Under the pieces are notes generated by a model. That model was not told where the DNA came from and did not search any database. It saw nothing but the letters and a program-made list of their open reading frames with translations. From NCBI GenBank assembly GCA_965219955.1, contig OZ244799.1, positions 2,048,001 through 2,112,000 of the forward strand: 64,000 nucleotides of DNA, read 5' to 3'. The first letter of the stretch is position 1; the number at the start of each line of letters is the position of its first letter. A program made the position numbers and the translations under genes. This document shows positions 1-64,000 of the stretch, piece after piece. Source of the stretch: a bacterium. GTDB taxonomy: Bacteria > UBA8248.

Positions 1-414
1 ACAACCCACACAAACGCATACATGACTCGTTCCGTGCAACTCCACGATCTTGTCCGGGTCATGGCCCGCTTTCTGGTGAAGTCCATCCGTATTTTGCGTC
101 ACCAGCAATTTCAGGTGACCGTGAAGGGACAACTGCGCCAAAGCGAAATGTCCTTTTGAAGGAGTGGCGTTTCGCACCAGATCGTACCCGTCTTGAGCCA
201 CTTCCCAGTAACGCCTTCGTATGTCCTCCGAAGCGAGCCACCGACGAATTTCAAAATCCTTCGGGTCGAACCGATCCCAGATTCCGCCTTTGGACCTGAA
301 ATCGGGAATACCGCTCTCGGTACTTATGCCGGCTCCGGTAAGGCATACGGTAGAGCGAGATTCCAAAACCCATGCCGCCGCTTGCTCGATGAGTTTTCGC
401 TGGGAATCACTCAA
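1..414 (-). CDS. cobB: Sir2-family NAD-dependent deacylase (runs off left edge)
   Basis: Manual translation from TTG at 414: MSDSQRKLIEQAAAWV...TGAGISTESGIPDFRSKGGIW...VTQNTDGLHQKAG...VELHGT; sirtuin motifs GAGIS, PDFR, TQN.DGLH, HG. Not in the ORF track. Confidence 0.92.
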   Translation of the reverse strand, partial: MSDSQRKLIEQAAAWVLESRSTVCLTGAGISTESGIPDFRSKGGIWDRFDPKDFEIRRWLASEDIRRRYWEVAQDGYDLVRNATPSKGHFALAQLSLHGHLKLLVTQNTDGLHQKAGHDPDKIVELHGTSHVCVCVGC

Positions 415-547
415 TCTTCATCCCCGGGTTAAAATATATAATGGCAATAACAACAATGAGATGTGAAAATCAGTCGTCAGTTGATGTATGGTACGTAAGA
501 ATGGAGCGCGTGCAAACAATAAGTGATGACTCGTGAGGGTATGACAA

Positions 548-1816
548 TTGTCTGACACGAAAACGCACTTGTTCAAATTCATATCGCTCTCCATCCTGTT
601 CGCCTTCGGGATAAGCCTTTCCGGCTGCGCTGATTCCCTGCTCCCGAAGGTGAAAGAAAGCTCCGTCAAAATCCTGAAAAACGCCATTGAAGTGGAATTC
701 ACCCAACTGACCCGTGGATTCGACCAACTCGACCAAACAGGCGACCTGGGACTTTGCGCTCCTGTGCTCTTCGGGGTGGCGCGTTATGCCGTTTATCAGG
801 CGGTGGAGGAGAAAAGATCCGCCACCATGGCGCAACTGACCCGGTTCATCATGAGGGCGCGGGCGGCCATCAAGCGCGCGGAAGAGAAGATGCAACAAAA
901 AAAATGTGTCGATACGGATGGCGATGGTCTCACAGACATAGCGGAATTCCGCAAGTACAAAACAAAACCAGACAATCCTGATACAGATGGGGATAAAGTA
1001 TCCGACTCTTTGGAAATCCGCCGGTACCGGACCAATCCGCTCAAAGCGGATACGGACGGCGACCTGCTCGACGATGGGGATGAAATATCACGCGGCCTGA
1101 ATCCCCTCCTCGCCGACAGCGATGGAGACGGATTCATCGACGGCATAGAAATCGCCCACCGCTCGAACGCGCGCGATCCGTGTTCTCAGCCCCTGGATGC
1201 GCAAAATCTCGACCGTATGCGCGAATGCGGGCCGAACCAGATTCACGCCAAACCGGTTCAAGTTCAATCACCGCAACAACGAACTCCGGCGCCCGAGCCA
1301 AAAATAAAACGATTCGCGAGGGAAAAAAGAAGACCCAAGGCCGTAAAGCCAAAAACGAGGCCTTCTCCCAAACCGCCGGCCGCAAGAATCCGAAACATAG
1401 AAAAAGCCAATTTCGAAAAGAAAAAACCGAAATCGGCACTTGACCGCAACGGCTCGCATCCTGCCAAAAAAAACCAGGCGATTCGAACGCGCCAGGCAAA
1501 TGCGGCTATTCCTGCAGCAAAAGAACCTCTAAAAGAAATCACCCATACGAAAAGAAATCATCTCCCCGCGAAGCCGCAGGATACGAATCAACACATCGCG
1601 AAGAAAATGAATACCGAGGGAGTAAAAATAAAATCGAACCCCGGAGAATCACCGAGCCGCGCATCTGTTACGGCTTCTCTCGTGGATAATTCTGAAAAAA
1701 CGGAAAACCCCACTACAGTTCCTTCGAAACCCGTATCTCCAAAGCCAGCGAAGAAAAAAGTGTTTCCTTCTAGACCTGAGAACTTCCCTTCCGCGATTTT
1801 CATGAGGTTGTGGTAG
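548..1816 (+). CDS. Putative lipoprotein with Ca-binding DxDGDG (bacterial TSP3-like) repeats and a basic Pro/Lys-rich tail
   Basis: Lipobox LSGC; four DTDGDG/DSDGDG repeats; low-complexity K/P-rich C-terminus. Confidence 0.7.
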   Translation: MSDTKTHLFKFISLSILFAFGISLSGCADSLLPKVKESSVKILKNAIEVEFTQLTRGFDQLDQTGDLGLCAPVLFGVARYAVYQAVEEKRSATMAQLTRFIMRARAAIKRAEEKMQQKKCVDTDGDGLTDIAEFRKYKTKPDNPDTDGDKVSDSLEIRRYRTNPLKADTDGDLLDDGDEISRGLNPLLADSDGDGFIDGIEIAHRSNARDPCSQPLDAQNLDRMRECGPNQIHAKPVQVQSPQQRTPAPEPKIKRFAREKRRPKAVKPKTRPSPKPPAARIRNIEKANFEKKKPKSALDRNGSHPAKKNQAIRTRQANAAIPAAKEPLKEITHTKRNHLPAKPQDTNQHIAKKMNTEGVKIKSNPGESPSRASVTASLVDNSEKTENPTTVPSKPVSPKPAKKKVFPSRPENFPSAIFMRLW

Positions 1817-1961
1817 AGTCGCTCATGATGCCCTTGGTATACAGATATGCCAGAAACTGTGCGACTATCTGGTAAGGGTGCTTCCGCCTCAAACGCAAAA
1901 TCATCGCGACGCGATTTGAATCGTTTTTCACAGCAGGAAAAGAAGAGAACAGGAGAAAATA

Positions 1962-3653
1962 ATGATAGAGCAGAAAACAGCCCTGAACCGATTTAGCCGG
2001 CGCATCACCCAACCGCCCTCACAGGCCGCCTCACAGGCCATGCTCTACGGCGCGGGGCTGGATGAAATCGACATGAAAAACCCCCAGGTCGGCATCGCCA
2101 GCATGTGGTGGGAGGGAAATTCCTGCAATTTTCACCTCAACCGGCTGGCCGAATACATCAAACAAAGCGTGAACGCCGAAAAGAAAATGGTCGGCCTCAT
2201 TTTCAACACCATCGGCGTGAGCGACGGCATCTCCATGGGAACGGAGGGCATGAAATACTCCTTACAATCCCGGGACCTCATCGCCGATTCGATCGAGACC
2301 GTCGTCGGCGCGCAATGGTATGACGCCCTGGTCACGCTCCCCGGATGCGACAAGAACATGCCCGGCTCCATCATGGCTATGGCACGGCTCAACCGGCCCA
2401 GCCTGATGGTTTACGGCGGCACCATAAGCCCGGGATTCCTCAATGGAGACAAGCTGGACGTGGTTTCCGCCTTCCAGGCCTACGGCGAATATTTCTCGGA
2501 TAAAATTGACGAAGAGCGCTTTCAGTCGGTCATCCGGCATGCCTGCCCGAGCGGCGGCGCCTGCGGGGGGATGTATACGGCGAACACGATGTCCTCATCC
2601 ATCGAAACGCTGGGCATGAGCCTGCCTTACAGTTCATCGAATCCCGCCATGAGCGAGGATAAGAAAAACGAGTGTCTCGATGTGGGAAAAGCCATTTATC
2701 ATCTTCTCGAAAACGACATCAAACCCAGCGACATCATGACGAGAGAAGCATTCGAGAACGCGATCACCATCATCATGGCACTCGGCGGCTCGACAAACGC
2801 CGTCCTCCACTACATCGCCATCGCCAAGGCTGTCGGGATTGAATTCACAATCGACGATTTTCAGGAAATCAGCGACAATACGCCTTACATCGCGGATCTG
2901 AAGCCCAGCGGCAAATTCGTCATGGAAGACCTCCACGACGTGGGCGGCGTGCCAGCCGTTCAAAAACTTCTCTTGAAAGAAGGTCTGCTCCATGGCGATT
3001 GCCTCACCGTCACGGGCAAGACGCTCGGAGAGAACATCGAGGCCTTGCCTGACCTCCATGCCAGCCAGAAAGTTATCGTACCGCTCTCGTCTCCCATCAA
3101 GAAAACGGGACACCTCCAGATCCTCTACGGAAACCTCGCGAGCGAGGGTGCCGTCGCCAAGATCACGGGAAAAGAAGGAGAACGTTTCGAAGGCCCTGCG
3201 CGATGCTTCGATTCCGAGGAAGACGCCCTAAAAGGACTGGAAGAAAACAGGGTTCAAAAGGGAGACGTCGTCATCATCCGCTATGAAGGCCCCAAAGGAG
3301 GCCCCGGGATGCGGGAGATGCTGACGGTTACTTCCGCAATCATGGGGGCCGGCCTCGGGAATGACCTGGCCCTCATCACGGACGGCAGATTCTCGGGTGG
3401 CACGCATGGGTTCGTCGTCGGACACGTTACGCCTGAAGCCCAAAGCGGCGGCCTCCTCGCGCTCATCGAAGACGATGACACCGTTTTGATCGATGCCCAA
3501 AAACGCGTCATGGAACTCAAAGTACCCGAGGAAGAGATAGAGCGGCGGCGGCAAAACTGGAGCGCACCACCGCTTAAGTTCACCAAGGGCACGCTCTACA
3601 AGTACGCCAAGTGCGTATCTTCGGCATCGGAGGGCTGCGTGACGGACGAATAG
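1962..3653 (+). CDS. ilvD: Dihydroxy-acid dehydratase
   Basis: [48 protein letters not shown] motifs. Confidence 0.95.
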
Positions 3654-3665
3654 AGGTTGACCACG

Positions 3666-3702
3666 AAAAAAAGAGGGGAGTCGTTTGCTCCCCTCTTTTT
3701 TG
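3666..3702. terminator. Bidirectional intrinsic terminator between convergent ilvD and the DUF442-like gene
   Basis: AAAAAAAGAGGGGAG-TCGTTTG-CTCCCCTCTTTTTT hairpin with T-runs on both strands. It lies just past the read-through stop at 3719, not near the UGA at 3896. Confidence 0.85.
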
Positions 3703-3718
3703 TGGCTGCGGCGCCAGT

Positions 3719-4183
3719 CTACGATGCGCCGGTTTTCTTTTTACGGTCGGTGTATTCCTTGAAATATCCCGCGATAGAGGAAGCCTCCCAGTCAAAATCA
3801 ATGTCGCGCGCTTTTTGAAGCACTTCGTCTCCGCTCAGGCCTTCTTCTTCGGCCAGATGAACAAGCGAGCAAATCCCGGCTCGCCTCACGCCTTTTCAGT
3901 GAACGTAAACCAGTCCGTCTTTCCTGGCTTCACTGAGTTTTTGGTGGATTTCCGCCGATAACTCATCGCTTATGTTGTCGGCAGTCGCAGGTACATGCAA
4001 GAAGTTCATACCCAGTTCATGCGCCGCCTCTCTCTCCGCATCGGGCGGAAGTTCCGGTTCTTCCTCATCTGCGGAACGAACATTCACCAGGGTTTTTATC
4101 CCTTTATTCGCCAGACTCTCCATATCCTTCCGCCCCGGCTGGCTACCGAACACGAGATTATCCGCCAATTCGATGTAGTCCAT
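3719..4183 (-). CDS. DUF442/PTP-fold (sulfurtransferase/phosphatase-like) protein, probable selenoprotein (UGA 3896-3898 = U96), 154 aa
   Basis: N-terminus GSQP...GIKTLVNVR...E...GMNFLHVP is typical of DUF442. The track ORF stops at VYVH; the frame continues U-KGVRRAGICSLVHLAEEEGLSGDEVLQKARDIDFDW... to TAG at 3719-3721, giving H-U-x4-R in place of H-C-x4-R. Confidence 0.8.
3863..3886 (-). promoter_or_regulatory. Candidate SECIS hairpin
   Basis: UGA+9 nt then AGGCGAGC-CGGGATTT-GCTCGCTT; loop G about 19 nt after UGA. Confidence 0.6.
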
Positions 4184-4206
4184 ACCCTTTTTCCTCGACG
4201 ATAGTT

Positions 4207-5049
4207 TCAGACTCGTTGCACCAGCTCCCGACAGCGAAGCAGGCAGGTTACTTTTTCATCTTCTCCATCACGCTTATAAATTCCAAGCAAATTGTTGAGC
4301 ATTCTCTCCAAGATACGGCGAGGAGGGGTTTCCTGTAAGAACCGCATATCGAAATGATACCCGAGTCCACGCAGAATCGCCGCGCAATCCCCCACGCTCA
4401 GGCGTTTCCCCCTATCGAAGGGGTCCAGAAAAATGGGCTCCTCATCACCTTGGTACTTCACGATAAAATGTCCCGGCATTCCGACTCCGTGAAACGGAAG
4501 TCCCAACCGTGCGCCAAGAATCAAATACAAAGCGGAAAGTGATATTGGAATGCCCCGTCTGCGCTCCAGCACACGATCCATAAAGCTGTTCTGCGCATCA
4601 TAGTAATTGTCCCGTTCGCCATCGAAGCGAAGCTCCCCGTGTAGATATTCGACGACTTCGGTGACAATGGCGTCGGCTTTATTTATACCCACCAAACGTC
4701 CACGCAAATGATTCTCCATCTTCAGCAAATCGTCTTTTTTCGTCTCCATGTTTTCGAGAGGATGGCCGAAAGACGCCAGCAAGAAGCAAGCATCCTCCAG
4801 ATCCACATCTTCAACCGAGGAAAGAGACCAGTCCGAAAAAGCGATTTCGATCTGTCTGTAATGGAACTCCATAAGCGATGACGGCAGCATGACATCGCTT
4901 ACCTCACGATTTTTCAGCATGTGCAGGAGTCTTTTCTGCTCTTTGGTCGAGAATTCCGAAACCTGTCGGTCCAAGGCCGACACCACCCGCGGTGAACCAT
5001 CATCCAACAAGCGGCAAACGGCCTCTAATTGCGAGTCACTCAACGACAA
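4207..5049 (-). CDS. SirB1/transglutaminase-like family protein
   Basis: YYDAQNSFMDRVLERRRGIPISLS..Y, GVGMPGHF, DPF motifs. Confidence 0.85.
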   Translation of the reverse strand: MSLSDSQLEAVCRLLDDGSPRVVSALDRQVSEFSTKEQKRLLHMLKNREVSDVMLPSSLMEFHYRQIEIAFSDWSLSSVEDVDLEDACFLLASFGHPLENMETKKDDLLKMENHLRGRLVGINKADAIVTEVVEYLHGELRFDGERDNYYDAQNSFMDRVLERRRGIPISLSALYLILGARLGLPFHGVGMPGHFIVKYQGDEEPIFLDPFDRGKRLSVGDCAAILRGLGYHFDMRFLQETPPRRILERMLNNLLGIYKRDGEDEKVTCLLRCRELVQRV

Positions 5050-5153
5050 AATGCCACTCCCCGGTTAGTGAGCGTCTTCCCCTATCTCAGCCATTGAAAT
5101 ATGGTATTATCATTCGAACTAATCCACAATCCGCGCTCGCCAGGAGGAATTGC

Positions 5154-6779
5154 ATGTCTACGTATGCCGACGTTGTGGCGGAAGTCCTTCAAGACGCGGG
5201 CATCGAACTCATTTTCGGGGTTCCTGGAAGTTTAAGTTCCGTCGAACTCATCGAAGCAGCGAGAAAGCGCGGCATTCGCTACATCCTCTGCAGCAACGAG
5301 AGCAGCGCGGCCGTGAAGGCGGGAACGTATGGCATCATGACGGGACGACCGGGGGTCGTGAGTACGGGCGTCGGTCCGGGGGCGGCTGCCGTTCTCCATG
5401 GCGTAGCGAACAATTTTCTCGAGCGAGCGCCGTGCCTCATTTTGACCGATCGCTTCTCCGACGAGCAGTTTCGCCGTCAAGGACGGCAAAAACTCGATCA
5501 GGATCGTTTATTTCTTCCAATCACGAAAGGTACGATCAAGCTCGCGAAAGACAACGCTTCGGTAGCCATCAGGCGGGCACTGGCTCTGGCCGTAGAAGGG
5601 AGGCCGGGCCCCGTGCATGTAGACCTCCCCTACGACGTCATGCTGGCAAACGCCGAAGAAAGCGATTTTCCACCCAAGTCAAACCCCAAAAAGTATGTTG
5701 GCCGCACCGGTTCCGCCCACCCGGGCATTACGGCAACTCTCAACGCAGTCTCGGAGTCGAAAAACCCGATAGTCATAGCGGGACTCCAGGTAAACCGCTC
5801 AGGGCGAGAGGCGGAAAAGGAGTTCGTATCTTTCGCCGAGAAACTCGGAGCGCCTGTTCTCGCCGCACCATCAGCGAAGGGCGTCTTGCCGGAACAGCAT
5901 CCCCTCGCCATGGGAACCTTCAGAGGCGCGCCTTCCGAGCGGGAATTGATAGACAAGTCGGACTTATTTCTTTTGGTAGGCTTCGATACGGTGGAAGTAT
6001 TCGCTCCCGGATTTTGGGACTACCCCCAAAAGGTGATCAATCTGGATGAAGTGCCGCATCTCGATGATTTGATTCGGCCGGAAATTGAAGTCGTCGGCCA
6101 CCTTGCCGACATCCTCAGAGAGTTGAGCGCCTCCGTCTCTTCCAGCCATGCCTGGAACACCGAGGAGATGGATTCTTACAAAAAAATGAGGCAATCCGCG
6201 TTGTTCCCTACCGGGGAAGGCTTGATGCCCGGCGCCGTTATCCGAATCGCACGGGAATACCTCCCCGATAACGGCATCATGACCGCGGATGCAGGAAGCC
6301 ACAAAGTCCTGGCCAACGACATCTGGGAGACGCGACGCCCTCTGGGTTACCTGACCTCCAGCGGACTGGGTTCGATGGCCGTTGCCACGCCGGCCGCCAT
6401 GGCCGCCAAATTAACTGAACCAGACACTCCTGTCGTTTGCCTCACCGGGGACGGGGGGTTTCTCATGCGGATTGGCGATATGGAAGTCGCCGTTCGCGAA
6501 AACATCCCCTTCGTCACCGTCGTATTCAACGACCGCTACCTGAACCTGATCAAAATCAAACAGGACAACCGCTCTTTCCCGCGTCTTGGCACCGAGTTCT
6601 GTGATTCCGACTATGCATCCGTGGCGAAAGGACTGGGTTGTGAGGGCGAGAGAGTTTCTACAGAAGAGGAATTGAAAGACGTACTCAAGCGCGCATTCTT
6701 GTCTGCAAAACCCTGGGTCATCGACGCCGTCATCAATCCCGATGGCTATGTAGGCTCAAAAGATGTTCGTGCGGAATAA
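5154..6779 (+). CDS. Thiamine pyrophosphate-binding enzyme (acetolactate synthase-like)
   Basis: IFGVPG, GRPGPVHVDLP, GDGG...FND TPP motif; AGGAGG RBS before ATG 5154. Confidence 0.88.
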   Translation: MSTYADVVAEVLQDAGIELIFGVPGSLSSVELIEAARKRGIRYILCSNESSAAVKAGTYGIMTGRPGVVSTGVGPGAAAVLHGVANNFLERAPCLILTDRFSDEQFRRQGRQKLDQDRLFLPITKGTIKLAKDNASVAIRRALALAVEGRPGPVHVDLPYDVMLANAEESDFPPKSNPKKYVGRTGSAHPGITATLNAVSESKNPIVIAGLQVNRSGREAEKEFVSFAEKLGAPVLAAPSAKGVLPEQHPLAMGTFRGAPSERELIDKSDLFLLVGFDTVEVFAPGFWDYPQKVINLDEVPHLDDLIRPEIEVVGHLADILRELSASVSSSHAWNTEEMDSYKKMRQSALFPTGEGLMPGAVIRIAREYLPDNGIMTADAGSHKVLANDIWETRRPLGYLTSSGLGSMAVATPAAMAAKLTEPDTPVVCLTGDGGFLMRIGDMEVAVRENIPFVTVVFNDRYLNLIKIKQDNRSFPRLGTEFCDSDYASVAKGLGCEGERVSTEEELKDVLKRAFLSAKPWVIDAVINPDGYVGSKDVRAE

Positions 6780-6944
6780 TGAAAATTTTTTGCTTGACAC
6801 AAACCTCTCAACAACGCATGTTATACTCTATCTCGTTCGTATAGCTTAGGGGGATTGTTCATTTCCCTGTGAATCAGAGCCCAGGCAGGGGCTGGGCATG
6901 ATATCCTCGACCTCATGAGGGGTCTCCGCGCGGGAGGATTGTAG

Positions 6945-7151
6945 GTGCCAGAGGGAACAGTCAAGTGGTTTAGCGACAAAAAGGGGTATGGCTTCATTTC
7001 TCGGGAAGATGGTGACGACATCTTCGTTCACTTCTCAGCCATCGTTGCGGATGGATTCAAATCACTGAAAGAAGGTGAAAAGGTCACATTCGAGATCACC
7101 CAAGGTCCCAAAGGGCTTCAGGCGGCGAATGTAACCAAACTGGAAGAATAA
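6945..7151 (+). CDS. Cold-shock protein (CspA family)
   Basis: [32 protein letters not shown]; GGAGG RBS before GTG. Confidence 0.95.
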
Positions 7152-7189
7152 CGTTCCTCTCTATCATCGTACCTCTCGACTGGGAAAAG

Positions 7190-8545
7190 CTACGCGCTTT
7201 CTCGAACATACTCTAAAACCGTCTCTGCGGCTTTATCCCCGCTTCGCACCGCTCCTTCTACGGTGGCCGGCAAACCTGTGCGAGTCCAATCTCCAGCAAG
7301 AAAAAAACCCTCAATCGGTGTTCTGGTATCTAACCGGTAATTTTGCTCCGCCACCCCGTTCGCCCAGGTAGCGGCGCGCTCCCGCACCACCAAAATATCT
7401 CGAATACGGTTACGGGGAATCATGCGATTCAAGCAATCCCTCGCAGACGACTCGATGATCGACCGCTTCTCAGATGCGATGGAATCCTCCGCCCCGGCCA
7501 ATAGACATACCAGGTTTTCCGCACATTTCCCGCCAGTTTCAAGTCGAAACAACCAGTCCCACTCCTCACCCACTATTGCCTCAAAAGGAGGCCCCTCATC
7601 CGGTTCTTCAAGCCAGAAATATGCGCTGGCGATAGGCCCGGGGCGTAGTTTTCCCAGATTCGAAAAAAGTGATTGCTGACCGAGTTCGCTGCCTAGCAAT
7701 CTGCCCAAAACGTCGGGTGGCACGGCGGAAATGACTGCGGCTGCGGGTAAAGTCTCTCGCTCCCTTACCATCACACCGTTCATTTTTGAATCATTGACCT
7801 CAAAACCGACTGCGGGTTGCTGAAGCCTCACCTCTCCACCAAGGTGCCGGATGCGTTGGGCCGCTCTGTTCGCCCACAGCGTACCCAATGCCTTCATCGG
7901 CACCCCCAAGGCGGCTCCCTTCGGCCCATCGGCAAAGGCTTCCCGAATCACCGCCTTGAACAATTCCGCACTCCCCAGTTCCAAAGGCAAGTTCAACACC
8001 GCGCGTGCAAACGGCTCCCAAAACCAGCGCACCGCCTCATTCTTCTGGCCAAGGTCCTCCAGCATGTCACTCATGGATTCATCCGGGTTCTCATCGCCCG
8101 ATTTGGAAACAATCTTCGAAAGACCTCTCAAAAGATTTATTTTTTCCAAAAAGCGGGGTCCACGCCATTTGAGCAAGCCTTGAAGTTGCGCAAAAACCCC
8201 TCCTCCCTCTGGAAATGACAACTGCGTCCGTCGGGTCGACCCCGCTTTCCGAATACGGTAGCCCACTTCCAGGGAAGGGGAGAAAAAAATATCATCGGCG
8301 GCGCCCACTCTTTCCAACAATGAGCGCAATGCCGGATTGGCCGCCATGAACAAATGCGGGCCCCAGTCCAACTCCATGTCCGTGGATGAATGCTTGAAAC
8401 TGCGCGCCCGGCCACCGAGAAACTTCCCGGCCTCGAGCACCACAACCTTGACGCCAGATTCGGCGAGGCGCAAAGCGGCGGACAGGCCCGCTGCGCCGGC
8501 TCCGATAATGATGACCGGCCTCTCGGATCCGCCCAGCTCAGACAT
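7190..8545 (-). CDS. hpnE: Hydroxysqualene dehydroxylase HpnE
   Basis: GAGAAGL FAD motif, GGRARSF, LAGDWT.TGLPATVEGAVRSG; directly follows the hpnC/hpnD fusion. Confidence 0.85.
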   Translation of the reverse strand: MSELGGSERPVIIIGAGAAGLSAALRLAESGVKVVVLEAGKFLGGRARSFKHSSTDMELDWGPHLFMAANPALRSLLERVGAADDIFFSPSLEVGYRIRKAGSTRRTQLSFPEGGGVFAQLQGLLKWRGPRFLEKINLLRGLSKIVSKSGDENPDESMSDMLEDLGQKNEAVRWFWEPFARAVLNLPLELGSAELFKAVIREAFADGPKGAALGVPMKALGTLWANRAAQRIRHLGGEVRLQQPAVGFEVNDSKMNGVMVRERETLPAAAVISAVPPDVLGRLLGSELGQQSLFSNLGKLRPGPIASAYFWLEEPDEGPPFEAIVGEEWDWLFRLETGGKCAENLVCLLAGAEDSIASEKRSIIESSARDCLNRMIPRNRIRDILVVRERAATWANGVAEQNYRLDTRTPIEGFFLAGDWTRTGLPATVEGAVRSGDKAAETVLEYVRESA

Positions 8546-10705
8546 CTACGCTTCCAGAAAACAGCGAAGCGCTTCTAGTAGTTTTTCCCTGGACTTCAAA
8601 GAGGGGCGATAATCCATGTGCCGAAAATCATTCTTCTCCATCTCACTCAGAAGTCTCCGATAAATTCGGCCCATGATTCTCGCGGGAAGAAGGTTCCCTG
8701 TCTTCTCGTGACTCAAGGCTTCGTTCGCTCCCTCGTAGTATTCACGCGCTCGATGCGCCAAGGACCGAAGAAGGCTTAAAACCTCGGAAGTATCGTTTTT
8801 ATATCTCAAATCGGAGACCGTTACGCCATATTTCTCCATTTCGCTTCCGGGAATATAAATGCGCCCTTCCTCGGCATCTTCCCAAACGTCTCTCAAAATG
8901 TTCGTCATCTGCAGCGCCCTGCCCAAACAAACGGCGTAGTCGTTGGCGAATTCCGATTTCGCCTCGAAGATGCCCAGGCACGCCAGCCCTACTGCGGAAG
9001 CCACCTTGTCACAATAATTTTCAAGGTCTGACAAATTTTCAAATCGACTATCCTCCAGATCCATCGCCACCCCGTCACAAATCGCCCGGAAATGTTCCGG
9101 CGGCAAGTCGTATTTTCTCGACGCCCATGCGAGTTCCCCGATTATCGGGTGGGATGGACTCTCCTCGCCCAACTGATCCAGCGCCTCTTTCCATTCGCGC
9201 AACGTGGTTTTCTTGCCGGATATCTCACCCGGCTCATCGGCGATGTCGTCGGCCATGCGGCAATACGCGTAAACCGCCGTGATGGCGCGCCTTTTCTCCG
9301 CCGGCAGGCTGAAAAAAGACAGATAAAAATTCGACCGGCTCGCGCGAATGAACCAGCGGCAGTATGCGCGGTTCAACCCTTCTTCGGCATGCCGATCCAC
9401 ATTGGATTCGAGTCGATAGACCGGGCGAAACACCGCGAGCAACGATTTGGCCTTATCCCGGCCATTCAAAAGCGGAGATCCCGCGCAGACGTTCCATTCC
9501 GCACGGGAAATGGCGTCAAGCGCCGCAATGCCGCCGCGCCAAATCGCGCGAAGCTCACGGCCCAATGCGCCGCGGGTGCGGTACAAAAGAGGCAGGCCCT
9601 GCCTGAAGAGGCGCTTCGTCCTTTTTATCTGAAAAACCAGGAACGCTCGAAGCTGAGGCGTCGCCGCGTCGGCAAGCAAATCATCCTCGGAGACGGAGAA
9701 TCTTTTCATCTCATCCTGAGGCATATAGATAATGCCTCGCTCGGCGTCTTCTTTCACATCTTGCAAGTGATTCGCAATCTGCAAGGCCGTGCAGATGGCA
9801 TCTGACGCGCGAAGGGCCTCTTCATCACGTATCCCGTGCAGCATGAGAACGATTCGCCCGACGGGATCCGCCGATCGGCGACAATAATCGAGCAAGGCTT
9901 CATAGTTCGGATACCGGAGGACTGTGACGTCCTGTTTGAATGCCGACAGCAAATCCCGAAAAGGCTGCAAGGGCAAATCGAATTGCTGAATCGTGTCGGA
10001 GAGCGCAATGAAAACGGCTGTTTCCGCAACTCCTTGCTGGGCCAATACGAGTTTTTCTTCCCACTCATCAAGGCGCGCAAGTCGCTCCCGGGCGGGCTCT
10101 GTCGAATCCGCGATATCATCCGCACCCCTGGCGAACGCATATACCGCGGCAACGTGCGGTCTTATCTTCGCCGGAAGCAACTTCGAGGCGACGGGAAAAT
10201 TCTCGTAGTGGCCGACTACGATTTTCATGCACTCATCATAAGCGGCGCTTAAATCAGCCTCTGAAACATTTTTTGCCTCTTTGTCTGAATCCCGTGTCTC
10301 CTCGCCATTCATGAGAGATTCTATCAACTGCGCATCCGCGGGCAGGAAATCAAACTCCCCCAATGAGGCAGGATGCACCCACTCGTGTTCCGCTACCCCC
10401 AAATTCTCCGCCACTCCGCTTTCCCACTCACAATCATAAAAGCGAAGGTGGACGTCCCTGTCTGGATAACGGTGTCGTGTCTCCCAATGAAGACGGCCAA
10501 CGCGCACATCGATCCCTAATTCTTCGCAAATTTCCCTTTGCAATGCTTCCCGGGGATTCTCGCCGTACTCAATTTTGCCGCCGGGAAACTCCCAGAAGCC
10601 CGGCATATGTCCGCCCTCCGGGCGCTGGCAGATGAGAATGCGTCCCTCGCTCCGGACAATCCCGGCAACGACGCTTAGCTCTAAAACGGCAACTTCGTCC
10701 TTCAT
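8546..10705 (-). CDS. Triple fusion: MutT-like Nudix + HpnC + HpnD (squalene synthesis)
   Basis: Nudix box GGKIEYGENPREALQREICEELG; HpnC-type HYENFPVAS/DDIAD/LQIANHLQD; HpnD-type SNFYLSF/AYCRMADDIAD/LQMTNILRD; one 719-aa ORF. Confidence 0.85.
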   Translation of the reverse strand: MKDEVAVLELSVVAGIVRSEGRILICQRPEGGHMPGFWEFPGGKIEYGENPREALQREICEELGIDVRVGRLHWETRHRYPDRDVHLRFYDCEWESGVAENLGVAEHEWVHPASLGEFDFLPADAQLIESLMNGEETRDSDKEAKNVSEADLSAAYDECMKIVVGHYENFPVASKLLPAKIRPHVAAVYAFARGADDIADSTEPARERLARLDEWEEKLVLAQQGVAETAVFIALSDTIQQFDLPLQPFRDLLSAFKQDVTVLRYPNYEALLDYCRRSADPVGRIVLMLHGIRDEEALRASDAICTALQIANHLQDVKEDAERGIIYMPQDEMKRFSVSEDDLLADAATPQLRAFLVFQIKRTKRLFRQGLPLLYRTRGALGRELRAIWRGGIAALDAISRAEWNVCAGSPLLNGRDKAKSLLAVFRPVYRLESNVDRHAEEGLNRAYCRWFIRASRSNFYLSFFSLPAEKRRAITAVYAYCRMADDIADEPGEISGKKTTLREWKEALDQLGEESPSHPIIGELAWASRKYDLPPEHFRAICDGVAMDLEDSRFENLSDLENYCDKVASAVGLACLGIFEAKSEFANDYAVCLGRALQMTNILRDVWEDAEEGRIYIPGSEMEKYGVTVSDLRYKNDTSEVLSLLRSLAHRAREYYEGANEALSHEKTGNLLPARIMGRIYRRLLSEMEKNDFRHMDYRPSLKSREKLLEALRCFLEA

Positions 10706-10720
10706 CCCATCTCCATGAGC

Positions 10721-11554
10721 TTAACCCTGCGCAGCCTCAGGCTCCATATCATCCGGCAACCGTCTCAAGACACTGGAAAACACGATGGGTTCCGCCATGG
10801 GTACCGCCTTGGACAGTTCTTTTTCATCTGCAAAATACTCGCCCGGCAGGACCAATCCCGGCATCCGCAACTCGACCGAATCCTTTGAGAACGGCCATGG
10901 GGATATTTCCAGATCATCGGTGTTTGCGGTTTTCACTTTCAACCCACCCTGAATCAAGGGGTGGACTGCGGCATCGGGCGGGGTAATTTCCGGCGCCCGG
11001 CACGCCAACAGGGATAATGTATCGCAAACCCCGAGCAAAGACACGGAATTTTCGATCGCATCTACGTGCTTCGGCTCAATCAGGGCGTCCAACTCTTTCT
11101 GCCGTTTCGATTCAGCGTGAATGAACCCGTTCAGCACCTTGGAAACTTCCAGCGGGGCGCCTCTTCTCCCACCTGCTGCGAGCGAAGAGAAGTGGAGGCT
11201 GACCAAATATCCGGAAAACGGATGGAAGGAAGCGCAAGAATCGATACCCTTCGACCATATTTCCACCGCTTTGTCCGCCGTGATGCCGAAAAAACTGTAA
11301 GGCAGTTTCGTCAGCGCATCCCACCTCGGGGTGGCGTCCGAGCGGCACCACCCGACGTCATGATTGTCGATGGCGAACAAGACTTTCTCTGTGAGTTCAT
11401 CCGGCGGTGAGGGTAGCGATTCAATGCCTATCCAATTTCGCGCAATCGTACCCGCGGCCCGGGCGTGGTCATGTTGAGAGATGAGACGAACATGGTTATC
11501 TCGCGGACAAACAATCATTTGAAACACCAAAAAACGGCGGAGAATACTTTCCAA
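10721..11554 (-). CDS. DUF3891 family protein
   Basis: ISQHDHA, HDVGW, SLHF, PWPF motifs; true start may be the ATG of MIVCPR. Confidence 0.7.
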   Translation of the reverse strand: MESILRRFLVFQMIVCPRDNHVRLISQHDHARAAGTIARNWIGIESLPSPPDELTEKVLFAIDNHDVGWCRSDATPRWDALTKLPYSFFGITADKAVEIWSKGIDSCASFHPFSGYLVSLHFSSLAAGGRRGAPLEVSKVLNGFIHAESKRQKELDALIEPKHVDAIENSVSLLGVCDTLSLLACRAPEITPPDAAVHPLIQGGLKVKTANTDDLEISPWPFSKDSVELRMPGLVLPGEYFADEKELSKAVPMAEPIVFSSVLRRLPDDMEPEAAQG

Positions 11555-11737
11555 AACCGAAGAATCTCCAGGTCCAAGCCTGAAAGTATTTTATTTCGCC
11601 GATGAAAAATGTAACAACCGCCATTGCGGCAAACAAGAAAATTCAACATCCACTTGAACAAACGTGTGCAAAACACATAATTTTGCTACAAGTCAGTATA
11701 TATTCTTGTCCTGGAAATAAGGAAATCGCGCCAAATC

Positions 11738-13174
11738 ATGAATCGAAAAAATTTCCCTCAGGATCCCGGTTCAGTCGGCCTCACGAAAACACGGACCATC
11801 AAGCTTCCGGAGCCGTTTCGGACCGATTCCGGCGAAACATTGCCTGAAATCCAGGTGGCATATGAGACATACGGCGAACTCTCCCCAAATGCCGATAATG
11901 CCGTTTTGGTCATCCATGCGCTTACGGGCGACGCGCACGCAGCCGGCTTCCACAGCCCCGACGATCCGCGTCCGGGCTGGTGGGACCCGATGATCGGCCC
12001 CGGCAAGGCCATCGATACCCGAAAATACTTCGTCGTCTCCTCAAACAACCTGGGGGGATGCTCGGGCACCACGGGGCCCGCTTCGATCAACCCCGCTACG
12101 GGCAGAGCGTACAACACCGGCTTTCCCGTCACCACGGTGGAGGACACCGTTCGCGTCCACAAGCTGCTTCTCGATCATCTGGGCGTAAAACGCCTCAAAA
12201 CGGTCATCGGCGGCTCGCTCGCCGGGATGCAGACCCTGGAATGGGGCCTGCGCTACAGCGATATCTGCGACTCCGTCATTCCGGTCGCGGGCGCCGCCCG
12301 CCTGGATCCGATGGGCATCGCATGGGACAAAATCGCCCGCAGGGCCATCACGGCGGACGGCGACTGGAATGACGGCGACTACGCCGCCGGCCAGGGACCA
12401 CGCAAGGGCCTCAGCGCGGCGCGCATGCTGGCCCACATCACCTACCTGAGCCGGGGAATCATGTGGGAGAAATTCGGCCGCGAGATCAGGGACAAGGACA
12501 AAATGCTGGAGGATATCGCCTCGCGCTTCGAGGTGGAGAGTTACCTCGATCACCAGGGGGACAAATTCGTCGATCGCTTCGACGCGAACTCGTATCTGTA
12601 TATCTCCCGCATGATGGACTTATACGACGCCTCCCTGGGCTTCGAGAGCCTCGAGGCCTCGCTGTCCCGGCTGAAAACCAAATGCCTGCTCGTATGCTTC
12701 ATATCCGATTGGCTCTTCCCGCCGGAGAGAAGCATGGAGATCGCCCAGATTCTCCAGAAACTCAGGCATGAAGTGGAGTTGCACACGGTGGAGTCCACCT
12801 ACGGGCACGACGCGTTTCTGGTCCAATACGACAAGCTCACCGAGATCGTCGGCGGCTTTCTCGAAAGACTCGAAAACGGCGGCCCGATCGGCATCAACGC
12901 GGCTCCCATACCCCGGGGCTGCAAGCGGCTGGTTCTTTCCGTGCCGGGTCATCTCGTTGAGAAACCCGTTTTGTGGGAACTCGGCCGTAAATACTCGTTT
13001 TCCATCAACATCATGAGGAGCGAGCTGGACGCCCAATCGGGGTGGCAGGTTTGCGAATTCGACGGAAGCGAGGAGGAGATCGCACAGGCCGTGACGGAAC
13101 TCCGGGATATGGGCGTGTGGGTCGACCCCGGAGGGCATGACGCCATCGACCACGACCGCGCCGAAGTGGTATAA
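11738..13174 (+). CDS. metX: Homoserine O-acetyltransferase with C-terminal NIL domain
   Basis: HALTGD, GWWDPMIGPG, GGSLAG nucleophile, SDWLFP, GHDAFL; extra ~80-aa tail (KPVLWELGRKY...INIM...GW...FDG.EEEI..A...L...GV) resembles NIL. Confidence 0.88.
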   Translation: MNRKNFPQDPGSVGLTKTRTIKLPEPFRTDSGETLPEIQVAYETYGELSPNADNAVLVIHALTGDAHAAGFHSPDDPRPGWWDPMIGPGKAIDTRKYFVVSSNNLGGCSGTTGPASINPATGRAYNTGFPVTTVEDTVRVHKLLLDHLGVKRLKTVIGGSLAGMQTLEWGLRYSDICDSVIPVAGAARLDPMGIAWDKIARRAITADGDWNDGDYAAGQGPRKGLSAARMLAHITYLSRGIMWEKFGREIRDKDKMLEDIASRFEVESYLDHQGDKFVDRFDANSYLYISRMMDLYDASLGFESLEASLSRLKTKCLLVCFISDWLFPPERSMEIAQILQKLRHEVELHTVESTYGHDAFLVQYDKLTEIVGGFLERLENGGPIGINAAPIPRGCKRLVLSVPGHLVEKPVLWELGRKYSFSINIMRSELDAQSGWQVCEFDGSEEEIAQAVTELRDMGVWVDPGGHDAIDHDRAEVV

Positions 13175-13248
13175 ACCAGAAAATTGCCGCGCACGTATAT
13201 TCACAGGTACATTCAAGAGATTCGATACAAACCAGACGGAGGCACGCC

Positions 13249-13881
13249 ATGAGTGAGTTGAAAGAACCGATCGTTGTGGTGAAATACTCGGACTACACCT
13301 GACCATTTTGCTATGTCGCCACCGTGGGTGGCACGCCCGTGATCGAAGAAGACCCCGACGTCGTCGTCGAGTGGGTCAGTTGGGAGGGGAGACCCCCCGG
13401 CCAGGAGTTCGCCGGCTACTCGCCGGAGCAGAAACAGGAAAGTTACGAGAACAACCACAAACCTCTCGCCGAGAAGTACGACGTGCCCATCCGGGTGGCG
13501 GGTGGCGACTACCGCACCACGAACCTCCACATGGCCACCTATTACGCCCGCGACAAGGGGAAGTTCAAGGAATTCCGGAATCGCTGCTACAAGGCCCGCT
13601 GGGAGGACGACCTGAATCTCGAGGATTTGGACGTCATCGCCGGTCTCGGTCAGGATGTCGGCCTGGACGGTGAGGAAATCAAGGCCGTCATCGCCGAGGG
13701 ACGCTACATCGGCGCGCTCCACAGCCAGCGCGCCCAGGGAAAAGGGTTGGGCATCTTCGGCATCCCCACGTTCGTGGTGGAGGGGAAGCTCTTCTGGGGC
13801 AAAGACGTCATCGACGACGTCAAGGACGAGGTCGCGCGCGTGAAGCAGGAGCGCATCGAGAAGGAAAAAGAAGAGAGCTAG
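13249..13881 (+). CDS. DsbA/FrnE (HCCA isomerase-like) thioredoxin-fold protein, probable selenoprotein (UGA 13300-13302, U-P-F-C), 210 aa
   Basis: GGAGG RBS, then MSELKEPIVVVKYSDYT-U-PFCYVATV, in frame with track ORF 13324-13881 (GIFGIPTFVVEGKLFWGKD). Matches D-Y-x-C-P-F-C-Y. Confidence 0.85.
13315..13334 (+). promoter_or_regulatory. Candidate SECIS hairpin
   Basis: GT-C-GCCACC-GTG-GGTGGC-AC; loop G 22 nt after UGA. Confidence 0.6.
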
Positions 13882-14479
13882 CCTTCGCCTCATCCGCATG
13901 AACCGGGCGTCCGCTCCCGCGGGGTCGCCGGACCACCCCGTTCCGGGGCCGGGCGGCCCGGGCGGATGGGTTCGCCTCGCGGGGAAACGCGGGCAATTGC
14001 GCGCAAATGCGGGGCTGCGAAAAAACTTTTTCATTCGATGAATTTCGATAAATCATTCACTACCTGCTTTATGTTATCCCGGTAACTGTTTGAATAAATA
14101 TAAAATATCATTTTTCGTCCTGTTCGATAAATTTGCAGGAATTTATCGAAAAATACCTTGAATTTATCCAATTTTACGGGAAATATCATTATTTCCATTT
14201 CCCCGCCCGCCCCGGCGTCCATGAGCGCCGTGGCCCGGGCCGGGTGAAGAACGCGGACAGACGCCCCTATCCTCTCTCGAATGCCCGGTGCCATGAGAAA
14301 ACCTCCTCTCGCCTCCGCGTCGGCCCGCAAGCGGGAGAGCTTTCCCCCGCGCGGCGCGCACGATACACCGCTTCGGGGTCCGGGGGAGAACGGCAAATGC
14401 GCGCAAATGCGCAGACGCCCGGCCCCCTCGCCGAACCTCCCTTGTCAGAAGGGCTTTTTTGTCCCCCGTCGGGAGTGTC

Positions 14480-15240
14480 GCCTTTTCCCCCTGACAAGGA
14501 GTTGTTGAAAAATTCCTAATTTCGTGATTCCACATATAGAGCCGACCATGGAGGGATGAAACTTTACTCCTCCCTTGTGGAGCGCCAATCAATCACTCCC
14601 CCCTTGAGGGGGCTGTTGAAAAACCCCGATGAGGGAGGGTTTGTTGTAGGGGCCGCATACATGCGGCCCATTGTTGGAACGGGAAAAACCAGGGTCGCAT
14701 ATATGCGACCCCTACAATCTCCGCACAAGGTGTTGGTGCAGGGGTACCATACACGCGGCCCTACGGGTTCATCTTGCGTCGGGTGAAGGGCATCCTTCGA
14801 TACGCGGTTTCACCGCTACTCAGGATGAAGGAGATGTGAGGACTTTTTCAACAGCCCCTTGAGGGGGGGGAGTCGAAGAGGTCGAGCCTTGGCGAAGGCC
14901 GATTCGGTGGGGGGTGAATCGCGTTTTACCCGCTCCGAATTATACCCCCCACCAGTTCGCTTTCGGGCTTACGCCCTCAGCTCACTGACTCCCCCTCAAG
15001 GGGGGAGTGGTTCCTTTCTTCTCGGTTGCCGATGACACTCAAGGGGGGAGGGAATCCCGATCATCGAATTGTTCGCCGTAGGGACAACCCTCCGTGGTTG
15101 TCCTTCGTCGGGGCGTCAGGACGACAGGCGCGGAGGCCTGCCCCTGCAAAACCAACCCCCTACAACCCTCCGTCAGGGGCGCTTTCAGCCCTCCCCTGCG
15201 CCAAGGTGTTTCTCGTTCGCCTTTTTGCCCTTTCATCCCC
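14480..15240. repeat. Mosaic cluster of palindromic repeats (GTAG-type REPs, CCCCCTTGAGGGGG units, MITE ends)
   Basis: GTAGGGGCCGCATACATGCGGCCC, GTAGGGACAACCCTCCGTGGTTGTCC and ACTCCCCCTCAAGGGGGGAGT units recur at 17.7, 24.5, 36.6, 44.2 and 60.6-61.4 kb. Confidence 0.8.
14609..14858. mobile_element. MITE (15-bp TIR GGGGCTGTTGAAAAA, TSD TTGAG) with REP cargo
   Basis: Perfect TIRs; TTGAG at 14604-14608 and 14859-14863; an uninterrupted copy of the target palindrome is at ~24521-24549. Confidence 0.8.
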
Positions 15241-15290
15241 GATTCGATAAGCTGTTTCATCTGCATCCACTATCTTGAGGAGAGAACCCG

Positions 15291-16883
15291 ATGGCGCAGT
15301 TCGATGGTGTTGTGATCGGCGCGGGACATAACGGCCTGGTGTGCGCGGCGTATCTCGCCCGGGCGGGGCTGAAAATCGCCGTTCTGGACAGCGAACCCGA
15401 AATCGGCGGCGGCTCGAGCACCAGGGAATTCCTGCTGCCCGGCTACCAGTCCAACATGCACGCGAATTTCTTCATCGGTCTGGACGATTTTCCAATCGTC
15501 AAGGACCTGGAACTGAATAAATACGGGTTCAAGTGGCTCACCCCCGACGTGCAGCACGCCGCGCTGTACCGCGACGGCACGGCGGTTCTGCTTCACCGGG
15601 ATGCTGAGAAAAGCGCAGCTTCCATCTCGCGATTTTCGAAAAAAGACGCAGAATCATACGCCTACCTTCACCGGCGATTCGCCGTGGAACTCGCCCCTCT
15701 CATGCGCAGTTTCCTGTTTCATCCACCGCTGCCTCCGGAGGAAATCGTCTCCCGGATGGAGGGCGACGCAGGCCGGGAGATCCTGAGCTTTGCGAAAATG
15801 TCGATTTTCGAGGCCATCGAATCGCATTTCGAGCATCCCAAAATGCGGGCCTTGTTCTTCCTGTTCTCCCACGCCATCACGGTGGAGAACGCGCCGGGCA
15901 CGGGTATCTTTCTCCCGAGCCTGTTCTCCACCCACACGACGCTCGGCCTCCCGGTGGGGGGCGCCATCCAACTGCCCCTGGCGCTCGAGCGCATCGTCAC
16001 CCAGAACGGAGGCGTCGTCCTGAGAAGCACCCACGTGCGCGAGGTGATTCGGGAAAACGGCCGCGCGACGGGCGTGATGCTCGATGGCGGAGAGAAGATG
16101 ATGGCGACGCAATTCGTCGCTTCGAGTCTCAACGCGCCGGCATCCATCAAAATGGCGGGAGAAGACGCGTTCCCCGATGAGGTCAACGAGAAGGTGCGAA
16201 ACTGGGACTGGGGCTTCCATTCCCTGAGCACGCTGCATCTCGCCCTGGCTGAAATCCCGCGATATGCCGCGGAGGATTTCGACCCCGACGTAGGCGAGGC
16301 CTACAACATCATCTTCGGGGCGGACTCCGGCGAGGAGATGGCCGAGAACACCGAAGAGCGCAGAAACGGCCTCATCCCGTCGAACCCGATGGGCAACGGT
16401 TCATGCAACAGCCAGCACGACCCCTCCTATGCGCCCCCGGGCGGCCACGTCGCTTTCTGGTGGCCGGGCGCGCCCTATGAGCTCAAGGACGGCGGCCCCC
16501 GGAAGTGGGATGAGATAAAAGAGGAATACACCGAACGCCTCGTGGACGTATGGCGGGGCTACGCTCCGAACCTCACGCCGGACAACGTCCGCGCGGCGAA
16601 GCTCTACACGCCGCTCGACGTGGAACGCGGGAACAAGAACATGATCCGCGGCGGCGTGCGCATGGGGGCGTACATTCCCGAACAGTTGGGGATCAACAGG
16701 CCCCATCCCCTGCTCTCCGGCATGCGGACGCCTCTGGAGGGGTTCTATCTGTGCAGTTCGAGCTGCCAGGGGGGTGGTCTGAACGGGGCGCCCGGCTACA
16801 ACGCCGCCGGCGTGATCGCGGATGATTTGGGCGTCGAGAAATGGTGGGAGCCGCTTCCTGCGCCTGCGGCGCCCGCAGGCTAG
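15291..16883 (+). CDS. Phytoene dehydrogenase-like FAD oxidoreductase (COG1233 type)
   Basis: GAGHNGLVCAAYLARAG; C-terminal RTPLEGFYLCSS...GGG..GAPGYNAA. Confidence 0.85.
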   Translation: MAQFDGVVIGAGHNGLVCAAYLARAGLKIAVLDSEPEIGGGSSTREFLLPGYQSNMHANFFIGLDDFPIVKDLELNKYGFKWLTPDVQHAALYRDGTAVLLHRDAEKSAASISRFSKKDAESYAYLHRRFAVELAPLMRSFLFHPPLPPEEIVSRMEGDAGREILSFAKMSIFEAIESHFEHPKMRALFFLFSHAITVENAPGTGIFLPSLFSTHTTLGLPVGGAIQLPLALERIVTQNGGVVLRSTHVREVIRENGRATGVMLDGGEKMMATQFVASSLNAPASIKMAGEDAFPDEVNEKVRNWDWGFHSLSTLHLALAEIPRYAAEDFDPDVGEAYNIIFGADSGEEMAENTEERRNGLIPSNPMGNGSCNSQHDPSYAPPGGHVAFWWPGAPYELKDGGPRKWDEIKEEYTERLVDVWRGYAPNLTPDNVRAAKLYTPLDVERGNKNMIRGGVRMGAYIPEQLGINRPHPLLSGMRTPLEGFYLCSSSCQGGGLNGAPGYNAAGVIADDLGVEKWWEPLPAPAAPAG

Positions 16884-17281
16884 GTCTCCGCGCCGGGGAT
16901 CATCACCACCGCTTCGATTTCCACGATGTCGTCCTGGTTCAGCCTGCTCACTTCCACGATGGTGCGCGTGGGCAGGTTCGGCCCGAAGTATTCCTCATAC
17001 AGCCGGTTGATTGTCGGGCGGTGGGCATCCATGTCCCGCACGTAGACGACGGTGGAAACGAACGTGGCGAGCGACCCGCCCGCCGCCTCCGCAATGGCTT
17101 TCAGGTTCTCGAAAGTTCTTCTGGTACGCGCCTCGATGGTTCGCTCGACGAGTTCCCCGGAATCCGGGTCGATGCCGCGCTGGCCGGCGATGAACAACAG
17201 GTTCCCCACGCGGCGCGCCTGGACGAAGGGTCCGGTGGGCGAAGGGGCCTGCTCTGTCTGGATGGTTTGAGGCGACTCCAA
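16880..17281 (-). CDS. RidA (YjgF/YER057c/UK114) family protein
   Basis: AP.P.GPFVQA, LFIAGQ, PTRT.VEVSRL...VEIEAV; TTG start at 17281. Confidence 0.88.
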   Translation of the reverse strand: MESPQTIQTEQAPSPTGPFVQARRVGNLLFIAGQRGIDPDSGELVERTIEARTRRTFENLKAIAEAAGGSLATFVSTVVYVRDMDAHRPTINRLYEEYFGPNLPTRTIVEVSRLNQDDIVEIEAVVMIPGAET

Positions 17282-17349
17282 GGCGTCTCCCCGGTTTGCA
17301 AGCAGGGAATAAGCTGCGCGATTGGTTTTCCTGCCGCGTGGCGCCGCTA

Positions 17350-17571
17350 TTATTTCTTGCCTTTCGGCAACTCCGCCGGAAAAGCGATTTTGAGCCATTG
17401 CTGCGTCAGTATGGTCGCGGCGTTCTCGTCTCTTCCGGGAATGAACGCGATGGGTTCTTTGGGCTGAGCGCCCTCCTGATCGAGCATATAGACGTCGACG
17501 CCGAACCCGTACAGGTCATGATCGCGGGTTTCGAGATTGTACTTCACCCCATTGTTCGTCAGTTGATTCAT
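17350..17571 (-). CDS. Small hypothetical protein
   Basis: 73-aa ORF with protein-like composition and AAAGGA RBS; no family recognised. Confidence 0.55.
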   Translation of the reverse strand: MNQLTNNGVKYNLETRDHDLYGFGVDVYMLDQEGAQPKEPIAFIPGRDENAATILTQQWLKIAFPAELPKGKK

Positions 17572-18212
17572 CTGGGATCATCCTTTCAAGCTCACTGGCG
17601 AAAAACTCGACGATGAGAGTTCCAACTCCCGCTATCATAGCCGATGGCTTGAGCCCCCGTAAAGTTTGGAGGCAGTCTCAAACGCATCCGTTCTTGGGGT
17701 TGTTGGAAAAGCCTGGATAAACGAGGGTTTGACTCGTCCGATAAATGAGCAAGATTCACTCCCCCTTGAGGGTCTGGCTTCCCGAGGGGAAAGCCAGACG
17801 GTGAGGTAAGGGCGCAAGCCCGCAAGCGAACCGGTGGGGGGTATAATTCGGAATGGCGATAAAACGCATTTTACCCCCCACCGCATCAGCCTTCGCAAAA
17901 AACGCTCGGCTTCTTCGTCTGGCTTTCCCCTCGGGAAGCCAGACCCTCAAGGGGGGAGTGATTCTTCTCTCTCGTTGGTTGGCAATGTTGTTCAAGGGCA
18001 ATGTCCGCAGCCGCGCAGATGAGCTGAATTCCGAGCGAGAAGCCTTTTTCAACAGCCCCGACAAGGGGGGTAGGGGAGTTGGTTTTCGGGGTGAGCGGGC
18101 GGGAGACGCAAAAGAACCTCATCCCGAGTAGGCCCGAAGGGCCGTATCGAGGGAGCGCCCCTTCGACAGGCTCAGGACAGGCCCTTCGATACGCCCTTCG
18201 ACAAGCTCAGGA

Positions 18213-18857
18213 CTACTCAGGGTGAGGGGTATCGGGCGGCGCGGCGGTGCGGCGGATGAGTTCCTTGAGCGCCTCCATGTTCTCGCGGTGCTGATCTTTG
18301 TGCTCCTCGCGCTGGGTGGCGAGCGCGTTCATGGTCGCGACGTGCTGAGCTTTTTGATCCTCGCGTTGCGCGGCGAGCGCGTTCATGGTCGCGATGTGCT
18401 GATCTTTTTGGTCCTCGCGCTGGGCGGCGAGCGAACTCATAGTGGCGCGGTGTTGATCTTTGTGCTCCTCGCGCTGTGTGGCGAGCGCGTTCATGTTCTC
18501 GCGGTGCGCGCGTTCCATCGCTTCCATGGTTGCGCGGTGCTGGTCTTTTTGCGCCTCGCGCTCGGCGGCGAGTGCCTCCATGTTCTCACGGTGCGTGCGC
18601 TCCATCGCCTCCATGGTTTCGCGGTGGCGGCTGTCGAGCGCCTTCATGGTTTCGCGGTGCTGGGCGTCGCGGTGGCGCGCGGCCTGGCGCATGAAGTAGA
18701 GGCCGTAGGCGATCAGGGAGCACTGCGCGGCCCCCACGAGCGCGGCGACCCACACCGAGGCCTGCTGCGCTACGAGGGAGGCTTTCTGGATGGCCAGGGA
18801 TGATTCCTGGATGGCGAGACTTGCGGCTTCGTATTCCGTCATTTGGTTTTCCCCCAC
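18213..18857 (-). CDS. Membrane-anchored coiled-coil protein with tandem HRENMEALAxQREEHKDQ repeats
   Basis: One hydrophobic segment, then ~18-aa (54-nt) and 11-aa repeat units; likely start MTEYE at 18843. Confidence 0.7.
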   Translation of the reverse strand: MGENQMTEYEAASLAIQESSLAIQKASLVAQQASVWVAALVGAAQCSLIAYGLYFMRQAARHRDAQHRETMKALDSRHRETMEAMERTHRENMEALAAEREAQKDQHRATMEAMERAHRENMNALATQREEHKDQHRATMSSLAAQREDQKDQHIATMNALAAQREDQKAQHVATMNALATQREEHKDQHRENMEALKELIRRTAAPPDTPHPE

Positions 18858-19198
18858 GTTAGTGGGTCCTCATACGCGTAACTCTAATGCGCCGCCGCGC
18901 GCTTCGTCAAGGCGGATTCCGGGTGGCGGGGGAGGGTATTTGATCATCATTCCGGCAATCAATGCCGACCGGGGAGGGAGGGATTGCCGGAATGACGGCG
19001 GGCGGTTTGCGGTTTTCGAGGCGAGCGGGGAGAAGGGCGTTTCACTCGGGGGTTGTTGAAAAAAGCTCCGATAAAGGAGAGGTTTGTTCCGTAGGGGCCG
19101 TTCTCGTGAACGGCCCACGTTCGTGAACGGCCCTTGCCGGAGAAACGGGCGCTTCACGAAGCGCCCCTACGACACTCTTCCGGAGAGATCACAACACC

Positions 19199-19413
19199 CG
19201 TCATTCCGGCGAAAGCCGGAATCCATTTTGACTTTTCACCAGGCGGGGTGGCCACGACCTTGTTCTTACGCGGCGTCCGGATGCGGAATCCAAAGAATTC
19301 GCCTTTCGTTTTTGTATTCGATTCCGCTCCTCCCCGCTCGGGAGCAAAGACGTCCGAGCGAGGGGGCGAAAAGGCAAAGGCGAAAATGGATTCCGGCTTT
19401 CGCCGGAATGACG
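19199..19413. repeat. Inverted pair of CGTC-type REPs (CGTCATTCCGGCGAAAGCCGGAATCCA)
   Basis: Copies at 19199-19225 and 19387-19413; identical pairs at 44586-44802 and 60799-60940. Confidence 0.85.
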
Positions 19414-19522
19414 GCCAAAACCAAAAACCGGGCGGAGGCGCAGGCATCACTTTCTCCTCCAGGACTTTTTCAACAACCCCGTTCTTGACCCTGTTTGGGG
19501 CCTATGATAAACGCAAAACCCT

Positions 19523-19597
19523 GGGCCGTTAGCTCAGTGGCAGAGCGCTGCCTTCACACGGCAGAAGTCACTGGTTCAAATCCAGTACGGCCCACCA
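19523..19597 (+). tRNA. tRNA-Val (CAC)
   Basis: GGGCCGT...TAGCTCAGTGGCAGAGC, anticodon arm CTGCC-TTCACAC-GGCAG, T-arm GGTTCAAATCC, encoded CCA. Confidence 0.95.
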
Positions 19598-19636
19598 GCC
19601 AAATCTTCTTCGGGCGCTTGAAGAAACCCGGCAGTC

Positions 19637-20689
19637 CTAGACGTCGATCCCTTCCAGAAGCTCCGTCATCCGTATCTTTCTTCCCGCTTCCGCCGAGCGG
19701 CACGAACCCTCCACCTGCGCGAGGGCATGGACGGCCTCCCGGGGGCCGGTTTCGGGCGCATCGCCCGTGCGGGCGCAATCGGCGAACTCCTCCACCTCGT
19801 CGATTATCATGTCCGCCATTTCGGGCACGGGCACGTCCGTCCAGCCGGCTTCGCCCGCCTTTTGAATCTTTAAGCTAGTTTCATCGTTCGTCCGGTGCGC
19901 CAGGGTGATGTTTTCGCGGACCATCTCGAGAGAGACCACCGCCTGGGTGCCGTGCAGCCTGAGCGTGAAAATGCCCGGCGTCACGAAACTCGTCATCAGG
20001 GTGGAGACGGGGCCGCCTTCGTGCTCGGTGATCGTCATCGTCACGTCGTCTATCTCCGCCGGCGTGGCCAGCTTTTTGTGCACCCCGGTGACGCTCACGG
20101 GCTCGCCCAGCAGGTAGTTCAGCGTGTCGCAGTGGTGGATCCCCATCTGCATGAGGGGGCCGCCCGGACACTCATCCCGGAAATAACGCCACCGATTGGG
20201 AGTGAAGAACTGACCCATGTGGTTTGAAAAAACAGCCTCCGCCCAAAGCGGCCTGCCGATGGTGCCGTCTCCTATCAGCGCGCGGATTTTCCGGTGCCCC
20301 GCCGCGCGCCGGTAGCAGTGCCCCACCGCCAGCGTCTTGCAGGACGCCCGCCAGGCTCTGAGCACCTCGGGCGCTTCGGCCAGGACGTTCGTTATCGGCT
20401 TTTCCACCCAGACGTGCTTGCCCGCCTCGAGCGCGGCGATGATCTGGGCCGCATGCACCTTGTTCGGCGTGGTGAGCAGAACCCCCTCCACGTCCGGATT
20501 CCCTAATATCGCCTCATAGCTCACCGCCGCCTCGCATCCATGCTCCTCAGCGAAGGAGGCGCGCTTTTCTTCGTTGCGCGTGTAGCAGGTGATGAGGTCT
20601 ATCTTCCCGCTTCTGCGGAGGGCGTCTCCTATCGGCGTCGCCCACCACCCGAGGCCCACGAGGGCCGTTCTGAATTTTTCCTGAGACAT
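19637..20689 (-). CDS. Gfo/Idh/MocA family oxidoreductase
   Basis: VGLGWW, TPNKVH, GKHVWVEKP, GGPLMQMGIHHCD. Confidence 0.9.
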   Translation of the reverse strand: MSQEKFRTALVGLGWWATPIGDALRRSGKIDLITCYTRNEEKRASFAEEHGCEAAVSYEAILGNPDVEGVLLTTPNKVHAAQIIAALEAGKHVWVEKPITNVLAEAPEVLRAWRASCKTLAVGHCYRRAAGHRKIRALIGDGTIGRPLWAEAVFSNHMGQFFTPNRWRYFRDECPGGPLMQMGIHHCDTLNYLLGEPVSVTGVHKKLATPAEIDDVTMTITEHEGGPVSTLMTSFVTPGIFTLRLHGTQAVVSLEMVRENITLAHRTNDETSLKIQKAGEAGWTDVPVPEMADMIIDEVEEFADCARTGDAPETGPREAVHALAQVEGSCRSAEAGRKIRMTELLEGIDV

Positions 20690-20753
20690 ATGAACTCCCC
20701 GTTCTGAAGTATCTGGTTTCTGTGAAATATGGCTCCTTCGAGGATGGGTATCC

Positions 20754-23327
20754 TCACATCAAACTCAACGGGTCTACGTCCACCGCCAGGCGAACGGAAG
20801 AGAAAGCCGCCTGCCCGCCGAATTCCGCCGTCAGCGAATCGAGCGCCTCGCCCAGGCGCTTCGACCCCCTGGCCTTCAGGATCATGTGATACCGCCATAC
20901 GCCGCGAATCCTCACGAGCGGCGCCGGCGCGGGGCCCAGATATTCGACCCCGCCGGGATCGGCGGCGCGCCCGGCGGCGGCAGCGCCATGTTTGCGCAGA
21001 TACGAGGCCATCCATTCTGCGGCTTTCGCGGCGAGGTGCTTCTCCTTCGACTCGAAACGCAGCCTGGCCAGGCGTCGATAGGGCGGGTAGCCCATCCGCT
21101 CCCGCGCCAGAGCTTCTCTCTTGTAGAAACCGGCGTAATCATGCGTCTGCGCGCACTGAACCGCGAAATGGTCCGGCCTGAACGTCTGGATGATGACTTC
21201 ACCGGGCAAATCGGCGCGGCCCGCCCGGCCCGCCACCTGCGTCAACAGCTGGAAAGTGCGCTCGCTCGCCCTGAAATCGGGCAGATGAAGCCCGACGTCG
21301 GCCACCACGACGCCCACGAGCGTCAGTTTCGGGAAATCATGGCCTTTCGCCACCATCTGCGTCCCGATGAGGATGTCGATTTCCCCGCTTCGCATGGCGC
21401 CGAATATGCTCTCGTACGCGCCTGCCCGGCGGGCCGTGTCGCGATCCAGACGCTGGACGCGCGCCTCCGGGAATCGCGCCTTGACGGCCTGCTCGACGCG
21501 CTCGGTTCCAACGCCGAAGTACCCCACCCTGTCGCCCCTGCAGGAGGAGCACCTGTTGGGCGGATGCGCGCTGTAATCGCACCAGTGGCACTGCACCCTG
21601 CCCCCGCCTTCGCGGTGAAACGTGAGCGGGATGGAGCAGTGAGGACACTGGAGCGCCTCGCCGCAATCGCGGCACAGGATCACCGAAGAGAACCCGCGCC
21701 GGTTCAGGAACAACAGCGTCTGCTCGCCTCGCTCCAGACGCTCGCCGACGGCCTTCGCCAAATCGCGCGTGAGAAGCTCGGGCGTCCTGGGGTCGGAGCC
21801 GGCCTCTTTTCTCAAATCCACCAGGCGCACCTGAGGCAAGGCCCCTCCGGTGGGCCGACCCGACAGCGAGCGCAGGCGGTAGCGGCCGCTTCTCGCGCTC
21901 GTATAGCTTTCAATCGACGGCGTCGCCGAACCCAGCACGACGGGAACCCCCAGATTCCTGGCGCGCACGATGCCCGTATCCCGCGCGTGGTAGCGAGGGG
22001 ATTCCTCTTGCTTGTAGGAGCCGTCGTGCTCCTCATCCACCGCAATCATCCCGAGATTCGGGACCGGGGCGAAGACGGCGGACCTCGTCCCCACGACGAT
22101 GGGCGCCTCCCCGTTCTTGATGCGCCGCCATTCCGAGATGCGCTTTTTGTCCGAATAGGCGCTGTGCAGACAGGCCACCGAACCCCCGAAGCGCTCCTGA
22201 AAGCGCCCCAGGAGCTGGGGGGTCAGCCCGATTTCCGGCACCAGAATCAACGCGCCCAACCCGTTTTCGAGGGCTTCTTGCGCAAGCCGGATGTAGACTT
22301 CCGTCTTCCCGCTTCCGGTGACGCCGTGAAGAAGCGTGACCGAAAAATTCTTTTTCTCGATATCCTCCTTCACCAGTTCGAACGATTCTTTCTGCTCATC
22401 CGTAAGATCCATAGCGGGTGCACCGACCCCTGGACTCGGCTCGCTCACATCCTCCGCATCCGGGAGGAGATATTCTACTACTTCGACCCACCCTTTTCTC
22501 TCCAAAGCGGCGCAGGCGGCGCGCGCGCCTTTCGAGAGGATTTCCAGTTCCCCCAGCCGCATCCGCCCGTCAGCCGCCTGATCCAACAGGCCCAGGATTT
22601 CCGCCTGCCGCTTCGCGCGTTTCGCCAGAGACTCCAGTTCACCTTCCGGGGGCATCTTGAGAAGGCGCGCGTACTTGGCCTTCCGCTGTTTCGAGCCACC
22701 CACCTCGTCGACGAATTTCTCCACGAAGCCCGCATCGAGAAGACGTTCGATCTCCGGGCGCGTCCCTCGCCCGAACGACGCCGCAAGAGAACCGATGGTT
22801 CTCGGACTCTTTCGCAGCGCGACCAGGATGCGCGCCTTGTGGCTTCCCTTCGCCTCCGAGGGCTTGAGGCCGGGCAGGCCCAGGCCGCCTTCCTCGAATG
22901 CAGCCTCCACCCGCCCTTTCTCACTGAGGCGGTAACGCTCTACCGTTTTCTTCTCCCTGTGGGACGGCAGCGCGAATTTGAGCGCCTCCCCCCAGCCGCA
23001 ACAATAGTAATCCGCCACCCATCTGGTGAGTTCCAGAAGTTCCGGCGTGAGCAGCGGCTCATCGTCAAGCATCTCCAGAACGGGTTTGATGGAACCGGGC
23101 TCGACCCCGGGGGGCGGGCTCATGCCCGGCGGGTGGACGACGTATCCCGTCACTTTCCGCCTGCCCAGCGGCACCAGCACGCGCAGTCCGGGCGACAGCC
23201 TCTCCGCTAGCTCATGGCTTGCCCGGTAGGTAAGAGGCTTTAGCTGCGGGACGCTGAGCGCGACCTCGACATACGCGCTTCCCGCTTCATGCGCTCGCGC
23301 GGCCTCTTTCTTGATGGTGTATTTCAC
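20754..23327 (-). CDS. priA: Primosomal protein N'
   Basis: GVTGSGKTEVY, DEEHD, SATPS, CxxC zinc motifs, GTQMVAKGHDFP, QVAGRAGR, DVDP end; GTG start overlaps the upstream TGA. Confidence 0.95.
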   Translation of the reverse strand: MKYTIKKEAARAHEAGSAYVEVALSVPQLKPLTYRASHELAERLSPGLRVLVPLGRRKVTGYVVHPPGMSPPPGVEPGSIKPVLEMLDDEPLLTPELLELTRWVADYYCCGWGEALKFALPSHREKKTVERYRLSEKGRVEAAFEEGGLGLPGLKPSEAKGSHKARILVALRKSPRTIGSLAASFGRGTRPEIERLLDAGFVEKFVDEVGGSKQRKAKYARLLKMPPEGELESLAKRAKRQAEILGLLDQAADGRMRLGELEILSKGARAACAALERKGWVEVVEYLLPDAEDVSEPSPGVGAPAMDLTDEQKESFELVKEDIEKKNFSVTLLHGVTGSGKTEVYIRLAQEALENGLGALILVPEIGLTPQLLGRFQERFGGSVACLHSAYSDKKRISEWRRIKNGEAPIVVGTRSAVFAPVPNLGMIAVDEEHDGSYKQEESPRYHARDTGIVRARNLGVPVVLGSATPSIESYTSARSGRYRLRSLSGRPTGGALPQVRLVDLRKEAGSDPRTPELLTRDLAKAVGERLERGEQTLLFLNRRGFSSVILCRDCGEALQCPHCSIPLTFHREGGGRVQCHWCDYSAHPPNRCSSCRGDRVGYFGVGTERVEQAVKARFPEARVQRLDRDTARRAGAYESIFGAMRSGEIDILIGTQMVAKGHDFPKLTLVGVVVADVGLHLPDFRASERTFQLLTQVAGRAGRADLPGEVIIQTFRPDHFAVQCAQTHDYAGFYKREALARERMGYPPYRRLARLRFESKEKHLAAKAAEWMASYLRKHGAAAAGRAADPGGVEYLGPAPAPLVRIRGVWRYHMILKARGSKRLGEALDSLTAEFGGQAAFSSVRLAVDVDPLSLM

Positions 23328-24292
23328 GGACGAGGCGTCCCGCCGCCGAGGATGATATCGAGGTGTTCGCTGGTGAGGTTGCGCCCGCTCAGGATTCCGG
23401 CGACCCGCTTGCCCTTCAGGTCCATCTTCATGGCGGCCGCCGTCGGGGCGGCGCCCGCGCCCTCGGCGATGACGTGCACGTCCGAAACAAGCAGGCGGAT
23501 GGCGTCGCACATCTCCTCCTCGCTCACGGTCACGATTTCATCCACGTATCGCCTGATCATCGAAAACGTCAGTTCAAAGGGCACCCGGGTGGCGAGTCCG
23601 TCCGCGAAGGTGTCCGCCGAAGGCTGGGGCTGCAATTCCCCGGCGTAGAAGCTCTTGTAGAAGGCGGGAGCCTTTTCCGCCTGGACTCCCACCACGTGGA
23701 CCTTGGGGTTGACTTGTTTGGCGGCGAGGCCCGCGCCGCATACCCCGCTTCCCCCGCCGAGGGGCACGATGACGACTTCGATATCCGGCTCGGACTCCAT
23801 GATCTCGAGCGTCTGGGTCGCCACGCCCGCGATGAGGTGCGGCTCGTTGGCCGAGTGAACGTAGCGCATGCCGCGCGCTTCGCATTGCTCCTCGCACCAC
23901 ACCCTGGCGTCGTCGAAATCCTTTCCCACGAACGCGACTTCCGCACCGAGTCTCTCGATGGCCGAGATTTTATCCGCGTTCGCCCCGTTCGGGGCCGCTA
24001 TCAGCGCTTTGACCCCGAAGATCCGCGCGGCGTAGGCGATGGACTGGCCGTGGTTGCCGGTCGAGGCCGTGATGAGGCCCGCCTGCTTCTCCTCCGGCCC
24101 GAGCCTGGAGACGAGATTCACGCCGCCGCGCACCTTGAACGCGCCGACGGGCTGCATGGACTCGAACTTCATGAAATACCGGCACCCGATGCGTTCCGAG
24201 AGCACCGGCACCTCGTGAAAAGGCGTGGGCTGCAGGTAGTCGGCGACCCGTTTTTGCGCCTCGAGAACATCATCAAACGTAGGCTCGCGCAT
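23324..24292 (-). CDS. PLP-dependent threonine/serine dehydratase family
   Basis: GAFKVRGG, ASTGNHGQ, PLGGGSG, AEGAGAA, SGRN. Confidence 0.9.
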   Translation of the reverse strand: MREPTFDDVLEAQKRVADYLQPTPFHEVPVLSERIGCRYFMKFESMQPVGAFKVRGGVNLVSRLGPEEKQAGLITASTGNHGQSIAYAARIFGVKALIAAPNGANADKISAIERLGAEVAFVGKDFDDARVWCEEQCEARGMRYVHSANEPHLIAGVATQTLEIMESEPDIEVVIVPLGGGSGVCGAGLAAKQVNPKVHVVGVQAEKAPAFYKSFYAGELQPQPSADTFADGLATRVPFELTFSMIRRYVDEIVTVSEEEMCDAIRLLVSDVHVIAEGAGAAPTAAAMKMDLKGKRVAGILSGRNLTSEHLDIILGGGTPRP

Positions 24293-24409
24293 GGTTCCTC
24301 CAGAGGTGGGCGTATCAAGACTTCTTATATCAAAATTTCCGTTTCAGAGAGTCCCCGCAAGATAAGCAGCCCGTGGTTTTCGCTATCCGCCTGAAAACCT
24401 GCACATTAC

Positions 24410-24822
24410 GGGGCTGTTGGAAAAGCCCCCGGGAAGCGATTTCGGGAATTGAGGCAACCGACGAGAGAGGAAAATCACTCCCCCTTGAGGGTCATCGCTA
24501 GGGAAGCAGGAAGTGGATTCACTCCCCCCTTGAGGGGGAGTCGAAGAGGCCGAGCGTTTTTTGCGAAGGCCGATTCGGTGGGGGGGAATGCGTTTTATCG
24601 CCACCCGAATTATCCCCCCACCGATTCGCTTGCGGGCTTACGCCCTTAGCTCATCGACTCCCCCTCAAGGGGGGAGTGGTTGATTAGCACTCTGCAAGGG
24701 AGGAGTAAAGTTTCATCCCTTCATGGTCGGCTACATACGCCGAATCACGGAATCAGGGCTTTTTCAACAATCCCCTCAAGGGGGGAGTGATTCCTCTCTC
24801 CTCGGGCTTTTTCAGCAGGCGC
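24410..24822. mobile_element. MITE/REP mosaic
   Basis: GGGGCTGTTGGAAAA left end; TTTTTCAACAATCCC and degenerate TTTTTCAGCAGGCGC right ends; interior homologous to the 14.5-15.0 kb and 36.6 kb repeats. Confidence 0.65.
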
Positions 24823-24957
24823 ATTAGGCCCTCATTACGCGTCGCGGAAGAATGCGGCGCCCGCCTGAATCTCGCTCAAAGACGCGGATGTTGACCCCCT
24901 TCTTCGCGCAACCTAGAATGCCTTCGAGCATAAAACTTTACACTGCCGTGGAGGGTC

Positions 24958-25290
24958 ATGATGAAGAGCGCCCTGGAAATTGCGATGGAGAAAACTTCCG
25001 CCATCGGCGAGCAAGCGCGCCAGGAACTGGAAAAACTCACTCCTGAGCAAAGGGACAAGATTGAGGGAATCAAAAAGGTATACGAGGGGAAAATCGCCGA
25101 AAAAGACGTCCTTCACCAGCAGGAATTGATGAAAATGACGGGCGGCGCTCCCATTGAAGCCGTCGAGGCGCAACTCGAACCCGAGGCCAGAGACGCGCTG
25201 AACGCGTTCCGCCAGAAATTCAGGAGCGAGCGCGAGGCGCTCGAAGCGGAGCGCGACGAGAAAATAGAAGCCATCAAAAATGAGAGTTAA
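24958..25290 (+). CDS. Conserved-looking helical hypothetical protein
   Basis: MKSALEIAMEKT start, GGAGG RBS, coupled to the downstream gene. Confidence 0.7.
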   Translation: MMKSALEIAMEKTSAIGEQARQELEKLTPEQRDKIEGIKKVYEGKIAEKDVLHQQELMKMTGGAPIEAVEAQLEPEARDALNAFRQKFRSEREALEAERDEKIEAIKNES

Positions 25291-25296
25291 AAATCC

Positions 25297-26268
25297 ATGA
25301 GCCGCGTAGCGATTGTCCGTTGCGAAGACTATGAGCGGGAGCGCGTGAGCGACGCCGTCGCCGAGGCTCTGGAAGCCCTGGGCGGCGCGGCGCAATTCGC
25401 CTCTGAAACCGACGAGATACTGCTCAAACCCAACATCCTTAAAGGCGCACCGCCTGAGAGCGCGCTCACGACCCACCCCGAAATACTCCGGGCGGTGGCG
25501 GAGCAACTCCAGAATTCGGCTACGCCGCCCGGAACGCTTTCCATGGGCGACAGCCCCGCCTGGGGGAGTCTCGCCTCTTGCGCCGAGCAAGCCGGCCTGT
25601 CGAGCGTATGCGAGGAACTCGGGCTCCCCCTCGTCTCCTTCCGGAAAGGGGTGAAGGTTCCCAATCCCGAAGGCGTCGTTTATGCGCACCTCACCATGGC
25701 GAAAGAGGCGATGGACGCGGACGGGATCATCAACCTGCCGAAGCTCAAGACCCATTGCCAGCTCTACATGACGGGCGCGGTCAAGAACCTCTTCGGCTGC
25801 GTGGCGGGCAAAAGAAAGGCGTGGTGGCATTTCAAGGCCGGGACATTCGAGGATTATTTCCCGCTCATGCTCGTCGAAACGGCGCGATTGCTCAAGACGA
25901 GGCTCTCCGTTCTGGACGCCGTCTACGCGATGGAGGGCCAGGGGCCGGCCCAGGGGACTCCCCGGCAGGTGGGCCTCATCATCGCCAGCGCCGACCCGGT
26001 GGCGCTCGACCGCGTGGCTTGTGAGGTCACGGGACTCTCGCCCGGGAAACTGAGAACCCTGGAAGCCGCCCGCGTGACGGGCTTCGGCGAGACGGATTTG
26101 GACAAGATCGACGTGGTGGGACTGCCCATCGAGGAGGCTGGATTATCCAAGCCCCTCGTCGAGCCGAGGATGATACCGATTGGCTTCAGCATCCCGCGCG
26201 TCGTCAAGAGCACGCTGAAACAGCAGTGGCTCACGCGCGTGCGCGAACCCCTCCGGAAAGTGTCGTGA
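25297..26268 (+). CDS. DUF362 domain protein
   Basis: LLKPN, TTHPE, GDSP, INLPKLKTH, TGAVKNLFG, MEGQGP, DPVALD. Confidence 0.9.
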   Translation: MSRVAIVRCEDYERERVSDAVAEALEALGGAAQFASETDEILLKPNILKGAPPESALTTHPEILRAVAEQLQNSATPPGTLSMGDSPAWGSLASCAEQAGLSSVCEELGLPLVSFRKGVKVPNPEGVVYAHLTMAKEAMDADGIINLPKLKTHCQLYMTGAVKNLFGCVAGKRKAWWHFKAGTFEDYFPLMLVETARLLKTRLSVLDAVYAMEGQGPAQGTPRQVGLIIASADPVALDRVACEVTGLSPGKLRTLEAARVTGFGETDLDKIDVVGLPIEEAGLSKPLVEPRMIPIGFSIPRVVKSTLKQQWLTRVREPLRKVS

Positions 26269-26281
26269 ATCTCGGCAGGAT

Positions 26282-27055
26282 TTAGATATTCGAGCGGCTC
26301 TGCGAGCCGTCCACGTTCCAGCAGGCCCCGTGCACGAGGCTCGCCCTCGGGCTCACCATGAAGACGGCCACGGCGGAGAGTTCCTCGGGGCGGCCGAACC
26401 GGCCCAGCGGCATCTCCGCGTCGACGAAGCCCTTCAGGCCGTCGGGCGCCTCGTTCACCCGCCGCTCCCAGACCCCGCCGGGGAAAATGATGCTGCCCGG
26501 CGCAATCGAGTTCACGCGAATGTTGTCTTGCGCCGTCTGCTGGGCGAGCCCCTTGGAGAAGCTGATGAGCGCCGCCTTGGAGGCGTTGTAGGTCATCGCG
26601 CCCCTCGACTCGCGTCCGTAGATGGAGGCGACGTTTAGAATAGAGCCGCCGCCCCTTTTTTTCATCTCCGGTATCACGAGGCGCGAGAGCGTCACCGCGT
26701 GATAGAGGTTGAAGCCGAACCCTTCGCGCCATTCCTCGTCCGTGATGTCCAAAAACGCCTTGGGATTGCTGCCGCCCACGTTGTTCACGAGGATGTCGAC
26801 GCCGCCGAACGCATCGAGCGTCTGATTGAGAAAAGCATCGGGTACGCCATCCCGGGTCACGTCGCCCGCCAAACCCGCCGCGCGTCCGCAGCCCAGCGCG
26901 TTCAACTCATCGACGGCCTGGTTCAGGCGCTCCTCGCCCCGCGCGCTGATCGCCACGTGGCAGCCCTCGCCCACCAGGTCCTTCGCGATATGGAAGCCGA
27001 GCCCCCGGCTGCCGCCGGAGATCATCGCTACTTTGTCGGTGAGCATCAAATCCAT
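26282..27055 (-). CDS. Short-chain dehydrogenase/reductase
   Basis: SGGSRGLG, NNVG, YNASK, VNSIAPG; ATG 27055. Confidence 0.92.
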   Translation of the reverse strand: MDLMLTDKVAMISGGSRGLGFHIAKDLVGEGCHVAISARGEERLNQAVDELNALGCGRAAGLAGDVTRDGVPDAFLNQTLDAFGGVDILVNNVGGSNPKAFLDITDEEWREGFGFNLYHAVTLSRLVIPEMKKRGGGSILNVASIYGRESRGAMTYNASKAALISFSKGLAQQTAQDNIRVNSIAPGSIIFPGGVWERRVNEAPDGLKGFVDAEMPLGRFGRPEELSAVAVFMVSPRASLVHGACWNVDGSQSRSNI

Positions 27056-27099
27056 CGTTTCCCTCCCCAAATTCGGAGAATGAGGGCCTCGCGACGCCC

Positions 27100-28284
27100 T
27101 TATGCGGGCTCGTCCAGCGTCTGGGCGGCGCGCAGCAGCGTCATCGAGTCCGTCCCGTCGCCGTGCAGGAAGGTGAGGAGGTCGCGCATCATCTTCTCCG
27201 TCGGCGTCTCCTTCATGATGCCGATGCCGCCGAGAATGTCCGTGGCGAAGGCTATCGTCTTGAGCGCCACCTGATCGCTGAACACCTTGCCGTACCGCGT
27301 GAAGCGCGTGTTGTAGCTCTCGTCGTTCTCCACGCCCCAGCAGATGCGCCACATGAACTGCTCGGCCACCTCGATGTTCATCAGCATCTCGGCGAGCATG
27401 TGCTGTATCGTCTGGTGCTCGATGATGGGCTTGCCGCCCTGGATGCGCTCTTTCGCGTGCTGGAGGCAGAAGTTGTAGATGCCGCGCGCGATGCCCGTGT
27501 TGCACGCCGGGAGCTCGGCGCTGCCCCGGAACACCGTGGCGAACGTCTGAAAGCCCTTGTCGACCTCGCCCAGGATGTCGTCCTTGTGGACGCGCACGTT
27601 GTCGTAGTAACTCTCGGCGTTGGGATACAGCCTGTAGCCGAGCTTGTCGTGCACGTTGCCGTAGGTGACGCCCTCCTGGTCGCCGTGCACGAGAAAGCAG
27701 GTGGTTCCCTGATGAAGCGGAACGTCGGGGTTCGTTCTCGCGAAGACCAGCAGAATCTTCGCCCAACTCGTGAGCGACGTGAAGCGTTTCGCCCCGTTGA
27801 GCACGAAATAATCACCGTCCCGGACGGCCGAGGTTTTGAGGCCCAGCGCGGGGTCGCTCTGCCGGTAGATGTTGTCCGAGCCATAATCCGGTTCGGTGAT
27901 CACGAACGAGCCGACGCAATCGTCGTCTTCCACGAACATCTTGCCCCACTTCTCGAGCACCGCCTCCGAACCGCATTTGAAGATCGCGTTCGACACCTTC
28001 CAGCACTGGCTCAGGCACTTGATGACGCCGATCTCGATTTGCGCCCCCGTCCAGAGGCAGAGGGCCTTGGTCGTCGTGTCGGCCCCGATGCCGCCATGCT
28101 CCTCGGGAACCGCCATGGTGCGGAGACCGACCTGCGACGCCTTGTTCAGGAGCTCGCCCGGGTAGCAATCCTTGGGGTCGGGCCGCCTGTCCATCTCCGC
28201 GGCGACGGGCGCGACCTCACGCTCCATGAAATCCCGGGTGAGATCGGCCAGCGCCAGTTGTTCATCGGTGAATGGGTATTGCAT
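27100..28284 (-). CDS. Acyl-CoA dehydrogenase family protein
   Basis: TEPDYGSD, LNGAKRF, KLG, RIQGGKPI, LGGIG. Confidence 0.9.
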   Translation of the reverse strand: MQYPFTDEQLALADLTRDFMEREVAPVAAEMDRRPDPKDCYPGELLNKASQVGLRTMAVPEEHGGIGADTTTKALCLWTGAQIEIGVIKCLSQCWKVSNAIFKCGSEAVLEKWGKMFVEDDDCVGSFVITEPDYGSDNIYRQSDPALGLKTSAVRDGDYFVLNGAKRFTSLTSWAKILLVFARTNPDVPLHQGTTCFLVHGDQEGVTYGNVHDKLGYRLYPNAESYYDNVRVHKDDILGEVDKGFQTFATVFRGSAELPACNTGIARGIYNFCLQHAKERIQGGKPIIEHQTIQHMLAEMLMNIEVAEQFMWRICWGVENDESYNTRFTRYGKVFSDQVALKTIAFATDILGGIGIMKETPTEKMMRDLLTFLHGDGTDSMTLLRAAQTLDEPA

Positions 28285-28397
28285 AACTCCTCCAGAGCCT
28301 TGAGAAGAATTCTCTTCGAAAGTGATTGTGTATCCCTTGGTTATCCTCCAGCGCCTGTTATGGTGTCAACTTCAAACCGGAATTGCGCTCACATCTC

Positions 28398-30080
28398 TCA
28401 GGCGCCCGCATGGCGCGCCGCCGCCTCGCGCAATTCACCGGATATGGGAACCTTCTCGTGCACCGGCGCTCCGTCAGACCCCAGCGACACGTGGATATTC
28501 GCCAGCCAGTTCTCATCGTCCCGCTCGGGGAAATCCGATCTCGCATGCGCCCCCCGGCTTTCGGCGCGCATGGACATCGCGCCCAGCATCGCCTCCGCCG
28601 TCAGGCACATGAGCCTCGCCTGCGCGTGGCGCGAGACGAGCGAAGCGGCGGGCGTCATCGCCTCTATCCTCTCTTTTTGAGCGGCGATTCTCTGGGCTCC
28701 ATCCTGCAACGCATCTGAAGCCCGCTCGATGCCGCCTGCGGAGAACATGACGTCTCGAATCCCTTTCTCGATTTTATCGAGCTGCGCTTCACCCGCCTCA
28801 TCAACACCCCGCGCGCCCCCTTCATTCTCTTCGGGCGGCCCGCCCTCTCCTTCCACATGAGCCGCGGCCCGGCCCGCCCGGTCGCCCATGACGGCGCACA
28901 CGGTGAGGCCCCCGCTCGCCAGGCGATTCGCCCCGTGCAGGCCGCCGCCGTTCTCACCGGCGGCGAAGAGGCCTTCCACGTCCGTCCGCCCGTACGCGTC
29001 GATGAGCGCGCCGCCCATGCACGAGTGCGCGGCGGGAGCGATTTCTATCGGTTCCTTTCGCACGTCGAGACCCGCCGCCTCGAAATCATCGAGGATCTCG
29101 CCCATCACGTCTCTCAGCCCGCCATAGGACACCTTGGTCAAATCGAGATACAGGCCGCCGTTTTCCGTTCCGCGTCCCTCGACGATCTCGCGGTGCATCG
29201 CGCGGGAGAGAACGTCGCGCTTGGCGTGTTCCATATCATCCGGCGCATAGCGGGCCATGAACCGTTCGTCCAGGCTGTTCCGCAACCGCACTTCAGGAAA
29301 GGAAAGCGCCATGCCGCCCGAGTTCCTGCCCCGGAGCTGCGGCGGATGGGCCATCGCCGTCGGCGTGAACTGCACGAACTCCATGTCCCGCAACCGCGCC
29401 CCGGCGTCGAGCGCCGCCCCGTAGCCGACGCCGGCGACGCCCGGCGCGTTCGTGGTGATGGGGAACATCCCCCCCAAGCCGCCCATCGCGAGAACCGTGG
29501 CGCGCGCATGCGCCCGAAGAAGGGCTCCACTCCCCTCTTCCTGAAAATCCGCGCCCACGACCCTGCCGCCGCCGTCGCGCAGCACCCCGATGAAGGACAA
29601 ATCCTCCAGCACCCGCGCGCCGCACTGCGCGAGCCGCGCGCCCAGCACCATCATCATCCGGGGGCCTCCGCCCGGCACGCGCGCTCCCCGGGGGTAGGTG
29701 TGGCCGGGGAGTTTCGTGGGCGTCATCCGCCCGTTTTTCTCTAAAAAGGGAACCACGTAATCACGCAGACGCTCTATCGCCGCGCCCGACTCGGCCGCGA
29801 CCGCCCGCACCAGCGCGGGGTCGGACATGAACCACCCGCTGCGGAAATTATCCGCCACCATGGTTTCCACGGAATCTTCCGGCAGGGAGAAACCCTCCAG
29901 AATCGTTGCGAAAACGCCGCCCGCGCGCGCGGAATTGCCCGTCAGGCCGGCCTCGCCCTTCATGGCGATGCAGACGTCCGCCCCCTCCTCTCGCGCGGCC
30001 AGAGCGGCCAGCGTTCCGGCCAGCCCTCCGCCGACGACCAGCACGTCCGTTCGTATCTCTTCCACGATTCCTCCGAACAT
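28398..30080 (-). CDS. FAD flavoprotein of the SdhA/FrdA/NadB family
   Basis: GGGLAG, DMEFVQF.PT, AH..MGG, HGANRL, ESRGAH.R.DFP. Confidence 0.85.
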   Translation of the reverse strand: MFGGIVEEIRTDVLVVGGGLAGTLAALAAREEGADVCIAMKGEAGLTGNSARAGGVFATILEGFSLPEDSVETMVADNFRSGWFMSDPALVRAVAAESGAAIERLRDYVVPFLEKNGRMTPTKLPGHTYPRGARVPGGGPRMMMVLGARLAQCGARVLEDLSFIGVLRDGGGRVVGADFQEEGSGALLRAHARATVLAMGGLGGMFPITTNAPGVAGVGYGAALDAGARLRDMEFVQFTPTAMAHPPQLRGRNSGGMALSFPEVRLRNSLDERFMARYAPDDMEHAKRDVLSRAMHREIVEGRGTENGGLYLDLTKVSYGGLRDVMGEILDDFEAAGLDVRKEPIEIAPAAHSCMGGALIDAYGRTDVEGLFAAGENGGGLHGANRLASGGLTVCAVMGDRAGRAAAHVEGEGGPPEENEGGARGVDEAGEAQLDKIEKGIRDVMFSAGGIERASDALQDGAQRIAAQKERIEAMTPAASLVSRHAQARLMCLTAEAMLGAMSMRAESRGAHARSDFPERDDENWLANIHVSLGSDGAPVHEKVPISGELREAAARHAGA

Positions 30081-30769
30081 CAGGCAGCGGGATAAGGGAG
30101 CGGGTCGCGCTCCCCGATTTCCTCGAACCCCTTGCGCCTCAGGATGCAGGCGTCGCACGTACCGCAGGGCCGCCCGTCATCCAGCGGGTCGTAACAGGTG
30201 TGGGTGAGGGAAAAATCCACCCCCAGTTCCAGACCCTTGCGCGCGATGTCGGACTTCCGCATCGCGCTGAGCGGCGTATGAATCTCGAGCGGCGCGCCGC
30301 CCACGCCGGATTTCGTCGCCAGGCGCGCCATGTGCGCGTAGGCGTCTATGTATTCGGGGCGGCAGTCGGGATAACCCGAATAATCGAGCGCGTTCACCCC
30401 GATGAAGATGTCGTCAGCACCCTTCACCTCGGCCAGGGCAAGCGCATAGCTCAGGAAAATCGTGTTCCGCGCAGGAACGTAGGTTACCGGTATGCCTTCC
30501 CCGATGTCGTCGCGCTCCTTGGGCACTTCGATGTCGTCCGTGAGCGCGCTCCCGCCGATGGGGCGCATGTCGATGGACAAGACGGTGTGGCCGGACGCGC
30601 CGATTTGCTTCGCCACTTTCCGGGCGGCCTCCAGTTCGCAGCGATGCCTCTGCCCATAGTCGAAACTGAGCGCCTCGCAGGCGAATCCCTCCCCTTTCGC
30701 GATGGCCAGAACGACGGCGGAGTCCATGCCGCCGCTCAGGAGGACGACCGCCACTTTTTTCCCGTCCAT
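30080..30769 (-). CDS. queC: 7-cyano-7-deazaguanine synthase
   Basis: SGGMDS, YGQRH, TYVPARN, YPDCRPE, CY...CGTCDAC. Confidence 0.95.
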
Positions 30770-30870
30770 GCGCTGATTCCCGTCAATGAGCCGAGCGGAT
30801 GAGCCGTTCTGCGAAAAACCGCATAATAGGGTATTCTAGCGGTTCGGCAAAGGCGAAAGGCGTATTTCTC
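30752..30870. repeat. ~118-bp direct repeat, copy 1 (queC start plus divergent intergenic region)
   Basis: Near-identical to 31507-31624. Confidence 0.9.
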
Positions 30871-31097
30871 ATGTGCAGAAATGAAACTGACACGAAACAC
30901 CAAGTCCGGTATTTTCTCTATCTCTAAACCTCTAAATGTTGAGAAATCCATTGTGGGGTCCTTATTGGCCGAAGAATTCCTTTGACACCCGGTATTATCG
31001 CCATATAAATTTAGTTAAGAAATCTTGAGGCAGGAAAAAGGGAGTTGCATAAACAAATTTTTATCTTGGAAAATTTATCTGCCAAAGGAAATTCATC

Positions 31098-31409
31098 ATG
31101 TCTGTTTTGTCTATTTTGTTACTTGTGGCATTCGTAATCATGATTTTCTCAGCACTACACAAAATTGACCGTAAGAATTTCGAAGTGGCCGAATGCAAGG
31201 TGTCGGATAGTGCTCAAGAAGCCAATTGTTCCGCATTTCAAGGTAATCACCCTCAAAAATCTGAGCCAAATGAGTCCGAGAAAGCCGAAAAGAAAAAAAA
31301 GAAAGACTCGGACTTCAGTTACTATCATGCCATGCACGACACGAGTTCGAGCGCGCACCATGATTATGGCTCAAGCACCGTAGATTTGATCAATAGTTCC
31401 GACTGGTAG
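31098..31409 (+). CDS. Small membrane-anchored hypothetical protein in an AT-rich insert
   Basis: N-terminal hydrophobic helix; AAAGGA RBS; TTGACA-N16-TATAAA at 30982-31009. Confidence 0.55.
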   Translation: MSVLSILLLVAFVIMIFSALHKIDRKNFEVAECKVSDSAQEANCSAFQGNHPQKSEPNESEKAEKKKKKDSDFSYYHAMHDTSSSAHHDYGSSTVDLINSSDW

Positions 31410-31506
31410 TGCCGTACATTCACGCCGCAAACTGGTATGCTCTGATCAAGTAGTCTTGATGAAGATGCGCCTCATTTAAGTGAGTAAATGCGCTAATTCA
31501 ACTCAT

Positions 31507-31624
31507 CACTTTTTCCCGTCCATGCGCGAATTCCCGTCAATGAGCCGAGCGGATGAGCCGTTCTGCGAAAAACCGCATAATAGGGTATTCTAGCGGTTCG
31601 GCAAAGGCGAAAGGCGTATTTCTC
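31507..31624. repeat. ~118-bp direct repeat, copy 2
   Basis: Near-identical to 30752-30870. Confidence 0.9.
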
Positions 31625-31643
31625 TCAACCGGAGGAGCGGACA

Positions 31644-32444
31644 ATGCCGGTGGCGACGGTGAACGGCGTGAACCTCACATATACCGTGAATGGAGGCGGC
31701 GCGCCCCTGGTCGCGATGCACGGATTCGCCAACTCCATCTATACCTGGGAGCCGGTGATGGATGCGCTCGCCGGGCGCTTTCAGACTTTCGCGTACGATC
31801 ACCGCGGCCACGGGGGGTCGAGCAAGCGCCAGGGGCCCTTCGGGGTCGAGACTCTGGCCGGGGACCTGCTCGCGCTCTTGAACTTCTGGGGACTCGACAG
31901 GGTCCACCTCATGGGGCACAGCATGGGCGGACGGACCGCCCTGTTATTCGCCCTCGAGCACCCCGAGAGGGTCGACAGCCTGATGCTCGTCGCCTCATCC
32001 GCCGCCGCGCCCGAAGGAGAAATGAGGAGACGATTCGAACTCCTCCGGCAACTCTCGCTCGATGAGGGAATCGAGGCGGCCCTTGCGAGCGAGGGGATGC
32101 GGGCGACGCTGCCCCGGGACTACATCGACGGAGCGAGCGCGGAAGAATTCAGAAAGCGCTTTCTCAAGAACACCCCTGAGGATTACGCCGCGGCGGTGGA
32201 CGCCATCCTCGACACGCCGGATATGAGGGATCGCCTGGGTGAAATCCACGTCCCCACCTGGGTCTGCGTGGGCGAGGGAGACGCCGGGGCGATGGCATAC
32301 GGGGAGATGTTCGAAGAGCGAATCCCGGATTGCGTGAAAACGGTTATCCCCGCCTGCGGGCATTTTCCGATGCAGGATGCGCCCGAGGCTTTTTGCGCCG
32401 CGTTCGACGACTTCGTCGAGGCGGCGATAGATGCGGACTCATAA
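31644..32444 (+). CDS. Alpha/beta hydrolase (PcaD-like)
   Basis: HGF, DHRGHGGS, GHSMGG, GH. Confidence 0.9.
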   Translation: MPVATVNGVNLTYTVNGGGAPLVAMHGFANSIYTWEPVMDALAGRFQTFAYDHRGHGGSSKRQGPFGVETLAGDLLALLNFWGLDRVHLMGHSMGGRTALLFALEHPERVDSLMLVASSAAAPEGEMRRRFELLRQLSLDEGIEAALASEGMRATLPRDYIDGASAEEFRKRFLKNTPEDYAAAVDAILDTPDMRDRLGEIHVPTWVCVGEGDAGAMAYGEMFEERIPDCVKTVIPACGHFPMQDAPEAFCAAFDDFVEAAIDADS

Positions 32445-32455
32445 GGAGAACCCCC

Positions 32456-32857
32456 ATGACGCACGACGAGGCGCTGGCCTTCCTGAACGAACAGCACTAC
32501 GGCGTCCTGAGCACCCTGCTCGAGGACGGCAGATCGCACCCCACGCCCATCGTGTTCGATTACGCAGACGGCGTCGTCGAGATTTCGATGACGTGGAACC
32601 GCATAAAGGCCAGAAACCTCAAGCGCGACCCCAGGGCCACGCTTTGCGTGATGCCGCAGGACAGCTTTTATCCTTACCTCTGCGCGGAAGGAGAGACCGA
32701 ACTCGTCGAAGACCCCGACGGCACGAAAAACCTCGACCTCTACCGCCGCATCACCGGAAAGGACCCCGACGACCTCGACGAATACCTGCAAGCGATGAAA
32801 AACGAGAAGCGCCTCGTGGCGAGGCTGCACGTCACGCGGATGTATCCGATTGGGTGA
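32456..32857 (+). CDS. PPOX-class (putative F420-dependent) oxidoreductase
   Basis: LSTL..DG..H.TP, K.RNL.RDPRATL; AAGGAG RBS before ATG 32456. Confidence 0.85.
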   Translation: MTHDEALAFLNEQHYGVLSTLLEDGRSHPTPIVFDYADGVVEISMTWNRIKARNLKRDPRATLCVMPQDSFYPYLCAEGETELVEDPDGTKNLDLYRRITGKDPDDLDEYLQAMKNEKRLVARLHVTRMYPIG

Positions 32858-33865
32858 GTGAAGCGAAAAGGAGGGAAGACAATCAATCACTCACGCCGAT
32901 ACTCGACCACTTCTTTCCGAGAATATATGCAATCAGCAATTTTTGTTGTCGTATTGTCCATCCTTGTGTTGTCAGGTTGTCAGGTCCGTGAGGCTCCTAC
33001 AAAGCCTCGCGAAGAACGCAATTTCGTGGTCAATAAAACACCGGGCCGGGTCCTCCCCTCCATCTCCCTTTGGAATCTCGGGGTGCGCTACGGGAAGCTG
33101 GCTGTTTCAATCGATGGCGAAAGGCACGAACTCGAAACGCTTACCGTCACACCTCCCGGTAAAGGACCGTTTCCACTCGCGGTAATCTCACACGGGAACT
33201 CGCGCAACCAGAGGCGAGTCAAACTCATCAGGTACCAGACAATCGCGGAGGATTTCGCGGTGCGTGGTTACAAGGCGGTCGTCTTTGCTCGACGTGGGGC
33301 GGCATCCTCCACTGGAGACTACGTGGACAACATGTGGGGCTGTCGGCATTTCTATGCTGGGACAACCTCGGCGAAGGACTACGCCGCAGTCATTAAGGTA
33401 CTAAGAAGCCAACAGGATATCGATGGTTCGACCATAATCGCCGCCGGCCAATCAGGAGGTGGGTTCGCGGTACTGGCTCTCGCGTCGCGGCCACCCGCCG
33501 GACTCATCGGTGTCGTCAATTTCGCGGGCGGACGTGGTGGGAACCGGCATCCTGATGAATACAATTGCGATGAATTCGGTTTCGTCAACGCTTTCGCCGA
33601 GTTCGGCAAGACGGCGCGTATCCCTGCGCTTTGGCTCTATTCCACGACCGACCATTTCTTCTGGCCCGATCTGGTCAAACGAGCTTTTGCCGCCTATGCC
33701 AAAGGCGGTGCGCCGGTGCGTCTGGAGTGGTTCGGGCCGCTTTTGTACGCCGAGGACGGACACAGGCTGTACAGGGGTGAGGGGCAGTCTCTTTGGAGCC
33801 CGCGCATTGGCGCTTTTCTGAAAGACATTGGCGCGCTGAGCTGGAAGATTGGTCCTGGCGGTTAA
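32858..33865 (+). CDS. Dienelactone hydrolase-like exported alpha/beta hydrolase
   Basis: PFPLAVISHG, GQSGGG, NFAGGRG, DGH; lipobox LSGC (start probably MQSAIF at 32927). Confidence 0.8.
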   Translation: MKRKGGKTINHSRRYSTTSFREYMQSAIFVVVLSILVLSGCQVREAPTKPREERNFVVNKTPGRVLPSISLWNLGVRYGKLAVSIDGERHELETLTVTPPGKGPFPLAVISHGNSRNQRRVKLIRYQTIAEDFAVRGYKAVVFARRGAASSTGDYVDNMWGCRHFYAGTTSAKDYAAVIKVLRSQQDIDGSTIIAAGQSGGGFAVLALASRPPAGLIGVVNFAGGRGGNRHPDEYNCDEFGFVNAFAEFGKTARIPALWLYSTTDHFFWPDLVKRAFAAYAKGGAPVRLEWFGPLLYAEDGHRLYRGEGQSLWSPRIGAFLKDIGALSWKIGPGG

Positions 33866-34040
33866 ACCCAACAAAATTTGATCGTCACGACTTTCGGCAA
33901 GGAGAGGCGCTGCAATTATATCTCGAACATCCGGCGCGAAGACGTGAAACGGCTGCTGCGCGAGCAACTGAAGCGATTCGAAGCCCACGGAAACCAGGAG
34001 AAAGAAACTGCGGAATCTACGGCTGAAGGCATTCGCATCC

Positions 34041-34931
34041 ATGCTCGTTTTTGCATTCGCATTCTGGGGCTGCGGCGGGGATACGGCGAGCATCCCACCC
34101 GCCGGCACCCCGATGGTGACGCCAGACCAGGCGGCCCCCGGCGACGGCAGGCTGACCGCTGTAATACGCGGAATCAGGCTGGCCGTCTTCACGCATCGGC
34201 CCGAAGGCTGCAAGCCCCGGGGCTTGTTGTTCATCTTTCACGGGGCAAATCGAAATGCCGCTGACTATCGCAGTTGGGCGCGCCCCTTTGCCGGGCGCGT
34301 CTGCCTGATCGTTTTCGCGCCTCGCTTTGAGCGCGATCGTTTCAGGAACTGGCAATATCAGAGGGGCGGCATTGCCCTCCGTCAGATTCCGCAGTCGCCC
34401 GATGACTGGACGGTTTCCCTTGTGGCTGGCTTGGTGAGATGGGCGCTTGCGCGGGAAGACGGCGAAGCGATGCCCGTCTTTTTGTTCGGCCATTCCGCAG
34501 GCGCGCAATTCCTATCGCGCGTCGCCGCCTATGCGCCCCCGCCTGGCGTCCGCAGATTCGTCATCGCCAATCCATCAAGCCACGTCTGGCCCTCGCTCAA
34601 AGAGGCCATCCCTTACGGCTTCGGCGGATTCCCCGCGTGGTTTCCGGAAGCGCGCCCATCGCTCAAGCGATATCTGCGCCTGCCCGTGACCATCTACATC
34701 GGATCGGAAGATACAGGATCGCGCCTCCTCAGCCGTGCCCCGGCGGCAGCCCGGCAGGGCGTGAACCGCTTCCATCGGGGCGAGAATGTCTTCTACGCCG
34801 CGCGGGCGCTGGCGCGGAAAAATGGCTGGGCTTTTAACTGGAAGCTGGTCATCGCCCTTGAGGTAGGCCATTCGACGCGGCGCATGCTGGGGGCCTTCGA
34901 AGTCATGGACGCCTTCGGGCTGGAAGAATGA
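34041..34931 (+). CDS. Exported alpha/beta hydrolase
   Basis: FHGANRNA.DY, FGHSAGAQF, ANPS, VGH. Confidence 0.75.
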   Translation: MLVFAFAFWGCGGDTASIPPAGTPMVTPDQAAPGDGRLTAVIRGIRLAVFTHRPEGCKPRGLLFIFHGANRNAADYRSWARPFAGRVCLIVFAPRFERDRFRNWQYQRGGIALRQIPQSPDDWTVSLVAGLVRWALAREDGEAMPVFLFGHSAGAQFLSRVAAYAPPPGVRRFVIANPSSHVWPSLKEAIPYGFGGFPAWFPEARPSLKRYLRLPVTIYIGSEDTGSRLLSRAPAAARQGVNRFHRGENVFYAARALARKNGWAFNWKLVIALEVGHSTRRMLGAFEVMDAFGLEE

Positions 34932-35133
34932 TGAAGATGCTGGAGTCATAAATTTTTTCTTGAGCCTGACGGATGATTCCAGCGCAAGACGACAATCGAG
35001 ATTTCCGCTCGAGTGTCCATCAACCTCGATAGTCGTTCCCACTGAAAATGCGACTGACAAACCCATCCACGCCAACTTGCTTCCCGTTCGTGCTATAATT
35101 CCAAGTGAATCCACCACTCAAGGAGGACCTTTC

Positions 35134-35448
35134 ATGGCCGTTACCGCAGTTGTCAATTTCGCGCTTCCCGAAGGAAAGACCGAGGAGGAGCTGGTTGCCG
35201 GTTTCGAGAGTTCGACGACTCTCTACCGCGACGTGCCCGGCCTATTGCGCAAATACTACCTGCTGTCCGAGGACCGTCGGACGGGTGGCGGGGTCTATAT
35301 CTTCGAGACGCGCGCCGACGCCGAGCGGGTCCACGACGAGGTGTGGCGCGCCCGGCTGCGCGAGCGCATGGGCGTCGAGCCCGACGTCCGGTACTTCGAC
35401 TCGCCCGTCATCGTCGACAACGAAGCCAGGGCCGCTTCGACCGCATAG
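35134..35448 (+). CDS. YdhR-like dimeric alpha/beta-barrel protein, paralog 1
   Basis: VPGLLRKYY, GGVY.FE; AGGAGG RBS. Confidence 0.85.
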   Translation: MAVTAVVNFALPEGKTEEELVAGFESSTTLYRDVPGLLRKYYLLSEDRRTGGGVYIFETRADAERVHDEVWRARLRERMGVEPDVRYFDSPVIVDNEARAASTA

Positions 35449-35460
35449 GGAGGACGCTTC

Positions 35461-35778
35461 ATGGCCGTCACCGCAATCGTTCGCTTCGCGCTTCCCGAGG
35501 GAAAAACGCAAGAAGATATGGCCGCGGCCTTCGAGCACTCGGCCCCTCTCTACCGCGACGTGCCGGGCCTGGTGCGCAAATACTATCTGGTCTCGGACGA
35601 CGTGCGCACCGGGGGCGGGGTCTATCTGTTCGAGTCGCGCGAAGACGCCGAGCGGCTCTACGACGACGCCTGGCGCGCCGGGCTGCGCGAGCGTTTGGGC
35701 GTCGAGCCCACGGTCGAGTACTTCACCTCGCCCGTCATCGTGGATAACGAGATAGGGGCCATCTCCACGGCATCCTAG
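35461..35778 (+). CDS. YdhR-like dimeric alpha/beta-barrel protein, paralog 2
   Basis: Collinear tandem duplicate of the preceding gene. Confidence 0.85.
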   Translation: MAVTAIVRFALPEGKTQEDMAAAFEHSAPLYRDVPGLVRKYYLVSDDVRTGGGVYLFESREDAERLYDDAWRAGLRERLGVEPTVEYFTSPVIVDNEIGAISTAS

Positions 35779-35971
35779 CAGCCATCAGGACAGGCACGGA
35801 GGCCTCGGACAGGCACAGGGGCCTGTCCGCTACGGGCTCCTCACGCCGCCGCCGGACGCATAGCGGGCCTCTTCAAAAGCCCCCCTTCGGGCGTGTCGAT
35901 GAGGCGGAAAGAAGGCGTTCGCTCGCTCATGTTCCACCTGGTGGAATGACCGCAAAAAACCGGGAGCCTGT

Positions 35972-36583
35972 ATGATCGGCGTCAACGCGCTGACGCTCTA
36001 TCTCGCCTTCGTGGTGTTCGCCGTGGGCGGTAAAATCGCTCTTCACTACCTGGCCACCGGCGATCTCGGCATACGGACGCTGAAGCGAAACTCTCCGAGA
36101 ATCGCCAAGTATACGAGCATCCTTATCCTCGCGTCATTCGCAGCTACGTTCCTCATCTCCCTGCTCGACGCCGCCGGAGAGCTTCGTCCGCAAATCGATC
36201 CCGGCGAGCCGGGGAGATCGCTCGGCGCGACTATTTCGCTTGCCGGAATCACGGTCATGGTGATTGCGCAATACCAGATGGGAACCGCGTGGAGGTTCGG
36301 CGTCGACCAGGCCGAGAAAACCGATTTGGTGACGGGTGGCCTCTACGCCCTCGTCAGGAACCCGATCTACAGCGGCGTGTTCCTGTTCTGCGCCGGCATG
36401 CTGGTGTTGTTCCCGCACATATACATGCTGATTTACCTCGCCACGGCCTGGATGGGCATCGAGTTGCAGGTGCGCCACGTCGAGGAGCCGCATCTTCGGA
36501 ACCTTCACGGCGCCGTTTACGAGAAATACAGCGAGCAGACCGGTCGATACCTCCCGAGTCTTACACGCAAATCCGGGCGATAG
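35972..36583 (+). CDS. Isoprenylcysteine carboxyl methyltransferase family membrane protein
   Basis: QMGTAWR.G, LVTGGLY..VRNPIY, EE..L...HG..Y..Y. Confidence 0.88.
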   Translation: MIGVNALTLYLAFVVFAVGGKIALHYLATGDLGIRTLKRNSPRIAKYTSILILASFAATFLISLLDAAGELRPQIDPGEPGRSLGATISLAGITVMVIAQYQMGTAWRFGVDQAEKTDLVTGGLYALVRNPIYSGVFLFCAGMLVLFPHIYMLIYLATAWMGIELQVRHVEEPHLRNLHGAVYEKYSEQTGRYLPSLTRKSGR

Positions 36584-36927
36584 GGGGTTGTTGACAAAGC
36601 CCTTGTAGAGCGACTTTGGTTGAGCGCACGTTTTTGCAGTTCACTCCCCCCTTGAGGGTCTGGCTTCCCGAGGGGAAAGCCAGACGATGAAGCCGAGCGG
36701 TTTTTGCGAAGGCTGAATCGGTGGGGGGTAAAATGCGTTTTATCGCCATTCCGAATTATCCCCCCACCGAATCGCTTTCGGGCTTACGCCCTCAGCTCTT
36801 CGACTCCCCCTCAAGGGGGAGTGATTCTCTTCTCTCTCGTCGGGTTGGCAATGTGTTCAAGGGAGAAATCCGCAGCCGCGCCAGCGGTAATCGATGCCGA
36901 GAGAGAAGGAACTTTTTCAACAACCCC
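36584..36927. mobile_element. MITE (TSD GATAG) inserted at a stop codon
   Basis: GGGGTTGTTGACAAA ... TTTTTCAACAACCCC; GATAG at 36579-36583 and 36928-36932. Confidence 0.8.
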
Positions 36928-36940
36928 GATAGATATCGAT

Positions 36941-37756
36941 TCAACCCACGAGCGCTTCGAGGCGCGCGCGGATTTCAGGGGGAAGCGCACCGCTGCCCGA
37001 CGCCGCCGCGTTCTCGCTCATGCGGCCCGCCCTGCCTGTGGCGGGAATGACGCTGGAGACTCTTTCGTCCGCCAGCAGGTATTTCAGGAGCGCCTGCCCC
37101 GGCGTCCCCGAATGATGGGCTTTCAGTTCCGGCATGCGGGCGATACTGCCCCTGGAACCAAGCAGGCCGGATTCTAAGTGACTGAAAGGCCGCATGACGA
37201 TCACGCCCAGGCCCATCTCCCGCGCCAGGGGCAGAACCTCCTCGCGGCACGTCACCTCGCCCAGATAGTAGGGGATCTGGATAGCGTCGTACGCCCCCGT
37301 CTTCATGGCTTCGATGAGTTCGGGGTAATTCTCCGGTCGCCTGTCGGTGATTCCCAGATGGCGGATTCTCCCCTCTTCTTGAAATTCCTGCATCACGGGC
37401 GTCACCTCGCGCCAGCCCGCCATGTTGTGAATCTGCAGGAGGTCTATCACGTCCGTCCGCAGGCGTCTGAAGGAACGCTCGATGCTCGCGCGGGCCGCCG
37501 ATGCGCTCGACTCCCACACCTTGGTCGCCAGGACGATCTCATCCCGGCTCCCGGCCAGCGCATCTCCGATCACCCGCTCGGATTCCCCGTAGATGGGTGC
37601 TGTGTCGAAGAAATTGATCCCGCAATCCAGGCATTCCCGGACGATCCCGACGCACCGGGCGGGCTCGCTCTTCGCCATGTGCATGAAATTGTGCGAAGTG
37701 CCGAGGCCGATCTCGCTCACCTCAAGCCCCGTCCTGCCCAGAATACGGTAGTTCAT
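36941..37756 (-). CDS. Aldo/keto reductase
   Basis: LGRTGLEVSEIGLG, DTAPIYG, LATK, DLLQIHN. Confidence 0.92.
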   Translation of the reverse strand: MNYRILGRTGLEVSEIGLGTSHNFMHMAKSEPARCVGIVRECLDCGINFFDTAPIYGESERVIGDALAGSRDEIVLATKVWESSASAARASIERSFRRLRTDVIDLLQIHNMAGWREVTPVMQEFQEEGRIRHLGITDRRPENYPELIEAMKTGAYDAIQIPYYLGEVTCREEVLPLAREMGLGVIVMRPFSHLESGLLGSRGSIARMPELKAHHSGTPGQALLKYLLADERVSSVIPATGRAGRMSENAAASGSGALPPEIRARLEALVG

Positions 37757-37965
37757 ATCGCTCCTCATCGATGGTGGTTTCGAGTCTTTCACGGGACGAA
37801 GCCTTCTGCGCCCCAAGTAATCCGAGGTGCTCCCTTCACCAATCATGAACCGCACTCACGATAGTGGGGAAACCATCACCAGAGATGCGGTGAAAGTGAT
37901 ATTACAAACGCGGTGAAAGTGTTAATAGACGCCTGGGCAAAGTAGTCATTCGGCGCGCTCCCCCC

Positions 37966-38649
37966 TCACCCCGCCGCTCTCGCCAGAATCTCGCGGTAAC
38001 CCTCGTAGACCGCCTCCCCGTAGGCGGGCGGGGCGTGGACTTCGGTGAGCTTGCCGTCCTCTATCGTCTTGTCCGACGCGTAGGGGTTGAAGACGGCCTC
38101 TCCGCTCGGGAAGATGAGGGTGGGGCTCGTCATCGGCATGCCCTCTTCGTCCCTCAGGCGCATGGCTTCTCGATAGTCGACCATCACGCCCTCCGCGTAT
38201 GCGCCCGATTCCAGGTCCGCGCCCACTTTCGAGCCGTCGAGGCCCGCTTCTTCGGCCATCCCGCAAAGCACCTCGTCCTCATCCACGCGGCGTCCATCGT
38301 AGAAAAACCCTCGCCTGATATCGAGGTCGTAGACGCGCGCTTTCTCCGGGTCTTGCGCATAGGCGCTCGCGTAGGCCTGAAAGGCGCGTATGGTGGTGCG
38401 CAGGTATTCCTCGTGCGGCCAGCTTCTGCACGGGGAGAGCGGCTCCTGAACGGCTATCAGGGGCCATTCCTGGTCCACGATGTAGCGCGGCGCCGGGCGG
38501 TCGTTGATGACCTCCAGCGGGAACGCGCGCCATTTGAGATGCAGCCTGCCTTCGAACTCGGGCATCACCTTGTCCAGCCGCGCCGCGGCCATGTACGCCC
38601 AGGGTCAGTGGTATTCGTGAAATATCTCGACAACCGCCGCATCCGCCAT
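37966..38649 (-). CDS. DsbA/FrnE-like thioredoxin-fold protein, probable selenoprotein (UGA 38605-38607, U-P-W-A), 227 aa
   Basis: MADAAVVEIFHEYH-U-PWAYMAAARL, in frame with track ORF 37966-38592 (WRAFPLE, SPTL). U sits at the C-P-W position; GAGGG RBS. Confidence 0.8.
38575..38591 (-). promoter_or_regulatory. Candidate SECIS hairpin
   Basis: TGGCCGC-GGC-GCGGCTG; loop G 21 nt after UGA. Confidence 0.55.
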
Positions 38650-38832
38650 CTCATGCCCTCACAGATAAGAGAAAATATCTCAAGATGAAATCAGGGAGAG
38701 GCGCGTCCTCTTCCCTCCCCGATGATTTACACCCTCGTCTTCATAAAGGGCAAGCCGCCCCTTCCCCGCGGGCGCCTCATGCGCTCGCAATAAGCTGTGG
38801 TATCATGCCGAAAAACCAGGGAGACGCACGGA

Positions 38833-39249
38833 ATGAATCCCGAGGATCAGACAATTGCCTGCTTGCTCGCTGAGGCCGAGACCATCGCCGTGGTCGGCCT
38901 CTCGGACGACCCTTCGCGAACGAGCCACCGGATCGCCGCCTATATGCAGGAGGCGGGCTACCGGGTCATCCCGATAAATCCCAGAATCGAATCCGCCCTC
39001 GGGGAGAAGGCCTACCCGAGCCTGAGCGAGGTCGCCGGGCGCGTCGACATCGTGAACGTCTTCAGGCGTTCGGAGGAGATACCCGCCCTGGTGGATGAGG
39101 CGATAGAGAAGCGCCCGCGCGCGTTCTGGATGCAAAAGGGCATCTCAAATCCCGCCTCCGCGCGCCGTCTGGAAGATGCGGGCGTCACGACGATCCAGAA
39201 CCTCTGCATCAAGACCGCCCACCGGGAACTCGCCCAAACCCCTCGATGA
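38833..39249 (+). CDS. CoA-binding protein (YccU-like)
   Basis: IAVVGLS, GY.VIPINP, VD.VNVFR, WMQ.G. Confidence 0.9.
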   Translation: MNPEDQTIACLLAEAETIAVVGLSDDPSRTSHRIAAYMQEAGYRVIPINPRIESALGEKAYPSLSEVAGRVDIVNVFRRSEEIPALVDEAIEKRPRAFWMQKGISNPASARRLEDAGVTTIQNLCIKTAHRELAQTPR

Positions 39250-40093
39250 GAATGGTCCGCTGCGAATCTCGCAAAAACTCCACCGCTACCTGCTCCTCGG
39301 CGCAGGCGCTTTGCTGGTCGTGGGAATGTTCGGGCTATTAGAGAATTTCCTGCTCTACCACCCCTTCCGGGAAATCGAGGTGACGCCCCGAAACTACGGC
39401 GTCGCTTACGAGAACGTCTCCTTCAGCGCCGCAGACGGCGTGCGCCTGCACGGCTGGTACGTCGCGCCGAAAGACCCGGACGGCCCGGTTCTCCTGTGGG
39501 CGCACGGCAACGCGGGCAACCTCTCCCACCGCGCGGAGAACATCGCGCTCATCCAAAAAGAACTCGGCGCCGGGGTCTTCATCTTCGACTACCGGGGTTA
39601 CGGCAAGAGCGAGGGCAGGCCGGGCGAAGAGGGCCTCTACGCCGACGGCAGGGCCGCGTACGCCTGGCTCGCCGAGCGCGTGCCGCACGAGCGCATTTTT
39701 CTCTTCGGCCGCTCGCTGGGCGGGGCCGTGGTGGTGAAGCTCGCCGCGGAAGGAAAGAAAGCGCGCGGCCTGATTCTCGAAAGCCCCTTCGAGAGCACCC
39801 TCGCCATGGGGAAGAAGATGTTCCCCTTCCTGCCGGTGGGCTGGCTCATCTCTTCCAAATTCGACAGCGCGGCCATGATCCCGAAAGTGGAGACCCCCCT
39901 GTTCGTCCTGCACGGCGATAAGGACGGTATCGTCCCCTTCGATCAAGGGAGACGGCTCTACGAATTGGCCGGCTCGCCGCACAAGCGGTTTTTCACCATC
40001 AAGGGGGCGGGCCACAACGACACGTATTACACGGGGGGTGCGCCCTACTGGGCGGCGTGGCGGGATTTTCTAACCAATCCCGAGTCAGGGTGA
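39176..40093 (+). CDS. Membrane-anchored alpha/beta hydrolase (ABHD13/YfhR-like); start uncertain
   Basis: HGNAGN, DYRGYG.SEG, GRSLGG, HGD.D, GAGHND. Confidence 0.85.
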   Translation: MRASRRSRTSASRPPTGNSPKPLDENGPLRISQKLHRYLLLGAGALLVVGMFGLLENFLLYHPFREIEVTPRNYGVAYENVSFSAADGVRLHGWYVAPKDPDGPVLLWAHGNAGNLSHRAENIALIQKELGAGVFIFDYRGYGKSEGRPGEEGLYADGRAAYAWLAERVPHERIFLFGRSLGGAVVVKLAAEGKKARGLILESPFESTLAMGKKMFPFLPVGWLISSKFDSAAMIPKVETPLFVLHGDKDGIVPFDQGRRLYELAGSPHKRFFTIKGAGHNDTYYTGGAPYWAAWRDFLTNPESG

Positions 40094-40891
40094 ATCCGGA
40101 GTCGGCTCCGTCTTTCCGGCTTTGCGCCTCGCCCGGAACTCCCGCAGCAGTCTTTCATGGTGCACGCTCGTGAAGAAACTCTCAACGAAAGCGTCCACCG
40201 GATGGTTGATGAGGTTCTCCGGCGTGTCGACCTGGACGATCACGCCGTCGCGCATCACGGCGATCCTGTCGGCGATCTGAAACGCATCCGTTAAATCGTG
40301 CGTCACGAGCAGGCTGATCGCCCCGATCTCGTCGTGCACCCTCCTCAGTTCTTTCCGGACCTCGAGCCTCGCGACCGGATCGATGTTCGCCAGGGGTTCA
40401 TCCAGGAGAAAAACCCGGGGGGGTATGGCGATGGCGCGGCCGATGGCGACTTTTTGCTGCTGGCCCGCGCTCAGGCTGTCCGGTCGGCGGCGGGACCATT
40501 TTTTGCTGATCCCCAGACGCCGCATCACGTCCTGGGCGCGCTCGTTCAGGATGCCCGGCAGCCAGCGGCGGATTTTGAGCGCGAAGCCCAGGTTCGAGTA
40601 TTTCTTCTCGTCGAAAACCTTCATGTGCGGCCAGAGGGCGTAGCTCTGGAACACGAGCTGCACCCCGCGCCGCCCGGGCGGAATGCCGTTCAGCCGCACG
40701 CCGTCGAGATAAATGTGGCCGCCGTCTTCATCCTCCACGCCGGCGACGAGGCGCAAGAGCGTCGATTTGCCGCAACCCGTGGGGCCGACGAGCACCATGA
40801 ACTCCCGGTCTTCGAGCGCCAGGGAGAGGTTGTCGATCGCGCAAACGTCGTCAAAGCTTTTCCTGAGTCCTGAAATCGTCAGACGGCTCAT
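40085..40891 (-). CDS. ABC transporter ATP-binding protein (MalK-like, short)
   Basis: GPTGCGKST, LSAGQQQ, LLDEP, VTHD. Confidence 0.9.
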   Translation of the reverse strand: MSRLTISGLRKSFDDVCAIDNLSLALEDREFMVLVGPTGCGKSTLLRLVAGVEDEDGGHIYLDGVRLNGIPPGRRGVQLVFQSYALWPHMKVFDEKKYSNLGFALKIRRWLPGILNERAQDVMRRLGISKKWSRRRPDSLSAGQQQKVAIGRAIAIPPRVFLLDEPLANIDPVARLEVRKELRRVHDEIGAISLLVTHDLTDAFQIADRIAVMRDGVIVQVDTPENLINHPVDAFVESFFTSVHHERLLREFRARRKAGKTEPTPDSP

Positions 40892-40908
40892 GCTTCTCTC
40901 CGGCTCTT

Positions 40909-41253
40909 TCAGTCTTTAGGCGCGAGTTCGTTCAGCTTCTCGACGCCGGGGGTGAAGATCTCCTCCAGAACGAGCGGCCCGTCGCCCGCGTTGCGCGTGG
41001 AGTGCTCCTGGTTCGGCGGAAAAACCACGACGCCGCCCGGCCCGAGGACCACCTCTTTCCCGCCGCACGCGAACCTCGCCGTGCCTTCGAGCACGATCGT
41101 CATCTGCTCGTTGGGGTGCGAATGGGGATTGTACATATCCACGCCGGCGTGAATCGTCTGGCGAAGCACGGTCAGCTTCTCGCCCGCCACCACGCGCTGA
41201 ATCCTCTCGCCGGTATCGTGCGCTTCCATCTCCTCGAAATTGTAATATTTCAC
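40909..41253 (-). CDS. Cupin domain protein
   Basis: HSHPNEQ...EG...PPNQEH cupin motifs; GTG start after GGAG. Confidence 0.85.
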   Translation of the reverse strand: MKYYNFEEMEAHDTGERIQRVVAGEKLTVLRQTIHAGVDMYNPHSHPNEQMTIVLEGTARFACGGKEVVLGPGGVVVFPPNQEHSTRNAGDGPLVLEEIFTPGVEKLNELAPKD

Positions 41254-41400
41254 GTTCTTCTCCACCCGAATGGATAAAACTTTACGGAAACCTGGACTGC
41301 AGGGCGGCATAGGCACCCGACTCATCGTATAGAAGTATTTGCATCCGCTCAAACCTTCTCCTAAAGTGTTCACACGCCGTCTTTTGCCTAGGAGACCCCC

Positions 41401-41925
41401 ATGAAGCGAACACTCATCTGCATCATCGCCATCGCCGCTCTCGCCGTGTTCTGGACGTTCTACCAGGCGGGCGCATCGGGACTCGGGCCCGGCGCGCAAG
41501 CGCCCGAACTCAAGGGCGGGCCCTGGATTGGCGGAGAGCCCGTGAAGCTCGCCGATCTGCGCGGCAAGGTCGTTCTCCTCGACATGTGGACGTTCGCCTG
41601 AATCAATTGCGTGCGGGAGATCCCCACGCTGCGTTCGTGGCACGAGCGCTATGAAGACAAGGGGCTGGTCATCATCGGAAACCACGCGCCCGAGTTCAAC
41701 TTCGACAGGAAAAAAGAAAACGTGAAAGAAGCCATGGCCAAGCTCGGCATCAAATACCGCGTCGTGCTGGACAACGACTTCACCAACTGGGACGCCTTTC
41801 AGAATCGCTTCTGGCCGACGAAATACCTGATCGACAAGAAAGGGATCGTGCGCTTCAAGACGATCGGCGAGGGCAACCACCAGCGCACCGAGGCGATGAT
41901 CATGAAGCTGCTCGCCGAAAAATGA
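41401..41925 (+). CDS. TlpA/DipZ-like exported thioredoxin, probable selenoprotein (UGA 41599-41601, U-I-N-C), 174 aa
   Basis: Two track ORFs join in frame: LRGKVVLLDMWTFA-U-INCVREIP...HAPEF...WPTKYLID...GEG. Matches the DipZ-type WTY.CINC motif; N-terminal signal/TM segment. Confidence 0.9.
41609..41629 (+). promoter_or_regulatory. Candidate SECIS hairpin
   Basis: GCGTG-C-GGG-AGAT-CCC-CACGC; loop G 18 nt after UGA. Confidence 0.6.
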
Positions 41926-42911
41926 TGGAAACAGAAGAAACGTCGCAACCGGAGAACGCTCCCGTATATCCATATTCGTCATTGCTTAGAATCACCCACT
42001 GGCTGAACGTGCCCCTCCTGCTCCTGATGATGGCGAGCGGGTTTCAGATATGGTGGGCGTACCCCGCCTTCGGGCCGGACAGGCCCAACCCCGAAGCCGT
42101 CTACGAAGCGCTGCGGGGATCGGAAACCCAAGCCGACCCGCGCGCCATCAACCTGGGCGCAGACTACAGGGTTTTCGTCCAGGGCCTCACGAAAACCTTC
42201 GGCATCGGCGAGTGGCTCGCGGGCGCGCTGCGCTGGCACTTCGCCCTCATGTGGCCCTACACCATCAACGGGCTGATCTTCCTGCTCCTGCTCCTGTTGA
42301 CGGAAGAAGGGAGGCACTACCGCATCACGCGGGCGGATTTCTCCGGCGCGAAAGAGATGCTGCTTCATCCGATAAAAACCTTCCATCATCCCCCCGGAGA
42401 GGGGAAATTCAACCCCATTCAAAAACTTGCGTACAACGTCGTCATACTGGCCGGTGTGCTCACCGTCCTGACGGGCCTCGCCATTTTGAAGCCCGTCCAG
42501 CTCGGTTGGCTGACCCGGCTTTTGGGGGGCTACCAGTCGAGCCGGTTCCTGCATTTTCTGGTGATGCTGTTCCTGGTCGTCTTCATGATCGGCCATTTCC
42601 TGATGGTGATATCCCACGGATGGCGGCGAGGACTCGCGCCCATGATCGTCGGGATCAAGGCGGAGCGCGACGCCTTTCGGGCCAGGCAACGGCAATTCGC
42701 CCGAAAACTCGGGCGCGCCGCCGAGGAGGCGGCGATCCTCGTGCTCGCCTTCTGGCTCGGAAACCTCGTTGCGGATATGATGAATGCGGTCTTGGGCGGT
42801 GAGGCTCAGGGCCTTTGGTTCGGCGCGCCGGGTTATCTCCTGGTCCGGTTTGGTTTCATGCGCGGACGGCGCGTCGGGGATTTTTGGCGCAAGGCGAGAA
42901 CAGGAAGCTGA
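41922..42911 (+). CDS. Cytochrome b/b6-domain membrane protein with extra C-terminal helices
   Basis: RITHWLN, RWHF, KFNPIQKLAY, RFLHF, GH heme-ligand motifs; ATGA overlap with the upstream gene. Confidence 0.88.
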   Translation: MMETEETSQPENAPVYPYSSLLRITHWLNVPLLLLMMASGFQIWWAYPAFGPDRPNPEAVYEALRGSETQADPRAINLGADYRVFVQGLTKTFGIGEWLAGALRWHFALMWPYTINGLIFLLLLLLTEEGRHYRITRADFSGAKEMLLHPIKTFHHPPGEGKFNPIQKLAYNVVILAGVLTVLTGLAILKPVQLGWLTRLLGGYQSSRFLHFLVMLFLVVFMIGHFLMVISHGWRRGLAPMIVGIKAERDAFRARQRQFARKLGRAAEEAAILVLAFWLGNLVADMMNAVLGGEAQGLWFGAPGYLLVRFGFMRGRRVGDFWRKARTGS

Positions 42912-42914
42912 GGG

Positions 42915-43208
42915 ATGGGCACCGAAGAACGAACCGAATTCGTATTGCCGACCAGGCTGGCCAGGCGCAGGCTTTTCGCCGGCAGGCTGGTATTGGGCGT
43001 CGTCTGCATCAACGCCGCTCTGGCCTTGATCGCCGCTTATCTCCTGAGCGGGCCGATGGCCTGGATAACGCGCTTCCAGTTCGGGTTTCTGACGTGGGCC
43101 TGCATCTTGTATCCGACCTCTCTCGTCCTGGCCGTCCCGATCATCGCGCCCATCGTCATCAGGGTGCTGAAGCCGCCGCCTGAGGAGAACACCGGAGAGC
43201 GCAAATGA
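42915..43208 (+). CDS. Small membrane protein
   Basis: Two hydrophobic helices; coupled within the operon. Confidence 0.7.
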   Translation: MGTEERTEFVLPTRLARRRLFAGRLVLGVVCINAALALIAAYLLSGPMAWITRFQFGFLTWACILYPTSLVLAVPIIAPIVIRVLKPPPEENTGERK

Positions 43209-44014
43209 AAAAAGGCGAAAAGCGAAACGTCTCCGGCGGGAACAAACCCACAGCTTCCCGGCGCGGATTCATGAAGATGCTTCTTGCCGCCGCCTCCGCC
43301 TTCATGGCCGGTTGCTCGCGCCTGAATGAAGAGCCCGGCGTGCAGGCCGTGCTGAGCTGGTTCGACCGCCTGAACCACAAGGTGGGTCTCATGACGGACA
43401 GCAACCACCGCCTGGCGCGCACCTACCCCCGAAGCGCCGTCCAGCCCGAACAGATGCGGCCCAACGGCTCGGTAGTCACGCCGAACTCCCGGATCATCGA
43501 GACCCCTCCCGAGGAGTGGAGCCTCGTCGTTGGGGAGGCCCATCTCAGAAACGGTCAGATGATGAAGCGCCACTGGGTGCGGGAATACACGCTTGCGCAG
43601 CTTCGCGGGATGCCCGTCCTCGAGCAGACCGTGGAGCACATCTGCGTCGAGGGCTGGAGCGCGATATGCCACTGGCGGGGGGTGCACCTCGCGCGCTTCA
43701 TCGAAATGCACAAGTTAAAACCCGAGAGCCGCTACGTGTTCTTCCTGTGCGACGACATGCTCGCCACGGCGAACGGGCACGAGCGCTACAGCGTGACGTT
43801 CGATCTCAAGCAGGCGATGCACCCGCAGAACGTCCTCGCGTATGAATACAACGGCGAGACGCTGCCCCCGGAACACGGCGCGCCGCTGCGCCTCGCCTCG
43901 CCCACGAACGTGGGCTGGAAGAGCGCGAAGTTCCTGCGCTACGTCTTCTTCACGAACGAGGACCTGGGCGGATTCTGGGAGAAGCAGGGCTACCCGCGCT
44001 ACTACGGCTTCTGA
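43205..44014 (+). CDS. Tat-exported molybdopterin oxidoreductase (MsrP/sulfite-oxidase family)
   Basis: SRRGFMK Tat motif; HICVEGWS, HPQ..LAY, HGAPLRL, GWKSAK, GGFWE..GY. Confidence 0.88.
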   Translation: MKKGEKRNVSGGNKPTASRRGFMKMLLAAASAFMAGCSRLNEEPGVQAVLSWFDRLNHKVGLMTDSNHRLARTYPRSAVQPEQMRPNGSVVTPNSRIIETPPEEWSLVVGEAHLRNGQMMKRHWVREYTLAQLRGMPVLEQTVEHICVEGWSAICHWRGVHLARFIEMHKLKPESRYVFFLCDDMLATANGHERYSVTFDLKQAMHPQNVLAYEYNGETLPPEHGAPLRLASPTNVGWKSAKFLRYVFFTNEDLGGFWEKQGYPRYYGF

Positions 44015-44189
44015 CGTTTCAGGGAGCCTCGACGAATTGCGCGGCCGCCAATCCGGCCCGATCTTCAAAGTAAATCTCACCTTCCGGGGTGTTGCCCCCC
44101 CTCCAAACAGGGAATGGATTTCTCAATCGACATTCCCTTGTGAATTGATTCCCGCCTTGAGAGTCACAGGCGACTGACTAAAGAGGAAG

Positions 44190-44840
44190 GACCACTCCCC
44201 CTTGAGGGGGCTGTTGAAAAAGCCCTCCTCAAAGGAGCAACCCCCCCTACCCCCCCTTGTCAGGGGGGTAAAAAAAGCAAACCTTCCACCGGTGGAGCGG
44301 GGTTTTGGTTCTTCTGGCCGCCGACAAGGGGTTTGGTTCTTCATACCCCCCTGACAAGGGCCTGTTGAAAAAGTCTTCCGCGAGGAGGGAGGGAATCCCG
44401 ATCATCGAATTGTTTGCCGTAGGGACAGGCCTCCGTGCCTGTCCTGACGAAGGACAACCACGGAGGGTTGTCCCTACAACCGCCAACCCTCCTTTATCGG
44501 ACTTTTTCAACAACCCCGACAAGGGGGGGTAGGGGGGGTTGGTTTTCAAGAAGCGAGCCTGCGCCGCCCGGGCTCGGGTTTTGGCCGTCATTCCGGCGAA
44601 AGCCGGAATCCATTTTCGCCTTTGTCTTTGGCCTTTCGCCCGGCCGTACTCTCTCCCGCCCTAGGAAGATACGGGCACCGCCATATATATCCGCCTCATC
44701 CGTTCCGAATTCGGGCGCGCAGCTCCCTCCCGCGAGGCGGAGCTAAATGCGAAAACGAAAGCAAAAATCATAAAATGGATTCCGGCTTTCGCCGGAATGA
44801 CGGTGGTTATCCCACATCGAGGGACTTTCCCGACAGCCCC
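44190..44840. repeat. REP/MITE mosaic cluster
   Basis: Nested TIRs, a GTAG REP pair and a CGTC REP pair (44586-44802). Confidence 0.8.
44358..44517. mobile_element. MITE (TSD GACAA) inserted in the loop of a CCCCCTGACAAGGGGG palindrome
   Basis: GGGCCTGTTGAAAAA ... TTTTTCAACAACCCC; GACAA at 44353-44357 and 44518-44522. Confidence 0.8.
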
Positions 44841-44904
44841 TCACCCGGAAAATTGACGCTTCGCCGGGGACTTCGAAAGCCGGCTTGCCCCCGATTTTAA
44901 CCCC

Positions 44905-44932
44905 TTGACACCGGTCTGACGTAAGATAGAAT
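44905..44932 (+). promoter_or_regulatory. Sigma70-type promoter for the TRAP operon
   Basis: TTGACA-N16-TAGAAT. Confidence 0.6.
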
Positions 44933-45057
44933 GAATCAGGGAAAACAAATCTTATCCAGAGAAATCACAGCGCAGGAGGTTACGGGGGCTCCTTATCAGC
45001 GAGGGAGAAGGATGCCCAAATTTGAGATTCGTCCAACTCGAAAGGAGGGAACTGCTG

Positions 45058-46119
45058 ATGACGATCAAGAAACTTACGACGATCGGGTTTATGATCTTTG
45101 CGCTGAGCGTCGCCCTGGTGGCGTCGGGTGTCGGCGAAGCGGACGCCGCGAAGCGCATACGCTGGAAAATGGCGAGTTGGTTCCCGAGCAAACTGACCCA
45201 GCTCGGCTCGATGGGCAAAGAAATGGTCGACCGTCTGGACAAGGTTTCGGGCGGCAACATCAAAATCAGGTTCTTCGAGCCCAACGCGCTGATCCCGGCC
45301 AAGGAGTGCTTCGACGCCGTTGCGAAGGGTTCGGTGGATGCGTGCTGGTCGACGCCCGGCTACTGGTACGGCAAGGAGCCGGCGCTCGCCATGTTCGCCG
45401 CCGTTCCCTTCGGACCCAGGGCAGGCGAATATATGGGCTGGATTTTCTACGGCGGCGGCATAGAGCTCTGGGATGCAATCTACAAGAAGCATGGCCTGAA
45501 ATCGCTGCCCTGCGGCGTCATCGCGCCCGAAGCGTCGGGCTGGTTCCGCAAGGAGATCAAGAGCATCGATGACCTGAAGGGCCTCAAGATGCGCTTCTTC
45601 GGCCTGGGCGCCAAGGTGATGGAGAAGGTGGGCGTATCGACCCAGCTCATCGCGGGCGGCGACATCTTCCCGGCGCTCGAGCGCGGCTCGATCGACGCGA
45701 CGGAATACTCGATGCCGGCGATCGACCTGAACCTCGGCTTCTACCAGGTGGCGAAGCACTACTACTTCCCCGGCTGGCACCAGCAGTCGACGGTCTTCGA
45801 ACTGTTGCTGAACAGAAAGAAGTGGGATGCGCTCAACGATACCCAGCGGGCGCAGATTGAGGTGTCGTGCGGCGACGCGTTCCGCCAGGGGCTCGCCGAG
45901 GGTGAGGCCATTCAGGGCAAGGCTCTGGTCGAACTCAAGAAGAAGGGCGTGACGATTCATCGCTGGCCCCAGTCCATCCTGGACACGCTGGAGAAGAAAT
46001 GGGCCGAAGTCGCCGCTGCCGACGCCGCGCGCGACGCGAACTTCAAGAAGGTATGGGAATCCTACAGCGCGTTCCGCAAGGAATACGCGGTATGGAAGGA
46101 CCTCGGATACTTAAGGTAA
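45058..46119 (+). CDS. TRAP transporter substrate-binding protein (DctP/TakP-like)
   Basis: Signal peptide; GWFRKEI.S..DLKGLKMR, YYFPGWHQ. Confidence 0.92.
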   Translation: MTIKKLTTIGFMIFALSVALVASGVGEADAAKRIRWKMASWFPSKLTQLGSMGKEMVDRLDKVSGGNIKIRFFEPNALIPAKECFDAVAKGSVDACWSTPGYWYGKEPALAMFAAVPFGPRAGEYMGWIFYGGGIELWDAIYKKHGLKSLPCGVIAPEASGWFRKEIKSIDDLKGLKMRFFGLGAKVMEKVGVSTQLIAGGDIFPALERGSIDATEYSMPAIDLNLGFYQVAKHYYFPGWHQQSTVFELLLNRKKWDALNDTQRAQIEVSCGDAFRQGLAEGEAIQGKALVELKKKGVTIHRWPQSILDTLEKKWAEVAAADAARDANFKKVWESYSAFRKEYAVWKDLGYLR

Positions 46120-46163
46120 TACCCATGTGACGGCGCTCAGCCGTCTCGCTTGAAAAACCCACG

Positions 46164-46203
46164 GGCGCCGGAACCGTAACGGTCACGGTTCCGGCGCCTT
46201 TTT
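46164..46203 (+). terminator. Terminator or stabilising hairpin after the TRAP binding-protein gene
   Basis: GGCGCCGGAACCGT-AACGGTC-ACGGTTCCGGCGCC-TTTTT. Confidence 0.75.
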
Positions 46204-46228
46204 CGCGTATGCTGCGCCGGGAAACCCA

Positions 46229-46810
46229 TTGATGCGGCAACTTTTTCGAATCCAAGAGTTTCTGGCCCGAATCGTGACTGGCGTCGGAAAGATCAGCGCT
46301 TGGCTCTCGATTCCGCTGATGGTCGTCATCATCTTCGACGTCGTGACCCGGCGCTTCCTGGTGCTGGGATCGACCAAGCTGCAGGAAGCCGAGTGGCACC
46401 TCCACGCGGTCCTGTTTCTGCTTTGCATCGGCTTCACCTATATCGAGGACGCCCACGTGCGTATCGATCTGCTCCGTGAGCGGTTGAGCACGCGCGCCAG
46501 GGACTGGGTCGAGCTCATCGGCTGCATCATCTTCGTGATCCCCTACTGCCTGATCGTCACCTATTTCGCCGAGGATTTCGTCGAAAGGTCCTGGGCCGTC
46601 GGCGAGGCCTCAGACTCCGCGACCGGCCTCCCCTACCGCTGGGCGATCAAGGCGGGTCTGCCGATAGGGCTCTTCGTCCTTCTTCTCTCTGGAATCACCG
46701 TTCTGCTGCGCAAGATCATCGAGTTGTTCGGCCCGGCGGACCTCCGCGAACTCCTCCCCCGGAAGGAAGAACGCGCGAGCGAACCGATCGACCGGATCGG
46801 GCAGAACTAG
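46229..46810 (+). CDS. TRAP small permease (DctQ-like)
   Basis: QEAEWHL, HVRIDL, four TM helices. Confidence 0.9.
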   Translation: MMRQLFRIQEFLARIVTGVGKISAWLSIPLMVVIIFDVVTRRFLVLGSTKLQEAEWHLHAVLFLLCIGFTYIEDAHVRIDLLRERLSTRARDWVELIGCIIFVIPYCLIVTYFAEDFVERSWAVGEASDSATGLPYRWAIKAGLPIGLFVLLLSGITVLLRKIIELFGPADLRELLPRKEERASEPIDRIGQN

Positions 46811-46822
46811 GGACGCCTGCGC

Positions 46823-48187
46823 ATGTTCTATATCGAGGACTACCTGCCGGCCTGCATGTTCATCACGCTGGCGATTCTCCTGTTCTCCGGCTTCCCGGTC
46901 GGGTTCGTTCTCGGCGGCGTGGGCCTCGCCTTCGGCTTCATCGGCATGTATTTCGAGGTCTTCTCCCAGGTCGAGTTCTTCAACCTCGTCCTCCGCATCT
47001 GGGGTTTCGCCGACAACCTCGTTCTCGTGGCGATCCCGATGTTCATCTTCATGGGGACGATGCTGGAACGCTCAGGCGTCGCCGCCAATCTGCTCTACTG
47101 CCTCCAGGTGGTGCTGCGGCGCACGCCGGGCGGGCTCGCGCTCGCCGTTACGGTCATGGGGACCATCCTCGCGGCGACGACCGGCATCATCGGCGCTTCG
47201 GTGGTGATGATCAGCCTGATGGCGCTGCCGGTCATGGTCGAGCGCGAGTACAACCTGGAGCTCGCAACCGGCACCATCGCCGCCTCGGGCACGCTCGGGA
47301 TCCTGATACCGCCCAGCATCATGCTGGTCATCATGGCCGACCTCCTCGGGCGCTCGGTGGGCACCCTGTTCGTCGCGGCCATCTTCCCCGGCCTGATACT
47401 GTCGGGGCTTTACTTCCTCTACATCTTCACGAGATGCGCCCTCAGACCCGAACTGGCGCCGCGCCTGCCCAAGGAGATGGGCCCGCAGACATCGGGTGAA
47501 CTGGCCCTGCTGCTGCTCAAGGGCCTGGTGCCGGCGGTGTTCCTGATCGTCCTTGTCCTGGGGTCGATAGTCGCCGGCTGGGCGACGCCCACCGAGGCGG
47601 CCGGCGTCGGCGCGGCCGGAGCGACTTTTCTCGCCATCGTCAACCGGCAGTTGACCTGGTCGGTTCTCAAAGACGTGGTCGAGCGCACCTCGCTCACCAA
47701 CGCGATGCTGTTCTTCATTTTCGTCGGGGCGACCGCCTTCTCCTACGTCTTCCGCTCGCTCGGCGGCGACGACTTCATCCAGGACGTGATTTACTCCGTG
47801 GGGACCAACCCCTGGTGGATCCTGATGATCCTGATGGCGGTGGTGTTCTTCCTCGGGTTCTTCTTCGACTGGATCGAGATCACGCTCATCGTGCTGCCCG
47901 TGTTCGCGCCGATCCTCGCCGAGCTGGATTTCGGCGACCACCTGCCCAAGAGCGAGGTCATCTACTGGTTCTCGATCCTGATGGCGGTCAACCTGCAGAC
48001 GTCGTTCCTCACGCCGCCGTTCGGCTTCGCGTTGTTCTATATGAAGGGCGTCGCGCCGCCACAGGTGCGCCTCCAGCAGATATACCGAGGGATCATCCCC
48101 TTCGTGATTCTCCAGCTCATCGGGCTGGGGCTGGTCATCGTCTTCCCCGAAATCGCCATGTGGCTGCCGAGGGTGCTGCTCGACTAG
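46823..48187 (+). CDS. TRAP large permease (DctM-like)
   Basis: AIPMFIFMG, GTLGILIPPSI, TPTEAA, TPPFGFALFY. Confidence 0.93.
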   Translation: MFYIEDYLPACMFITLAILLFSGFPVGFVLGGVGLAFGFIGMYFEVFSQVEFFNLVLRIWGFADNLVLVAIPMFIFMGTMLERSGVAANLLYCLQVVLRRTPGGLALAVTVMGTILAATTGIIGASVVMISLMALPVMVEREYNLELATGTIAASGTLGILIPPSIMLVIMADLLGRSVGTLFVAAIFPGLILSGLYFLYIFTRCALRPELAPRLPKEMGPQTSGELALLLLKGLVPAVFLIVLVLGSIVAGWATPTEAAGVGAAGATFLAIVNRQLTWSVLKDVVERTSLTNAMLFFIFVGATAFSYVFRSLGGDDFIQDVIYSVGTNPWWILMILMAVVFFLGFFFDWIEITLIVLPVFAPILAELDFGDHLPKSEVIYWFSILMAVNLQTSFLTPPFGFALFYMKGVAPPQVRLQQIYRGIIPFVILQLIGLGLVIVFPEIAMWLPRVLLD

Positions 48188-48579
48188 CGTATGGCCGCCT
48201 CCTCTGCTCCACACCCTGAACGCCTCACGAATCCAACGATTCACTGGAGATCCTGGCGTCTCGCCGCATGAACCGCGACGGATCATTTTTCTTCCCCCGG
48301 GCGGGCAATTTCTTTAGACTTGGGCTCTGACTCCCCGTCCCCACGGGGTTTCGGAGTCGCACCGCTACAGACAGGGGAGTTTCCCATGTTCGATGACCCT
48401 GTAACCTCTCCAGATACCGAAACGAAGCGGCTCCTTCGCTTCCCGCTGAAGTTCGTCGACCTCTCCGGCGCAACTTCTCCAATGCCACTCTCTCCGAAGC
48501 CCTCGGGCTTCCGCTCATCCCGCGTGGATACCGCCGCGACCTGCCGCCGTTTCGAAAAAACCAGACGGGGGGTCTACCG

Positions 48580-49506
48580 TTGACCGACAACCACAATAAA
48601 ATCCTGTTGACCGGCGCGACCGGATACATCGGGGGTCGGTTACGCCGCCGGCTCGAAGCCGAGTCTTGCGAGCTTCGATGCCTCGCGCGCCGCCCGGAAG
48701 CCCTCGAACCACAGGTCGCGCCGGGGACCGAGGTGGTGCGCGGCGACCTCTTGAGGCCGGAAACGCTCAACGCGGCCATGCGCGGCATATCCACCGCCTA
48801 CTACCTGGTCCATTCGATGGCGTCCGGCGGAGACTTCACCCGGGAAGACCGCGAGGCGGCCAAGGGGTTCGCATCCGCGGCCCGGGCCGCAGGGGTCGAG
48901 CGCATCGTCTATCTGGGCGGGCTCGGAAACGAGGATGCGTTGTCCGACCACCTTGCGAGCAGGCAGGAGGTGGGCCGGATTCTCCGCGAATCCGGCGTAC
49001 AGACGATTGAACTGAGGGCCTCGATCATCATCGGCTCGGGAAGTCTCTCGTTCGAGATGATCCGGGCGCTGGTGGAGAGGCTGCCCGTCATGGTGACGCC
49101 TCGCTGGGTTCGCACGCTTGCCCAGCCGATCGCCGTCGAAGACGTCATCGACTACCTCATCGCCGCTCTCGACACTCCCCCGGGGCGAAGCCTCATCCTG
49201 GAAATCGGGGGAGCCGACCGCGCCTCCTACGGGGACATCATGGCGGAATACGCCCGTCAGCGGGGACTGCATCGAGTGATGATCGCCGTTCCGGTGCTCA
49301 CCCCCCGCCTGTCGAGCCTGTGGCTCGCGCTGGTTACCCCCTTATACGCCAGGGTCGGGCGCAAACTCGTCGAAAGCCTCCGCAACGAGACGACCGTGAG
49401 CGATACGTCGGCTTTCGGGATGTTCGGCATCCGCCCGCGCGGTCTGGCCGAAGCGATCCGGCGTGCGCTGGCCGACGAAGAGCACGAGTTTGCGGAAAGG
49501 CGCTGA
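48580..49506 (+). CDS. NAD(P)-binding epimerase/SDR (YbjT-like, short form)
   Basis: TGATGYIG, YYLVHSM, LSDHLASR, GSGSLSFE, QPIA. Confidence 0.85.
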   Translation: MTDNHNKILLTGATGYIGGRLRRRLEAESCELRCLARRPEALEPQVAPGTEVVRGDLLRPETLNAAMRGISTAYYLVHSMASGGDFTREDREAAKGFASAARAAGVERIVYLGGLGNEDALSDHLASRQEVGRILRESGVQTIELRASIIIGSGSLSFEMIRALVERLPVMVTPRWVRTLAQPIAVEDVIDYLIAALDTPPGRSLILEIGGADRASYGDIMAEYARQRGLHRVMIAVPVLTPRLSSLWLALVTPLYARVGRKLVESLRNETTVSDTSAFGMFGIRPRGLAEAIRRALADEEHEFAERR

Positions 49507-49517
49507 CCCGAGGCGTC

Positions 49518-49547
49518 TTGACAAGCCCGCGCCCGCTTCCCTATAAA
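49518..49547 (+). promoter_or_regulatory. Sigma70-type promoter for tRNA-Asn
   Basis: TTGACA-N18-TATAAA; a second candidate TTGGGA-N17-TAGAAT at 49558-49586. Confidence 0.5.
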
Positions 49548-49612
49548 CCCCTTACGCTTGGGAGCCGGCGCCGATTCCGCTAGAATGCCGACTCAAGCGA
49601 AACGCCTCTCAC

Positions 49613-49687
49613 TCCGGCGTAGCTCAACGGCAGAGCAATCGGCTGTTAACCGATGGGTTGTAGGTTCGAATCCTACCGCCGGAGCCA
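49613..49687 (+). tRNA. tRNA-Asn (GTT)
   Basis: TCCGGCG acceptor stem, ATCGG-CTGTTAA-CCGAT anticodon arm, GGTTCGAATCC, CCA. Confidence 0.95.
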
Positions 49688-49711
49688 GGTTTTTTGCGGT
49701 ATATCCCGCCC

Positions 49712-50062
49712 TTACGCTCCATCCGCTTTCGAGACGAAATCCGAGAGCGCCTCTTTCACGAGGGCGTTCATGCTGCGGCCCCTCAAGGACGCCATGCGGG
49801 CGAGTTTCTCATGAAGGTCCGCACCCGGCCGCACGTTGAACGAACCGCTGTAAGGCTTGTTCGGCTCGATTCCTTCCGCCTCGCACGTTTCGAGATAATC
49901 GCTCACCGAATCCTGAAATGCCTTCTTCAACCCTTTGGCGGTTTCGGCTTCGTATGTAATCAAATCCCGCACGTGCAGCACCTTGCCGTGCAAGGTCTCG
50001 CTTTCCTCGTCGTATTCAACGGATCCGAGATAATTTTTGAATTTCAATACCGCTCCGATCAT
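49712..50062 (-). CDS. hicB: HicB family antitoxin
   Basis: Y.GSVEY, DLITYE, DYLE.C, KPYSGSFNVR..LH, SMN. Confidence 0.9.
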   Translation of the reverse strand: MIGAVLKFKNYLGSVEYDEESETLHGKVLHVRDLITYEAETAKGLKKAFQDSVSDYLETCEAEGIEPNKPYSGSFNVRPGADLHEKLARMASLRGRSMNALVKEALSDFVSKADGA

Positions 50063-50126
50063 CTTTGGCCCCTTTCCATCCCCGTGATCAAATCTAATGT
50101 CCCGTATTTCAGCATTCGGATGAACC

Positions 50127-50381
50127 TCACAACAAACCGCCTTCGTCCAACTTCTTTCTTACCTCGCGTATGATATATGGCTTCAACTTGTCTTCGGCAT
50201 GGGGCTGGTGAAGGAAAATCCGGGGAGCCAACGCATGAATGAATCTTCGCCGGGAGCCACCCGTTCTTCCTCCCGTTGACTGCCGATAGCCCAGCCCCTC
50301 CAATAACTGAACCAATTCGTTCCATGTAAAATTCTTTGGATTCTTCCTGAATTTATCCAGCAGCTTCTCGTGTTTACTCAT
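50127..50381 (-). CDS. hicA: HicA family toxin
   Basis: FTWNEL..LL..LGY, GGSRRRF, LHQPH, LKPY. Confidence 0.9.
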   Translation of the reverse strand: MSKHEKLLDKFRKNPKNFTWNELVQLLEGLGYRQSTGGRTGGSRRRFIHALAPRIFLHQPHAEDKLKPYIIREVRKKLDEGGLL

Positions 50382-50420
50382 CGTTCTCTTGTCTGAATAT
50401 CATAGGTTCAAAGACAAATA

Positions 50421-50483
50421 GCAACCAATATTCAGTTGCATTATAAAGTGAACTCAAGGAAATGCAACTGTTTTTTCGTTGCA
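50421..50483. promoter_or_regulatory. Two GCAAC-N9-GTTGC inverted repeats upstream of hicAB (probable operators)
   Basis: 50421-50439 and 50464-50482. Confidence 0.55.
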
Positions 50484-50596
50484 AATGACAAGCCGAACCA
50501 TAAGGTATGAATGGAACACAAACTCGGGAGGAAAAAGACTTCACGAGGGGTGATCAGCCCCAGAAAAGGGCACCTACCCCCTTCCAGCGAATCTCC

Positions 50597-51847
50597 TCAA
50601 GCGCCGCTCTTCGCCTTCTCGAGCGTAGCGACGTTCACCGGGTGCGCGTTGCGGCGGCGCTTGTCGACGCGGATGCGCAGGCGCGCGGCCCCGGCGAGGC
50701 TCAGGCCCGCTTCACGCAGCTCGCTCCGGCTGAACCCCTTGCCGGGCCGCCAGTTCCCGCGCGAGTCTCTCACGAGAGGGAGGAACCCGTTTTCCACGGG
50801 GGAAGTTTCCGGGGGTTCGTCCGTCTGCTCCGGGGGCGATTCAGTGAAGACCTCGCTGTGTGATGCAGCCTCATCTTCTCGAGACGGATCAGGCCGGGGC
50901 GGTTCAGACTCATCCGGCGACGCTTCCGGGGCTGATGCCGCCAGGGGTTCCCCCACCTCCTGAACGATATTGTCAGCAGGTTCTGATTCGCTCTCCAGAG
51001 GTATTTCCGGCTCGGGCGCCGTCGCCTCTGCGGCGCTCTCCTCGACAACCGGGACAGCTTCGTCTTGCCCTTCATCCGAATCAGGCTCACCCGGCGCATC
51101 ACCTGATCCCGGCTCCGTCAGCAACTCCAGGTCGAGACCATATTCCTCGAAAGGGGCGGCTTCACGAGACGGCTCGGGCGCATCCGGCGACTCGTTTGCG
51201 CTCGCCGCGGCCAGGGGCTCCTCATCTTCCGGGACGGCATCTCCGATTGCCTGCGCCTCGCTCTCCTGCGGAATTTGCGGCTCAGATGCAGTCGCCTCCA
51301 CGGGGCTATCCGCCGCGTCCGTGGCGGCTTCCTCATGTTCCGAAACGATATCGGCGACAGCTTCCGGCTCGCTCTCCCGGGGGATTTCCGGCTCGGCGGC
51401 AATCGCCTCCGTTACGCTTTCCGCTACGACCGGGAATGCTTCGACATCCTGCCCGGACGTCTCAGCCTCATCCGGCGATTCGCCTGCTTCCAGCTCCCCC
51501 AGCGGCTCCAGGTCGAGGCCATATTCCTCAAAAGGCGCGGCTTCGCGAGGCGTTTCAGCCGCATCCGGCGGCTCACCCGAGGCCGGCGCCGTCAATGATT
51601 CCACGGCGGGGGCAGGATCGTTTTCCCGGGCATCCACACCGTTCGTCAAATCCGTGCGCGGCGGCTCATCGGCAGCCAGCAGTTCGAGCTCCATATGAGA
51701 GCCGTAGCTTTTGCCCTCCGTATCTTCCGTCGAATACGGAACGCCCGGTTCGATGGCCGTGGGAGGCGGAATTTCGTGCCCCTCACCCGGTTTGGCAGGT
51801 GCGGAATCCTTGCGCCGCGCGATACGGCTCAAAAATTTTTTCTTCAT
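50597..51847 (-). CDS. Acidic repeat protein with a C-terminal ribosomal protein eL13 (L13e)-like domain
   Basis: Last ~60 aa: PLVR...WRPGKGFSRSELREAGLSLAGAARLRIRVDKRRRNAHPVNVATL; the rest is E/A/P-rich with a duplicated REAAPFEEYGLDLE module. Confidence 0.75.
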   Translation of the reverse strand: MKKKFLSRIARRKDSAPAKPGEGHEIPPPTAIEPGVPYSTEDTEGKSYGSHMELELLAADEPPRTDLTNGVDARENDPAPAVESLTAPASGEPPDAAETPREAAPFEEYGLDLEPLGELEAGESPDEAETSGQDVEAFPVVAESVTEAIAAEPEIPRESEPEAVADIVSEHEEAATDAADSPVEATASEPQIPQESEAQAIGDAVPEDEEPLAAASANESPDAPEPSREAAPFEEYGLDLELLTEPGSGDAPGEPDSDEGQDEAVPVVEESAAEATAPEPEIPLESESEPADNIVQEVGEPLAASAPEASPDESEPPRPDPSREDEAASHSEVFTESPPEQTDEPPETSPVENGFLPLVRDSRGNWRPGKGFSRSELREAGLSLAGAARLRIRVDKRRRNAHPVNVATLEKAKSGA

Positions 51848-52074
51848 GATGATACCGCCCTCTTTCGGAAAAACTCACGAGTCCATAAACCATCGTCGAG
51901 TAAATACAGGGGGCGGTAAGGGAGGTCAGAAAACTTACGGGTTAAGACTAACGATAACAAAGACTTGGTGTCAAGCCGCGAATCACGGAGCGCGCTGACG
52001 GGTTTTTTCAATCAGCCAAAACACGCGAAACCGGGAAGGCCGTGGGGGAATCAATCGTTCAAACCGGATACGGA

Positions 52075-52392
52075 TCACCCATCCTTTTGATGGATGGTTT
52101 GCAAGTCTCGCCCGAGATCTTCGAGGTCATATTGGACAGGCGTTTTTCGAGTACGCGCGTAGTCCATCATCTCCCACAAAGAAACTCCCGCATCGCGCGC
52201 CGCCCGCGCAAGAGTGACCTTGCCGTCCCCGTAGAGCCGGGAATAATGCTCCAGCTTCCACTGCCGGACCGCGTTCGACAGCAACCTTCGCAGGGTGGTC
52301 GAACGGTCGGTCTGCTCCACATTCTCGATGAGTTCCAGTTCGCGGACCAGTTCCAGAGGGAGCCTCGCGCCCACCATGCGCTCTTTTTTCAT
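52075..52392 (-). CDS. UPF0175 family protein (putative antitoxin)
   Basis: RHH-like N-terminus, then Y.DGKVTLARAARDAGVSLWEM...Y..EDL; ATGA-coupled to the PIN gene. Confidence 0.8.
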   Translation of the reverse strand: MKKERMVGARLPLELVRELELIENVEQTDRSTTLRRLLSNAVRQWKLEHYSRLYGDGKVTLARAARDAGVSLWEMMDYARTRKTPVQYDLEDLGRDLQTIHQKDG

Positions 52393-52904
52393 CTCTTCGC
52401 CTCTCTTGCGATTCTCAACACTTCCGCCACGACGGCCGGGGAGAGCCACAGGACCCGGGTGATGTCTTGAATAGTAACTTCCAAATCTTCCAAATCAATA
52501 TGTTCTCGCAAGTATGCTTCCAACAATACGCCGATGGTGCCCAAGTGTTCTATTCCCGCGGCGGTGGCCACGCTTCGGGCCTCTTTGTCGTCAACGATCA
52601 GTTGCAAGCCCCGCGCACCCGCAAGCGCGATAGATTCAGACTCCCCTAGATCGAGCCGGGATCGGCCACTTAGTCGTCGCATCAAGCTTTGTTCTTCGGT
52701 GGTCAAGCGAACAACCCGCAGCCAGCCGTCTTCCGCAGCGGATTCGAGTTGCTCTATACCCAAGGCGCGAACAACTCTACCAGTGTCGATTGTCTCCTCC
52801 TTCACGACAGGCCCTGTTATCACCTCACCATAAAGTTCGTTCAAGAGCCTCAGGCGGCCAAGTTTGGCAAGGACGATCAAAGGGGAGGCGTCGGCTACGA
52901 TCAT
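52389..52904 (-). CDS. DUF3368/PIN-domain putative toxin
   Basis: IVADASPLI, LDLGESESIALA, VDDKEAR, GTIGVL. Confidence 0.88.
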   Translation of the reverse strand: MIVADASPLIVLAKLGRLRLLNELYGEVITGPVVKEETIDTGRVVRALGIEQLESAAEDGWLRVVRLTTEEQSLMRRLSGRSRLDLGESESIALAGARGLQLIVDDKEARSVATAAGIEHLGTIGVLLEAYLREHIDLEDLEVTIQDITRVLWLSPAVVAEVLRIAREAKR

Positions 52905-53033
52905 TCAACCTCCTGATGGATTCACACCAAGACTCATGAAATGATAACAAATGTTGCATTTGTTTGCAATAAGGCTGCACGCTTGCCATCTCATCTGCTG
53001 ATTCGCAAATCGACTGTTGTCTTCACGTCCCCC

Positions 53034-53789
53034 CTACCCGCCCGCCAGTTCCTCGGCGGTGCGGATGATGAGTTCGATGTCCGCATCCCGCGAGAGCCGG
53101 TGGCCGCCGTCCTTGACGAGGGTCAGCCGTACGTCGTCGCTTTTGAGGACCTCGGACAGCTTCAAAGATACCTCCCAGGAGATCGTCTCATCGGCCATTC
53201 CGTGGATGAGGCGCACGGGGCAGGTCACATCGATCTCACCGCGCAGGAGCAGATGGTTCTCCGCCTCATCGAGCAGTTTTCTTGTGATGGGATACGGCTC
53301 CCCCCAGATGTTGGGCGCGTGCAAGACGTATCCCCGCTCGTCGAGTTCACGCTCCATCTCTTCGGTGAGCCTGTGTTTTTTGAAACCATCCGTGAAATCG
53401 GGACCCGACGCCACGCCCACGAGACCCTTCACGCGTTCGGGCCGGGCGAGAGCAACGAGCAGCATCATCCACGCGCCCATGCTCGATCCAACGAGCACCT
53501 GGGGCCCGCGGGCGACTTCATCGAGTATGGCGAGGGCGTCCTCCGCCCATTCCCCGATGGTCCCCTCCTCGAATTTTCCGGAAGATTCCCCGTGTCCGCC
53601 GTAATCGAAGCGAACGTAGGCGCGCCCGATTTTCCGGCAATGGGCTTCGAGTGCGCTCGCCTTCGTCCCGCTCATGTCCGAGCGGAAACCGCCCAGGAAC
53701 ATCAGGCCGGGCGATTCGCCCTCAAGCCGGAACCAGGCGAGCGAAGTCCCGTTTTCTCTATGCAGAAAACTCGAATTTGAGTCGGACAT
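53034..53789 (-). CDS. Alpha/beta hydrolase (ABHD10-like)
   Basis: GGFRSDM.GTKA, GSSMGAW, GGHRLS. Confidence 0.9.
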   Translation of the reverse strand: MSDSNSSFLHRENGTSLAWFRLEGESPGLMFLGGFRSDMSGTKASALEAHCRKIGRAYVRFDYGGHGESSGKFEEGTIGEWAEDALAILDEVARGPQVLVGSSMGAWMMLLVALARPERVKGLVGVASGPDFTDGFKKHRLTEEMERELDERGYVLHAPNIWGEPYPITRKLLDEAENHLLLRGEIDVTCPVRLIHGMADETISWEVSLKLSEVLKSDDVRLTLVKDGGHRLSRDADIELIIRTAEELAGG

Positions 53790-53796
53790 CTTGGTT

Positions 53797-54330
53797 TCAG
53801 GAGGAATTTTCGAGATGGTCGAGCAGCCGGGCGGGGACGCCCCGGATGGCGGCCTCCGCCGCCTCGTCGACGCAGTTCCCATCCTCGTCGAACACCTTGT
53901 GGACGCTCCCGACCGAAGCCTGACCGGGCAGAACCTCCCCGCCGACGTGGGTGAGAATGTGCCTCAGGTGCGCGAGGGCGTTGTCCGCGCTCGGCCCCAT
54001 CGCCACGCCCAGGATGGCGATGGTCTTGCCCTCGAACGTGGAGGGATAGCCCAGGTTGTCTATCGCCAGCTTGAGCGTGCTGCTGATACTGCCGTGATAC
54101 TCGGGCGTCGCGATGAGTATGCCCGCCGCTCCCGTCACGAGACTTTTCAGCATTTCGGGGTCTTTCGACTCGCTCGGCTCACCGGGCAGGGGCAAATCCA
54201 GTTCGCCCAGATGAACGCGGTTGATCTCGAAATCGCCCTTCCCCAACTCATCGAGCGCGAGCGCGAGGGCCTTATCGGTATTGTTCTGCGGCCTGCGGCT
54301 GCCGCCGAAGACAAGGATGTAGGGGGTCAT
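53797..54330 (-). CDS. NADPH-dependent FMN reductase
   Basis: GGSRR...NT, TPEYHGS.S..LK.AID. Confidence 0.9.
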   Translation of the reverse strand: MTPYILVFGGSRRPQNNTDKALALALDELGKGDFEINRVHLGELDLPLPGEPSESKDPEMLKSLVTGAAGILIATPEYHGSISSTLKLAIDNLGYPSTFEGKTIAILGVAMGPSADNALAHLRHILTHVGGEVLPGQASVGSVHKVFDEDGNCVDEAAEAAIRGVPARLLDHLENSS

Positions 54331-54345
54331 GTCCGGTTTTTTCGA

Positions 54346-55452
54346 TTACGCGGCGACGCCGGCCGGTTCGGTCAGTACGACGGGTTCGGTATCCTTGAGA
54401 AGCGGCAGAACTTCTCTGCCGAAAATCTCCGCCTCTTCTTTGTGGGGCCATCCGTTCATGATGAAATGCCGCACGCCCGCGTCGTAATACTCGCGAATCA
54501 CGCCAGCGACCATATCCGGCGTGCCGACGAACATCGTTCCCGCACCGCCGCGCACCCTGTTCACGCCCATCCAGATCGTATCGGTGATCCAGAGGCTGTC
54601 ACGCGAGCCCATCTCGTTGATGCGCATCTGGCCGGTGGACTCGGTGACGTTCTTCATGTCGCTCCACGTGCCCGTGTTCGAGATGTCGCTCTTATCAATC
54701 AGCGCCTCGGCGGCGCGCACCGCCTCTTTCCTCGTCTCGCGCACGCAGACCAGATGGCGGATGCCGTAGCTGAGCGGACGCTCGCGCTCATACGCCCGGG
54801 ACTCGCGCCTGCCCTCCTCGATGTCCTTCCCGACGACTTCGGGTTCGGCGGCGTACATGACGTGCACGTCCCCGTGCTCCCACGCCACCCGCTTGCCGGG
54901 GTCCGAGCTTCCCGCCAGGAAAATCGGGGGATTGGGCTTCGTCACCCGCTCGGGGAAGATTCCCGCGTTTTCGATCTCGAAGAATTTTCCCTTGTAGTCC
55001 AGGGGACCCTCCGCGTTCCAGAGCTTGCGCACCACGTCCAGGAACTCGCCCGTACGCGCGTAGCGGTCGTCGTGCGGCATGAAATCCCCGTACCTTTTCT
55101 GATCCACGGGCGTGCTGCCCGTCACCACGTTCAGGGTGCAGCGTCCGCCGGTGAGATAATCGAGGCTGTTCGCCTGCTGCGCCGCGTAGACCGGGCCGGT
55201 GATCCCGGGCCGGAACGCCACCAGGAACTTGATCTTCTTCGTCCGGCTCGAAATCGCGCCCGCCGTCGTCCAGGCGTCGATGCAGTGCGTGCCGCACGGC
55301 ACGAGGATGTTGGCGAAGCCCGCCTCCTCGGCCGCCGCCGTGACTTCCGCGAGGTAATCCAGGGTGGCGGGGCGATCGGGCGTCTTCTGGTTTACCTGCG
55401 ACCCGTCCCCCGCCCTGTGGGAGCAAAGCGCCCATATGTATTCGGTGGACAT
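54346..55452 (-). CDS. LLM-class flavin monooxygenase (SsuD-like)
   Basis: AEEAGF, FLVAFRPG, LNVVTG, HDDRYART.EF, AGSS; adjacent FMN reductase. Confidence 0.88.
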   Translation of the reverse strand: MSTEYIWALCSHRAGDGSQVNQKTPDRPATLDYLAEVTAAAEEAGFANILVPCGTHCIDAWTTAGAISSRTKKIKFLVAFRPGITGPVYAAQQANSLDYLTGGRCTLNVVTGSTPVDQKRYGDFMPHDDRYARTGEFLDVVRKLWNAEGPLDYKGKFFEIENAGIFPERVTKPNPPIFLAGSSDPGKRVAWEHGDVHVMYAAEPEVVGKDIEEGRRESRAYERERPLSYGIRHLVCVRETRKEAVRAAEALIDKSDISNTGTWSDMKNVTESTGQMRINEMGSRDSLWITDTIWMGVNRVRGGAGTMFVGTPDMVAGVIREYYDAGVRHFIMNGWPHKEEAEIFGREVLPLLKDTEPVVLTEPAGVAA

Positions 55453-55587
55453 CTTTCGTCTCCTCGGCGCCTCCCGGACGTGCGGAGCGCGCGCGTTGGA
55501 AGAAGCGTTGAAACTTCATGCGGGTCACGTCCCCCAAGATTAAAGCCATCGCCCTCACGGATCAAGTCCGCGAATCGGCGCCGATGC

Positions 55588-56180
55588 GGGGCCGTTGAAA
55601 AAGCCCTCGTCAAAGGAGCATCCCCCCTGAAAGAGAAACCCCATAAAGGCTCCCCCCCTACCCCCCCTTGTCAGGGCTGTTGAAAAAGCCTGATTCGAGA
55701 GCAGGCGGTATCGGGGGTTACGCGGCGGCCCTCCTTCCTACCGCGCAGGCGGCCACAAAACCTCATCCTGAGTAGGCGCGAAAGCGCCGTATCGAAGGAT
55801 GGAGGCGTCTCCCGTCTTGCGAGAGGGCATCCTTCGATACGCCGCCTTCGGCGGCTACTCAGGATGAGGAAAGTGGGGGCGGAGCCTGTCCCGAGCGAAG
55901 TCGAGGGGCCACTACTCAGGATGAGGCGGAGAGGGGTTTTGGTTTTTTTTGCCCCCCCCCTGGCAAGGGCTTGTTGAAAAACCCCCTGAGAGGATGATGG
56001 CAACACCCTTGAAAGGGAAACCCCATAAAACCAACCCCCCCTACCCCCCCTTGTCAGGAGGTATGAAAAGGTGACGCCCGCCGCCGGTTGAAGGGCTTTT
56101 TTTTTTCTTGCCCCCCTGACAAGGGGGGGTAGGGGGGGTTGCCTTTATCCTCTGAGAAGGTGGGCTTTTTCAACAACCCC
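55588..56180. mobile_element. Nested MITE/REP mosaic
   Basis: Three left-type TIRs (55588, ~55673, ~55967) and one right TIR ending 56180; outer flanks CGATGC/CGAGGC; CTCATCCTGAG...TCGAAGGA palindromes inside. Confidence 0.65.
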
Positions 56181-56270
56181 CGAGGCGCGGGTAACAGGCG
56201 CGAACCAGATTCGCAACTCATCAAGGTGGATGATTTTTCCTCAGGCCGGCCGATCTGCGCCTGGAAGAGT

Positions 56271-56855
56271 TCAGGGCGCTTTTTCCAGAACGATCATGTA
56301 GCGGCGCTCGCGCCTGCGCTCGACGATGACGTTGCGGCGCTCCATCCCGTGCCCCGGCAGGCGCAGCCAGATCGAATACTCGCCCGGAGCGAGATCCGTC
56401 ACCTCGATCGCCGGGTCCGTTTTGCCGTAATACCGGCTCCCGATGAAGACTTCCGCGCCCGGAGGGTCCGAGCGGACGACGAGGCGGCCGGCGCCGTCTT
56501 TCGTGAGCCTCATCTCGATGGGCGTCTTCTTCGCCCGAACGTCGACTTCGAGAACCTGGCCGACGTAGCCCGGGAACTCCGCCCGGATCGAATGACGCCC
56601 GTAGTCCACGCCCTTGATCTCGACGGGCCTGAGTTTATAGGCCTCCCCGCGCGGATTGCCGTTGAAGATGACGACGGCGCCCTCGGGCCTGCTCGTCACG
56701 ACGATCTCGCCCTTGCCGCTGCGCAGGGCTTCGGCGGCTTTTTTCCCCCGGGCGCACCCCGCACCCGTCGCCAGTGCGAAAACTGCGAACAAAATGAGAA
56801 TCGTATGGATGGAGCGCTTCGGCGGCGAAATTGAAGCAAAGAGTTTGTTCTTCAT
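56271..56855 (-). CDS. PEGA-domain (x2) putative lipoprotein
   Basis: VTSRPEGA.V and VRSDPPGAEVFIG PEGA repeats; GAGC lipobox. Confidence 0.85.
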   Translation of the reverse strand: MKNKLFASISPPKRSIHTILILFAVFALATGAGCARGKKAAEALRSGKGEIVVTSRPEGAVVIFNGNPRGEAYKLRPVEIKGVDYGRHSIRAEFPGYVGQVLEVDVRAKKTPIEMRLTKDGAGRLVVRSDPPGAEVFIGSRYYGKTDPAIEVTDLAPGEYSIWLRLPGHGMERRNVIVERRRERRYMIVLEKAP

Positions 56856-57030
56856 GCTCACCCCTCCTGTCTTGCGAGACCTGAGCCTTCCTCCATTCAA
56901 TGTACCCTGTTTCGGGCGAGAGCAAAAGCCGGGGGAAAGACGATTCCCGGATACGCTTGCCCATTCCCCGCCCATGAGGAATGATGCGGGTAAATTCCAG
57001 GAAACAATCACCAGGGGAGAAGATTCCAAG

Positions 57031-58725
57031 ATGCGGGGACACCTGAGAGGACTGACGAACTATGGCGATCCGGGCTTCAGCGTTTTCGCGAGAGGCGCTT
57101 ACGCGAGGGGGTTCGGCCTGACGAAAGAGGACCTGGAAAAACCCATCGTCGGCATCGCCCAGACCTGGAGCGAACTCAACCCCTGCCACCGTCACCTGCG
57201 CGAGATCGCCGAGGCCGTCAAGCGCGGCGTCTGGCAGACGGGCGGCCTGCCGCTGGAGTTTCCCACCATCTCACTGGGCGAGATGTACCTGAACCCCACG
57301 GCCATGTTCTTCAGAAACCTCCTCTCGATGGACACCGAGGAGATGATCAAGGGCCAGCCCATGGACGGCGTGGTGCTGCTCGGCGGCTGCGACAAGACGC
57401 TCCCCGCGCAGCTCATGGGCGCGGCCAGCGCGGGCATTCCCGCCATCTGCGTGACGGCGGGGCCGATGATCGGCGGTCGCTTCGAGGACAAGGTGCTGGG
57501 CGCGTGTTCGGACTGCCGCGGCACGTGGGCGGAATACCGGGCGGGCAACTACGACGATGAGCGGCTGGAGGAAGTCCAGGGGTCGCTCTTCCCTTCGACG
57601 GGAACCTGCATGGTGATGGGAACGGCCAGCACGATGGCGTCCCTCACCGAGGCGATGGGCATGATGCTCCCCGGTCTCGCGGCGGTTCCGGCGGTGAACT
57701 CGAACCGCATGCGCCTGGCGGAGCAAAGCGGTCGGCGCATCACCGGGTTGATCGAAAAAGACATCACGCCCGAGAAAATCATGACGCGCGAGGCGTTCGA
57801 GAACGCCATCCGCGTGCTGATGGCCGTGGGCGGCTCGACGAACGCCGTCGTCCACCTGCCGGCCATCGCCGGACGCCTGGGGGTCGACCTCCCGCTATCG
57901 CTTTTCGATGACATCTCGCGCACCACGCCCATGATCGGCAACATCCGCCCATCGGGGAAGAAATACCTGATGGAGGACCTGGCGGCGGCGGGCGGCATCC
58001 CCGTGGTGATGAAGGAACTCGAACCCCTCCTCCACGGGGAGTGCCTGACGGTGACGGGAAAGACCGTGACGGAAAACCTCGCAACAGTCCAAGGGGCGCA
58101 GCCGTGGCAGGACGTCATCTACACGCGCGAGGAGCCCATATCCGAAGAAGGCGGCCTCGTGATCGTCAAAGGCTCGCTCGCGCCGGACGGAGCGGTCATC
58201 AAGATATCGGCGGCCGACTCCGATCTGCTGACGCATACGGGGCCTGCGGTCGTATTCTCATCCCAGCAGGATTTGATCGAGCGGATCGACGACCCCGACC
58301 TCCCCGCCACGGCGGAAAGCGTCTTCGTGCTCCAGAACACGGGCCCCATCGGCGCGCCCGGCTTCCCGGAGGCGGGCTCCCTGCCGCTTCCCAGGAAGCT
58401 GCTCGAGGCGGGCGTGCGCGACGTTGTGCGCGTATCGGACGCGCGCATGAGCGGGACGGCGTCGGGGACCATCGTGCTCCACGTAGCGCCCGAAGCGGCT
58501 GCGGGCGGCCCCCTCGCCCTGGTCCGGGAGGGGGACATGATCACCCTGGACGTCCCGAACCGGAGGCTGGATCTCAACGTCTCCGAAGAAGAACTCGCGC
58601 GCCGACGCGAAACCCTGGAGTCGAGACCGCCTCACTACGACAGGGGCTACGGCAGGCTGTTCATCGAAAACGTGCTCCAGGCGCCCGATGGCTGTGATTT
58701 CGGCTTCCTGAGAAAGGCGGAATAA
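57031..58725 (+). CDS. IlvD/Edd-family dehydratase (sugar-acid type)
   Basis: NPCH, GCDKT.PA, GTCMVMGTASTM, GGSTN, SDARMSGT. Confidence 0.9.
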   Translation: MRGHLRGLTNYGDPGFSVFARGAYARGFGLTKEDLEKPIVGIAQTWSELNPCHRHLREIAEAVKRGVWQTGGLPLEFPTISLGEMYLNPTAMFFRNLLSMDTEEMIKGQPMDGVVLLGGCDKTLPAQLMGAASAGIPAICVTAGPMIGGRFEDKVLGACSDCRGTWAEYRAGNYDDERLEEVQGSLFPSTGTCMVMGTASTMASLTEAMGMMLPGLAAVPAVNSNRMRLAEQSGRRITGLIEKDITPEKIMTREAFENAIRVLMAVGGSTNAVVHLPAIAGRLGVDLPLSLFDDISRTTPMIGNIRPSGKKYLMEDLAAAGGIPVVMKELEPLLHGECLTVTGKTVTENLATVQGAQPWQDVIYTREEPISEEGGLVIVKGSLAPDGAVIKISAADSDLLTHTGPAVVFSSQQDLIERIDDPDLPATAESVFVLQNTGPIGAPGFPEAGSLPLPRKLLEAGVRDVVRVSDARMSGTASGTIVLHVAPEAAAGGPLALVREGDMITLDVPNRRLDLNVSEEELARRRETLESRPPHYDRGYGRLFIENVLQAPDGCDFGFLRKAE

Positions 58726-58729
58726 GCGA

Positions 58730-59776
58730 ATGCGCCGGGTCCGCGTCGTCGCACGCATGCTGCCCTGCATCCGCGCCCTGCGCGGCAGGCCTTACTCGCG
58801 CGAGATCGAAGAGCGCCTCGCCCGCGCGCTGGATGAAGAGAAGATAGAACTCATCATCGAGCCTGATGCCGGGAAGCGGATGGAGGCGCTCGAGGAGGCG
58901 GATTTCTATCTGTGCGAGAACGACCCGCTGCCCGATGATTTTTATGCGCGCGCGAAAAAGCTGAAGCTCATCCAGGCGGGCGGGTATTTCTTCGAAAAAC
59001 TGCAAATCGAGCGCGCCACGAAGGCGGGCGTGCCCGTGATGACCTTCCCGATGCCGATCACCGATTCGGTGGCGGACCACACCATGATGATGCTGCTGGC
59101 GCTCGCGAGAAACTTTGAAGTCACCATGCGCGCCTCCCGCGAGGGTTCGGACAATCCCTTATCCCCCCAAAGGCCGGACGGCAGCGCGTTCAACTGGACG
59201 CAGACGCAGGGCATCGCCCCGCTGCGCGGCGCGCGCCTGGGCGTTCTGGGGATGGGCGACATCGGACGCGGCGTGGCCCTGCGCGCCCGCGCGTTCGGCA
59301 TGGAGACTCTCTATTGGAACCGAACGCCGCTGCCCGAATCCGTGGACGATGCGCTGGGCGCGCGGCCCGTTGCGCGGGAGGAGCTGTTCCAAAACGCGGA
59401 CGCGCTCCTGGTCGGCGTCGCCTTGAACGAGGAGACGCGGGGCATCATCAGCGAAAGAGTGATTCGAACGCTCCCCAAAGGAGCCTATCTGCTGAACATC
59501 GGGCGCGGGCCATTGATCGATCAGGAAGCCATGTATCGCGCGCTCGCAGACGGCCACCTGGGCGGCGCCGGGCTGGACGTTTTCGACCCCGAGCCGTTTC
59601 CGCCCGAACACCCGCTGCTTCGCCTGCCGAACGTCATCCCCTCCCCGCACTGCGCGGGCGGGGACGATGAGAACATTATCCGGGAAATCGAGATTTACTT
59701 CGAGAACATCCACCGCGCCCTGGCTGGCGAAGCGCCCTTAGGGGTAGTGAACGACGCCCCCTGGCGGGGGTTGTAA
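58730..59776 (+). CDS. D-2-hydroxyacid dehydrogenase
   Basis: GMGDIG, NIGRG, LDVF.PEP, SPH. Confidence 0.9.
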   Translation: MRRVRVVARMLPCIRALRGRPYSREIEERLARALDEEKIELIIEPDAGKRMEALEEADFYLCENDPLPDDFYARAKKLKLIQAGGYFFEKLQIERATKAGVPVMTFPMPITDSVADHTMMMLLALARNFEVTMRASREGSDNPLSPQRPDGSAFNWTQTQGIAPLRGARLGVLGMGDIGRGVALRARAFGMETLYWNRTPLPESVDDALGARPVAREELFQNADALLVGVALNEETRGIISERVIRTLPKGAYLLNIGRGPLIDQEAMYRALADGHLGGAGLDVFDPEPFPPEHPLLRLPNVIPSPHCAGGDDENIIREIEIYFENIHRALAGEAPLGVVNDAPWRGL

Positions 59777-59779
59777 CCC

Positions 59780-60511
59780 ATGTGCGGACGCTTCACGCTC
59801 ATCGAACCCATCCCCTGGCTCGCGGAAATCCTGGGGCTGGAAAACCCGGAAAGCGTGGGCAAGGTTCCGCCCCGCTACAACGTCTCGCCGGGGACGGATG
59901 TCGTAATCGTCCGCGCGAAAGAATCGAAAGAAAAGAACGAGAGAGAACTCGCCCTCGCCCGCTGGGGCCTGGTGCCCTTCTGGGCGAAAGACCCTGATTT
60001 CGGGGCCAGAACGATCAACGCGCGCTCGGAGACCGCCGCAGAGAAACCCGCCTTCCGCGCCGCATTCCGCTACAAGCGATGCCTCATCCCCGCGGACGGT
60101 TTCTACGAGTGGGCCGGGAGCGGGCGAAAAAAACAGCCCTGGTTCATTCATCTGGAGAACGGAAAACCCTTCGCCTTCGCGGGCCTTTGGGAGAGCTGGA
60201 CGGGTGCAGACGGGAGCGTTCTCGAAACCTGCACGATCCTCACGACGGAGGCGAACGAGAAGCTCGCCGAACTGCACCACCGGATGCCCGTCATCCTGCC
60301 CGAGGCGTCCTACCCGGACTGGCTGAACCCGCGCGAGAACCGCGCGAAGGTTCTGAAGCCGTTTCTCAAGCCATATCCATCCGAGGCCTTTTCGTATTAT
60401 CCGGTAACCGAGCGGGTCAACAGCCCCAGAAACGACGACGCGGCCTGCCTCGAAAGACGCGAGGAAGAGAAGGAACCGCCACAGCTTCAGGGATCGCTAT
60501 TTGGGGATTGA
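59780..60511 (+). CDS. SOS response-associated peptidase (SRAP/YedK family)
   Basis: MCGRF, RYNVSP, INARSET, GFYEW, HHRMP. Confidence 0.93.
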   Translation: MCGRFTLIEPIPWLAEILGLENPESVGKVPPRYNVSPGTDVVIVRAKESKEKNERELALARWGLVPFWAKDPDFGARTINARSETAAEKPAFRAAFRYKRCLIPADGFYEWAGSGRKKQPWFIHLENGKPFAFAGLWESWTGADGSVLETCTILTTEANEKLAELHHRMPVILPEASYPDWLNPRENRAKVLKPFLKPYPSEAFSYYPVTERVNSPRNDDAACLERREEEKEPPQLQGSLFGD

Positions 60512-60632
60512 GGCTTCAGGAACCCGTAAGGGTGGACCTGCTGCAAGGAGCTGTTGCCCCCCTTGCCAGGGGATAAAGGCAACCCCCCTACCCCCCTTGT
60601 CAGGGGGTCTTTTTGTTGTTCCCCCCTGTCGG

Positions 60633-61010
60633 GGGGTTGTTGAAAAACCCTGTTTCGGGGTCGGCGGCATGGAGGTTCACGCGGCGCAGGCGCGATGGTT
60701 TTGTAGGGACAGGCCTCCGTGCCTGTCCTCACGAAGGACAACCACGAAAGGCAGGACAGGCACGGAGGCCTGTCCCTACGAGCGAATGTGGTTTTGATCG
60801 TCATTCCGGCGAAAGCCGGAATCCATTTGCTTTACCTTTGTTTTTCTTTTTTGATTGATTCGCGCTAACGACGGGGAGATGAAAAACCGGTGTATCGTCA
60901 TTCTGCTTGAAAATGGATTCCGGCTTTCGCCGGAATGACGGCTGTGGTCAATTCCGACCGAGGATGACTTTTCAACAAGCCTTTGTCAGGCGGGGTTTTT
61001 CAACAAGCCC
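60633..61010. mobile_element. MITE (TSD GTCGG) carrying GTAG and CGTC REP pairs
   Basis: GGGGTTGTTGAAAAA ... TTTTTCAACAAGCCC; GTCGG at 60628-60632 and 61011-61015. Confidence 0.8.
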
Positions 61011-61415
61011 GTCGGGGGGAGGCCTTCTTTTTTATATTACCCCACCTCGCTGGGGTATTGCCTTTTTTTACCCCCCTGACAAGGGGGGGTAGGGGGGTTC
61101 CGCAGGGGCGGATCTATGTGTTCACCCGCTTGTGCTTTTTCGGAACCTTCCTCTTACCCGTAGGGGCGGTTCGCGAATCGCGGGACGATCTCGAGAAGGG
61201 CTTTGCCCTACCCGCTCAAAAAACCATTCATTTCCTCACCAGGTGGAATTGAGTGTAGGGGCCGCATATATGCGGCCCGTCGTTGGAAGGCGAAAAGGCA
61301 GGGTCGCATATATGCGACCCCTACATTGCCGTTACAAGAGAACACCCGCATGGGCGGACACACAGGTCCGCCCCTACAGAAAACATCACATTATCAATTA
61401 CTTACAAGACAATAC

Positions 61416-62609
61416 TCACGAAATAGACGAACCCTCGGGCTGTTCTTCTATCGGCGCGTCCGTGGTGAGGCGCTTTTTCGCCGTGGGCGCGTAGCCGCCG
61501 CCCGCCATGGTGGCGGCGATCTGAATCACCTCGCTCATGGATTCGGGGATGCCCGAGGGATACGCCTCGTCGGGGCACTTGCTGTTCGCCATGAAGGCGC
61601 ACGGCTTGCACTCGATGCAGCGGATGACCTCCCCGTCGCGCCCGTCGAGCGCCTTGTTCGCATAGTCCGGGTCGGTGAGCAGGGCGCGCCCCACGCCCAC
61701 GAAATCCGCACCCCCGTCGAGATACGCCTGTATCCGCGCGGGCTCGAAGGCGGCCCCGTTCGCTACGAGGGGGACCTCCACCGCCTTGCGCAGCCTGTCG
61801 AAGGCGGGGTCGTACAAATCGGGCATGACGGGCAGGCCGACGCGCGCGTTTCGCGAGCAATGGAGGATGTCCACCCCCGCCTCCACGAGCGCGGGCGCGA
61901 GCGCCAGCGTGTCCTCCACCGTGAAGCCGTTCTCGAAGGGTTCCAGAAGCCCCAGGCGGTAGCTCACCACCATCTCGTCTCCCCCGCCCTCGCGCACGGC
62001 CTGCGCCACCTCGAGCGGAAAGCGCATGCGGTTCCCGAGCGCGCCGCCGTAGCCGTCCGTCCGCTGGTTCGAGGCCGGGGAGAAGAACTGCTGGCACAGG
62101 TACCAGGTGGCCCCGTGAATCTCGAGTATCTTTCCGCCCGCCTCGCGCACCCGCCGCGCGGCGTCGCCGTAAGCCTGGACGGCGGTCTTGATGTCCGCCC
62201 CGCTCATCTCGCGCGGCACCTCGTCCTCGGTGGGATGCGGGATGGGAGATGGCCCCACGGGCTCCATGCCCGTGATGGCGCTGAGCGCCGTCCTGCCCGC
62301 GTGATAAATCTGCACCGCGAGCGGCGCGCCGGCGTCTTCCACCGCCTGAATCAACTCGCGAAGCGCGGGGACGTGCGCGTCATCGTGCGTGCTCAACTGG
62401 TTGGGGAAACCCTTCCCCTCCTGGTTGACGTAGGTCGCCTCGGTGAAGCAAATCGCGGCGCCGCCTCTGGCGCGGGCCTTGTAGTGCGCGTGCGACCAGG
62501 CGGATGGCGCGCCGTCTTCTTCTGCGCGCGAGGTCGTCATCGCGGACATGAGGATGCGGTGTTTTATGCGCTGCCCGCGCACTTCGATGGGATCCGTGAA
62601 TTTAGCCAT
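61416..62609 (-). CDS. NADH:flavin oxidoreductase (Old Yellow Enzyme family) with a C-terminal Cys cluster
   Basis: ARARGGA, Q.YHAGR, N.RTDGYGG...NR.RF, GRALL.DP, CIECKPC-x7-C. Confidence 0.88.
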   Translation of the reverse strand: MAKFTDPIEVRGQRIKHRILMSAMTTSRAEEDGAPSAWSHAHYKARARGGAAICFTEATYVNQEGKGFPNQLSTHDDAHVPALRELIQAVEDAGAPLAVQIYHAGRTALSAITGMEPVGPSPIPHPTEDEVPREMSGADIKTAVQAYGDAARRVREAGGKILEIHGATWYLCQQFFSPASNQRTDGYGGALGNRMRFPLEVAQAVREGGGDEMVVSYRLGLLEPFENGFTVEDTLALAPALVEAGVDILHCSRNARVGLPVMPDLYDPAFDRLRKAVEVPLVANGAAFEPARIQAYLDGGADFVGVGRALLTDPDYANKALDGRDGEVIRCIECKPCAFMANSKCPDEAYPSGIPESMSEVIQIAATMAGGGYAPTAKKRLTTDAPIEEQPEGSSIS

Positions 62610-62726
62610 GTAGAGAAATCTCCCGAAAATCACCCCAACGATCACCATCGCGGCGAGCCCGCCGGACCCGCCGCGATGCGATCTGAAAATCAGGAGGGCG
62701 GAAACTGCGCCCGCTCCCCGCTCGTC

Positions 62727-63521
62727 TTAGTTTTTCGCCAGGAAATCCTCGATGTCCTTCAAGGATTCCTCAAAGCACTGGATGAGGAAGAAGTGGCTCG
62801 CCTCCTCGTAAATCTTGATCTCACAACCCGGCACGCGGTCGGCTATCTCCTGGGAAGCGCTCGCCGCGCACAGCACGTCCTGCCCGCCCGCGAGGACGAG
62901 CGTCGGGCACTTCACCTCGTGGAGCCTGTCGAGCGCGTCGTGCGTGAGGCAGGCGTGGGTGGAATTCACATAGCCGGGAATGGGGCGGTCCGTATTGCCG
63001 AGCCCCGCCTCGAACGCGTCGAGCTGTTCCTGGTTCTCGTTGAAATACTTGGGCGGGAAGAAGAAGAGCGACTGGTGCATCGCGGCCGGGGCGTAGCCCT
63101 GGGCCTTGACCACCTCGTTGATGTTGTAGAGGATTTGATAGCCGTATCTGTCCAGCTTGCCGAAAGAGGCGGTGATGAGGAGGCTGCGCACGCGGTCGGG
63201 GTAGTCGAGCGCCATCATCTGGGCGATGGCTCCCCCCATCGAGCGGCCGATGACGTGCGCGGGCTCGGTGATGCCCACCGCGTCCATCAGGCCGATGGTG
63301 TCGGCCGCGAAATGGCTCGACGTGTAGGGATAATCGGGCGCGGAACTCCTGCCCGCTCCCCGGTTGTCGAAGGCCAGCACGCGGTAGTTCTTCTCCAGGC
63401 TATCGATCTGCGCCTTCCACGCGCTGCAATCGCCGGCGAGACCGTGGATGAGGACGACGGGAACGCCTTCCCCGTAATCCTCATAGTAAAGCTCTACGTC
63501 ACCCACCTGAACTTTCGGCAT
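62727..63521 (-). CDS. Alpha/beta hydrolase (PcaD/RutD-like)
   Basis: HGL, DNRGAGRS, GRSMGG, SH. Confidence 0.9.
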   Translation of the reverse strand: MPKVQVGDVELYYEDYGEGVPVVLIHGLAGDCSAWKAQIDSLEKNYRVLAFDNRGAGRSSAPDYPYTSSHFAADTIGLMDAVGITEPAHVIGRSMGGAIAQMMALDYPDRVRSLLITASFGKLDRYGYQILYNINEVVKAQGYAPAAMHQSLFFFPPKYFNENQEQLDAFEAGLGNTDRPIPGYVNSTHACLTHDALDRLHEVKCPTLVLAGGQDVLCAASASQEIADRVPGCEIKIYEEASHFFLIQCFEESLKDIEDFLAKN

Positions 63522-63629
63522 CTTGGTAATCCTCTTCTGTTAGTAAGTCAAAAAGCCGCTCTTCGGCCGCTTGCGGCCGCTACAGCCTGCTTGTGAGACA
63601 TTGGAGACGCTCTTATCGAGCGCGGGGAA

Positions 63630-64000
63630 TCAGCTCTTCTTGCCTTCGGCGCCCTCGGCGACTTTATCCATGAACTCCTCGTTGTCGAACACCCAGCCGA
63701 GGCAGCGCATGACGTTCTGCATCCCGAAGACGTGGAGGTCCGGCCCGTACATGCTCTTCACGCAGTCGGAGAGCATCACCACCCGGTAGTCGTAGTTGAA
63801 GGCGGTGAAGGCCGTGTTCAGAACGCAGGTGTTCGTGTTGATGCCCATGAGGCAGACGTTCTTCGTGCCCAGCGAGTCCAGGAGCATCTGGAGGTCCGTT
63901 CCCATGAAGCAGTCGAGGCGCTTCTTGTTGTCGATGACGTAGTCGCCCTCTTCCACCAGGGAGGGGATCATCTCGGTCGTCACCTCGCCCATGATGTTGT
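63630..64000 (-). CDS. Isochorismatase-family cysteine hydrolase (5' part outside window)
   Basis: KKRLDCF.GTDL, GINTNTCV..T, DY.V..LSDC. Confidence 0.88.
   Translation of the reverse strand, partial: NIMGEVTTEMIPSLVEEGDYVIDNKKRLDCFMGTDLQMLLDSLGTKNVCLMGINTNTCVLNTAFTAFNYDYRVVMLSDCVKSMYGPDLHVFGMQNVMRCLGWVFDNEEFMDKVAEGAEGKKS

Follow-up and report, generated by a model that had tools for sequence, protein, structure and literature searches.

Four genes with probable selenocysteine UGA codons, one encoding a DUF442 sulfur transferase, in 64 kb of bacterial DNA

Four genes in the 64-kb stretch of bacterial DNA analyzed here (the window) each carry one in-frame UGA, and the best reading, which we hold to be very probable, is that the UGA is a selenocysteine (Sec) codon in all four. 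The recoded genes, almost certainly Sec-UGA genes as a set, comprise three in listed selenoprotein families and one uncatalogued DUF442 sulfur transferase (Table 1). Sec recoding is the best reading because the UGAs align with Cys columns, TGA is conserved in relatives of genes 1 and 2, the hairpins that follow fit the bacterial SECIS (bSECIS) model, and the genetic code is not reassigned. The UGAs listed in an earlier note on this DNA (3896 and 38605 on the reverse strand, 13300 and 41599 on the forward strand) were all read from the sequence at those positions, and its central inference, that all four encode Sec, passed each test run.

Table 1. Coordinates in the window of the four UGA-containing genes, their proposed Sec codons and the candidate hairpins
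Feature	Positions	Strand	Description	Basis
Gene 1	3719..4183	-	154 aa, U96; stand-alone DUF442/TIGR01244-type sulfur transferase, PTP fold	Translation
Sec-UGA codon 96, gene 1	3896..3898	-		Sequence
Candidate bSECIS, gene 1	3864..3885	-	Stem GGCGAGC/GCUCGCU, loop CGGGAUUU, 17 nt past UGA	
Gene 2	13249..13881	+	210 aa, U18; DsbA/FrnE-like, U-P-F-C redox motif	Translation
Sec-UGA codon 18, gene 2	13300..13302	+		Sequence
Candidate bSECIS, gene 2	13318..13332	+	GCCACC / GUN / GGUGGC, 21 nt past UGA	
Gene 3	37966..38649	-	227 aa, U15; DsbA-like, motif H-U-P-W-A	Translation
Sec-UGA codon 15, gene 3	38605..38607	-		Sequence and codon-score scan
Candidate bSECIS, gene 3	38576..38590	-	GGCCGC / GGC / GCGGCU, 20 nt past UGA	Single sequence
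Gene 4	41401..41925	+	174 aa, U67; DipZ C-terminal/TlpA-like thiol:disulfide oxidoreductase, motif F-A-U-I-N-C	Translation
Sec-UGA codon 67, gene 4	41599..41601	+		Sequence
Candidate hairpin A, gene 4	41609-41629	+	Bulged stem, loop AGAU, 16 nt past UGA	Hairpin of the earlier note
Candidate hairpin B, gene 4	41631-41649	+	8-bp stem, loop GGC, 37 nt past UGA	

With a self-trained codon-usage score applied to every TGA in all six frames, three of the sites were recovered at strict thresholds and the fourth (3898) at lenient ones. Its further candidates, at 18872 (-), 32855 (+) and 42909 (+) and weaker ones, were rejected: these are normal stops, behind which lies either another gene or antisense frames. 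Of 429 read-through segments listed, the 93 lying between genes were scanned with Pfam and yielded no domain across a TGA; the 336 within called genes were judged by codon score only. Each of the four read-through frames has a Pfam domain extending across its TGA (BLH_phosphatase/DUF442, DSBA, DSBA and AhpC-TSA/Redoxin for genes 1 to 4). Public predictions for close relatives of all four genes end at the TGA or begin just past it. The selenoproteome had been called hidden, which is right insofar as gene callers cut the genes short, but selenoproteomes of this kind are in catalogues already.

The active-site loop of gene 1 reads H-U-K-G-V-R-R (HUx4R). The protein matches Pfam PF04273 at 32.5 bits (cut-off, 26.1) and, over residues 5-136, the NCBIfam models Blh and TIGR01244 below their cut-offs. 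In 4/4 annotated Cys homologues the residue opposite U96 is the invariant Cys of HC..G.R, and PDB 2f46 and TpbA likewise have their Cys there; the predicted structure places a strand at residues 92-97 before a helix at 102-113, and Foldseek gives PTP-fold matches for it. In the DNA of 17/17 related loci (68-98% protein identity), codon 96 is TGA, behind which a conserved frame stays open for 53-58 more codons, with no indels over codons 97-149; 23 of the 25 predicted relatives stop exactly before the TGA. Differences by codon position (1897/1284/5259 before the TGA and 965/787/2256 after it) show a third-position excess on both sides. All 7 pairs of the hairpin are kept in 18/18 sequences, with five one-sided wobble changes and none broken or compensatory, and the minimum of synonymous variation in the gene (the six lowest of 51 10-codon windows, all starting at codons 96-102) falls exactly over it. 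In one relative, L010, the invariant W132 codon is a further in-frame TGA, which may reflect either decay of that copy or a sequencing error.

Gene 2, in which no signal peptide is evident, matches PF01323 at 95.9 bits. Its motif is CPFC in homologue P0206 and WPFC in P0181, the U column thus holding Cys in the single Cys-containing homologue and W in the other. Codon 18 is TGA in the DNA of 16/16 related loci that reach the gene (91-98% protein identity). Among database relatives, 54/55 span 90% of the query or less; the short ones that were aligned (n = 8) all begin past the TGA. Across 17 sequences, codons 1-17 differ 124/0/469 times by codon position, compared with 744/733/5369 after the TGA, most differences again being at third positions on either side, and GGAGG stands upstream of the ATG in 17/17. 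Six core hairpin pairs are kept in 17/17, with one GC-to-GU change; the third loop base occurs as all four nucleotides, and the stem third positions are fixed. Coding constraint acts on both sides of the UGAs.

Gene 3 matches PF01323 at 46.4 bits and has Cys-Pro opposite U15 in 25/25 homologues covering the site. Gene 4, with a hydrophobic N terminus and predicted to be exported, matches PF00578 (54.9 bits), PF08534 (42.6 bits) and PDB 2hyx, M. tuberculosis DipZ (E = 3e-41, CINC opposite UINC); its U column is Cys in 13/13 full-length homologues. The alignment of UGA with catalytic Cys that had been proposed thus holds in 4/4 families, and the assignments to DUF442 HCx4R, DsbA and DipZ CINC stood; the CPxC pair ascribed to gene 3 did not, its motif being UPWA. 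For genes 3 and 4, UGA conservation was judged from where relatives' predictions start or end, not from the relatives' DNA: predictions for the two closest gene-3 relatives (identity 94% and 50%) take M20, just past the TGA, as their start, and the three closest gene-4 relatives (93, 78 and 79% identity) are predicted as pieces of 103-104 aa beginning just past it.

These short public forms, in two genes judged from gene predictions for relatives, would fit a mixed case in which genes 1 and 2 are selenoprotein genes and gene 3, gene 4 or both are not, gene 3 really starting at M20 and gene 4 being decayed or split into pieces that recoding does not join. We consider this unlikely. A DsbA-like protein begun at M20, or a TlpA-like protein begun past the CxxC, would be without the active-site motif of all 25 and all 13 homologues, respectively. 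In favor of the mixed case, gene 3 has just 14 codons upstream of the TGA, with a modest coding score (7.0-7.2), and a hairpin region that folds no more stably than shuffles. Against it, the stretch of 66 codons ahead of the TGA in gene 4 scores as coding (29-32), includes a signal-like N terminus and can be aligned with homologues as far as the motif. Both sites carry model-compliant hairpins, the sole significant fold z-score belongs to the gene-4 region, and SD-like sequence stands ahead of the ATGs that lie before the TGAs but not ahead of the alternative starts behind them.

The bSECIS model was coded with a loop of 3-9 nt, a stem of 4 bp or more, G within the first two loop nucleotides, a distance of 16-37 nt from the UGA and an energy of -7.5 kcal/mol or lower, in a version that accepts contiguous stems only. 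Hairpins fitting this published model, the prediction for which the earlier note had asked, follow 4/4 sites, compared with 129/1916 (6.7%) TGA trinucleotides of the window and 3/21 TGA codons that end called genes. As had been described, the distance from the UGA to the first loop G is 18-22 nt. At gene 4, hairpin B passes with its contiguous stem and hairpin A passes only with a one-base bulge allowed; either may be the SECIS. Hairpins thus exist at all sites, but fold stability exceeds that of shuffles only at the gene-4 region (z = -3.06, 2/200 shuffles folding as well); the other three regions, likewise folded as single sequences, gave -0.31, +0.48 and -0.12, so the hairpins count by position, model fit and conservation, not stability. 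Compensatory base-pair changes were absent from the hairpin alignments (0/7 pairs in gene 1, 0/13 in gene 2) and the 17 relatives form one syntenic clade, so covariation here cannot separate conservation of sequence from that of structure. Rfam, which may hold no bacterial SECIS model, gave no match.

The hairpins resemble the E. coli fdhF-type element of bacterial SelB/SECIS recoding (summarized in PMC13188914, section 5) in lying within 16-37 nt of the UGA and in the G within the first two nucleotides of a small apical loop. As candidate SelB targets, set beside the fdhF type, the four have no sequence in common. By the standard bacterial route, the mRNA hairpin just 3' of each UGA would recruit SelB with Sec-tRNA(Sec) to the ribosome, and Sec would be inserted where homologues carry the nucleophilic Cys.

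Less likely still is recoding of the UGAs as Trp, Cys or Gly, through a near-cognate or suppressor tRNA or partial codon reassignment. Of the true stops in the window, TGA is used most often (21/50 called genes), so there is no general reassignment of the code. Every one of the four sites falls where homologues have the active-site Cys, as is typical of Sec/Cys pairs; Trp or Gly there would destroy the motif, and each site has a hairpin at SECIS distance. P0181, the gene-2 relative, is written with W at the U position, which is most simply explained by gene calling under a table with TGA=Trp. Genes for tRNA-Sec, selA, selB and selD were not found in the 64-kb window, in agreement with the earlier note on selA/B/C/D, or in roughly 6 kb of additional flanking DNA from the nearest relative, a negative that tells against Sec over that span. 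We infer that Sec, not another residue, is inserted and that SelB, tRNA-Sec, SelA and SelD are present in the source genome; the biochemical roles given below are put forward in the same way. That the TGAs are real stops, in pseudogenes, through assembly or sequencing errors or in truly split genes, is very improbable even though standard gene callers read them so and L010 has its extra stop: the same TGA is present in 17/17 (gene 1) and 16/16 (gene 2) genomes assembled independently, the frames of genes 1 and 2 are open, indel-free and under purifying selection on both sides, which contradicts this explanation for those two genes, and it is not credible that each of four errors would hit a catalytic Cys codon.

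With Sec as the preferred reading, genes 2 to 4 fall into families that are on record as selenoprotein families, their motifs being UxxC and xxUP. Gene 2 resembles DsbA-like selenoprotein form 1 (PF01323, UxxC; Table 1 of PMC13188914) in its Pfam domain and UxxC motif (UPFC), Sec being the first of the redox pair; it is placed there by domain and motif, the relatives seen being one syntenic clade, and its product would be a DsbA/FrnE-like UxxC oxidoreductase. Judged by its sequence, gene 3 likely belongs to form 2 (PF01323, DxxUP; same table), with which it shares the domain, a Sec-Pro pair and the lack of a second Cys (EYHUPWA). It departs from the form 2 motif in having E in place of D, and its Cys homologues are mostly [SA][DE]xxCP[WFY]; the product would be a DsbA-like single-selenol protein. 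Gene 4 resembles Prx-like thiol:disulfide oxidoreductase, redoxin and TlpA-type selenoproteins (PF00578, PF08534; cd02966; UxxC) and, with UINC for CINC, the C-terminal domain of M. tuberculosis DipZ (Cys form). Unlike DipZ, it is a stand-alone domain without the membrane part, and it scores 24.5 bits against the selenoprotein-specific ResA-like NCBIfam model NF041054 (cut-off, 300). The stop of gene 4 and the start of a cytochrome b561 gene share an ATGA at 41922-41925, with a molybdopterin oxidoreductase gene further downstream; the product may be a DipZ/TlpA-like UxxC reductase that is exported and whose translation is coupled to that of the cytochrome b561 gene.

The very Sec-rich genome suggested in the earlier note is extrapolated from four genes. 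In line with it, BSepDB lists three MAGs labelled Nitrospinota/Nitrospinae that have 48-54 selenoprotein genes and are among the ten most selenoprotein-rich bacteria there; any link of theirs to the source genome is through the NCBI phylum label of the related loci, which, where given (6/17), is Nitrospinota or Nitrospinaceae.

The new element is the DUF442 selenoprotein, which is absent from the catalogue of 119 families against which novelty was judged. Gene 1 shares its Pfam family and PTP-like fold with stand-alone sulfur transferase domain-containing proteins and with the Blh DUF442 domain (Xylella/Agrobacterium), for which PMC5823870 reports thiosulfate:cyanide and GSH sulfur transfer. 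Its HCxxGxR loop has the length and position seen in these Cys forms. Unlike them, it has Sec for the catalytic Cys, at about 25-31% identity; it scores under the TIGR01244 and Blh cut-offs, and it is without a fused dioxygenase and without the ArsR/BigR, TauE and rhodanese neighbors found beside Cys forms. The catalogued rhodanese-like selenoproteins, forms 1-5 (PF00581 and others), are functional analogues, sharing a sulfur-transferase loop and Sec for the persulfide-forming Cys, but rhodanese and PTP/DUF442 are unrelated in fold and family, and gene 1 does not belong to these forms. The gene 1 product would be a cytoplasmic DUF442 sulfur transferase with a PTP fold and a rhodanese-like loop, in which Sec replaces the persulfide-carrying Cys.

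The window (60.1% G+C, no N) contains four genes that each carry one in-frame TGA, listed below with their hairpins and with the palindromic repeats of the intergenic gaps. They encode a DUF442 sulfur-transferase-like protein (gene 1), two DsbA-like proteins (genes 2 and 3), and a DipZ/TlpA-like protein (gene 4). With the TGA read through, all four become complete small proteins with a Pfam domain spanning the TGA, and translation, Pfam matches, and codon score give protein-coding signal on both sides of the UGA. An earlier note had placed the four TGAs from the sequence alone and read them as selenocysteine (Sec). The positions were confirmed, each inside an open frame, and the reading is supported by alignment of U with Cys, by conservation of the TGA (genes 1 and 2), and by hairpins that comply with the bacterial SECIS (bSECIS) model at all four sites. 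On this evidence, the gene 1 and gene 2 sites are each very likely Sec-UGA codons with bSECIS-like hairpins, the gene 3 and gene 4 sites are each only slightly less likely to be so, and the reading probably holds for all four jointly.

Positions of the four genes, their in-frame TGAs and hairpins, and the palindromic repeats of the window
Feature	Position	Strand	Description
Gene 1	3719-4183	-	154 aa, U96 in VYVH-U-KGVRRAG; TGA 3898-3896 (-)
Gene 2	13249-13881	+	210 aa, U18 in SDYT-U-PFC; TGA 13300-13302 (+)
Gene 3	37966-38649	-	227 aa, U15 in HEYH-U-PWAY; TGA 38607-38605 (-)
Gene 4	41401-41925	+	174 aa, U67 in MWTFA-U-INC; TGA 41599-41601 (+)
Gene 1 hairpin			Loop CGGGAUUU, 8 bp, spacing 17
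Gene 2 hairpin			Loop GUG, 6 bp, spacing 21
Gene 3 hairpin			Loop GGC, 6 bp, spacing 20
Gene 4 hairpin			Loop GGC, 8 bp, spacing 37
Gene 4 additional hairpin (earlier note)			Bulged, loop AGAU, spacing 16
G+C-rich palindromic repeats	14486-15171, 17761-18016, 19370-19435, 24482-24786, 36641-36881, 44196-44803, 55588-56165, 60556-60828, 61254-61338		

TGA sites were scanned at strict and lenient thresholds using a codon-usage score trained on the long ORFs of the window. The strict thresholds recovered the TGAs of genes 2, 3, and 4, plus 42909+; the lenient thresholds also recovered that of gene 1, among 17 candidates. Candidates 18872-, 32855+, 42909+, 9803+, 47074-, and others were rejected, being either stops with an independent gene downstream in the same frame or antisense frames; no compliant hairpin follows the TGA at 42909. 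Between called genes, no Pfam domain crosses the TGA in the 93 of 429 one-TGA read-through segments that were scanned with Pfam; the remaining 336 were assessed by codon score only. Within the limits of the codon score and the 93-segment Pfam scan, the Sec-UGA count in the window is four. NCBIfam gave only sub-threshold matches for these genes, and no selenoprotein-specific model passed.

A global reassignment of TGA was rejected because TGA is the commonest stop of the 50 called genes (21 TGA, 15 TAG, and 14 TAA). The earlier note's statement that selA, selB, selC, and selD are absent from the window holds: no sel gene was found among 52 scanned ORFs, and the only tRNAs are tRNA-Val and tRNA-Asn, which are also the only Rfam matches at gathering thresholds. 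Nor was a sel gene found in the extra flank of L001, one of the related loci described below, or any tRNA in 7 of the 17 related loci. Many symbiont bins from several phyla contain both SelA and SelB COGs, with no bearing on this genome (PMC5649159). A HicA/HicB toxin-antitoxin pair adjoins tRNA-Asn (49613-49687), with a UPF0175 antitoxin-like gene close by (49712-50381 (-), 52075-52449 (-)).

Related DNA was collected by a scan of a genome collection with the gene 1 alignment, which returned 17 loci of 68 to 98% identity matching residues 1-150 or 1-154. The TGA at codon 96 is kept in 17/17, with an open frame of 53 to 58 codons beyond it. Pairwise differences at first, second, and third codon positions number 1897, 1284, and 5259 before the TGA and 965, 787, and 2256 after it; this third-position bias on both sides indicates that both are under protein-level selection. 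The 14-kb neighborhood of gene 1 is syntenic in all loci, so that 16 of them also contain gene 2 (locus L002 is too short). The TGA at codon 18 of gene 2 is likewise kept in 16/16, differences in codons 1-17 before it number 124, 0, and 469 by codon position, and GGAGG stands upstream of the ATG in 17/17 sequences. Recurrence in independent assemblies rules out errors or pseudogenes for genes 1 and 2. In locus L010, a second in-frame TGA (L010:10394-10396) replaces the otherwise invariant TGG of codon 132 (Trp132) in gene 1; it is not at a Cys position and could mean that this copy is decaying, that its product is shortened, or that the sequence contains an error.

In the block at 548-11554, the third-position G+C of most long ORFs is 0.56 to 0.62 (ilvD, 0.72), versus 0.76 to 0.92 in most later genes, and this block is nonetheless syntenic in 17/17 relatives. 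Past the left edge of the window, L001:14702-17548 holds three tandem acetamidase/formamidase (FmdA_AmdA) paralogues that adjoin the Sir2 gene cut by the window start.

Gene 1 scores above the cut-off for Pfam PF04273 (BLH_phosphatase/DUF442; 32.5 bits, cut-off 26.1) and below those for NCBIfam TIGR01244 (49.1 bits, cut-off 85.85) and Blh NF040641 (62.9 bits, cut-off 625). All 25 of its database relatives are fragments, 23 of which have ...V[YF]VH as their last residues, right before the TGA. The 94-aa relative P0031 is a deletion form without the active-site region and its UGA, in which the first ~55 residues of gene 1 run straight into the sequence after the UGA (…GDEVLLKADEIGLDWAASSIGGYFEKF…); this C-terminus is kept in frame, which independently shows the post-UGA frame to be protein-coding. 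Four Cys homologues were taken from annotated plasmid records; two of them are stand-alone "sulfur transferase domain-containing proteins", and the other two are N-terminal domains, annotated as Blh in one case and as a "TIGR01244 family phosphatase" in the other. Cys stands opposite U96 in 4/4, the gene 1 sequence HUKGVRR aligns with their HC..G.R, and H95, C/U96, and R101 are invariant in 6/6 alignment rows. PDB 2f46 and TpbA also have Cys at the position of U96.

In an AlphaFold model of gene 1 that was built from 17 sequences and is of moderate confidence (pLDDT 71, pTM 0.66), strand 92-97 carries U96 at its end and leads through a short loop into helix 102-113. Foldseek searches with this model returned the PTP-fold proteins Tk-PTP (5z5b), the DUF442 protein 2f46, and TpbA, with TM scores of 0.5 to 0.6 and E values of 6e-5 to 7e-4. 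By the alignment and the moderate-confidence model, gene 1 has a PTP-like fold in which an H-C-x4-R-type loop connects a beta strand to a helix; aligned with TpbA, this loop (C/U-x4-R) is one residue shorter than the Cx5R of phosphatases. In the rhodanese/Cdc25 literature, the shorter loop length marks sulfur transferases, not phosphatases. The Cys homologues adjoin ArsR-type regulators, a TauE sulfite exporter, or rhodanese, whereas gene 1 is preceded by a transglutaminase-like gene and faces ilvD; 17/17 loci share this arrangement. Sulfur-transferase activity, as described in the Blh study (PMC5823870), has been demonstrated for the Blh DUF442 domain only. We infer that gene 1 encodes a putative cytoplasmic sulfur-relay (or selenium-relay) enzyme that would act through a Se-S intermediate.

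Gene 2 matches PF01323 DSBA at 95.9 bits (cut-off 25.6) and has an N-terminal UPFC motif. Among its database relatives, 54/55 cover no more than 90% of the query, without the redox motif region, and the eight short ones that were aligned start 22 to 25 residues in, after U18. Two homologues cover U18, with CPFC in P0206 (27% identity) and WPFC in P0181 (58%); the W of P0181 would most simply come from translation of a TGA under a TGA=Trp table.

Gene 3 matches the same family at 46.4 bits (cut-off 25.6) and has the motif UPWA; the second Cys is missing, both here and in roughly half of the aligned Cys homologues. Alignment covered 27 of the 150 listed matches, comprising the two best and others matching from about query residue 10 or earlier, and all 25 homologues covering the U column have Cys-Pro there. 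For the two best relatives among the matches listed (94% and 50% identity), the predicted start is M20, just past the TGA, which is indirect evidence that the TGA is kept. At 34960-35778 (+), two adjacent ydhR-like paralogues have a 300-nt direct repeat in common (78% identity).

Gene 4 matches PF00578 (54.9 bits) and PF08534 (42.6 bits) and falls below every NCBIfam cut-off, including those of ResA, TlpA, and WAxxUGC. It aligns with Mycobacterium tuberculosis DipZ (2hyx; E = 3e-41) with UINC opposite CINC. Of its 490 matches, 120 were listed and 16 of these were aligned; Cys occupies the U column in 13/13 aligned full-length homologues (MWTF[GD]-C-[IYS]NC). The three closest relatives among the matches listed (93, 78, and 79% identity) are 103- to 104-aa predictions that begin just after the TGA, again only indirect evidence that it is kept. 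The gene 4 stop and the start of a cytochrome b561-type gene (+) overlap in the sequence ATGA at 41922-41925, and a 97-aa hydrophobic ORF (42915-43208) and a sulfite-oxidase/YedY-type molybdopterin oxidoreductase (43205-44014 (+)) follow downstream. In its layout, 41922-44014 (+) is reminiscent of an MsrPQ-like periplasmic repair module equipped with a Sec-containing reductant of its own.

The published bSECIS model specifies a loop of 3 to 9 nt with G in loop position 1 or 2, an upper stem of 4 to 16 bp, a distance of 16 to 37 nt from the UGA, and an energy of at most -7.5 kcal/mol (PMC13188914). It was applied in our own implementation, with contiguous stems only, rather than through bSECISearch, and a compliant hairpin was found after the UGA at 4/4 sites. 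The background is 129/1916 for all TGA trinucleotides in the window and 3/21 for the TGA stops of called genes. Only the gene 4 region folds better than its shuffles (z = -3.06); the other three values (-0.31, +0.48, and -0.12) are uninformative. Across the alignments, 18/18 sequences preserve the gene 1 stem (five wobble changes, all one-sided) and 17/17 the gene 2 core stem (one such change); neither alignment contains a compensatory change, in a clade too shallow for covariation proof. In gene 1, the six least synonymously variable of 51 10-codon windows start at codons 96 to 102, and this suppression of synonymous change over the hairpin supports RNA constraint. The stem codons of gene 2 do not vary at third positions, whereas the loop codon has the highest third-position entropy around the Sec codon (1.61 bits). 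Within this shallow clade, such patterns are as predicted for an RNA element that overlaps coding sequence.

Several other repeats were observed. Dispersed G+C-rich palindromic repeats of several families, 40 to 127 nt long and in both orientations, occupy the larger intergenic gaps; repeat I1 is 125 nt and 96% complementary, and I9 consists of two perfect 40-nt inverted copies separated by 115 nt. In six-frame translation, the repeats give recurring pseudo-peptides (e.g., "...SPLRGLLKKP..."), and they look like REP- or MITE-like elements. No Pfam family matches the ORF at 18213-18857 (-), in which about five tandem units of 54 nt at 18267-18623 (overlapping 108-nt copies in the repeat search) encode an 18-residue motif of the type MEALAAQREEHKDQHRAT, with a hydrophobic segment upstream. 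A highly acidic 416-aa ORF (50597-51847) has an internal 249-nt repeat (50945-51574).

The 2026 catalogue of prokaryotic selenoproteins comprises 119 families and subfamilies, including DsbA-like form 1 (PF01323, UxxC), DsbA-like form 2 (PF01323, DxxUP), and several PF00578/PF08534/cd02966 UxxC families (PMC13188914). Genes 2, 3, and 4 match catalogued families by domain and motif. Both the phenomenon and its mechanism are already known, as are three of the families; the mechanism and these families are textbook cases. Table 1 of the catalogue contains no PF04273, TIGR01244, DUF442, or phosphatase-fold family (PMC13188914). A full-text literature search, with most subscription journals outside its scope, did not find DUF442 or PF04273 together with selenoprotein or selenocysteine, and Table S2 of BSepDB, a database of bacterial selenoproteins, may list more families. 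The DUF442 selenoprotein therefore appears to be an uncatalogued family. The chances are about even that gene 1 defines a selenoprotein family missing from the catalogues, as the first PTP-fold (DUF442) enzyme with Sec in a P-loop-like active site and probably a sulfur/selenium transferase acting via a selenenyl-sulfide or perselenide intermediate.

The top ten of BSepDB include three MAGs labelled Nitrospinota/Nitrospinaceae/Nitrospinae (GTDB phylum UBA8248) with 48 to 54 selenoprotein genes (PMC13326102). NCBI phylum labels, where given for the related loci and database relatives, are those of these three MAGs, a match of labels only. The window alone holds four selenoprotein candidates, versus the six genes that define a "selenoprotein-rich" organism (PMC5029168). 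As the earlier note expected of standard annotation, gene callers truncate each of the four genes at its active site or beyond it, which leaves only crippled fragments in public protein sets; correct reading of the UGAs gives back their catalytic residues. A Sec form of DUF442 would extend Sec use to a PTP-like fold and to an enzyme class absent from the 119 catalogued families, and would provide a natural Sec/Cys pair for studying the effect of Se on persulfide-transfer chemistry. It would also mean that, in a lineage already rich in Sec, pipelines based on homology to known families overlook some of the selenoproteome. If so, catalogue-based counts for the lineage (48 to 54 in the similarly labelled MAGs) would be underestimates, and de novo UGA/Cys scanning of such genomes would uncover more families.

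Follow-up and report, generated by a model that had tools for sequence, protein, structure and literature searches.

Thioredoxin-like folds account for most known selenoproteins. On the minus strand of the 64-kb window (the whole stretch of DNA analyzed here), one gene raises the question of whether an in-frame UGA ends a short protein or instead places selenocysteine (Sec) at the catalytic nucleophile of a different fold, that of the protein-tyrosine phosphatases. A sequence-only reading, in which the strand was not given, had noticed that the open reading frame (ORF) halts at VYVH, right at the nucleophile, and that read-through adds 58 aa ending beside a bidirectional terminator. Both observations hold. 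Read with table 11, the gene gives a 95-aa ORF with VYVH as its C-terminal end, followed by TGA (3898..3896). When this TGA is read through, the product is 154 aa long, with H-U-K-G-V-R-R as residues 95 to 101 and 58 aa after U96, and the frame closes with TAG (3721..3719) next to a terminator hairpin (3661..3705). All public annotations of the gene stop at residue 95, and none reads through. The features of the locus are as follows.

4207..5049, minus strand: upstream transglutaminase-like core 2 gene, 280 aa (PF13369, 146 bits; present at 17/17 loci)
4192..4196, minus strand: GAGGA, a putative Shine-Dalgarno-like sequence 8 nt before the ATG
4181..4183, minus strand: start ATG
3719..4183, minus strand: coding sequence of the DUF442-type selenoprotein candidate (154 aa), from the ATG through the TAG (PF04273 match; same frame at 17/17 loci)
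3896..3898, minus strand: in-frame UGA, codon 96, the proposed Sec codon at the catalytic nucleophile position (TGA in 18/18 sequences; a Cys column in relatives)
3881..3898, minus strand: active-site loop U-K-G-V-R-R, codons 96 to 101, of the C-X4-R type (aligns with CRTGTR of 2f46)
3869..3871, minus strand: codon for Cys105 (U-X8-C); the residue never varies within the Sec clade and is also found in P0026 and P0054
3863..3886, minus strand: SECIS-like hairpin with an 8-bp stem (7 bp conserved) and the 8-nt loop CGGGAUUU (from its fold and low synonymous variation)
3719..3721, minus strand: stop TAG of the read-through frame
3661..3705: bidirectional intrinsic-terminator hairpin, with an A-run on one side and a U-run on the other, common to the gene and to ilvD, which is convergent with it

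The terminator hairpin, 16 bases past the TAG, has a folding energy of −28.5 kcal/mol (z −4.5), and 0 of 200 shuffled sequences folded as well. A pattern scan overlooked this terminator, probably because the T-run was absorbed into the stem, and found no promoter. At the other end of the gene, the transglutaminase-like gene stops 23 nt before the candidate's ATG, and the two are probably co-transcribed. The neighbors (ilvD, a TPP enzyme, and the transglutaminase-like protein) give full-length Pfam matches under table 11. The neighborhood was considered as a clue to function and rejected, as the shared gene order reflects the close kinship of the loci and the neighbors are unrelated housekeeping genes that are uninformative about sulfur metabolism.

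The sequence-only reading had let the case depend on TGA recurring at this column in other genomes and on conservation of the segment beyond it, and both were found. A scan of genome contigs recovered 17 MAG loci, 5 of them titled Nitrospinota or Nitrospinaceae and the others just "bacterium." At all 17 loci the codon after the His was TGA (codon 96; 18/18 sequences with the window), and the frame beyond it was open for 55 or 58 codons, ending in TAG (13 loci) or TAA (4 loci). One locus, L011, carried an extra TGA downstream, the sole exception to a clean frame, and no frameshift was present. Because TGA and the open frame are both present in 17/17 related loci, their combination is more than chance. 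Pairwise dN/dS was 0.11 over codons 1 to 95 versus 0.17 over codons 109 to 150, downstream of the hairpin described below, a value that places the tail under the same sort of protein-level constraint as the head. These 18 sequences form a single clade, with synonymous divergence of about 1 per site and, as close kin, with identical gene order in all loci; they are therefore not independent witnesses or origins. Taken together, the comparisons argue strongly that the UGA, which is conserved at the nucleophile column, is translated through.

Protein databases hold this gene in truncated form. When the 95-residue protein was compared with 5.8 billion proteins, all 25 candidates were matches, with 58 to 98% identity and lengths of 84 to 95 residues. 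The C-terminal end was V-[YF]-V-H in 23 of the 25; one stops sooner, and the remaining one (P0025) has an in-frame deletion of the active-site region that fuses the N-terminal part to the tail. The tail also appears separately as a 53-aa ORF (P0054), called by one gene caller. A search with the 154-residue query found no full-length copy among proteins of 84 to 270 aa. This word-based search found no Cys form either; only an exhaustive profile search did, as described below. Because the public copies found are fragments of about 95 residues that lack the catalytic residue, genome annotation and selenoproteome counts are incomplete for these bacteria.

An 8-bp stem after the UGA had been pointed out from the sequence alone, with its conservation in homologs proposed as a check. 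The stem is there: in the window it has 8 pairs, including one G.U, closed by the 8-nt loop CGGGAUUU, and it starts 9 to 10 nt after the UGA. Across the 18 sequences (14 distinct rows), 7 of the pairs formed in 14/14 rows, so that 7 pairs are kept in every relative, and the eighth formed in 6/14. Changes in the stem were one-sided only, and two of them (A to G and C to U) retain pairing as G.U. Compensatory covariation was not seen, with 0/8 pairs altered on both sides and shuffle controls not exceeded, as there is too little variation for it to appear. The folding energy of the 67-nt stretch alone was no better than that of shuffles (z −0.34), so it is conservation, and not folding energy, that backs the hairpin.

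That conservation is visible at the codon level. Synonymous divergence (dS) was 0.185 over hairpin codons 97 to 108 versus 0.99 upstream and 0.80 further downstream, and the lowest synonymous variation of any 9-codon window fell on codons 100 to 108 (0.114 versus a median of 0.335). Among codons for invariant residues in the 18 sequences, 5/7 in the hairpin used a single codon versus 6/49 elsewhere (one-sided Fisher p = 0.002, with columns and sequences that are not fully independent). Such synonymous suppression is the pattern expected of an RNA element overlapping a coding sequence, for example, a bacterial SECIS. The rules for bacterial SECIS elements call for a set spacing after the UGA and a G-containing apical loop, and the position and G-rich loop of this hairpin would fit them. 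Recoding in Escherichia coli fdhF appears similar: there, too, an in-frame UGA is followed, some 10 nt on and still within the coding sequence, by a hairpin with G in its apical loop, which SelB binds. The two systems differ in that the loop CGGGAUUU and the stem sequence are peculiar to the window clade, and SelB binding is only predicted here. Rfam models matched the 181 nt around the UGA at chance level only, at E values up to 10.

The genetic code of the window was assessed from its other genes. TGA is the stop codon of 17/36 ORFs of at least 300 aa, and UGA is thus an ordinary stop in this DNA and is not reassigned. None of selA, selB, selD, or tRNA-Sec lies within the 64-kb window, and Rfam at gathering scores found two tRNAs only across its whole length. 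Among 170 TGA read-through candidates in the window, 40 were tested for other selenoproteins, and no Pfam domain spans a TGA in any of these; the tested candidates thus supply no second sign of Sec use.

The assignment of the gene to DUF442, with a Cx4R loop at the UGA, was also made from sequence alone and is now backed by agreement among loop, profile, and fold matches. An HMM search of the 154-aa product, which had been suggested as a check, matched PF04273 (BLH_phosphatase, formerly DUF442) over residues 6 to 101 with 32.5 bits against a gathering cutoff of 26.1. Other phosphatase-fold Pfam models scored lower and under their own cutoffs, including weak matches to DSPc (24.2 versus 33.5), PTP-NADK, and PTP-SAK, and rhodanese PF00581 had no match at E values up to 1. 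The best NCBIfam models were the Blh sulfur transferase/dioxygenase (NF040641) and TIGR01244. Both span the UGA, covering residues 5 to 136, and both scores fall short of the curated cutoffs (62.9 versus 625 for NF040641 and 49.1 versus 85.85 for TIGR01244). The Cys relatives P0026 to P0045 are likewise under the TIGR01244 and Blh cutoffs. A TIGR01244 score below its cutoff marks the candidate as belonging to a sister group of the characterized sulfur transferases and not as one of them.

Relatives carrying Cys at the UGA column came from a profile search run exhaustively over 1.84 billion representatives. It found 1,873 relatives with E values no higher than 1e-3, most of them about 150 residues long and aligned end to end. 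Column counts were made from the 150 matches listed of these 1,873 (154 domain rows), leaving out P0001 to P0025. Among the matches listed, the UGA column is Cys in 135/150 rows, with Ser in 8, Asp in 4, and Gly, Pro, and Leu in 1 each. Flanking positions in the same matches are similarly constrained (His95 in 149/152 rows and Arg101 in 144/150), and the loop is C-X4-R in 129 rows versus C-X5-R in 1 row. The concern that homologs might not align beyond the UGA is answered by the span of the NCBIfam matches, by the DUF442 structure 2f46, which aligns to residues 4 to 127, and by P0026, the closest full-length relative among the matches listed. P0026 has Cys at the column and aligns to residues 1 to 152 with 44% identity and no gaps. 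Searching a protein cluster atlas with P0026 returned just the expected DUF442/TIGR01244 clusters.

Two features set the window clade apart within the family. Its loop reads U-K-G-[VL]-[GR]-R, with K-G-[VL]-[GR] where the family usually has x-x-G-x, and it has a second Cys, Cys105, at a position occupied by a hydrophobic residue (F, L, M, or V) in other family members (matches listed). A role for Cys105 as a selenenylsulfide partner of U96 is reasonable but speculative.

A structure model places the proposed Sec where a nucleophile would be expected. An initial model built from the 17-row clade alignment was weak (pLDDT 70; Foldseek E about 2e-3) and was superseded by an AF2 model from a 76-row alignment, in which 7 rows are drawn from the 18 clade sequences and the other 69 are relatives from the profile search. 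This model has a pLDDT of 94.1 and puts U96 at the end of the strand formed by residues 91 to 95, ahead of the helix formed by residues 100 to 114. The top Foldseek matches were 3gxh (E 3.5e-8, TM 0.75) and 2f46 (TM 0.74/0.80), with E values of about 4e-8, followed by Tk-PTP (TM 0.82), TpbA, PTPMT1, KAP, and other phosphatases. When the family profile was compared with the PDB, 2f46 (E 2e-20) and 3gxg (E 2e-15) led, with true phosphatases far behind. A separate HMMER alignment to TpbA needed a gap in the loop. The protein is a member of the DUF442/PF04273 branch of the protein-tyrosine-phosphatase fold. It shares its overall fold with the Tk-PTP, TpbA, VHR, and PTPMT1 phosphatases, in which the nucleophile likewise closes a strand and precedes a helix. 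In contrast, PTP and DSP phosphatases have a loop one residue longer (C-X5-R) and keep a general-acid Asp, while no such Asp is well conserved in the candidate's relatives. Neither the accessible part of a 2022 family list nor Table 1 of a 2026 list includes a natural Sec form of this fold.

Measured activities within the DUF442 family, as given in the accessible portions of the two sources, are sulfur transfer only, for Blh and for the Cupriavidus pinatubonensis SQR, CpSQR (PMC5823870, PMC8533005). The Blh DUF442 domain transfers sulfane sulfur to cyanide or GSH, with thiosulfate as the donor, and is coupled to a dioxygenase domain (PMC5823870, available text). In CpSQR the DUF442 loop is CRTGTR; changing the loop-end Arg99 costs about 95% of activity, and the same loss is stated for a Cys mutant, given by the authors as data not shown (PMC8533005, available text). 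Fusions among the candidate's relatives point the same way: P0030 is joined to two rhodanese domains, P0036 to a metallo-β-lactamase and a rhodanese domain, and P0123 to a metallo-β-lactamase domain, with the metallo-β-lactamase partners of P0036 and P0123 resembling persulfide dioxygenase. Over positions 66 to 75, the highest Asp count at a single position is 35 of about 152 rows among the matches listed, and D73 is invariant only in the Sec clade. Because measured DUF442 domains are sulfur transferases, because relatives are fused to rhodanese- and dioxygenase-type domains, and because no general-acid Asp is conserved, a stand-alone sulfurtransferase is favored. The family comparisons make sulfur transfer somewhat probable as the activity, and the most likely form of it would be a stand-alone sulfurtransferase in which the persulfide-carrying Cys has been replaced by Sec.

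The candidate resembles the N-terminal domain of Blh from Xylella and Agrobacterium, the DUF442 domain of CpSQR, the TIGR01244 proteins, 2f46, and 3gxh in Pfam family, fold, the six-residue nucleophile-to-Arg loop, and the fusions of its relatives. It differs from Blh, CpSQR, and the TIGR01244 proteins in having UGA/Sec for Cys, in standing alone, and in scoring below the TIGR01244 and Blh cutoffs. Its loop, K-G-[VL]-[GR], and its invariant Cys105 also separate it from the DUF442 sulfur transferases, with which it would share an activity predicted from kinship.

Alternative readings of the UGA have to account for the same observations. If the UGA were a true stop, the cell would make a fragment of 95 residues that lacks the nucleophile, and the frame beyond the TGA would be either a small gene of its own or a remnant in decay. 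Such a reading agrees with the end of every public annotation at residue 95, with the tail called as its own 53-aa ORF in P0054, and with the P0025 copy, which has an in-frame loss of the active-site region. A decaying remnant, however, would not be expected to stay open in 18/18 sequences with a dN/dS of 0.17 and no frameshift (an extra TGA occurring only in L011). Codon 96 is also always TGA and never TAA or TAG, though the final stop varies between TAG (13) and TAA (4), and in the structure model the fragment would end one residue short of the catalytic residue and miss three helices. On these grounds a true stop is very improbable. Still less probable is that an altered code or general suppression makes the UGA a standard amino acid (Trp, Gly, or Cys), even though nothing closes the frame at either side of the TGA and the window shows no Sec machinery. 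Against that proposal, TGA terminates 17/36 long ORFs of the window, the neighbors give full-length Pfam matches under table 11, no domain crosses a TGA in the 40 tested of 170 read-through candidates, and a TGA on a Cys column with a conserved hairpin is a signature of Sec. That the gene encodes a selenoprotein at all is, from these comparisons, highly probable.

A different chemistry is the other alternative. The gene could encode a genuine selenoprotein acting on oxyanion esters, either a phosphatase or an arsenate- or selenate-type reductase, with Sec as the nucleophile and Cys105 as the resolving residue. The fold is nearly as close to true phosphatases as to DUF442 (TM 0.82 for Tk-PTP, with high values for TpbA, PTPMT1, and KAP as well), and Pfam gives weak matches to DSPc, PTP-NADK, and PTP-SAK. 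The second Cys at +9, specific to the clade, is also what a redox cascade might use. The loop argues otherwise for a phosphatase, being C-X4-R (129 rows) and not C-X5-R (1 row) among the matches listed. There is likewise no well-conserved Asp after the "IPV" strand (at most 35 of about 152 rows in the matches listed), the DSPc score stays under its cutoff (24.2 versus 33.5), and the DUF442 domains with measured activity are sulfur transferases only in the accessible text of both reports (PMC5823870, PMC8533005). We therefore consider oxyanion chemistry unlikely.

The explanation we favor, and regard as probable as a whole with its sulfur-transfer scheme included, is a 154-residue stand-alone DUF442 protein in which the UGA inserts Sec as the nucleophile of an H-C-X4-R loop. 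It is from the sequence comparisons that we infer that Sec is inserted, that the enzyme transfers sulfur, what its substrate would be, and how Cys105 might act. The gene would be transcribed on an mRNA probably shared with the upstream transglutaminase-like gene and presumably ending at the bidirectional terminator. At UGA-96, the hairpin 9 to 10 nt downstream would, by analogy with E. coli fdhF, recruit SelB and Sec-tRNA(Sec), so that Sec is inserted and termination is avoided. In the folded protein, the U96 selenolate may sit in a pocket that Arg101 and the amides of the loop make positive. There it could accept sulfane sulfur, with thiosulfate, glutathione persulfide, and polysulfide among the possible donors, and form an enzyme Se-S adduct. 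By analogy with the Cys-containing DUF442 domains of Blh and CpSQR, this adduct would hand its sulfur to a thiol or similar acceptor. The clade-specific Cys105 might, more speculatively, resolve or protect U96 as a selenenylsulfide.

The sequence-only reading had placed this family outside the classical bacterial selenoprotein families, and the lists covered here agree. A 2022 list names 87 prokaryotic selenoprotein families, and in its accessible part none is entered as DUF442, PF04273, COG3453, a phosphatase, or a PTP (PMC9312934). Table 1 of a May 2026 list of 119 prokaryotic families and subfamilies, which takes in the Haft 2023, Haft 2025, and deep-Sep families, has no DUF442 or phosphatase-fold member (PMC13188914). 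The candidate's family is not among the nine new deep-Sep families in the available text of that report (PMC12013277), and the accessible portion of the 2022 preprint of Haft and Gwadz 2023 contains none of the DUF442-family terms. No paper linking selenoprotein with DUF442, PF04273, TIGR01244, or BLH_phosphatase was found in the full-text literature, and no model in NCBIfam release 20 claims the candidate protein. The nearest catalogued functional analogs are the rhodanese-like selenoproteins (PF00581), forms 1 to 5 (PMC13188914). These are also predicted sulfurtransferases in which Sec stands for a catalytic-loop Cys, and they differ in fold and family and in carrying the motifs UxxS, UxxG, and CxU instead of H-U-K-G-x-x-R (PMC13188914). 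On this evidence the candidate represents an uncatalogued selenoprotein family, while the mechanism of Sec recoding itself is not new.

If this interpretation is correct, the gene would encode the first phosphatase-fold selenoprotein in the catalog, yet one more Cys-to-Sec family among about 120. It would also provide a second fold, unrelated to rhodanese, in which sulfur-transfer enzymes adopted selenium. With Sec and Cys versions of a C-X4-R loop both occurring in nature, selenolate and thiolate chemistry could then be compared in a well-studied active site.

The Sec form may extend beyond the window clade. Two more protein groups end at the same His: seven 95-residue clusters around P0062, one of which bears a Nitrospinae MAG name, and P0115 (94 residues). 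Truncation at this His suggests that the P0062 group and P0115 have TGA at the column as well. A tree was built from the N-terminal 95 columns of 57 rows (8 from the window clade, 7 from the P0062 group, P0115, 38 of P0026 to P0075 shorter than 200 aa, and 3 distant), a data set with few columns that leaves many forks without resolution. The window clade, the P0062 group, P0115, and P0026 formed one clade in this tree (support 93/82), with the Cys form P0026 beside the window clade (support 99/89).

A joint reading of these results would make the protein the first natural selenoenzyme on the protein-tyrosine-phosphatase fold and the founder of a lineage-specific subfamily comprising the window clade, the P0062 group, the P0115 lineage, and the Cys form P0026. 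In such a subfamily U-X8-C would be a selenenylsulfide switch, and the task would be selenium or sulfane-sulfur trafficking for large selenoproteomes, for example, delivery of Se(0)/S(0) to SelD or to persulfide-handling enzymes, and not generic rhodanese chemistry. This wider proposal is tentative and, taken as a whole, rather unlikely. Selenoproteomes of 48 to 54 selenoprotein genes are reported for MAGs labeled Nitrospinota or Nitrospinaceae in the available text of PMC13326102.

Conservation around the DUF442 selenoprotein gene (3719 to 4183, minus strand) extends beyond the active-site loop to a cysteine downstream of the proposed selenocysteine, U96, and to the neighboring genes. The features concerned are:

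3869 to 3871, minus strand: codon for Cys105, the second member of a U-X8-C pair with U96
7190 to 11554, minus strand: single-strand gene run encoding a DUF3891 protein, a NUDIX-squalene/phytoene synthase fusion, and a flavin amine-oxidase-type enzyme

Cys105 is invariant across the Sec clade (the window and 17 related loci from metagenome-assembled genomes) and its Cys-form sister, and the position is occupied by a hydrophobic residue in approximately 145 other relatives. Cys105 may act as a resolving or protecting residue.

Gene order across window positions 1 to 10183 is the same at all 17 related loci, running from the NUDIX/synthase fusion through the amine-oxidase-type enzyme, a TPP enzyme, and a transglutaminase-like gene to the DUF442 gene, the convergent ilvD, and a TSP3-repeat protein, with neighbors sharing 62 to 99% identity between the window and these loci. 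The fusion is 719 aa long, with two stretches matched, and the run to which it belongs has the appearance of a gene cluster for isoprenoids, carotenoids, or squalene. Of the genes in this run, two, those for the fusion and the amine-oxidase-type enzyme, are matched at 16 of the 17 loci.

In one of the 18 sequences (L011, positions 6394 to 6396 of that locus), an additional in-frame TGA occupies codon 132, a column that is an invariant Trp (TGG) in the remaining 17; this could be a sequencing error, a genuine truncation costing the final 22 residues, or a site of read-through. The post-UGA portion of another relative is annotated as a small ORF of its own (P0054, 53 aa), and public data therefore contain a split annotation of the DUF442 selenoprotein gene. 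The 94-aa relative P0025, encoded on a 229-kb contig, carries an in-frame deletion that fuses residue ~56 to ~115 and removes the active-site region entirely without shifting the frame of the tail; either this copy has decayed or the deletion is an assembly artifact.

Elsewhere in the window, a 214-aa ORF without a Pfam match (18213 to 18857, minus strand) has a translation in which a unit of roughly 20 residues recurs many times with little change, on the pattern ...HRENMEALA.QRE.QKDQH...

Follow-up and report, generated by a model that had tools for sequence, protein, structure and literature searches.

Protein eL13 (L13e) is a small, basic, stand-alone protein of archaea and eukaryotes, and to our knowledge it has no place in bacterial ribosomes. 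Why, then, would a bacterium carry a gene whose long acidic product ends in an eL13-like domain? We asked this of a gene in a 64,000-nt stretch of DNA, hereafter the window, in which a preliminary description made before any database search had recognised an L13e signature. That description had placed the domain in a bacterium, as the host markers confirmed: bL9 is present in the genome (G000) and eL21 was not found in it. Because the product is an acidic 416-aa tail-bearer encoded in a bacterial genome with bL9 and without detectable eL21, we regard it as not ribosomal by context.

Architecture of the acidic, eL13-tailed protein

The gene and the parts of its product are as follows.

50597..51847, reverse strand: acidic eL13-tail protein gene ('short form', subfamily A); ORF with ATG start, 416 aa plus stop
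51858..51862, reverse strand: Shine-Dalgarno-like GAGGG, 10 nt 5' of the ATG, read from the sequence
51809..51847, reverse strand: basic N-terminal segment MKKKFLSRIARRK, aa 1-13; amphipathic helix predicted from sequence
51734..51775, reverse strand: conserved motif EIPPPTAIEPGVPY, aa 25-38; P27 and P29 invariant in the family alignment
50804..51805, reverse strand: low-complexity stretch rich in acidic residues and proline, aa 15-348; a 127-aa module occurs twice and has sub-repeats of 37 aa
51677..51706, reverse strand: motif copy 1, YGSHMELELL, aa 48-57; conserved column block in the family alignment
51500..51523, reverse strand: motif copy 2, YGLDLEPL, aa 109-116, inside APFEEYGLDLEPL; Y109 and E114 invariant
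51119..51142, reverse strand: motif copy 3, YGLDLELL, aa 236-243, inside APFEEYGLDLELL
51326..51574, no strand assigned: DNA repeat copy 2, 249 nt, 73% identical to copy 1 at a spacing of 381 nt
50945..51193, no strand assigned: DNA repeat copy 1, 249 nt
50600..50803, reverse strand: eL13-fold C-terminal domain (CTD), aa 349-416; beta-hairpin, two short helices, Arg-rich loop and C-terminal helix
50648..50665, reverse strand: DKRRRN loop, aa 395-400; family-invariant, matching the L13e D-x-R-R core

In the 416-aa product a basic N-terminus is followed by acidic repeats rich in proline (about 334 aa) and then by a basic CTD of 68 aa. Charge is distributed very unevenly along it, with a pI of 11.8 for the first 20 aa and 4.08 for the entire protein versus 11.8 for the CTD. 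The 348 residues ahead of the CTD comprise 27% D+E, 5% K+R and 14% P, so that composition and pI both bear out the long acidic low-complexity stretch that had been described before the basic tail. These residues (1-348) returned no usable match in the ESM Atlas. A promoter scan gave no sigma-70-like sites, and two terminator-like sites were observed against 2.2 expected, one of them upstream of the gene (51977-51962, reverse strand); we gave neither result any weight.

The acidic region holds three copies of the motif Y-G-x-[DE]-L-E-x-L. A module duplicated 381 nt apart had been noted at 51127 and 51508, and both positions sit within the YGLDLE[LP]L copies at 51119-51142 and 51500-51523. This spacing corresponds to an offset of 127 aa in the protein, and the repeats are dispersed at that distance, with no array reported by Tandem Repeats Finder. 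We found 97 homologues of 228-728 aa. Orthologues range from 230 to 541 aa on account of the variable acidic region, in which repeat number is highly variable.

The protein ends in GKGFSRSELREAGLSLAGAARLRIRVDKRRRNAHPVNVATLEKAKSGA, the basic C-terminus with the L13e signature seen at the outset, and profile and structure comparisons agree that this domain is a true eL13-fold homologue. Pfam PF01294 (Ribosomal_L13e) matched the whole protein at 30.2 bits (cut-off 24.9, E 5.1e-7) in an alignment that spans only aa 366-402, or profile positions 62-98 of 180, and the check proposed in the preliminary description, searching the C-terminus alone, gave 34.0 bits with the last 77 aa. The archaeal L13e equivalog NCBIfam NF008914 scored 51.2 bits with the whole protein (E 7.2e-14) and 55.4 bits with the CTD (E 3e-15), neither of which reaches its cut-off of 96 bits. 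A sequence search of the PDB returned 67 distinct sequences at E ≤ 1, and the best 60 of the 67 were all eL13. The input for the AF2 model of the CTD (pLDDT 83.9) was an alignment of L13e relatives, a caveat on the fold match. With this model, the best 50 Foldseek matches, at TMq values up to 0.71, came without exception from ribosome or pre-ribosome structures, and VIA-align against 48,161 chains placed eight eL13 chains at Z 7.1-9.1, the next best reaching Z 2.3. Pyrobaculum eL13 was the best structural match, at Z 8.9 and an rmsd of 1.6 Å over 64 residues.

The window CTD therefore has in common with eL13 both its fold and its core signature G-[KR]-G-F-S-x-x-E-L ... D-x-R-R-x-x-x-H-x-x-N, but it belongs to a 416-aa bacterial protein of pI 4.08. 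L13e is patchily distributed even within Archaea, according to one study (PMC3353972). The expectation that bacterial 'ribosomal protein L13e' annotations might already exist was correct, as NCBI puts this label on relatives of the protein.

Relatives beside DruE-type helicases

Where else does this domain occur? A survey of domain architectures, suggested in the preliminary description, resolved the best 151 matches into 61 proteins with an Ig-array body, 58 small archaeal-type proteins, 12 acidic proteins with the motif and 20 fragments or others. New here is that most bacterial carriers of the eL13-like domain are proteins of 500-1100 aa with an Ig-like array, which we call long forms. These consist of an N-terminal basic helix, a disordered linker, the Ig-like array (~430 aa) and the CTD, and in all 51 proteins of at least 480 aa the domain lies no more than 30 aa from the C-terminus. 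Long-form relatives number at least 247. At every locus examined (5 of 5), the gene immediately upstream of a DruE-like helicase encoded the long form. The partner helicases, of the YprA family, match PADLOC DruE1/DruE3 at E about 1e-150 to 1e-160 and possess an MZB domain; no nuclease was present in the DruE-type helicases of these loci, an arrangement like that of Druantia III-B. PADLOC assigned no family to the window protein or to the eight long-form proteins scanned.

By score, the closest relatives of the window protein outside its own family are the C-termini of these proteins encoded beside DruE-type defence helicases, with phmmer matches to long forms of up to 66.9 bits. Aligning short and long forms with hhalign gave a probability of 99.5% (E 6e-23) over the 68 CTD columns. 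Only the CTD aligned; no homology was detected in the N-terminal helix or linker, where the resemblance is one of style. In both forms a basic N-terminal helix is followed by a long disordered segment, which is often acidic in the long forms (8 of 30 linkers scored had at least 20% D+E). The window protein differs in having acidic low complexity in its middle in place of the ~430-aa Ig-like array, and its Y-G-x-[DE]-L-E-L-L motifs are specific to its family.

These comparisons change what the domain's label should convey. The label 'ribosomal protein L13e' on bacterial relatives needs correction: rather than ribosomal, these proteins are tails of a defence-linked family or free-standing offshoots of it. 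The eL13-like domain is the first recognisable domain for the uncharacterised partner of nuclease-less, Druantia III-B-like DruE helicases. The C-terminal position of the long-form family also bears predicted S17-, S6-, S5-, NusB- and RNAP-omega-like domains, and this exchange is a hint to what such systems bind or sense. Nothing on bacterial L13e-domain proteins was found in the literature searched. The YprA-family paper does not use the words 'ribosomal', 'omega' or 'Rpb6' in its main text; of two Druantia preprints, neither contains 'ribosomal' and one also lacks 'L13', and the supplements of all three may list such architectures.

[quoted passage not shown] In two preprints (bioRxiv 10.64898/2026.05.12.722862; 10.64898/2026.05.13.724758), E. 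coli DruH is described as having an N-terminal domain, Ig-like subdomains and a C-terminal domain that aids binding of single-stranded DNA. In hhalign comparisons with a single-sequence DruH query, which limits sensitivity, its probability was 0.3% against the long-form profile and 0.08% against the eL13-like CTD profile. We dropped the label 'DruH homologue' for the long forms, as E. coli DruH has no detectable similarity to them, and the published ssDNA-binding biochemistry of DruH is for the same reason not transferable. A Clostridium butyricum plasmid-encoded partner of a DruE-like helicase likewise showed no similarity to the long-form profile.

How the short forms are related to these proteins was approached with two trees of the domain. 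In a careful tree of 52 rows, 20 of the 22 long forms cluster with the short forms, at a support of 90/91. AU tests on this tree rejected neither grouping, with p 0.385 for short forms together with the archaeal-type small proteins. The window protein may have captured its domain directly from archaea and independently; the trees neither show nor exclude this. A quick tree of 151 rows, in which short forms nested within long forms, proved unreliable: its log-likelihood was 58 below that of a constrained tree.

A variable slot beside tRNA-Asn

The gene occupies a slot between a tRNA-Asn and a hydrolase gene, with the following neighbours.

49613..49687, forward strand: tRNA-Asn (GTT), one edge of the variable slot
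49712..50062, reverse strand: HicB antitoxin, variable slot cargo; Pfam 66.5 bits (cut-off 21)
50127..50381, reverse strand: HicA toxin, variable slot cargo; Pfam 39.6 bits (cut-off 27)
52075..52449, reverse strand: UPF0175 family antitoxin-like gene, variable cargo; Pfam 34.7 bits (cut-off 27.9)
52389..52904, reverse strand: PIN-like/DUF3368-like ORF; all Pfam matches below cut-off (DUF3368 19.0, PIN 16.4)
53034..53882, reverse strand: alpha/beta hydrolase, opposite edge of the variable slot

The predicted position between toxin-antitoxin (TA) modules was thereby recovered, with HicAB on one side and the UPF0175 gene plus the sub-cut-off PIN-like ORF on the other. TA modules vary around the short-form gene, HicAB and PIN/UPF0175 being frequent, and are absent from four loci (L009, L015, L018 and L021), and the window protein itself matched no TA family in Pfam or PADLOC. 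The order hydrolase, gene, tRNA-Asn was found in 16 of 24 short-form loci, and 2 further loci end at a contig edge. The same slot is empty in one genus-mate (G019, 184 nt) and has different cargo in three others (G001, G009 and G007). In G007 it holds a long form and its DruE helicase between the same tRNA-Asn and hydrolase, so that a long form fills the slot that the short form has in the window; the window protein differs in having TA modules adjoining it and no helicase neighbour. Its wider neighbours encode the hydrolase, an FMN reductase, a luciferase-like oxygenase and a TRAP transporter. No translation genes are linked to the window gene in its neighbourhood, and no secretion-system genes are linked to short-form neighbourhoods.

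A genome search found the short-form family in 18 of 22 genus-mates, making 19 genomes of the genus with the window genome included, and in none of 38 genomes of other genera. Long forms with a full DruE occurred in two genomes of the genus (G007 and G009), both of which are devoid of the short form. No genome in the genus had both, a count taken among close kin whose genomes are not independent. A search of the whole G000 genome turned up neither a DruE-like helicase nor an MZB/DUF1998 domain. This implies that any Druantia-type link of the window protein would be historical or aimed at incoming systems rather than a local partnership.

The CTD is under purifying selection, with a dN/dS of 0.20 (190 pairs) at a dS of 0.57. 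For the N-terminal motif, dN/dS was 0.31 (87 pairs); like the copies of Y-G-x-[DE]-L-E-L-L, it is conserved across species. Two paralogues in the window genome are frameshifted, both at G-runs, and the frameshift sequence of one (L002) was seen again in contigs of four DNA runs, all from one sample that is possibly the assembly's own source. A full P4-type integrase is encoded ~0.4 kb away from one paralogue. A search for tRNA-Asn fragments near the paralogues gave no attachment-site-like repeat. Neither the G007 long form nor the window protein, whole or as CTD alone, matched a PHROGs family, and no relative of short or long forms was present on the viral contigs searched.

Possible roles of the window protein

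Since the bacterial eL13-like domain mostly ends the partners of anti-phage helicases, the gene more likely belongs to a mobile or defence setting than to the ribosome. The reading that we favour, at a little short of an even chance, treats the window protein as a free-standing, 'body-less' relative of the DruE-partner C-terminus, binding nucleic acid in connection with defence or mobile elements. It would be a three-part cytoplasmic protein of basic helix, disordered polyacidic repeats and eL13-fold domain, and a genus-restricted version of the DruE-partner family without the Ig-like body. The invariant DKRRRN loop may let the CTD bind RNA or single-stranded DNA, in the way that the homologous eL13 core binds rRNA. 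Such binding could be masked or tuned by the polyanionic region, and the repeated Y-G motifs might recruit a partner. In a conflict among host, phage and mobile elements, as opposed to translation, such a protein would act as a sensor or adaptor, or as a competitor of full-length partner proteins. Several results weigh against this reading: G000 lacks a DruE-like helicase, short and long forms align in the CTD alone, the AU tests allow a grouping with archaeal-type small proteins, PADLOC, PHROGs and the viral contigs searched gave no match, and the short form resides stably in most genomes of the genus, as would also suit a lineage-specific housekeeping role. HMGB1, with its acidic tail, and SSB, with its C-terminal tip, are familiar cases of a basic domain for nucleic-acid binding that carries an acidic disordered extension. 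The window protein too pairs a polyanionic disordered segment with a strongly basic domain, but there is no homology to these proteins, and auto-inhibition by its acidic region would be an idea borrowed by analogy. As a CTD on a disordered acidic scaffold, the window protein provides a ready-made minimal construct for asking what the bacterial ligand of the eL13-like module is.

A bolder form of this reading, which we consider rather unlikely, takes the C-terminus of DruE partners as a swap site at which domains of the gene-expression machinery serve as baits or tethers for phage factors or RNAs. The window protein would then be a free-standing bait, with the eL13-like module on a polyanionic scaffold that bears the motifs, retained by this genus either for use as a minimal sensor or adaptor or to inhibit incoming Druantia-like systems. 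If true, the swapped domains would let helicase-based immunity watch, or be steered by, phage factors or RNAs that target ribosome or polymerase.

The preliminary description had proposed a ribosome-binding or RNA-chaperone role, and a factor of this kind, docking by its domain on rRNA or another structured RNA with the polyanionic tail as a genus-specific chaperone or modulator, now seems distinctly improbable. The fold and Arg-rich loop are typical of an rRNA-binding protein, the S17-, S6-, S5- and NusB-like domains that can hold the long-form C-terminal position are all RNA binders, and purifying selection at a fixed site in 18 of 22 genus-mates would suit such a factor. However, bacterial ribosomes lack eL13, and the gene turned up in a single genus, being absent from 4 of 22 genus-mates and from all 38 other-genus genomes searched. 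It also lies in a variable tRNA-Asn slot with TA modules and no linked translation genes, two of its paralogues in the same genome are frameshifted, and its closest non-family relatives are the C-termini of DruE-helicase partners.

Could the protein instead act against defence? As a decoy retained by a mobile element or by the host, with just the terminal module of the DruE partner and possibly its N-terminal helix, it might rival the full-length partners for ligand or helicase and so disable Druantia III-B-like systems, a role to which we assign a similarly low probability. Polyanionic regions recall nucleic-acid mimics, an analogy that could extend to the acidic region of the window protein. 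A CTD common to the protein and the DruE partners, the paralogue beside an integrase and the failure of the short form (19 genomes) ever to occur with a long form plus full DruE in the genus point the same way. Yet the genomes behind these co-occurrence counts are closely related and not independent. The gene is, for the most part, a stable chromosomal one with no obvious mobility, and no relatives were seen on the viral contigs searched. Nothing on anti-phage decoy domains of ribosomal-protein type was found in the literature searched.

We think it very unlikely that the gene is a decaying, presently functionless leftover of a former defence locus. Its genome is devoid of the helicase partner, two paralogues carry frameshifts at G-runs (the L002 case recurring in four runs of one sample) and repeat number is highly variable, but the window copy is intact, its CTD evolves at a dN/dS of 0.20 at a dS of 0.57, the N-terminal and Y-G motifs are conserved across species, and intact orthologues persist in 18 of 22 genus-mates. 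Least probable of all is a host-directed effector acting inside a eukaryotic cell: the Y-G-L-D-L-E-L-L repeats resemble, by analogy, eukaryotic acidic activation or sorting motifs such as D-x-x-L-L, and the domain is of eukaryote/archaeon type, but the protein sequence has no hydrophobic, signal peptide-like N-terminus, its neighbourhood has no secretion-system linkage, and the proteins most closely related in this domain are bacterial, cytoplasmic and linked to defence.

A ribosomal-protein-like domain on an acidic protein

The preliminary description placed an ORF with a C-terminal eL13 signature between two predicted RNase-type toxin-antitoxin (TA) modules. We recovered the following features at this site.

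Features around the acidic gene
49613-49687: tRNA-Asn, slot boundary
Downstream of the acidic gene: HicA/HicB
50597-51847, minus strand: acidic gene with eL13-like tail, intact over 416 codons and beginning with ATG
50600-50803, minus strand: C-terminal domain (CTD), aa 349-416, detected by Pfam, NCBIfam, PDB sequence search and structure model
10 nt upstream of the ATG, minus strand: GAGGG site, read from the window sequence
52075-52449, minus strand: UPF0175 ORF, upstream of the acidic gene
52389-52904, minus strand: PIN-like ORF, upstream, with DUF3368, PIN-TPR-GreABC and PIN matches all below Pfam cut-offs

The ORF was intact as first described, with the signature in its last 68 residues. 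The preceding 348 residues are acidic and of low complexity (27% D+E, 5% K+R, 14% P), and the whole protein has a pI of 4.08 versus 11.8 for the CTD alone. The module reported as duplicated 381 nt apart corresponds to a 249-nt stretch with copies 73% identical, or a 127-aa module in the protein. Both copies contain the motif YGLDLE[LP]L, and a third, looser copy (YGSHMELELL) lies close to the N-terminus. Two plus-strand antisense ORFs, 50860-51849 (329 aa) and 50970-51698 (242 aa), run across the acidic repeats. Similar ones recur at related loci, which a GC-rich repeat would be expected to produce. These were treated as non-coding, and the minus-strand frame was preferred because of the conserved features of its protein.

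The proposed match to Pfam Ribosomal_L13e was found at 30.2 bits (cut-off 24.9), with aa 366-402 aligned to positions 62-98 of the 180 in the profile. The archaeal L13e model NF008914 matched at E = 7e-14, yet its 51 bits fell short of the equivalog cut-off of 96. A PDB sequence search with a limit of E ≤ 1 matched 67 distinct sequences (best E 1e-6), and 60 of 60 among the matches listed were eL13. The last 77 residues, modelled with AlphaFold from an alignment of 50 sequences, gave a pLDDT of 83.9, and the best 50 Foldseek matches to the model were all ribosome or pre-ribosome entries. A scan of 48,161 chains independent of Foldseek gave eight eL13 chains Z-scores of 7.1-9.1 and everything else at most 2.3, although the fold result is not wholly independent of the sequence result because the model's alignment consists of L13e relatives. 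The best structural match was Pyrobaculum calidifontis eL13 (1.6 Å over 64 residues). The host is bacterial as stated: bL9 was found in its genome and eL21 had no match. Bacterial L13e annotations do already exist, as had been suspected, since a few relatives in MAGs of Nitrospinota or Rhodospirillaceae carry the name 'ribosomal protein L13e'. The bare observation is therefore known to annotation pipelines.

A constrained family in a variable genomic slot

Among 5.8 billion proteins searched, 97 relatives (228-728 aa) were identified, with 71-100% identity over the C-terminal 77 residues. The orthologues span 230-541 aa. Among 60 related genomes, the domain occurred in 18 of 22 genus-mates versus 0 of 38 genomes of other genera. 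The 18 include G007, whose sole version is a long form, that is, a larger protein with an Ig-like array ending in the same CTD. In the alignment of the family, the basic N-terminus, an EIPPP-x-AIEPGVP motif and Y-G-x-[DE]-L-E-L-L motifs are conserved and the CTD is nearly invariant. The short form, to which the window protein belongs, is a constrained, genus-restricted family, and it occupies a variable slot between tRNA-Asn and an alpha/beta hydrolase gene.

The order hydrolase, gene, tRNA-Asn was observed in 16 loci, and contig ends interrupt a further 2. Insertions upstream of the short-form gene carry UPF0175, alone or with PIN, in 10 loci. Those downstream carry HicB, alone or with HicA, in 12, and TA modules are lacking altogether in four loci. 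The placement of the window gene between two modules holds, with HicA/HicB on one side and UPF0175/PIN-like on the other. An RNase-type toxin in the latter is plausible but not established, because the PIN-like matches lie below cut-offs. As called, the UPF0175 and PIN-like ORFs share 61 nt. HicAB (window 49750-50500) has a G+C content of 0.45-0.52, lower than that of the acidic gene (0.64-0.66) and of the genome overall (about 0.61), which fits a later insertion of HicAB into the slot.

In genus-mates without a short form, the slot was empty (184 nt, G019) or filled by other ORFs (G001). The G009 slot contains a 548-aa ORF (L047:1593-3239, G009:C10) that may be another defence-type gene; an HNH-like Cys/His motif and the motif D-G-Q-H-K were seen in it by eye. 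No tRNA-Asn was found within 12 kb of the hydrolase in G015. The slot of G007 (L026, G007:C1:2381000-2399000; 7919-17720 in the locus) contains a long form annotated as 625 aa overlapping a 1425-aa DruE-like helicase, along with two or three ORFs without Pfam matches and no acidic short form. The tRNA-Asn and hydrolase that enclose the window gene also enclose this pair, whose orientation is the reverse.

Long forms linked to DruE-like helicases

A phmmer search with the CTD against 1.84 billion representatives gave 288 matches at E ≤ 1e-3. The best 150 of these plus the window protein comprised 58 proteins under 150 aa, 61 with a large conserved central region, 12 acidic proteins with the motif and 20 fragments or others. 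Five clusters of these small proteins were looked up, and the four with names were all archaeal (Thermococci, Hecatellales, Thorarchaeota). Among the best 150 matches, the domain ended at most 30 residues from the C-terminus in 51 of 51 proteins of at least 480 aa. Full-length long forms occur sporadically, with 3 of 120 genomes of one phylum carrying them. Scans revealed no further Pfam domain in the 27 long forms covered and no PADLOC match in eight. In the G007 long-form model (pLDDT 81.4), an N-terminal helix and a disordered linker of about 90 aa precede a beta-rich region (aa 157-589), after which comes the CTD. Foldseek matched the beta-rich region to multi-Ig proteins (S-layer Sap, titin, neurofascin, complement C3) with low TM-scores, as expected for flexible arrays.

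Five loci were inspected (three unrelated genomes, two genus-mates). In each of the five, the long form lies immediately upstream of or overlaps a helicase (1387-1425 aa; that of L040 is cut by a contig end). The two helicases scanned (L025, L026) have DEAD, Helicase_C and MZB/DUF1998 domains, match PADLOC DruE1/DruE3 at E of about 1e-150 to 1e-160, and showed no nuclease domain in the Pfam scan. This arrangement of long form and nuclease-less helicase fits published descriptions. Canonical E. coli DruH, from a plasmid with a Zorya II/Druantia III array and annotated as an STY4851/ECs_5259 family protein, scored 0.3% against the long-form profile and 0.08% against the CTD profile. A Clostridium butyricum plasmid partner of a DruE-like helicase was likewise unrelated. 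Because they resemble neither, the long forms constitute a partner family of their own. DruH is reported to bind ssDNA between Ig5 and its C-terminal domain (10.64898/2026.05.12.722862), and this biochemistry extends to long forms by analogy at best.

The long-form body (L026:7959-9941) had 247 relatives at E ≤ 1e-10. PF01294 was in the precomputed annotations of 30 of the 120 relatives listed, and 7 of 9 sampled relatives without a precomputed Pfam domain had sub-threshold L13e matches at the C-terminus. Others end differently.

Alternative ends of long-form relatives (P, metagenomic protein)
P0302: Ribosomal_S17, aa 678-744 of 752, E 2e-30
P0323: Ribosomal_S6
P0328, P0357: Ribosomal_S5 N- and C-terminal domains
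P0360: NusB, then eL13-like domain
P0367: MacB_PCD
G009 (L041:4742-7132): RNA-polymerase omega/Rpb6, aa 715-769 of 796, E 6.5e-8, read directly from genome DNA

These matches suggest that the long-form C-terminus is a swap site for domains derived from gene-expression machinery, while the ends of the metagenomic proteins may be gene-calling fusions.

Comparing short- and long-form profiles aligned the CTD alone (68 columns, 99.5% probability). Long forms also have a basic, amphipathic-looking N-terminal helix and a disordered linker (median 196 aa; at least 20% D+E in 8 of 30 scored), so the short form resembles a long form that lacks the Ig-like body, a likeness rather than demonstrated homology. 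In a 52-row, 79-column tree, short forms formed a clan (96/100) and grouped with 20 of 22 long forms, apart from small archaeal-type proteins (90/91); AU tests rejected neither short with small (p = 0.385) nor short with long (p = 0.474). A 151-row quick tree was set aside as unreliable. The natural reading of the putative origin is capture of an archaeal L13e gene by a bacterial defence-linked protein.

Possible function and paralogues

The CTD would bind nucleic acid through its invariant DKRRRN loop, given its homology to an rRNA-binding core and the S17-, S6-, S5- and NusB-like domains seen at that position. The polyanionic region would modulate this binding and its repeated motifs would recruit a partner. 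The protein would act in conflict among host, phage and mobile elements, either serving as a minimal sensor/adaptor or competing with full-length partners. We hold this combined reading tentatively, at somewhat under an even chance. A lineage-specific ribosome or RNA factor seems unlikely. The window's genome yielded no match to a DruE-like helicase and no MZB domain. G007 and G009, the genus's two genomes with a long form and full DruE, both lack the short form, a pattern that is weak evidence because the genomes are kin. An anti-defence decoy, which overlaps with the conflict role, is about as unlikely as the ribosome or RNA factor. Pairwise dN/dS was 0.20 across 190 CTD pairs (median dS 0.57) and 0.31 across 87 pairs of the N-terminal motif, which shows purifying selection on the family; we give little credence to a functionless remnant, and a host-directed effector is the least probable of all.

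In the literature searched, we found no published account of a bacterial eL13-like domain linked to partners of nuclease-less DruE helicases, of that position being swapped with other ribosomal- or transcription-protein-like domains, or of an acidic, body-less offshoot that is fixed in a single genus.

A second subfamily, whose CTD carries IRFDKRRRNTHPVNVASLEQ, is sited elsewhere than the slot.

Second-subfamily loci and a neighbouring integrase in the window's genome (G000)
L002, C1:1942903-1946016: paralogue with one frameshift at a G-run, then a HicB remnant
L003, C1:1851203-1854316: paralogue with one frameshift at a G-run, then a HicB remnant
L043:8313-9482 (C1, about 1850312-1851481): complete P4-type tyrosine integrase with Arm-DNA-binding, SAM-like and catalytic domains

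At the L002 frameshift, contigs from four runs of one sample match the assembly. Both paralogues are either pseudogenes or genes read through a frameshift. No tRNA or attachment repeat was found at the integrase locus, where one frameshifted copy sits about 0.4 kb downstream of the integrase. A TonB-dependent receptor gene also lies downstream there.
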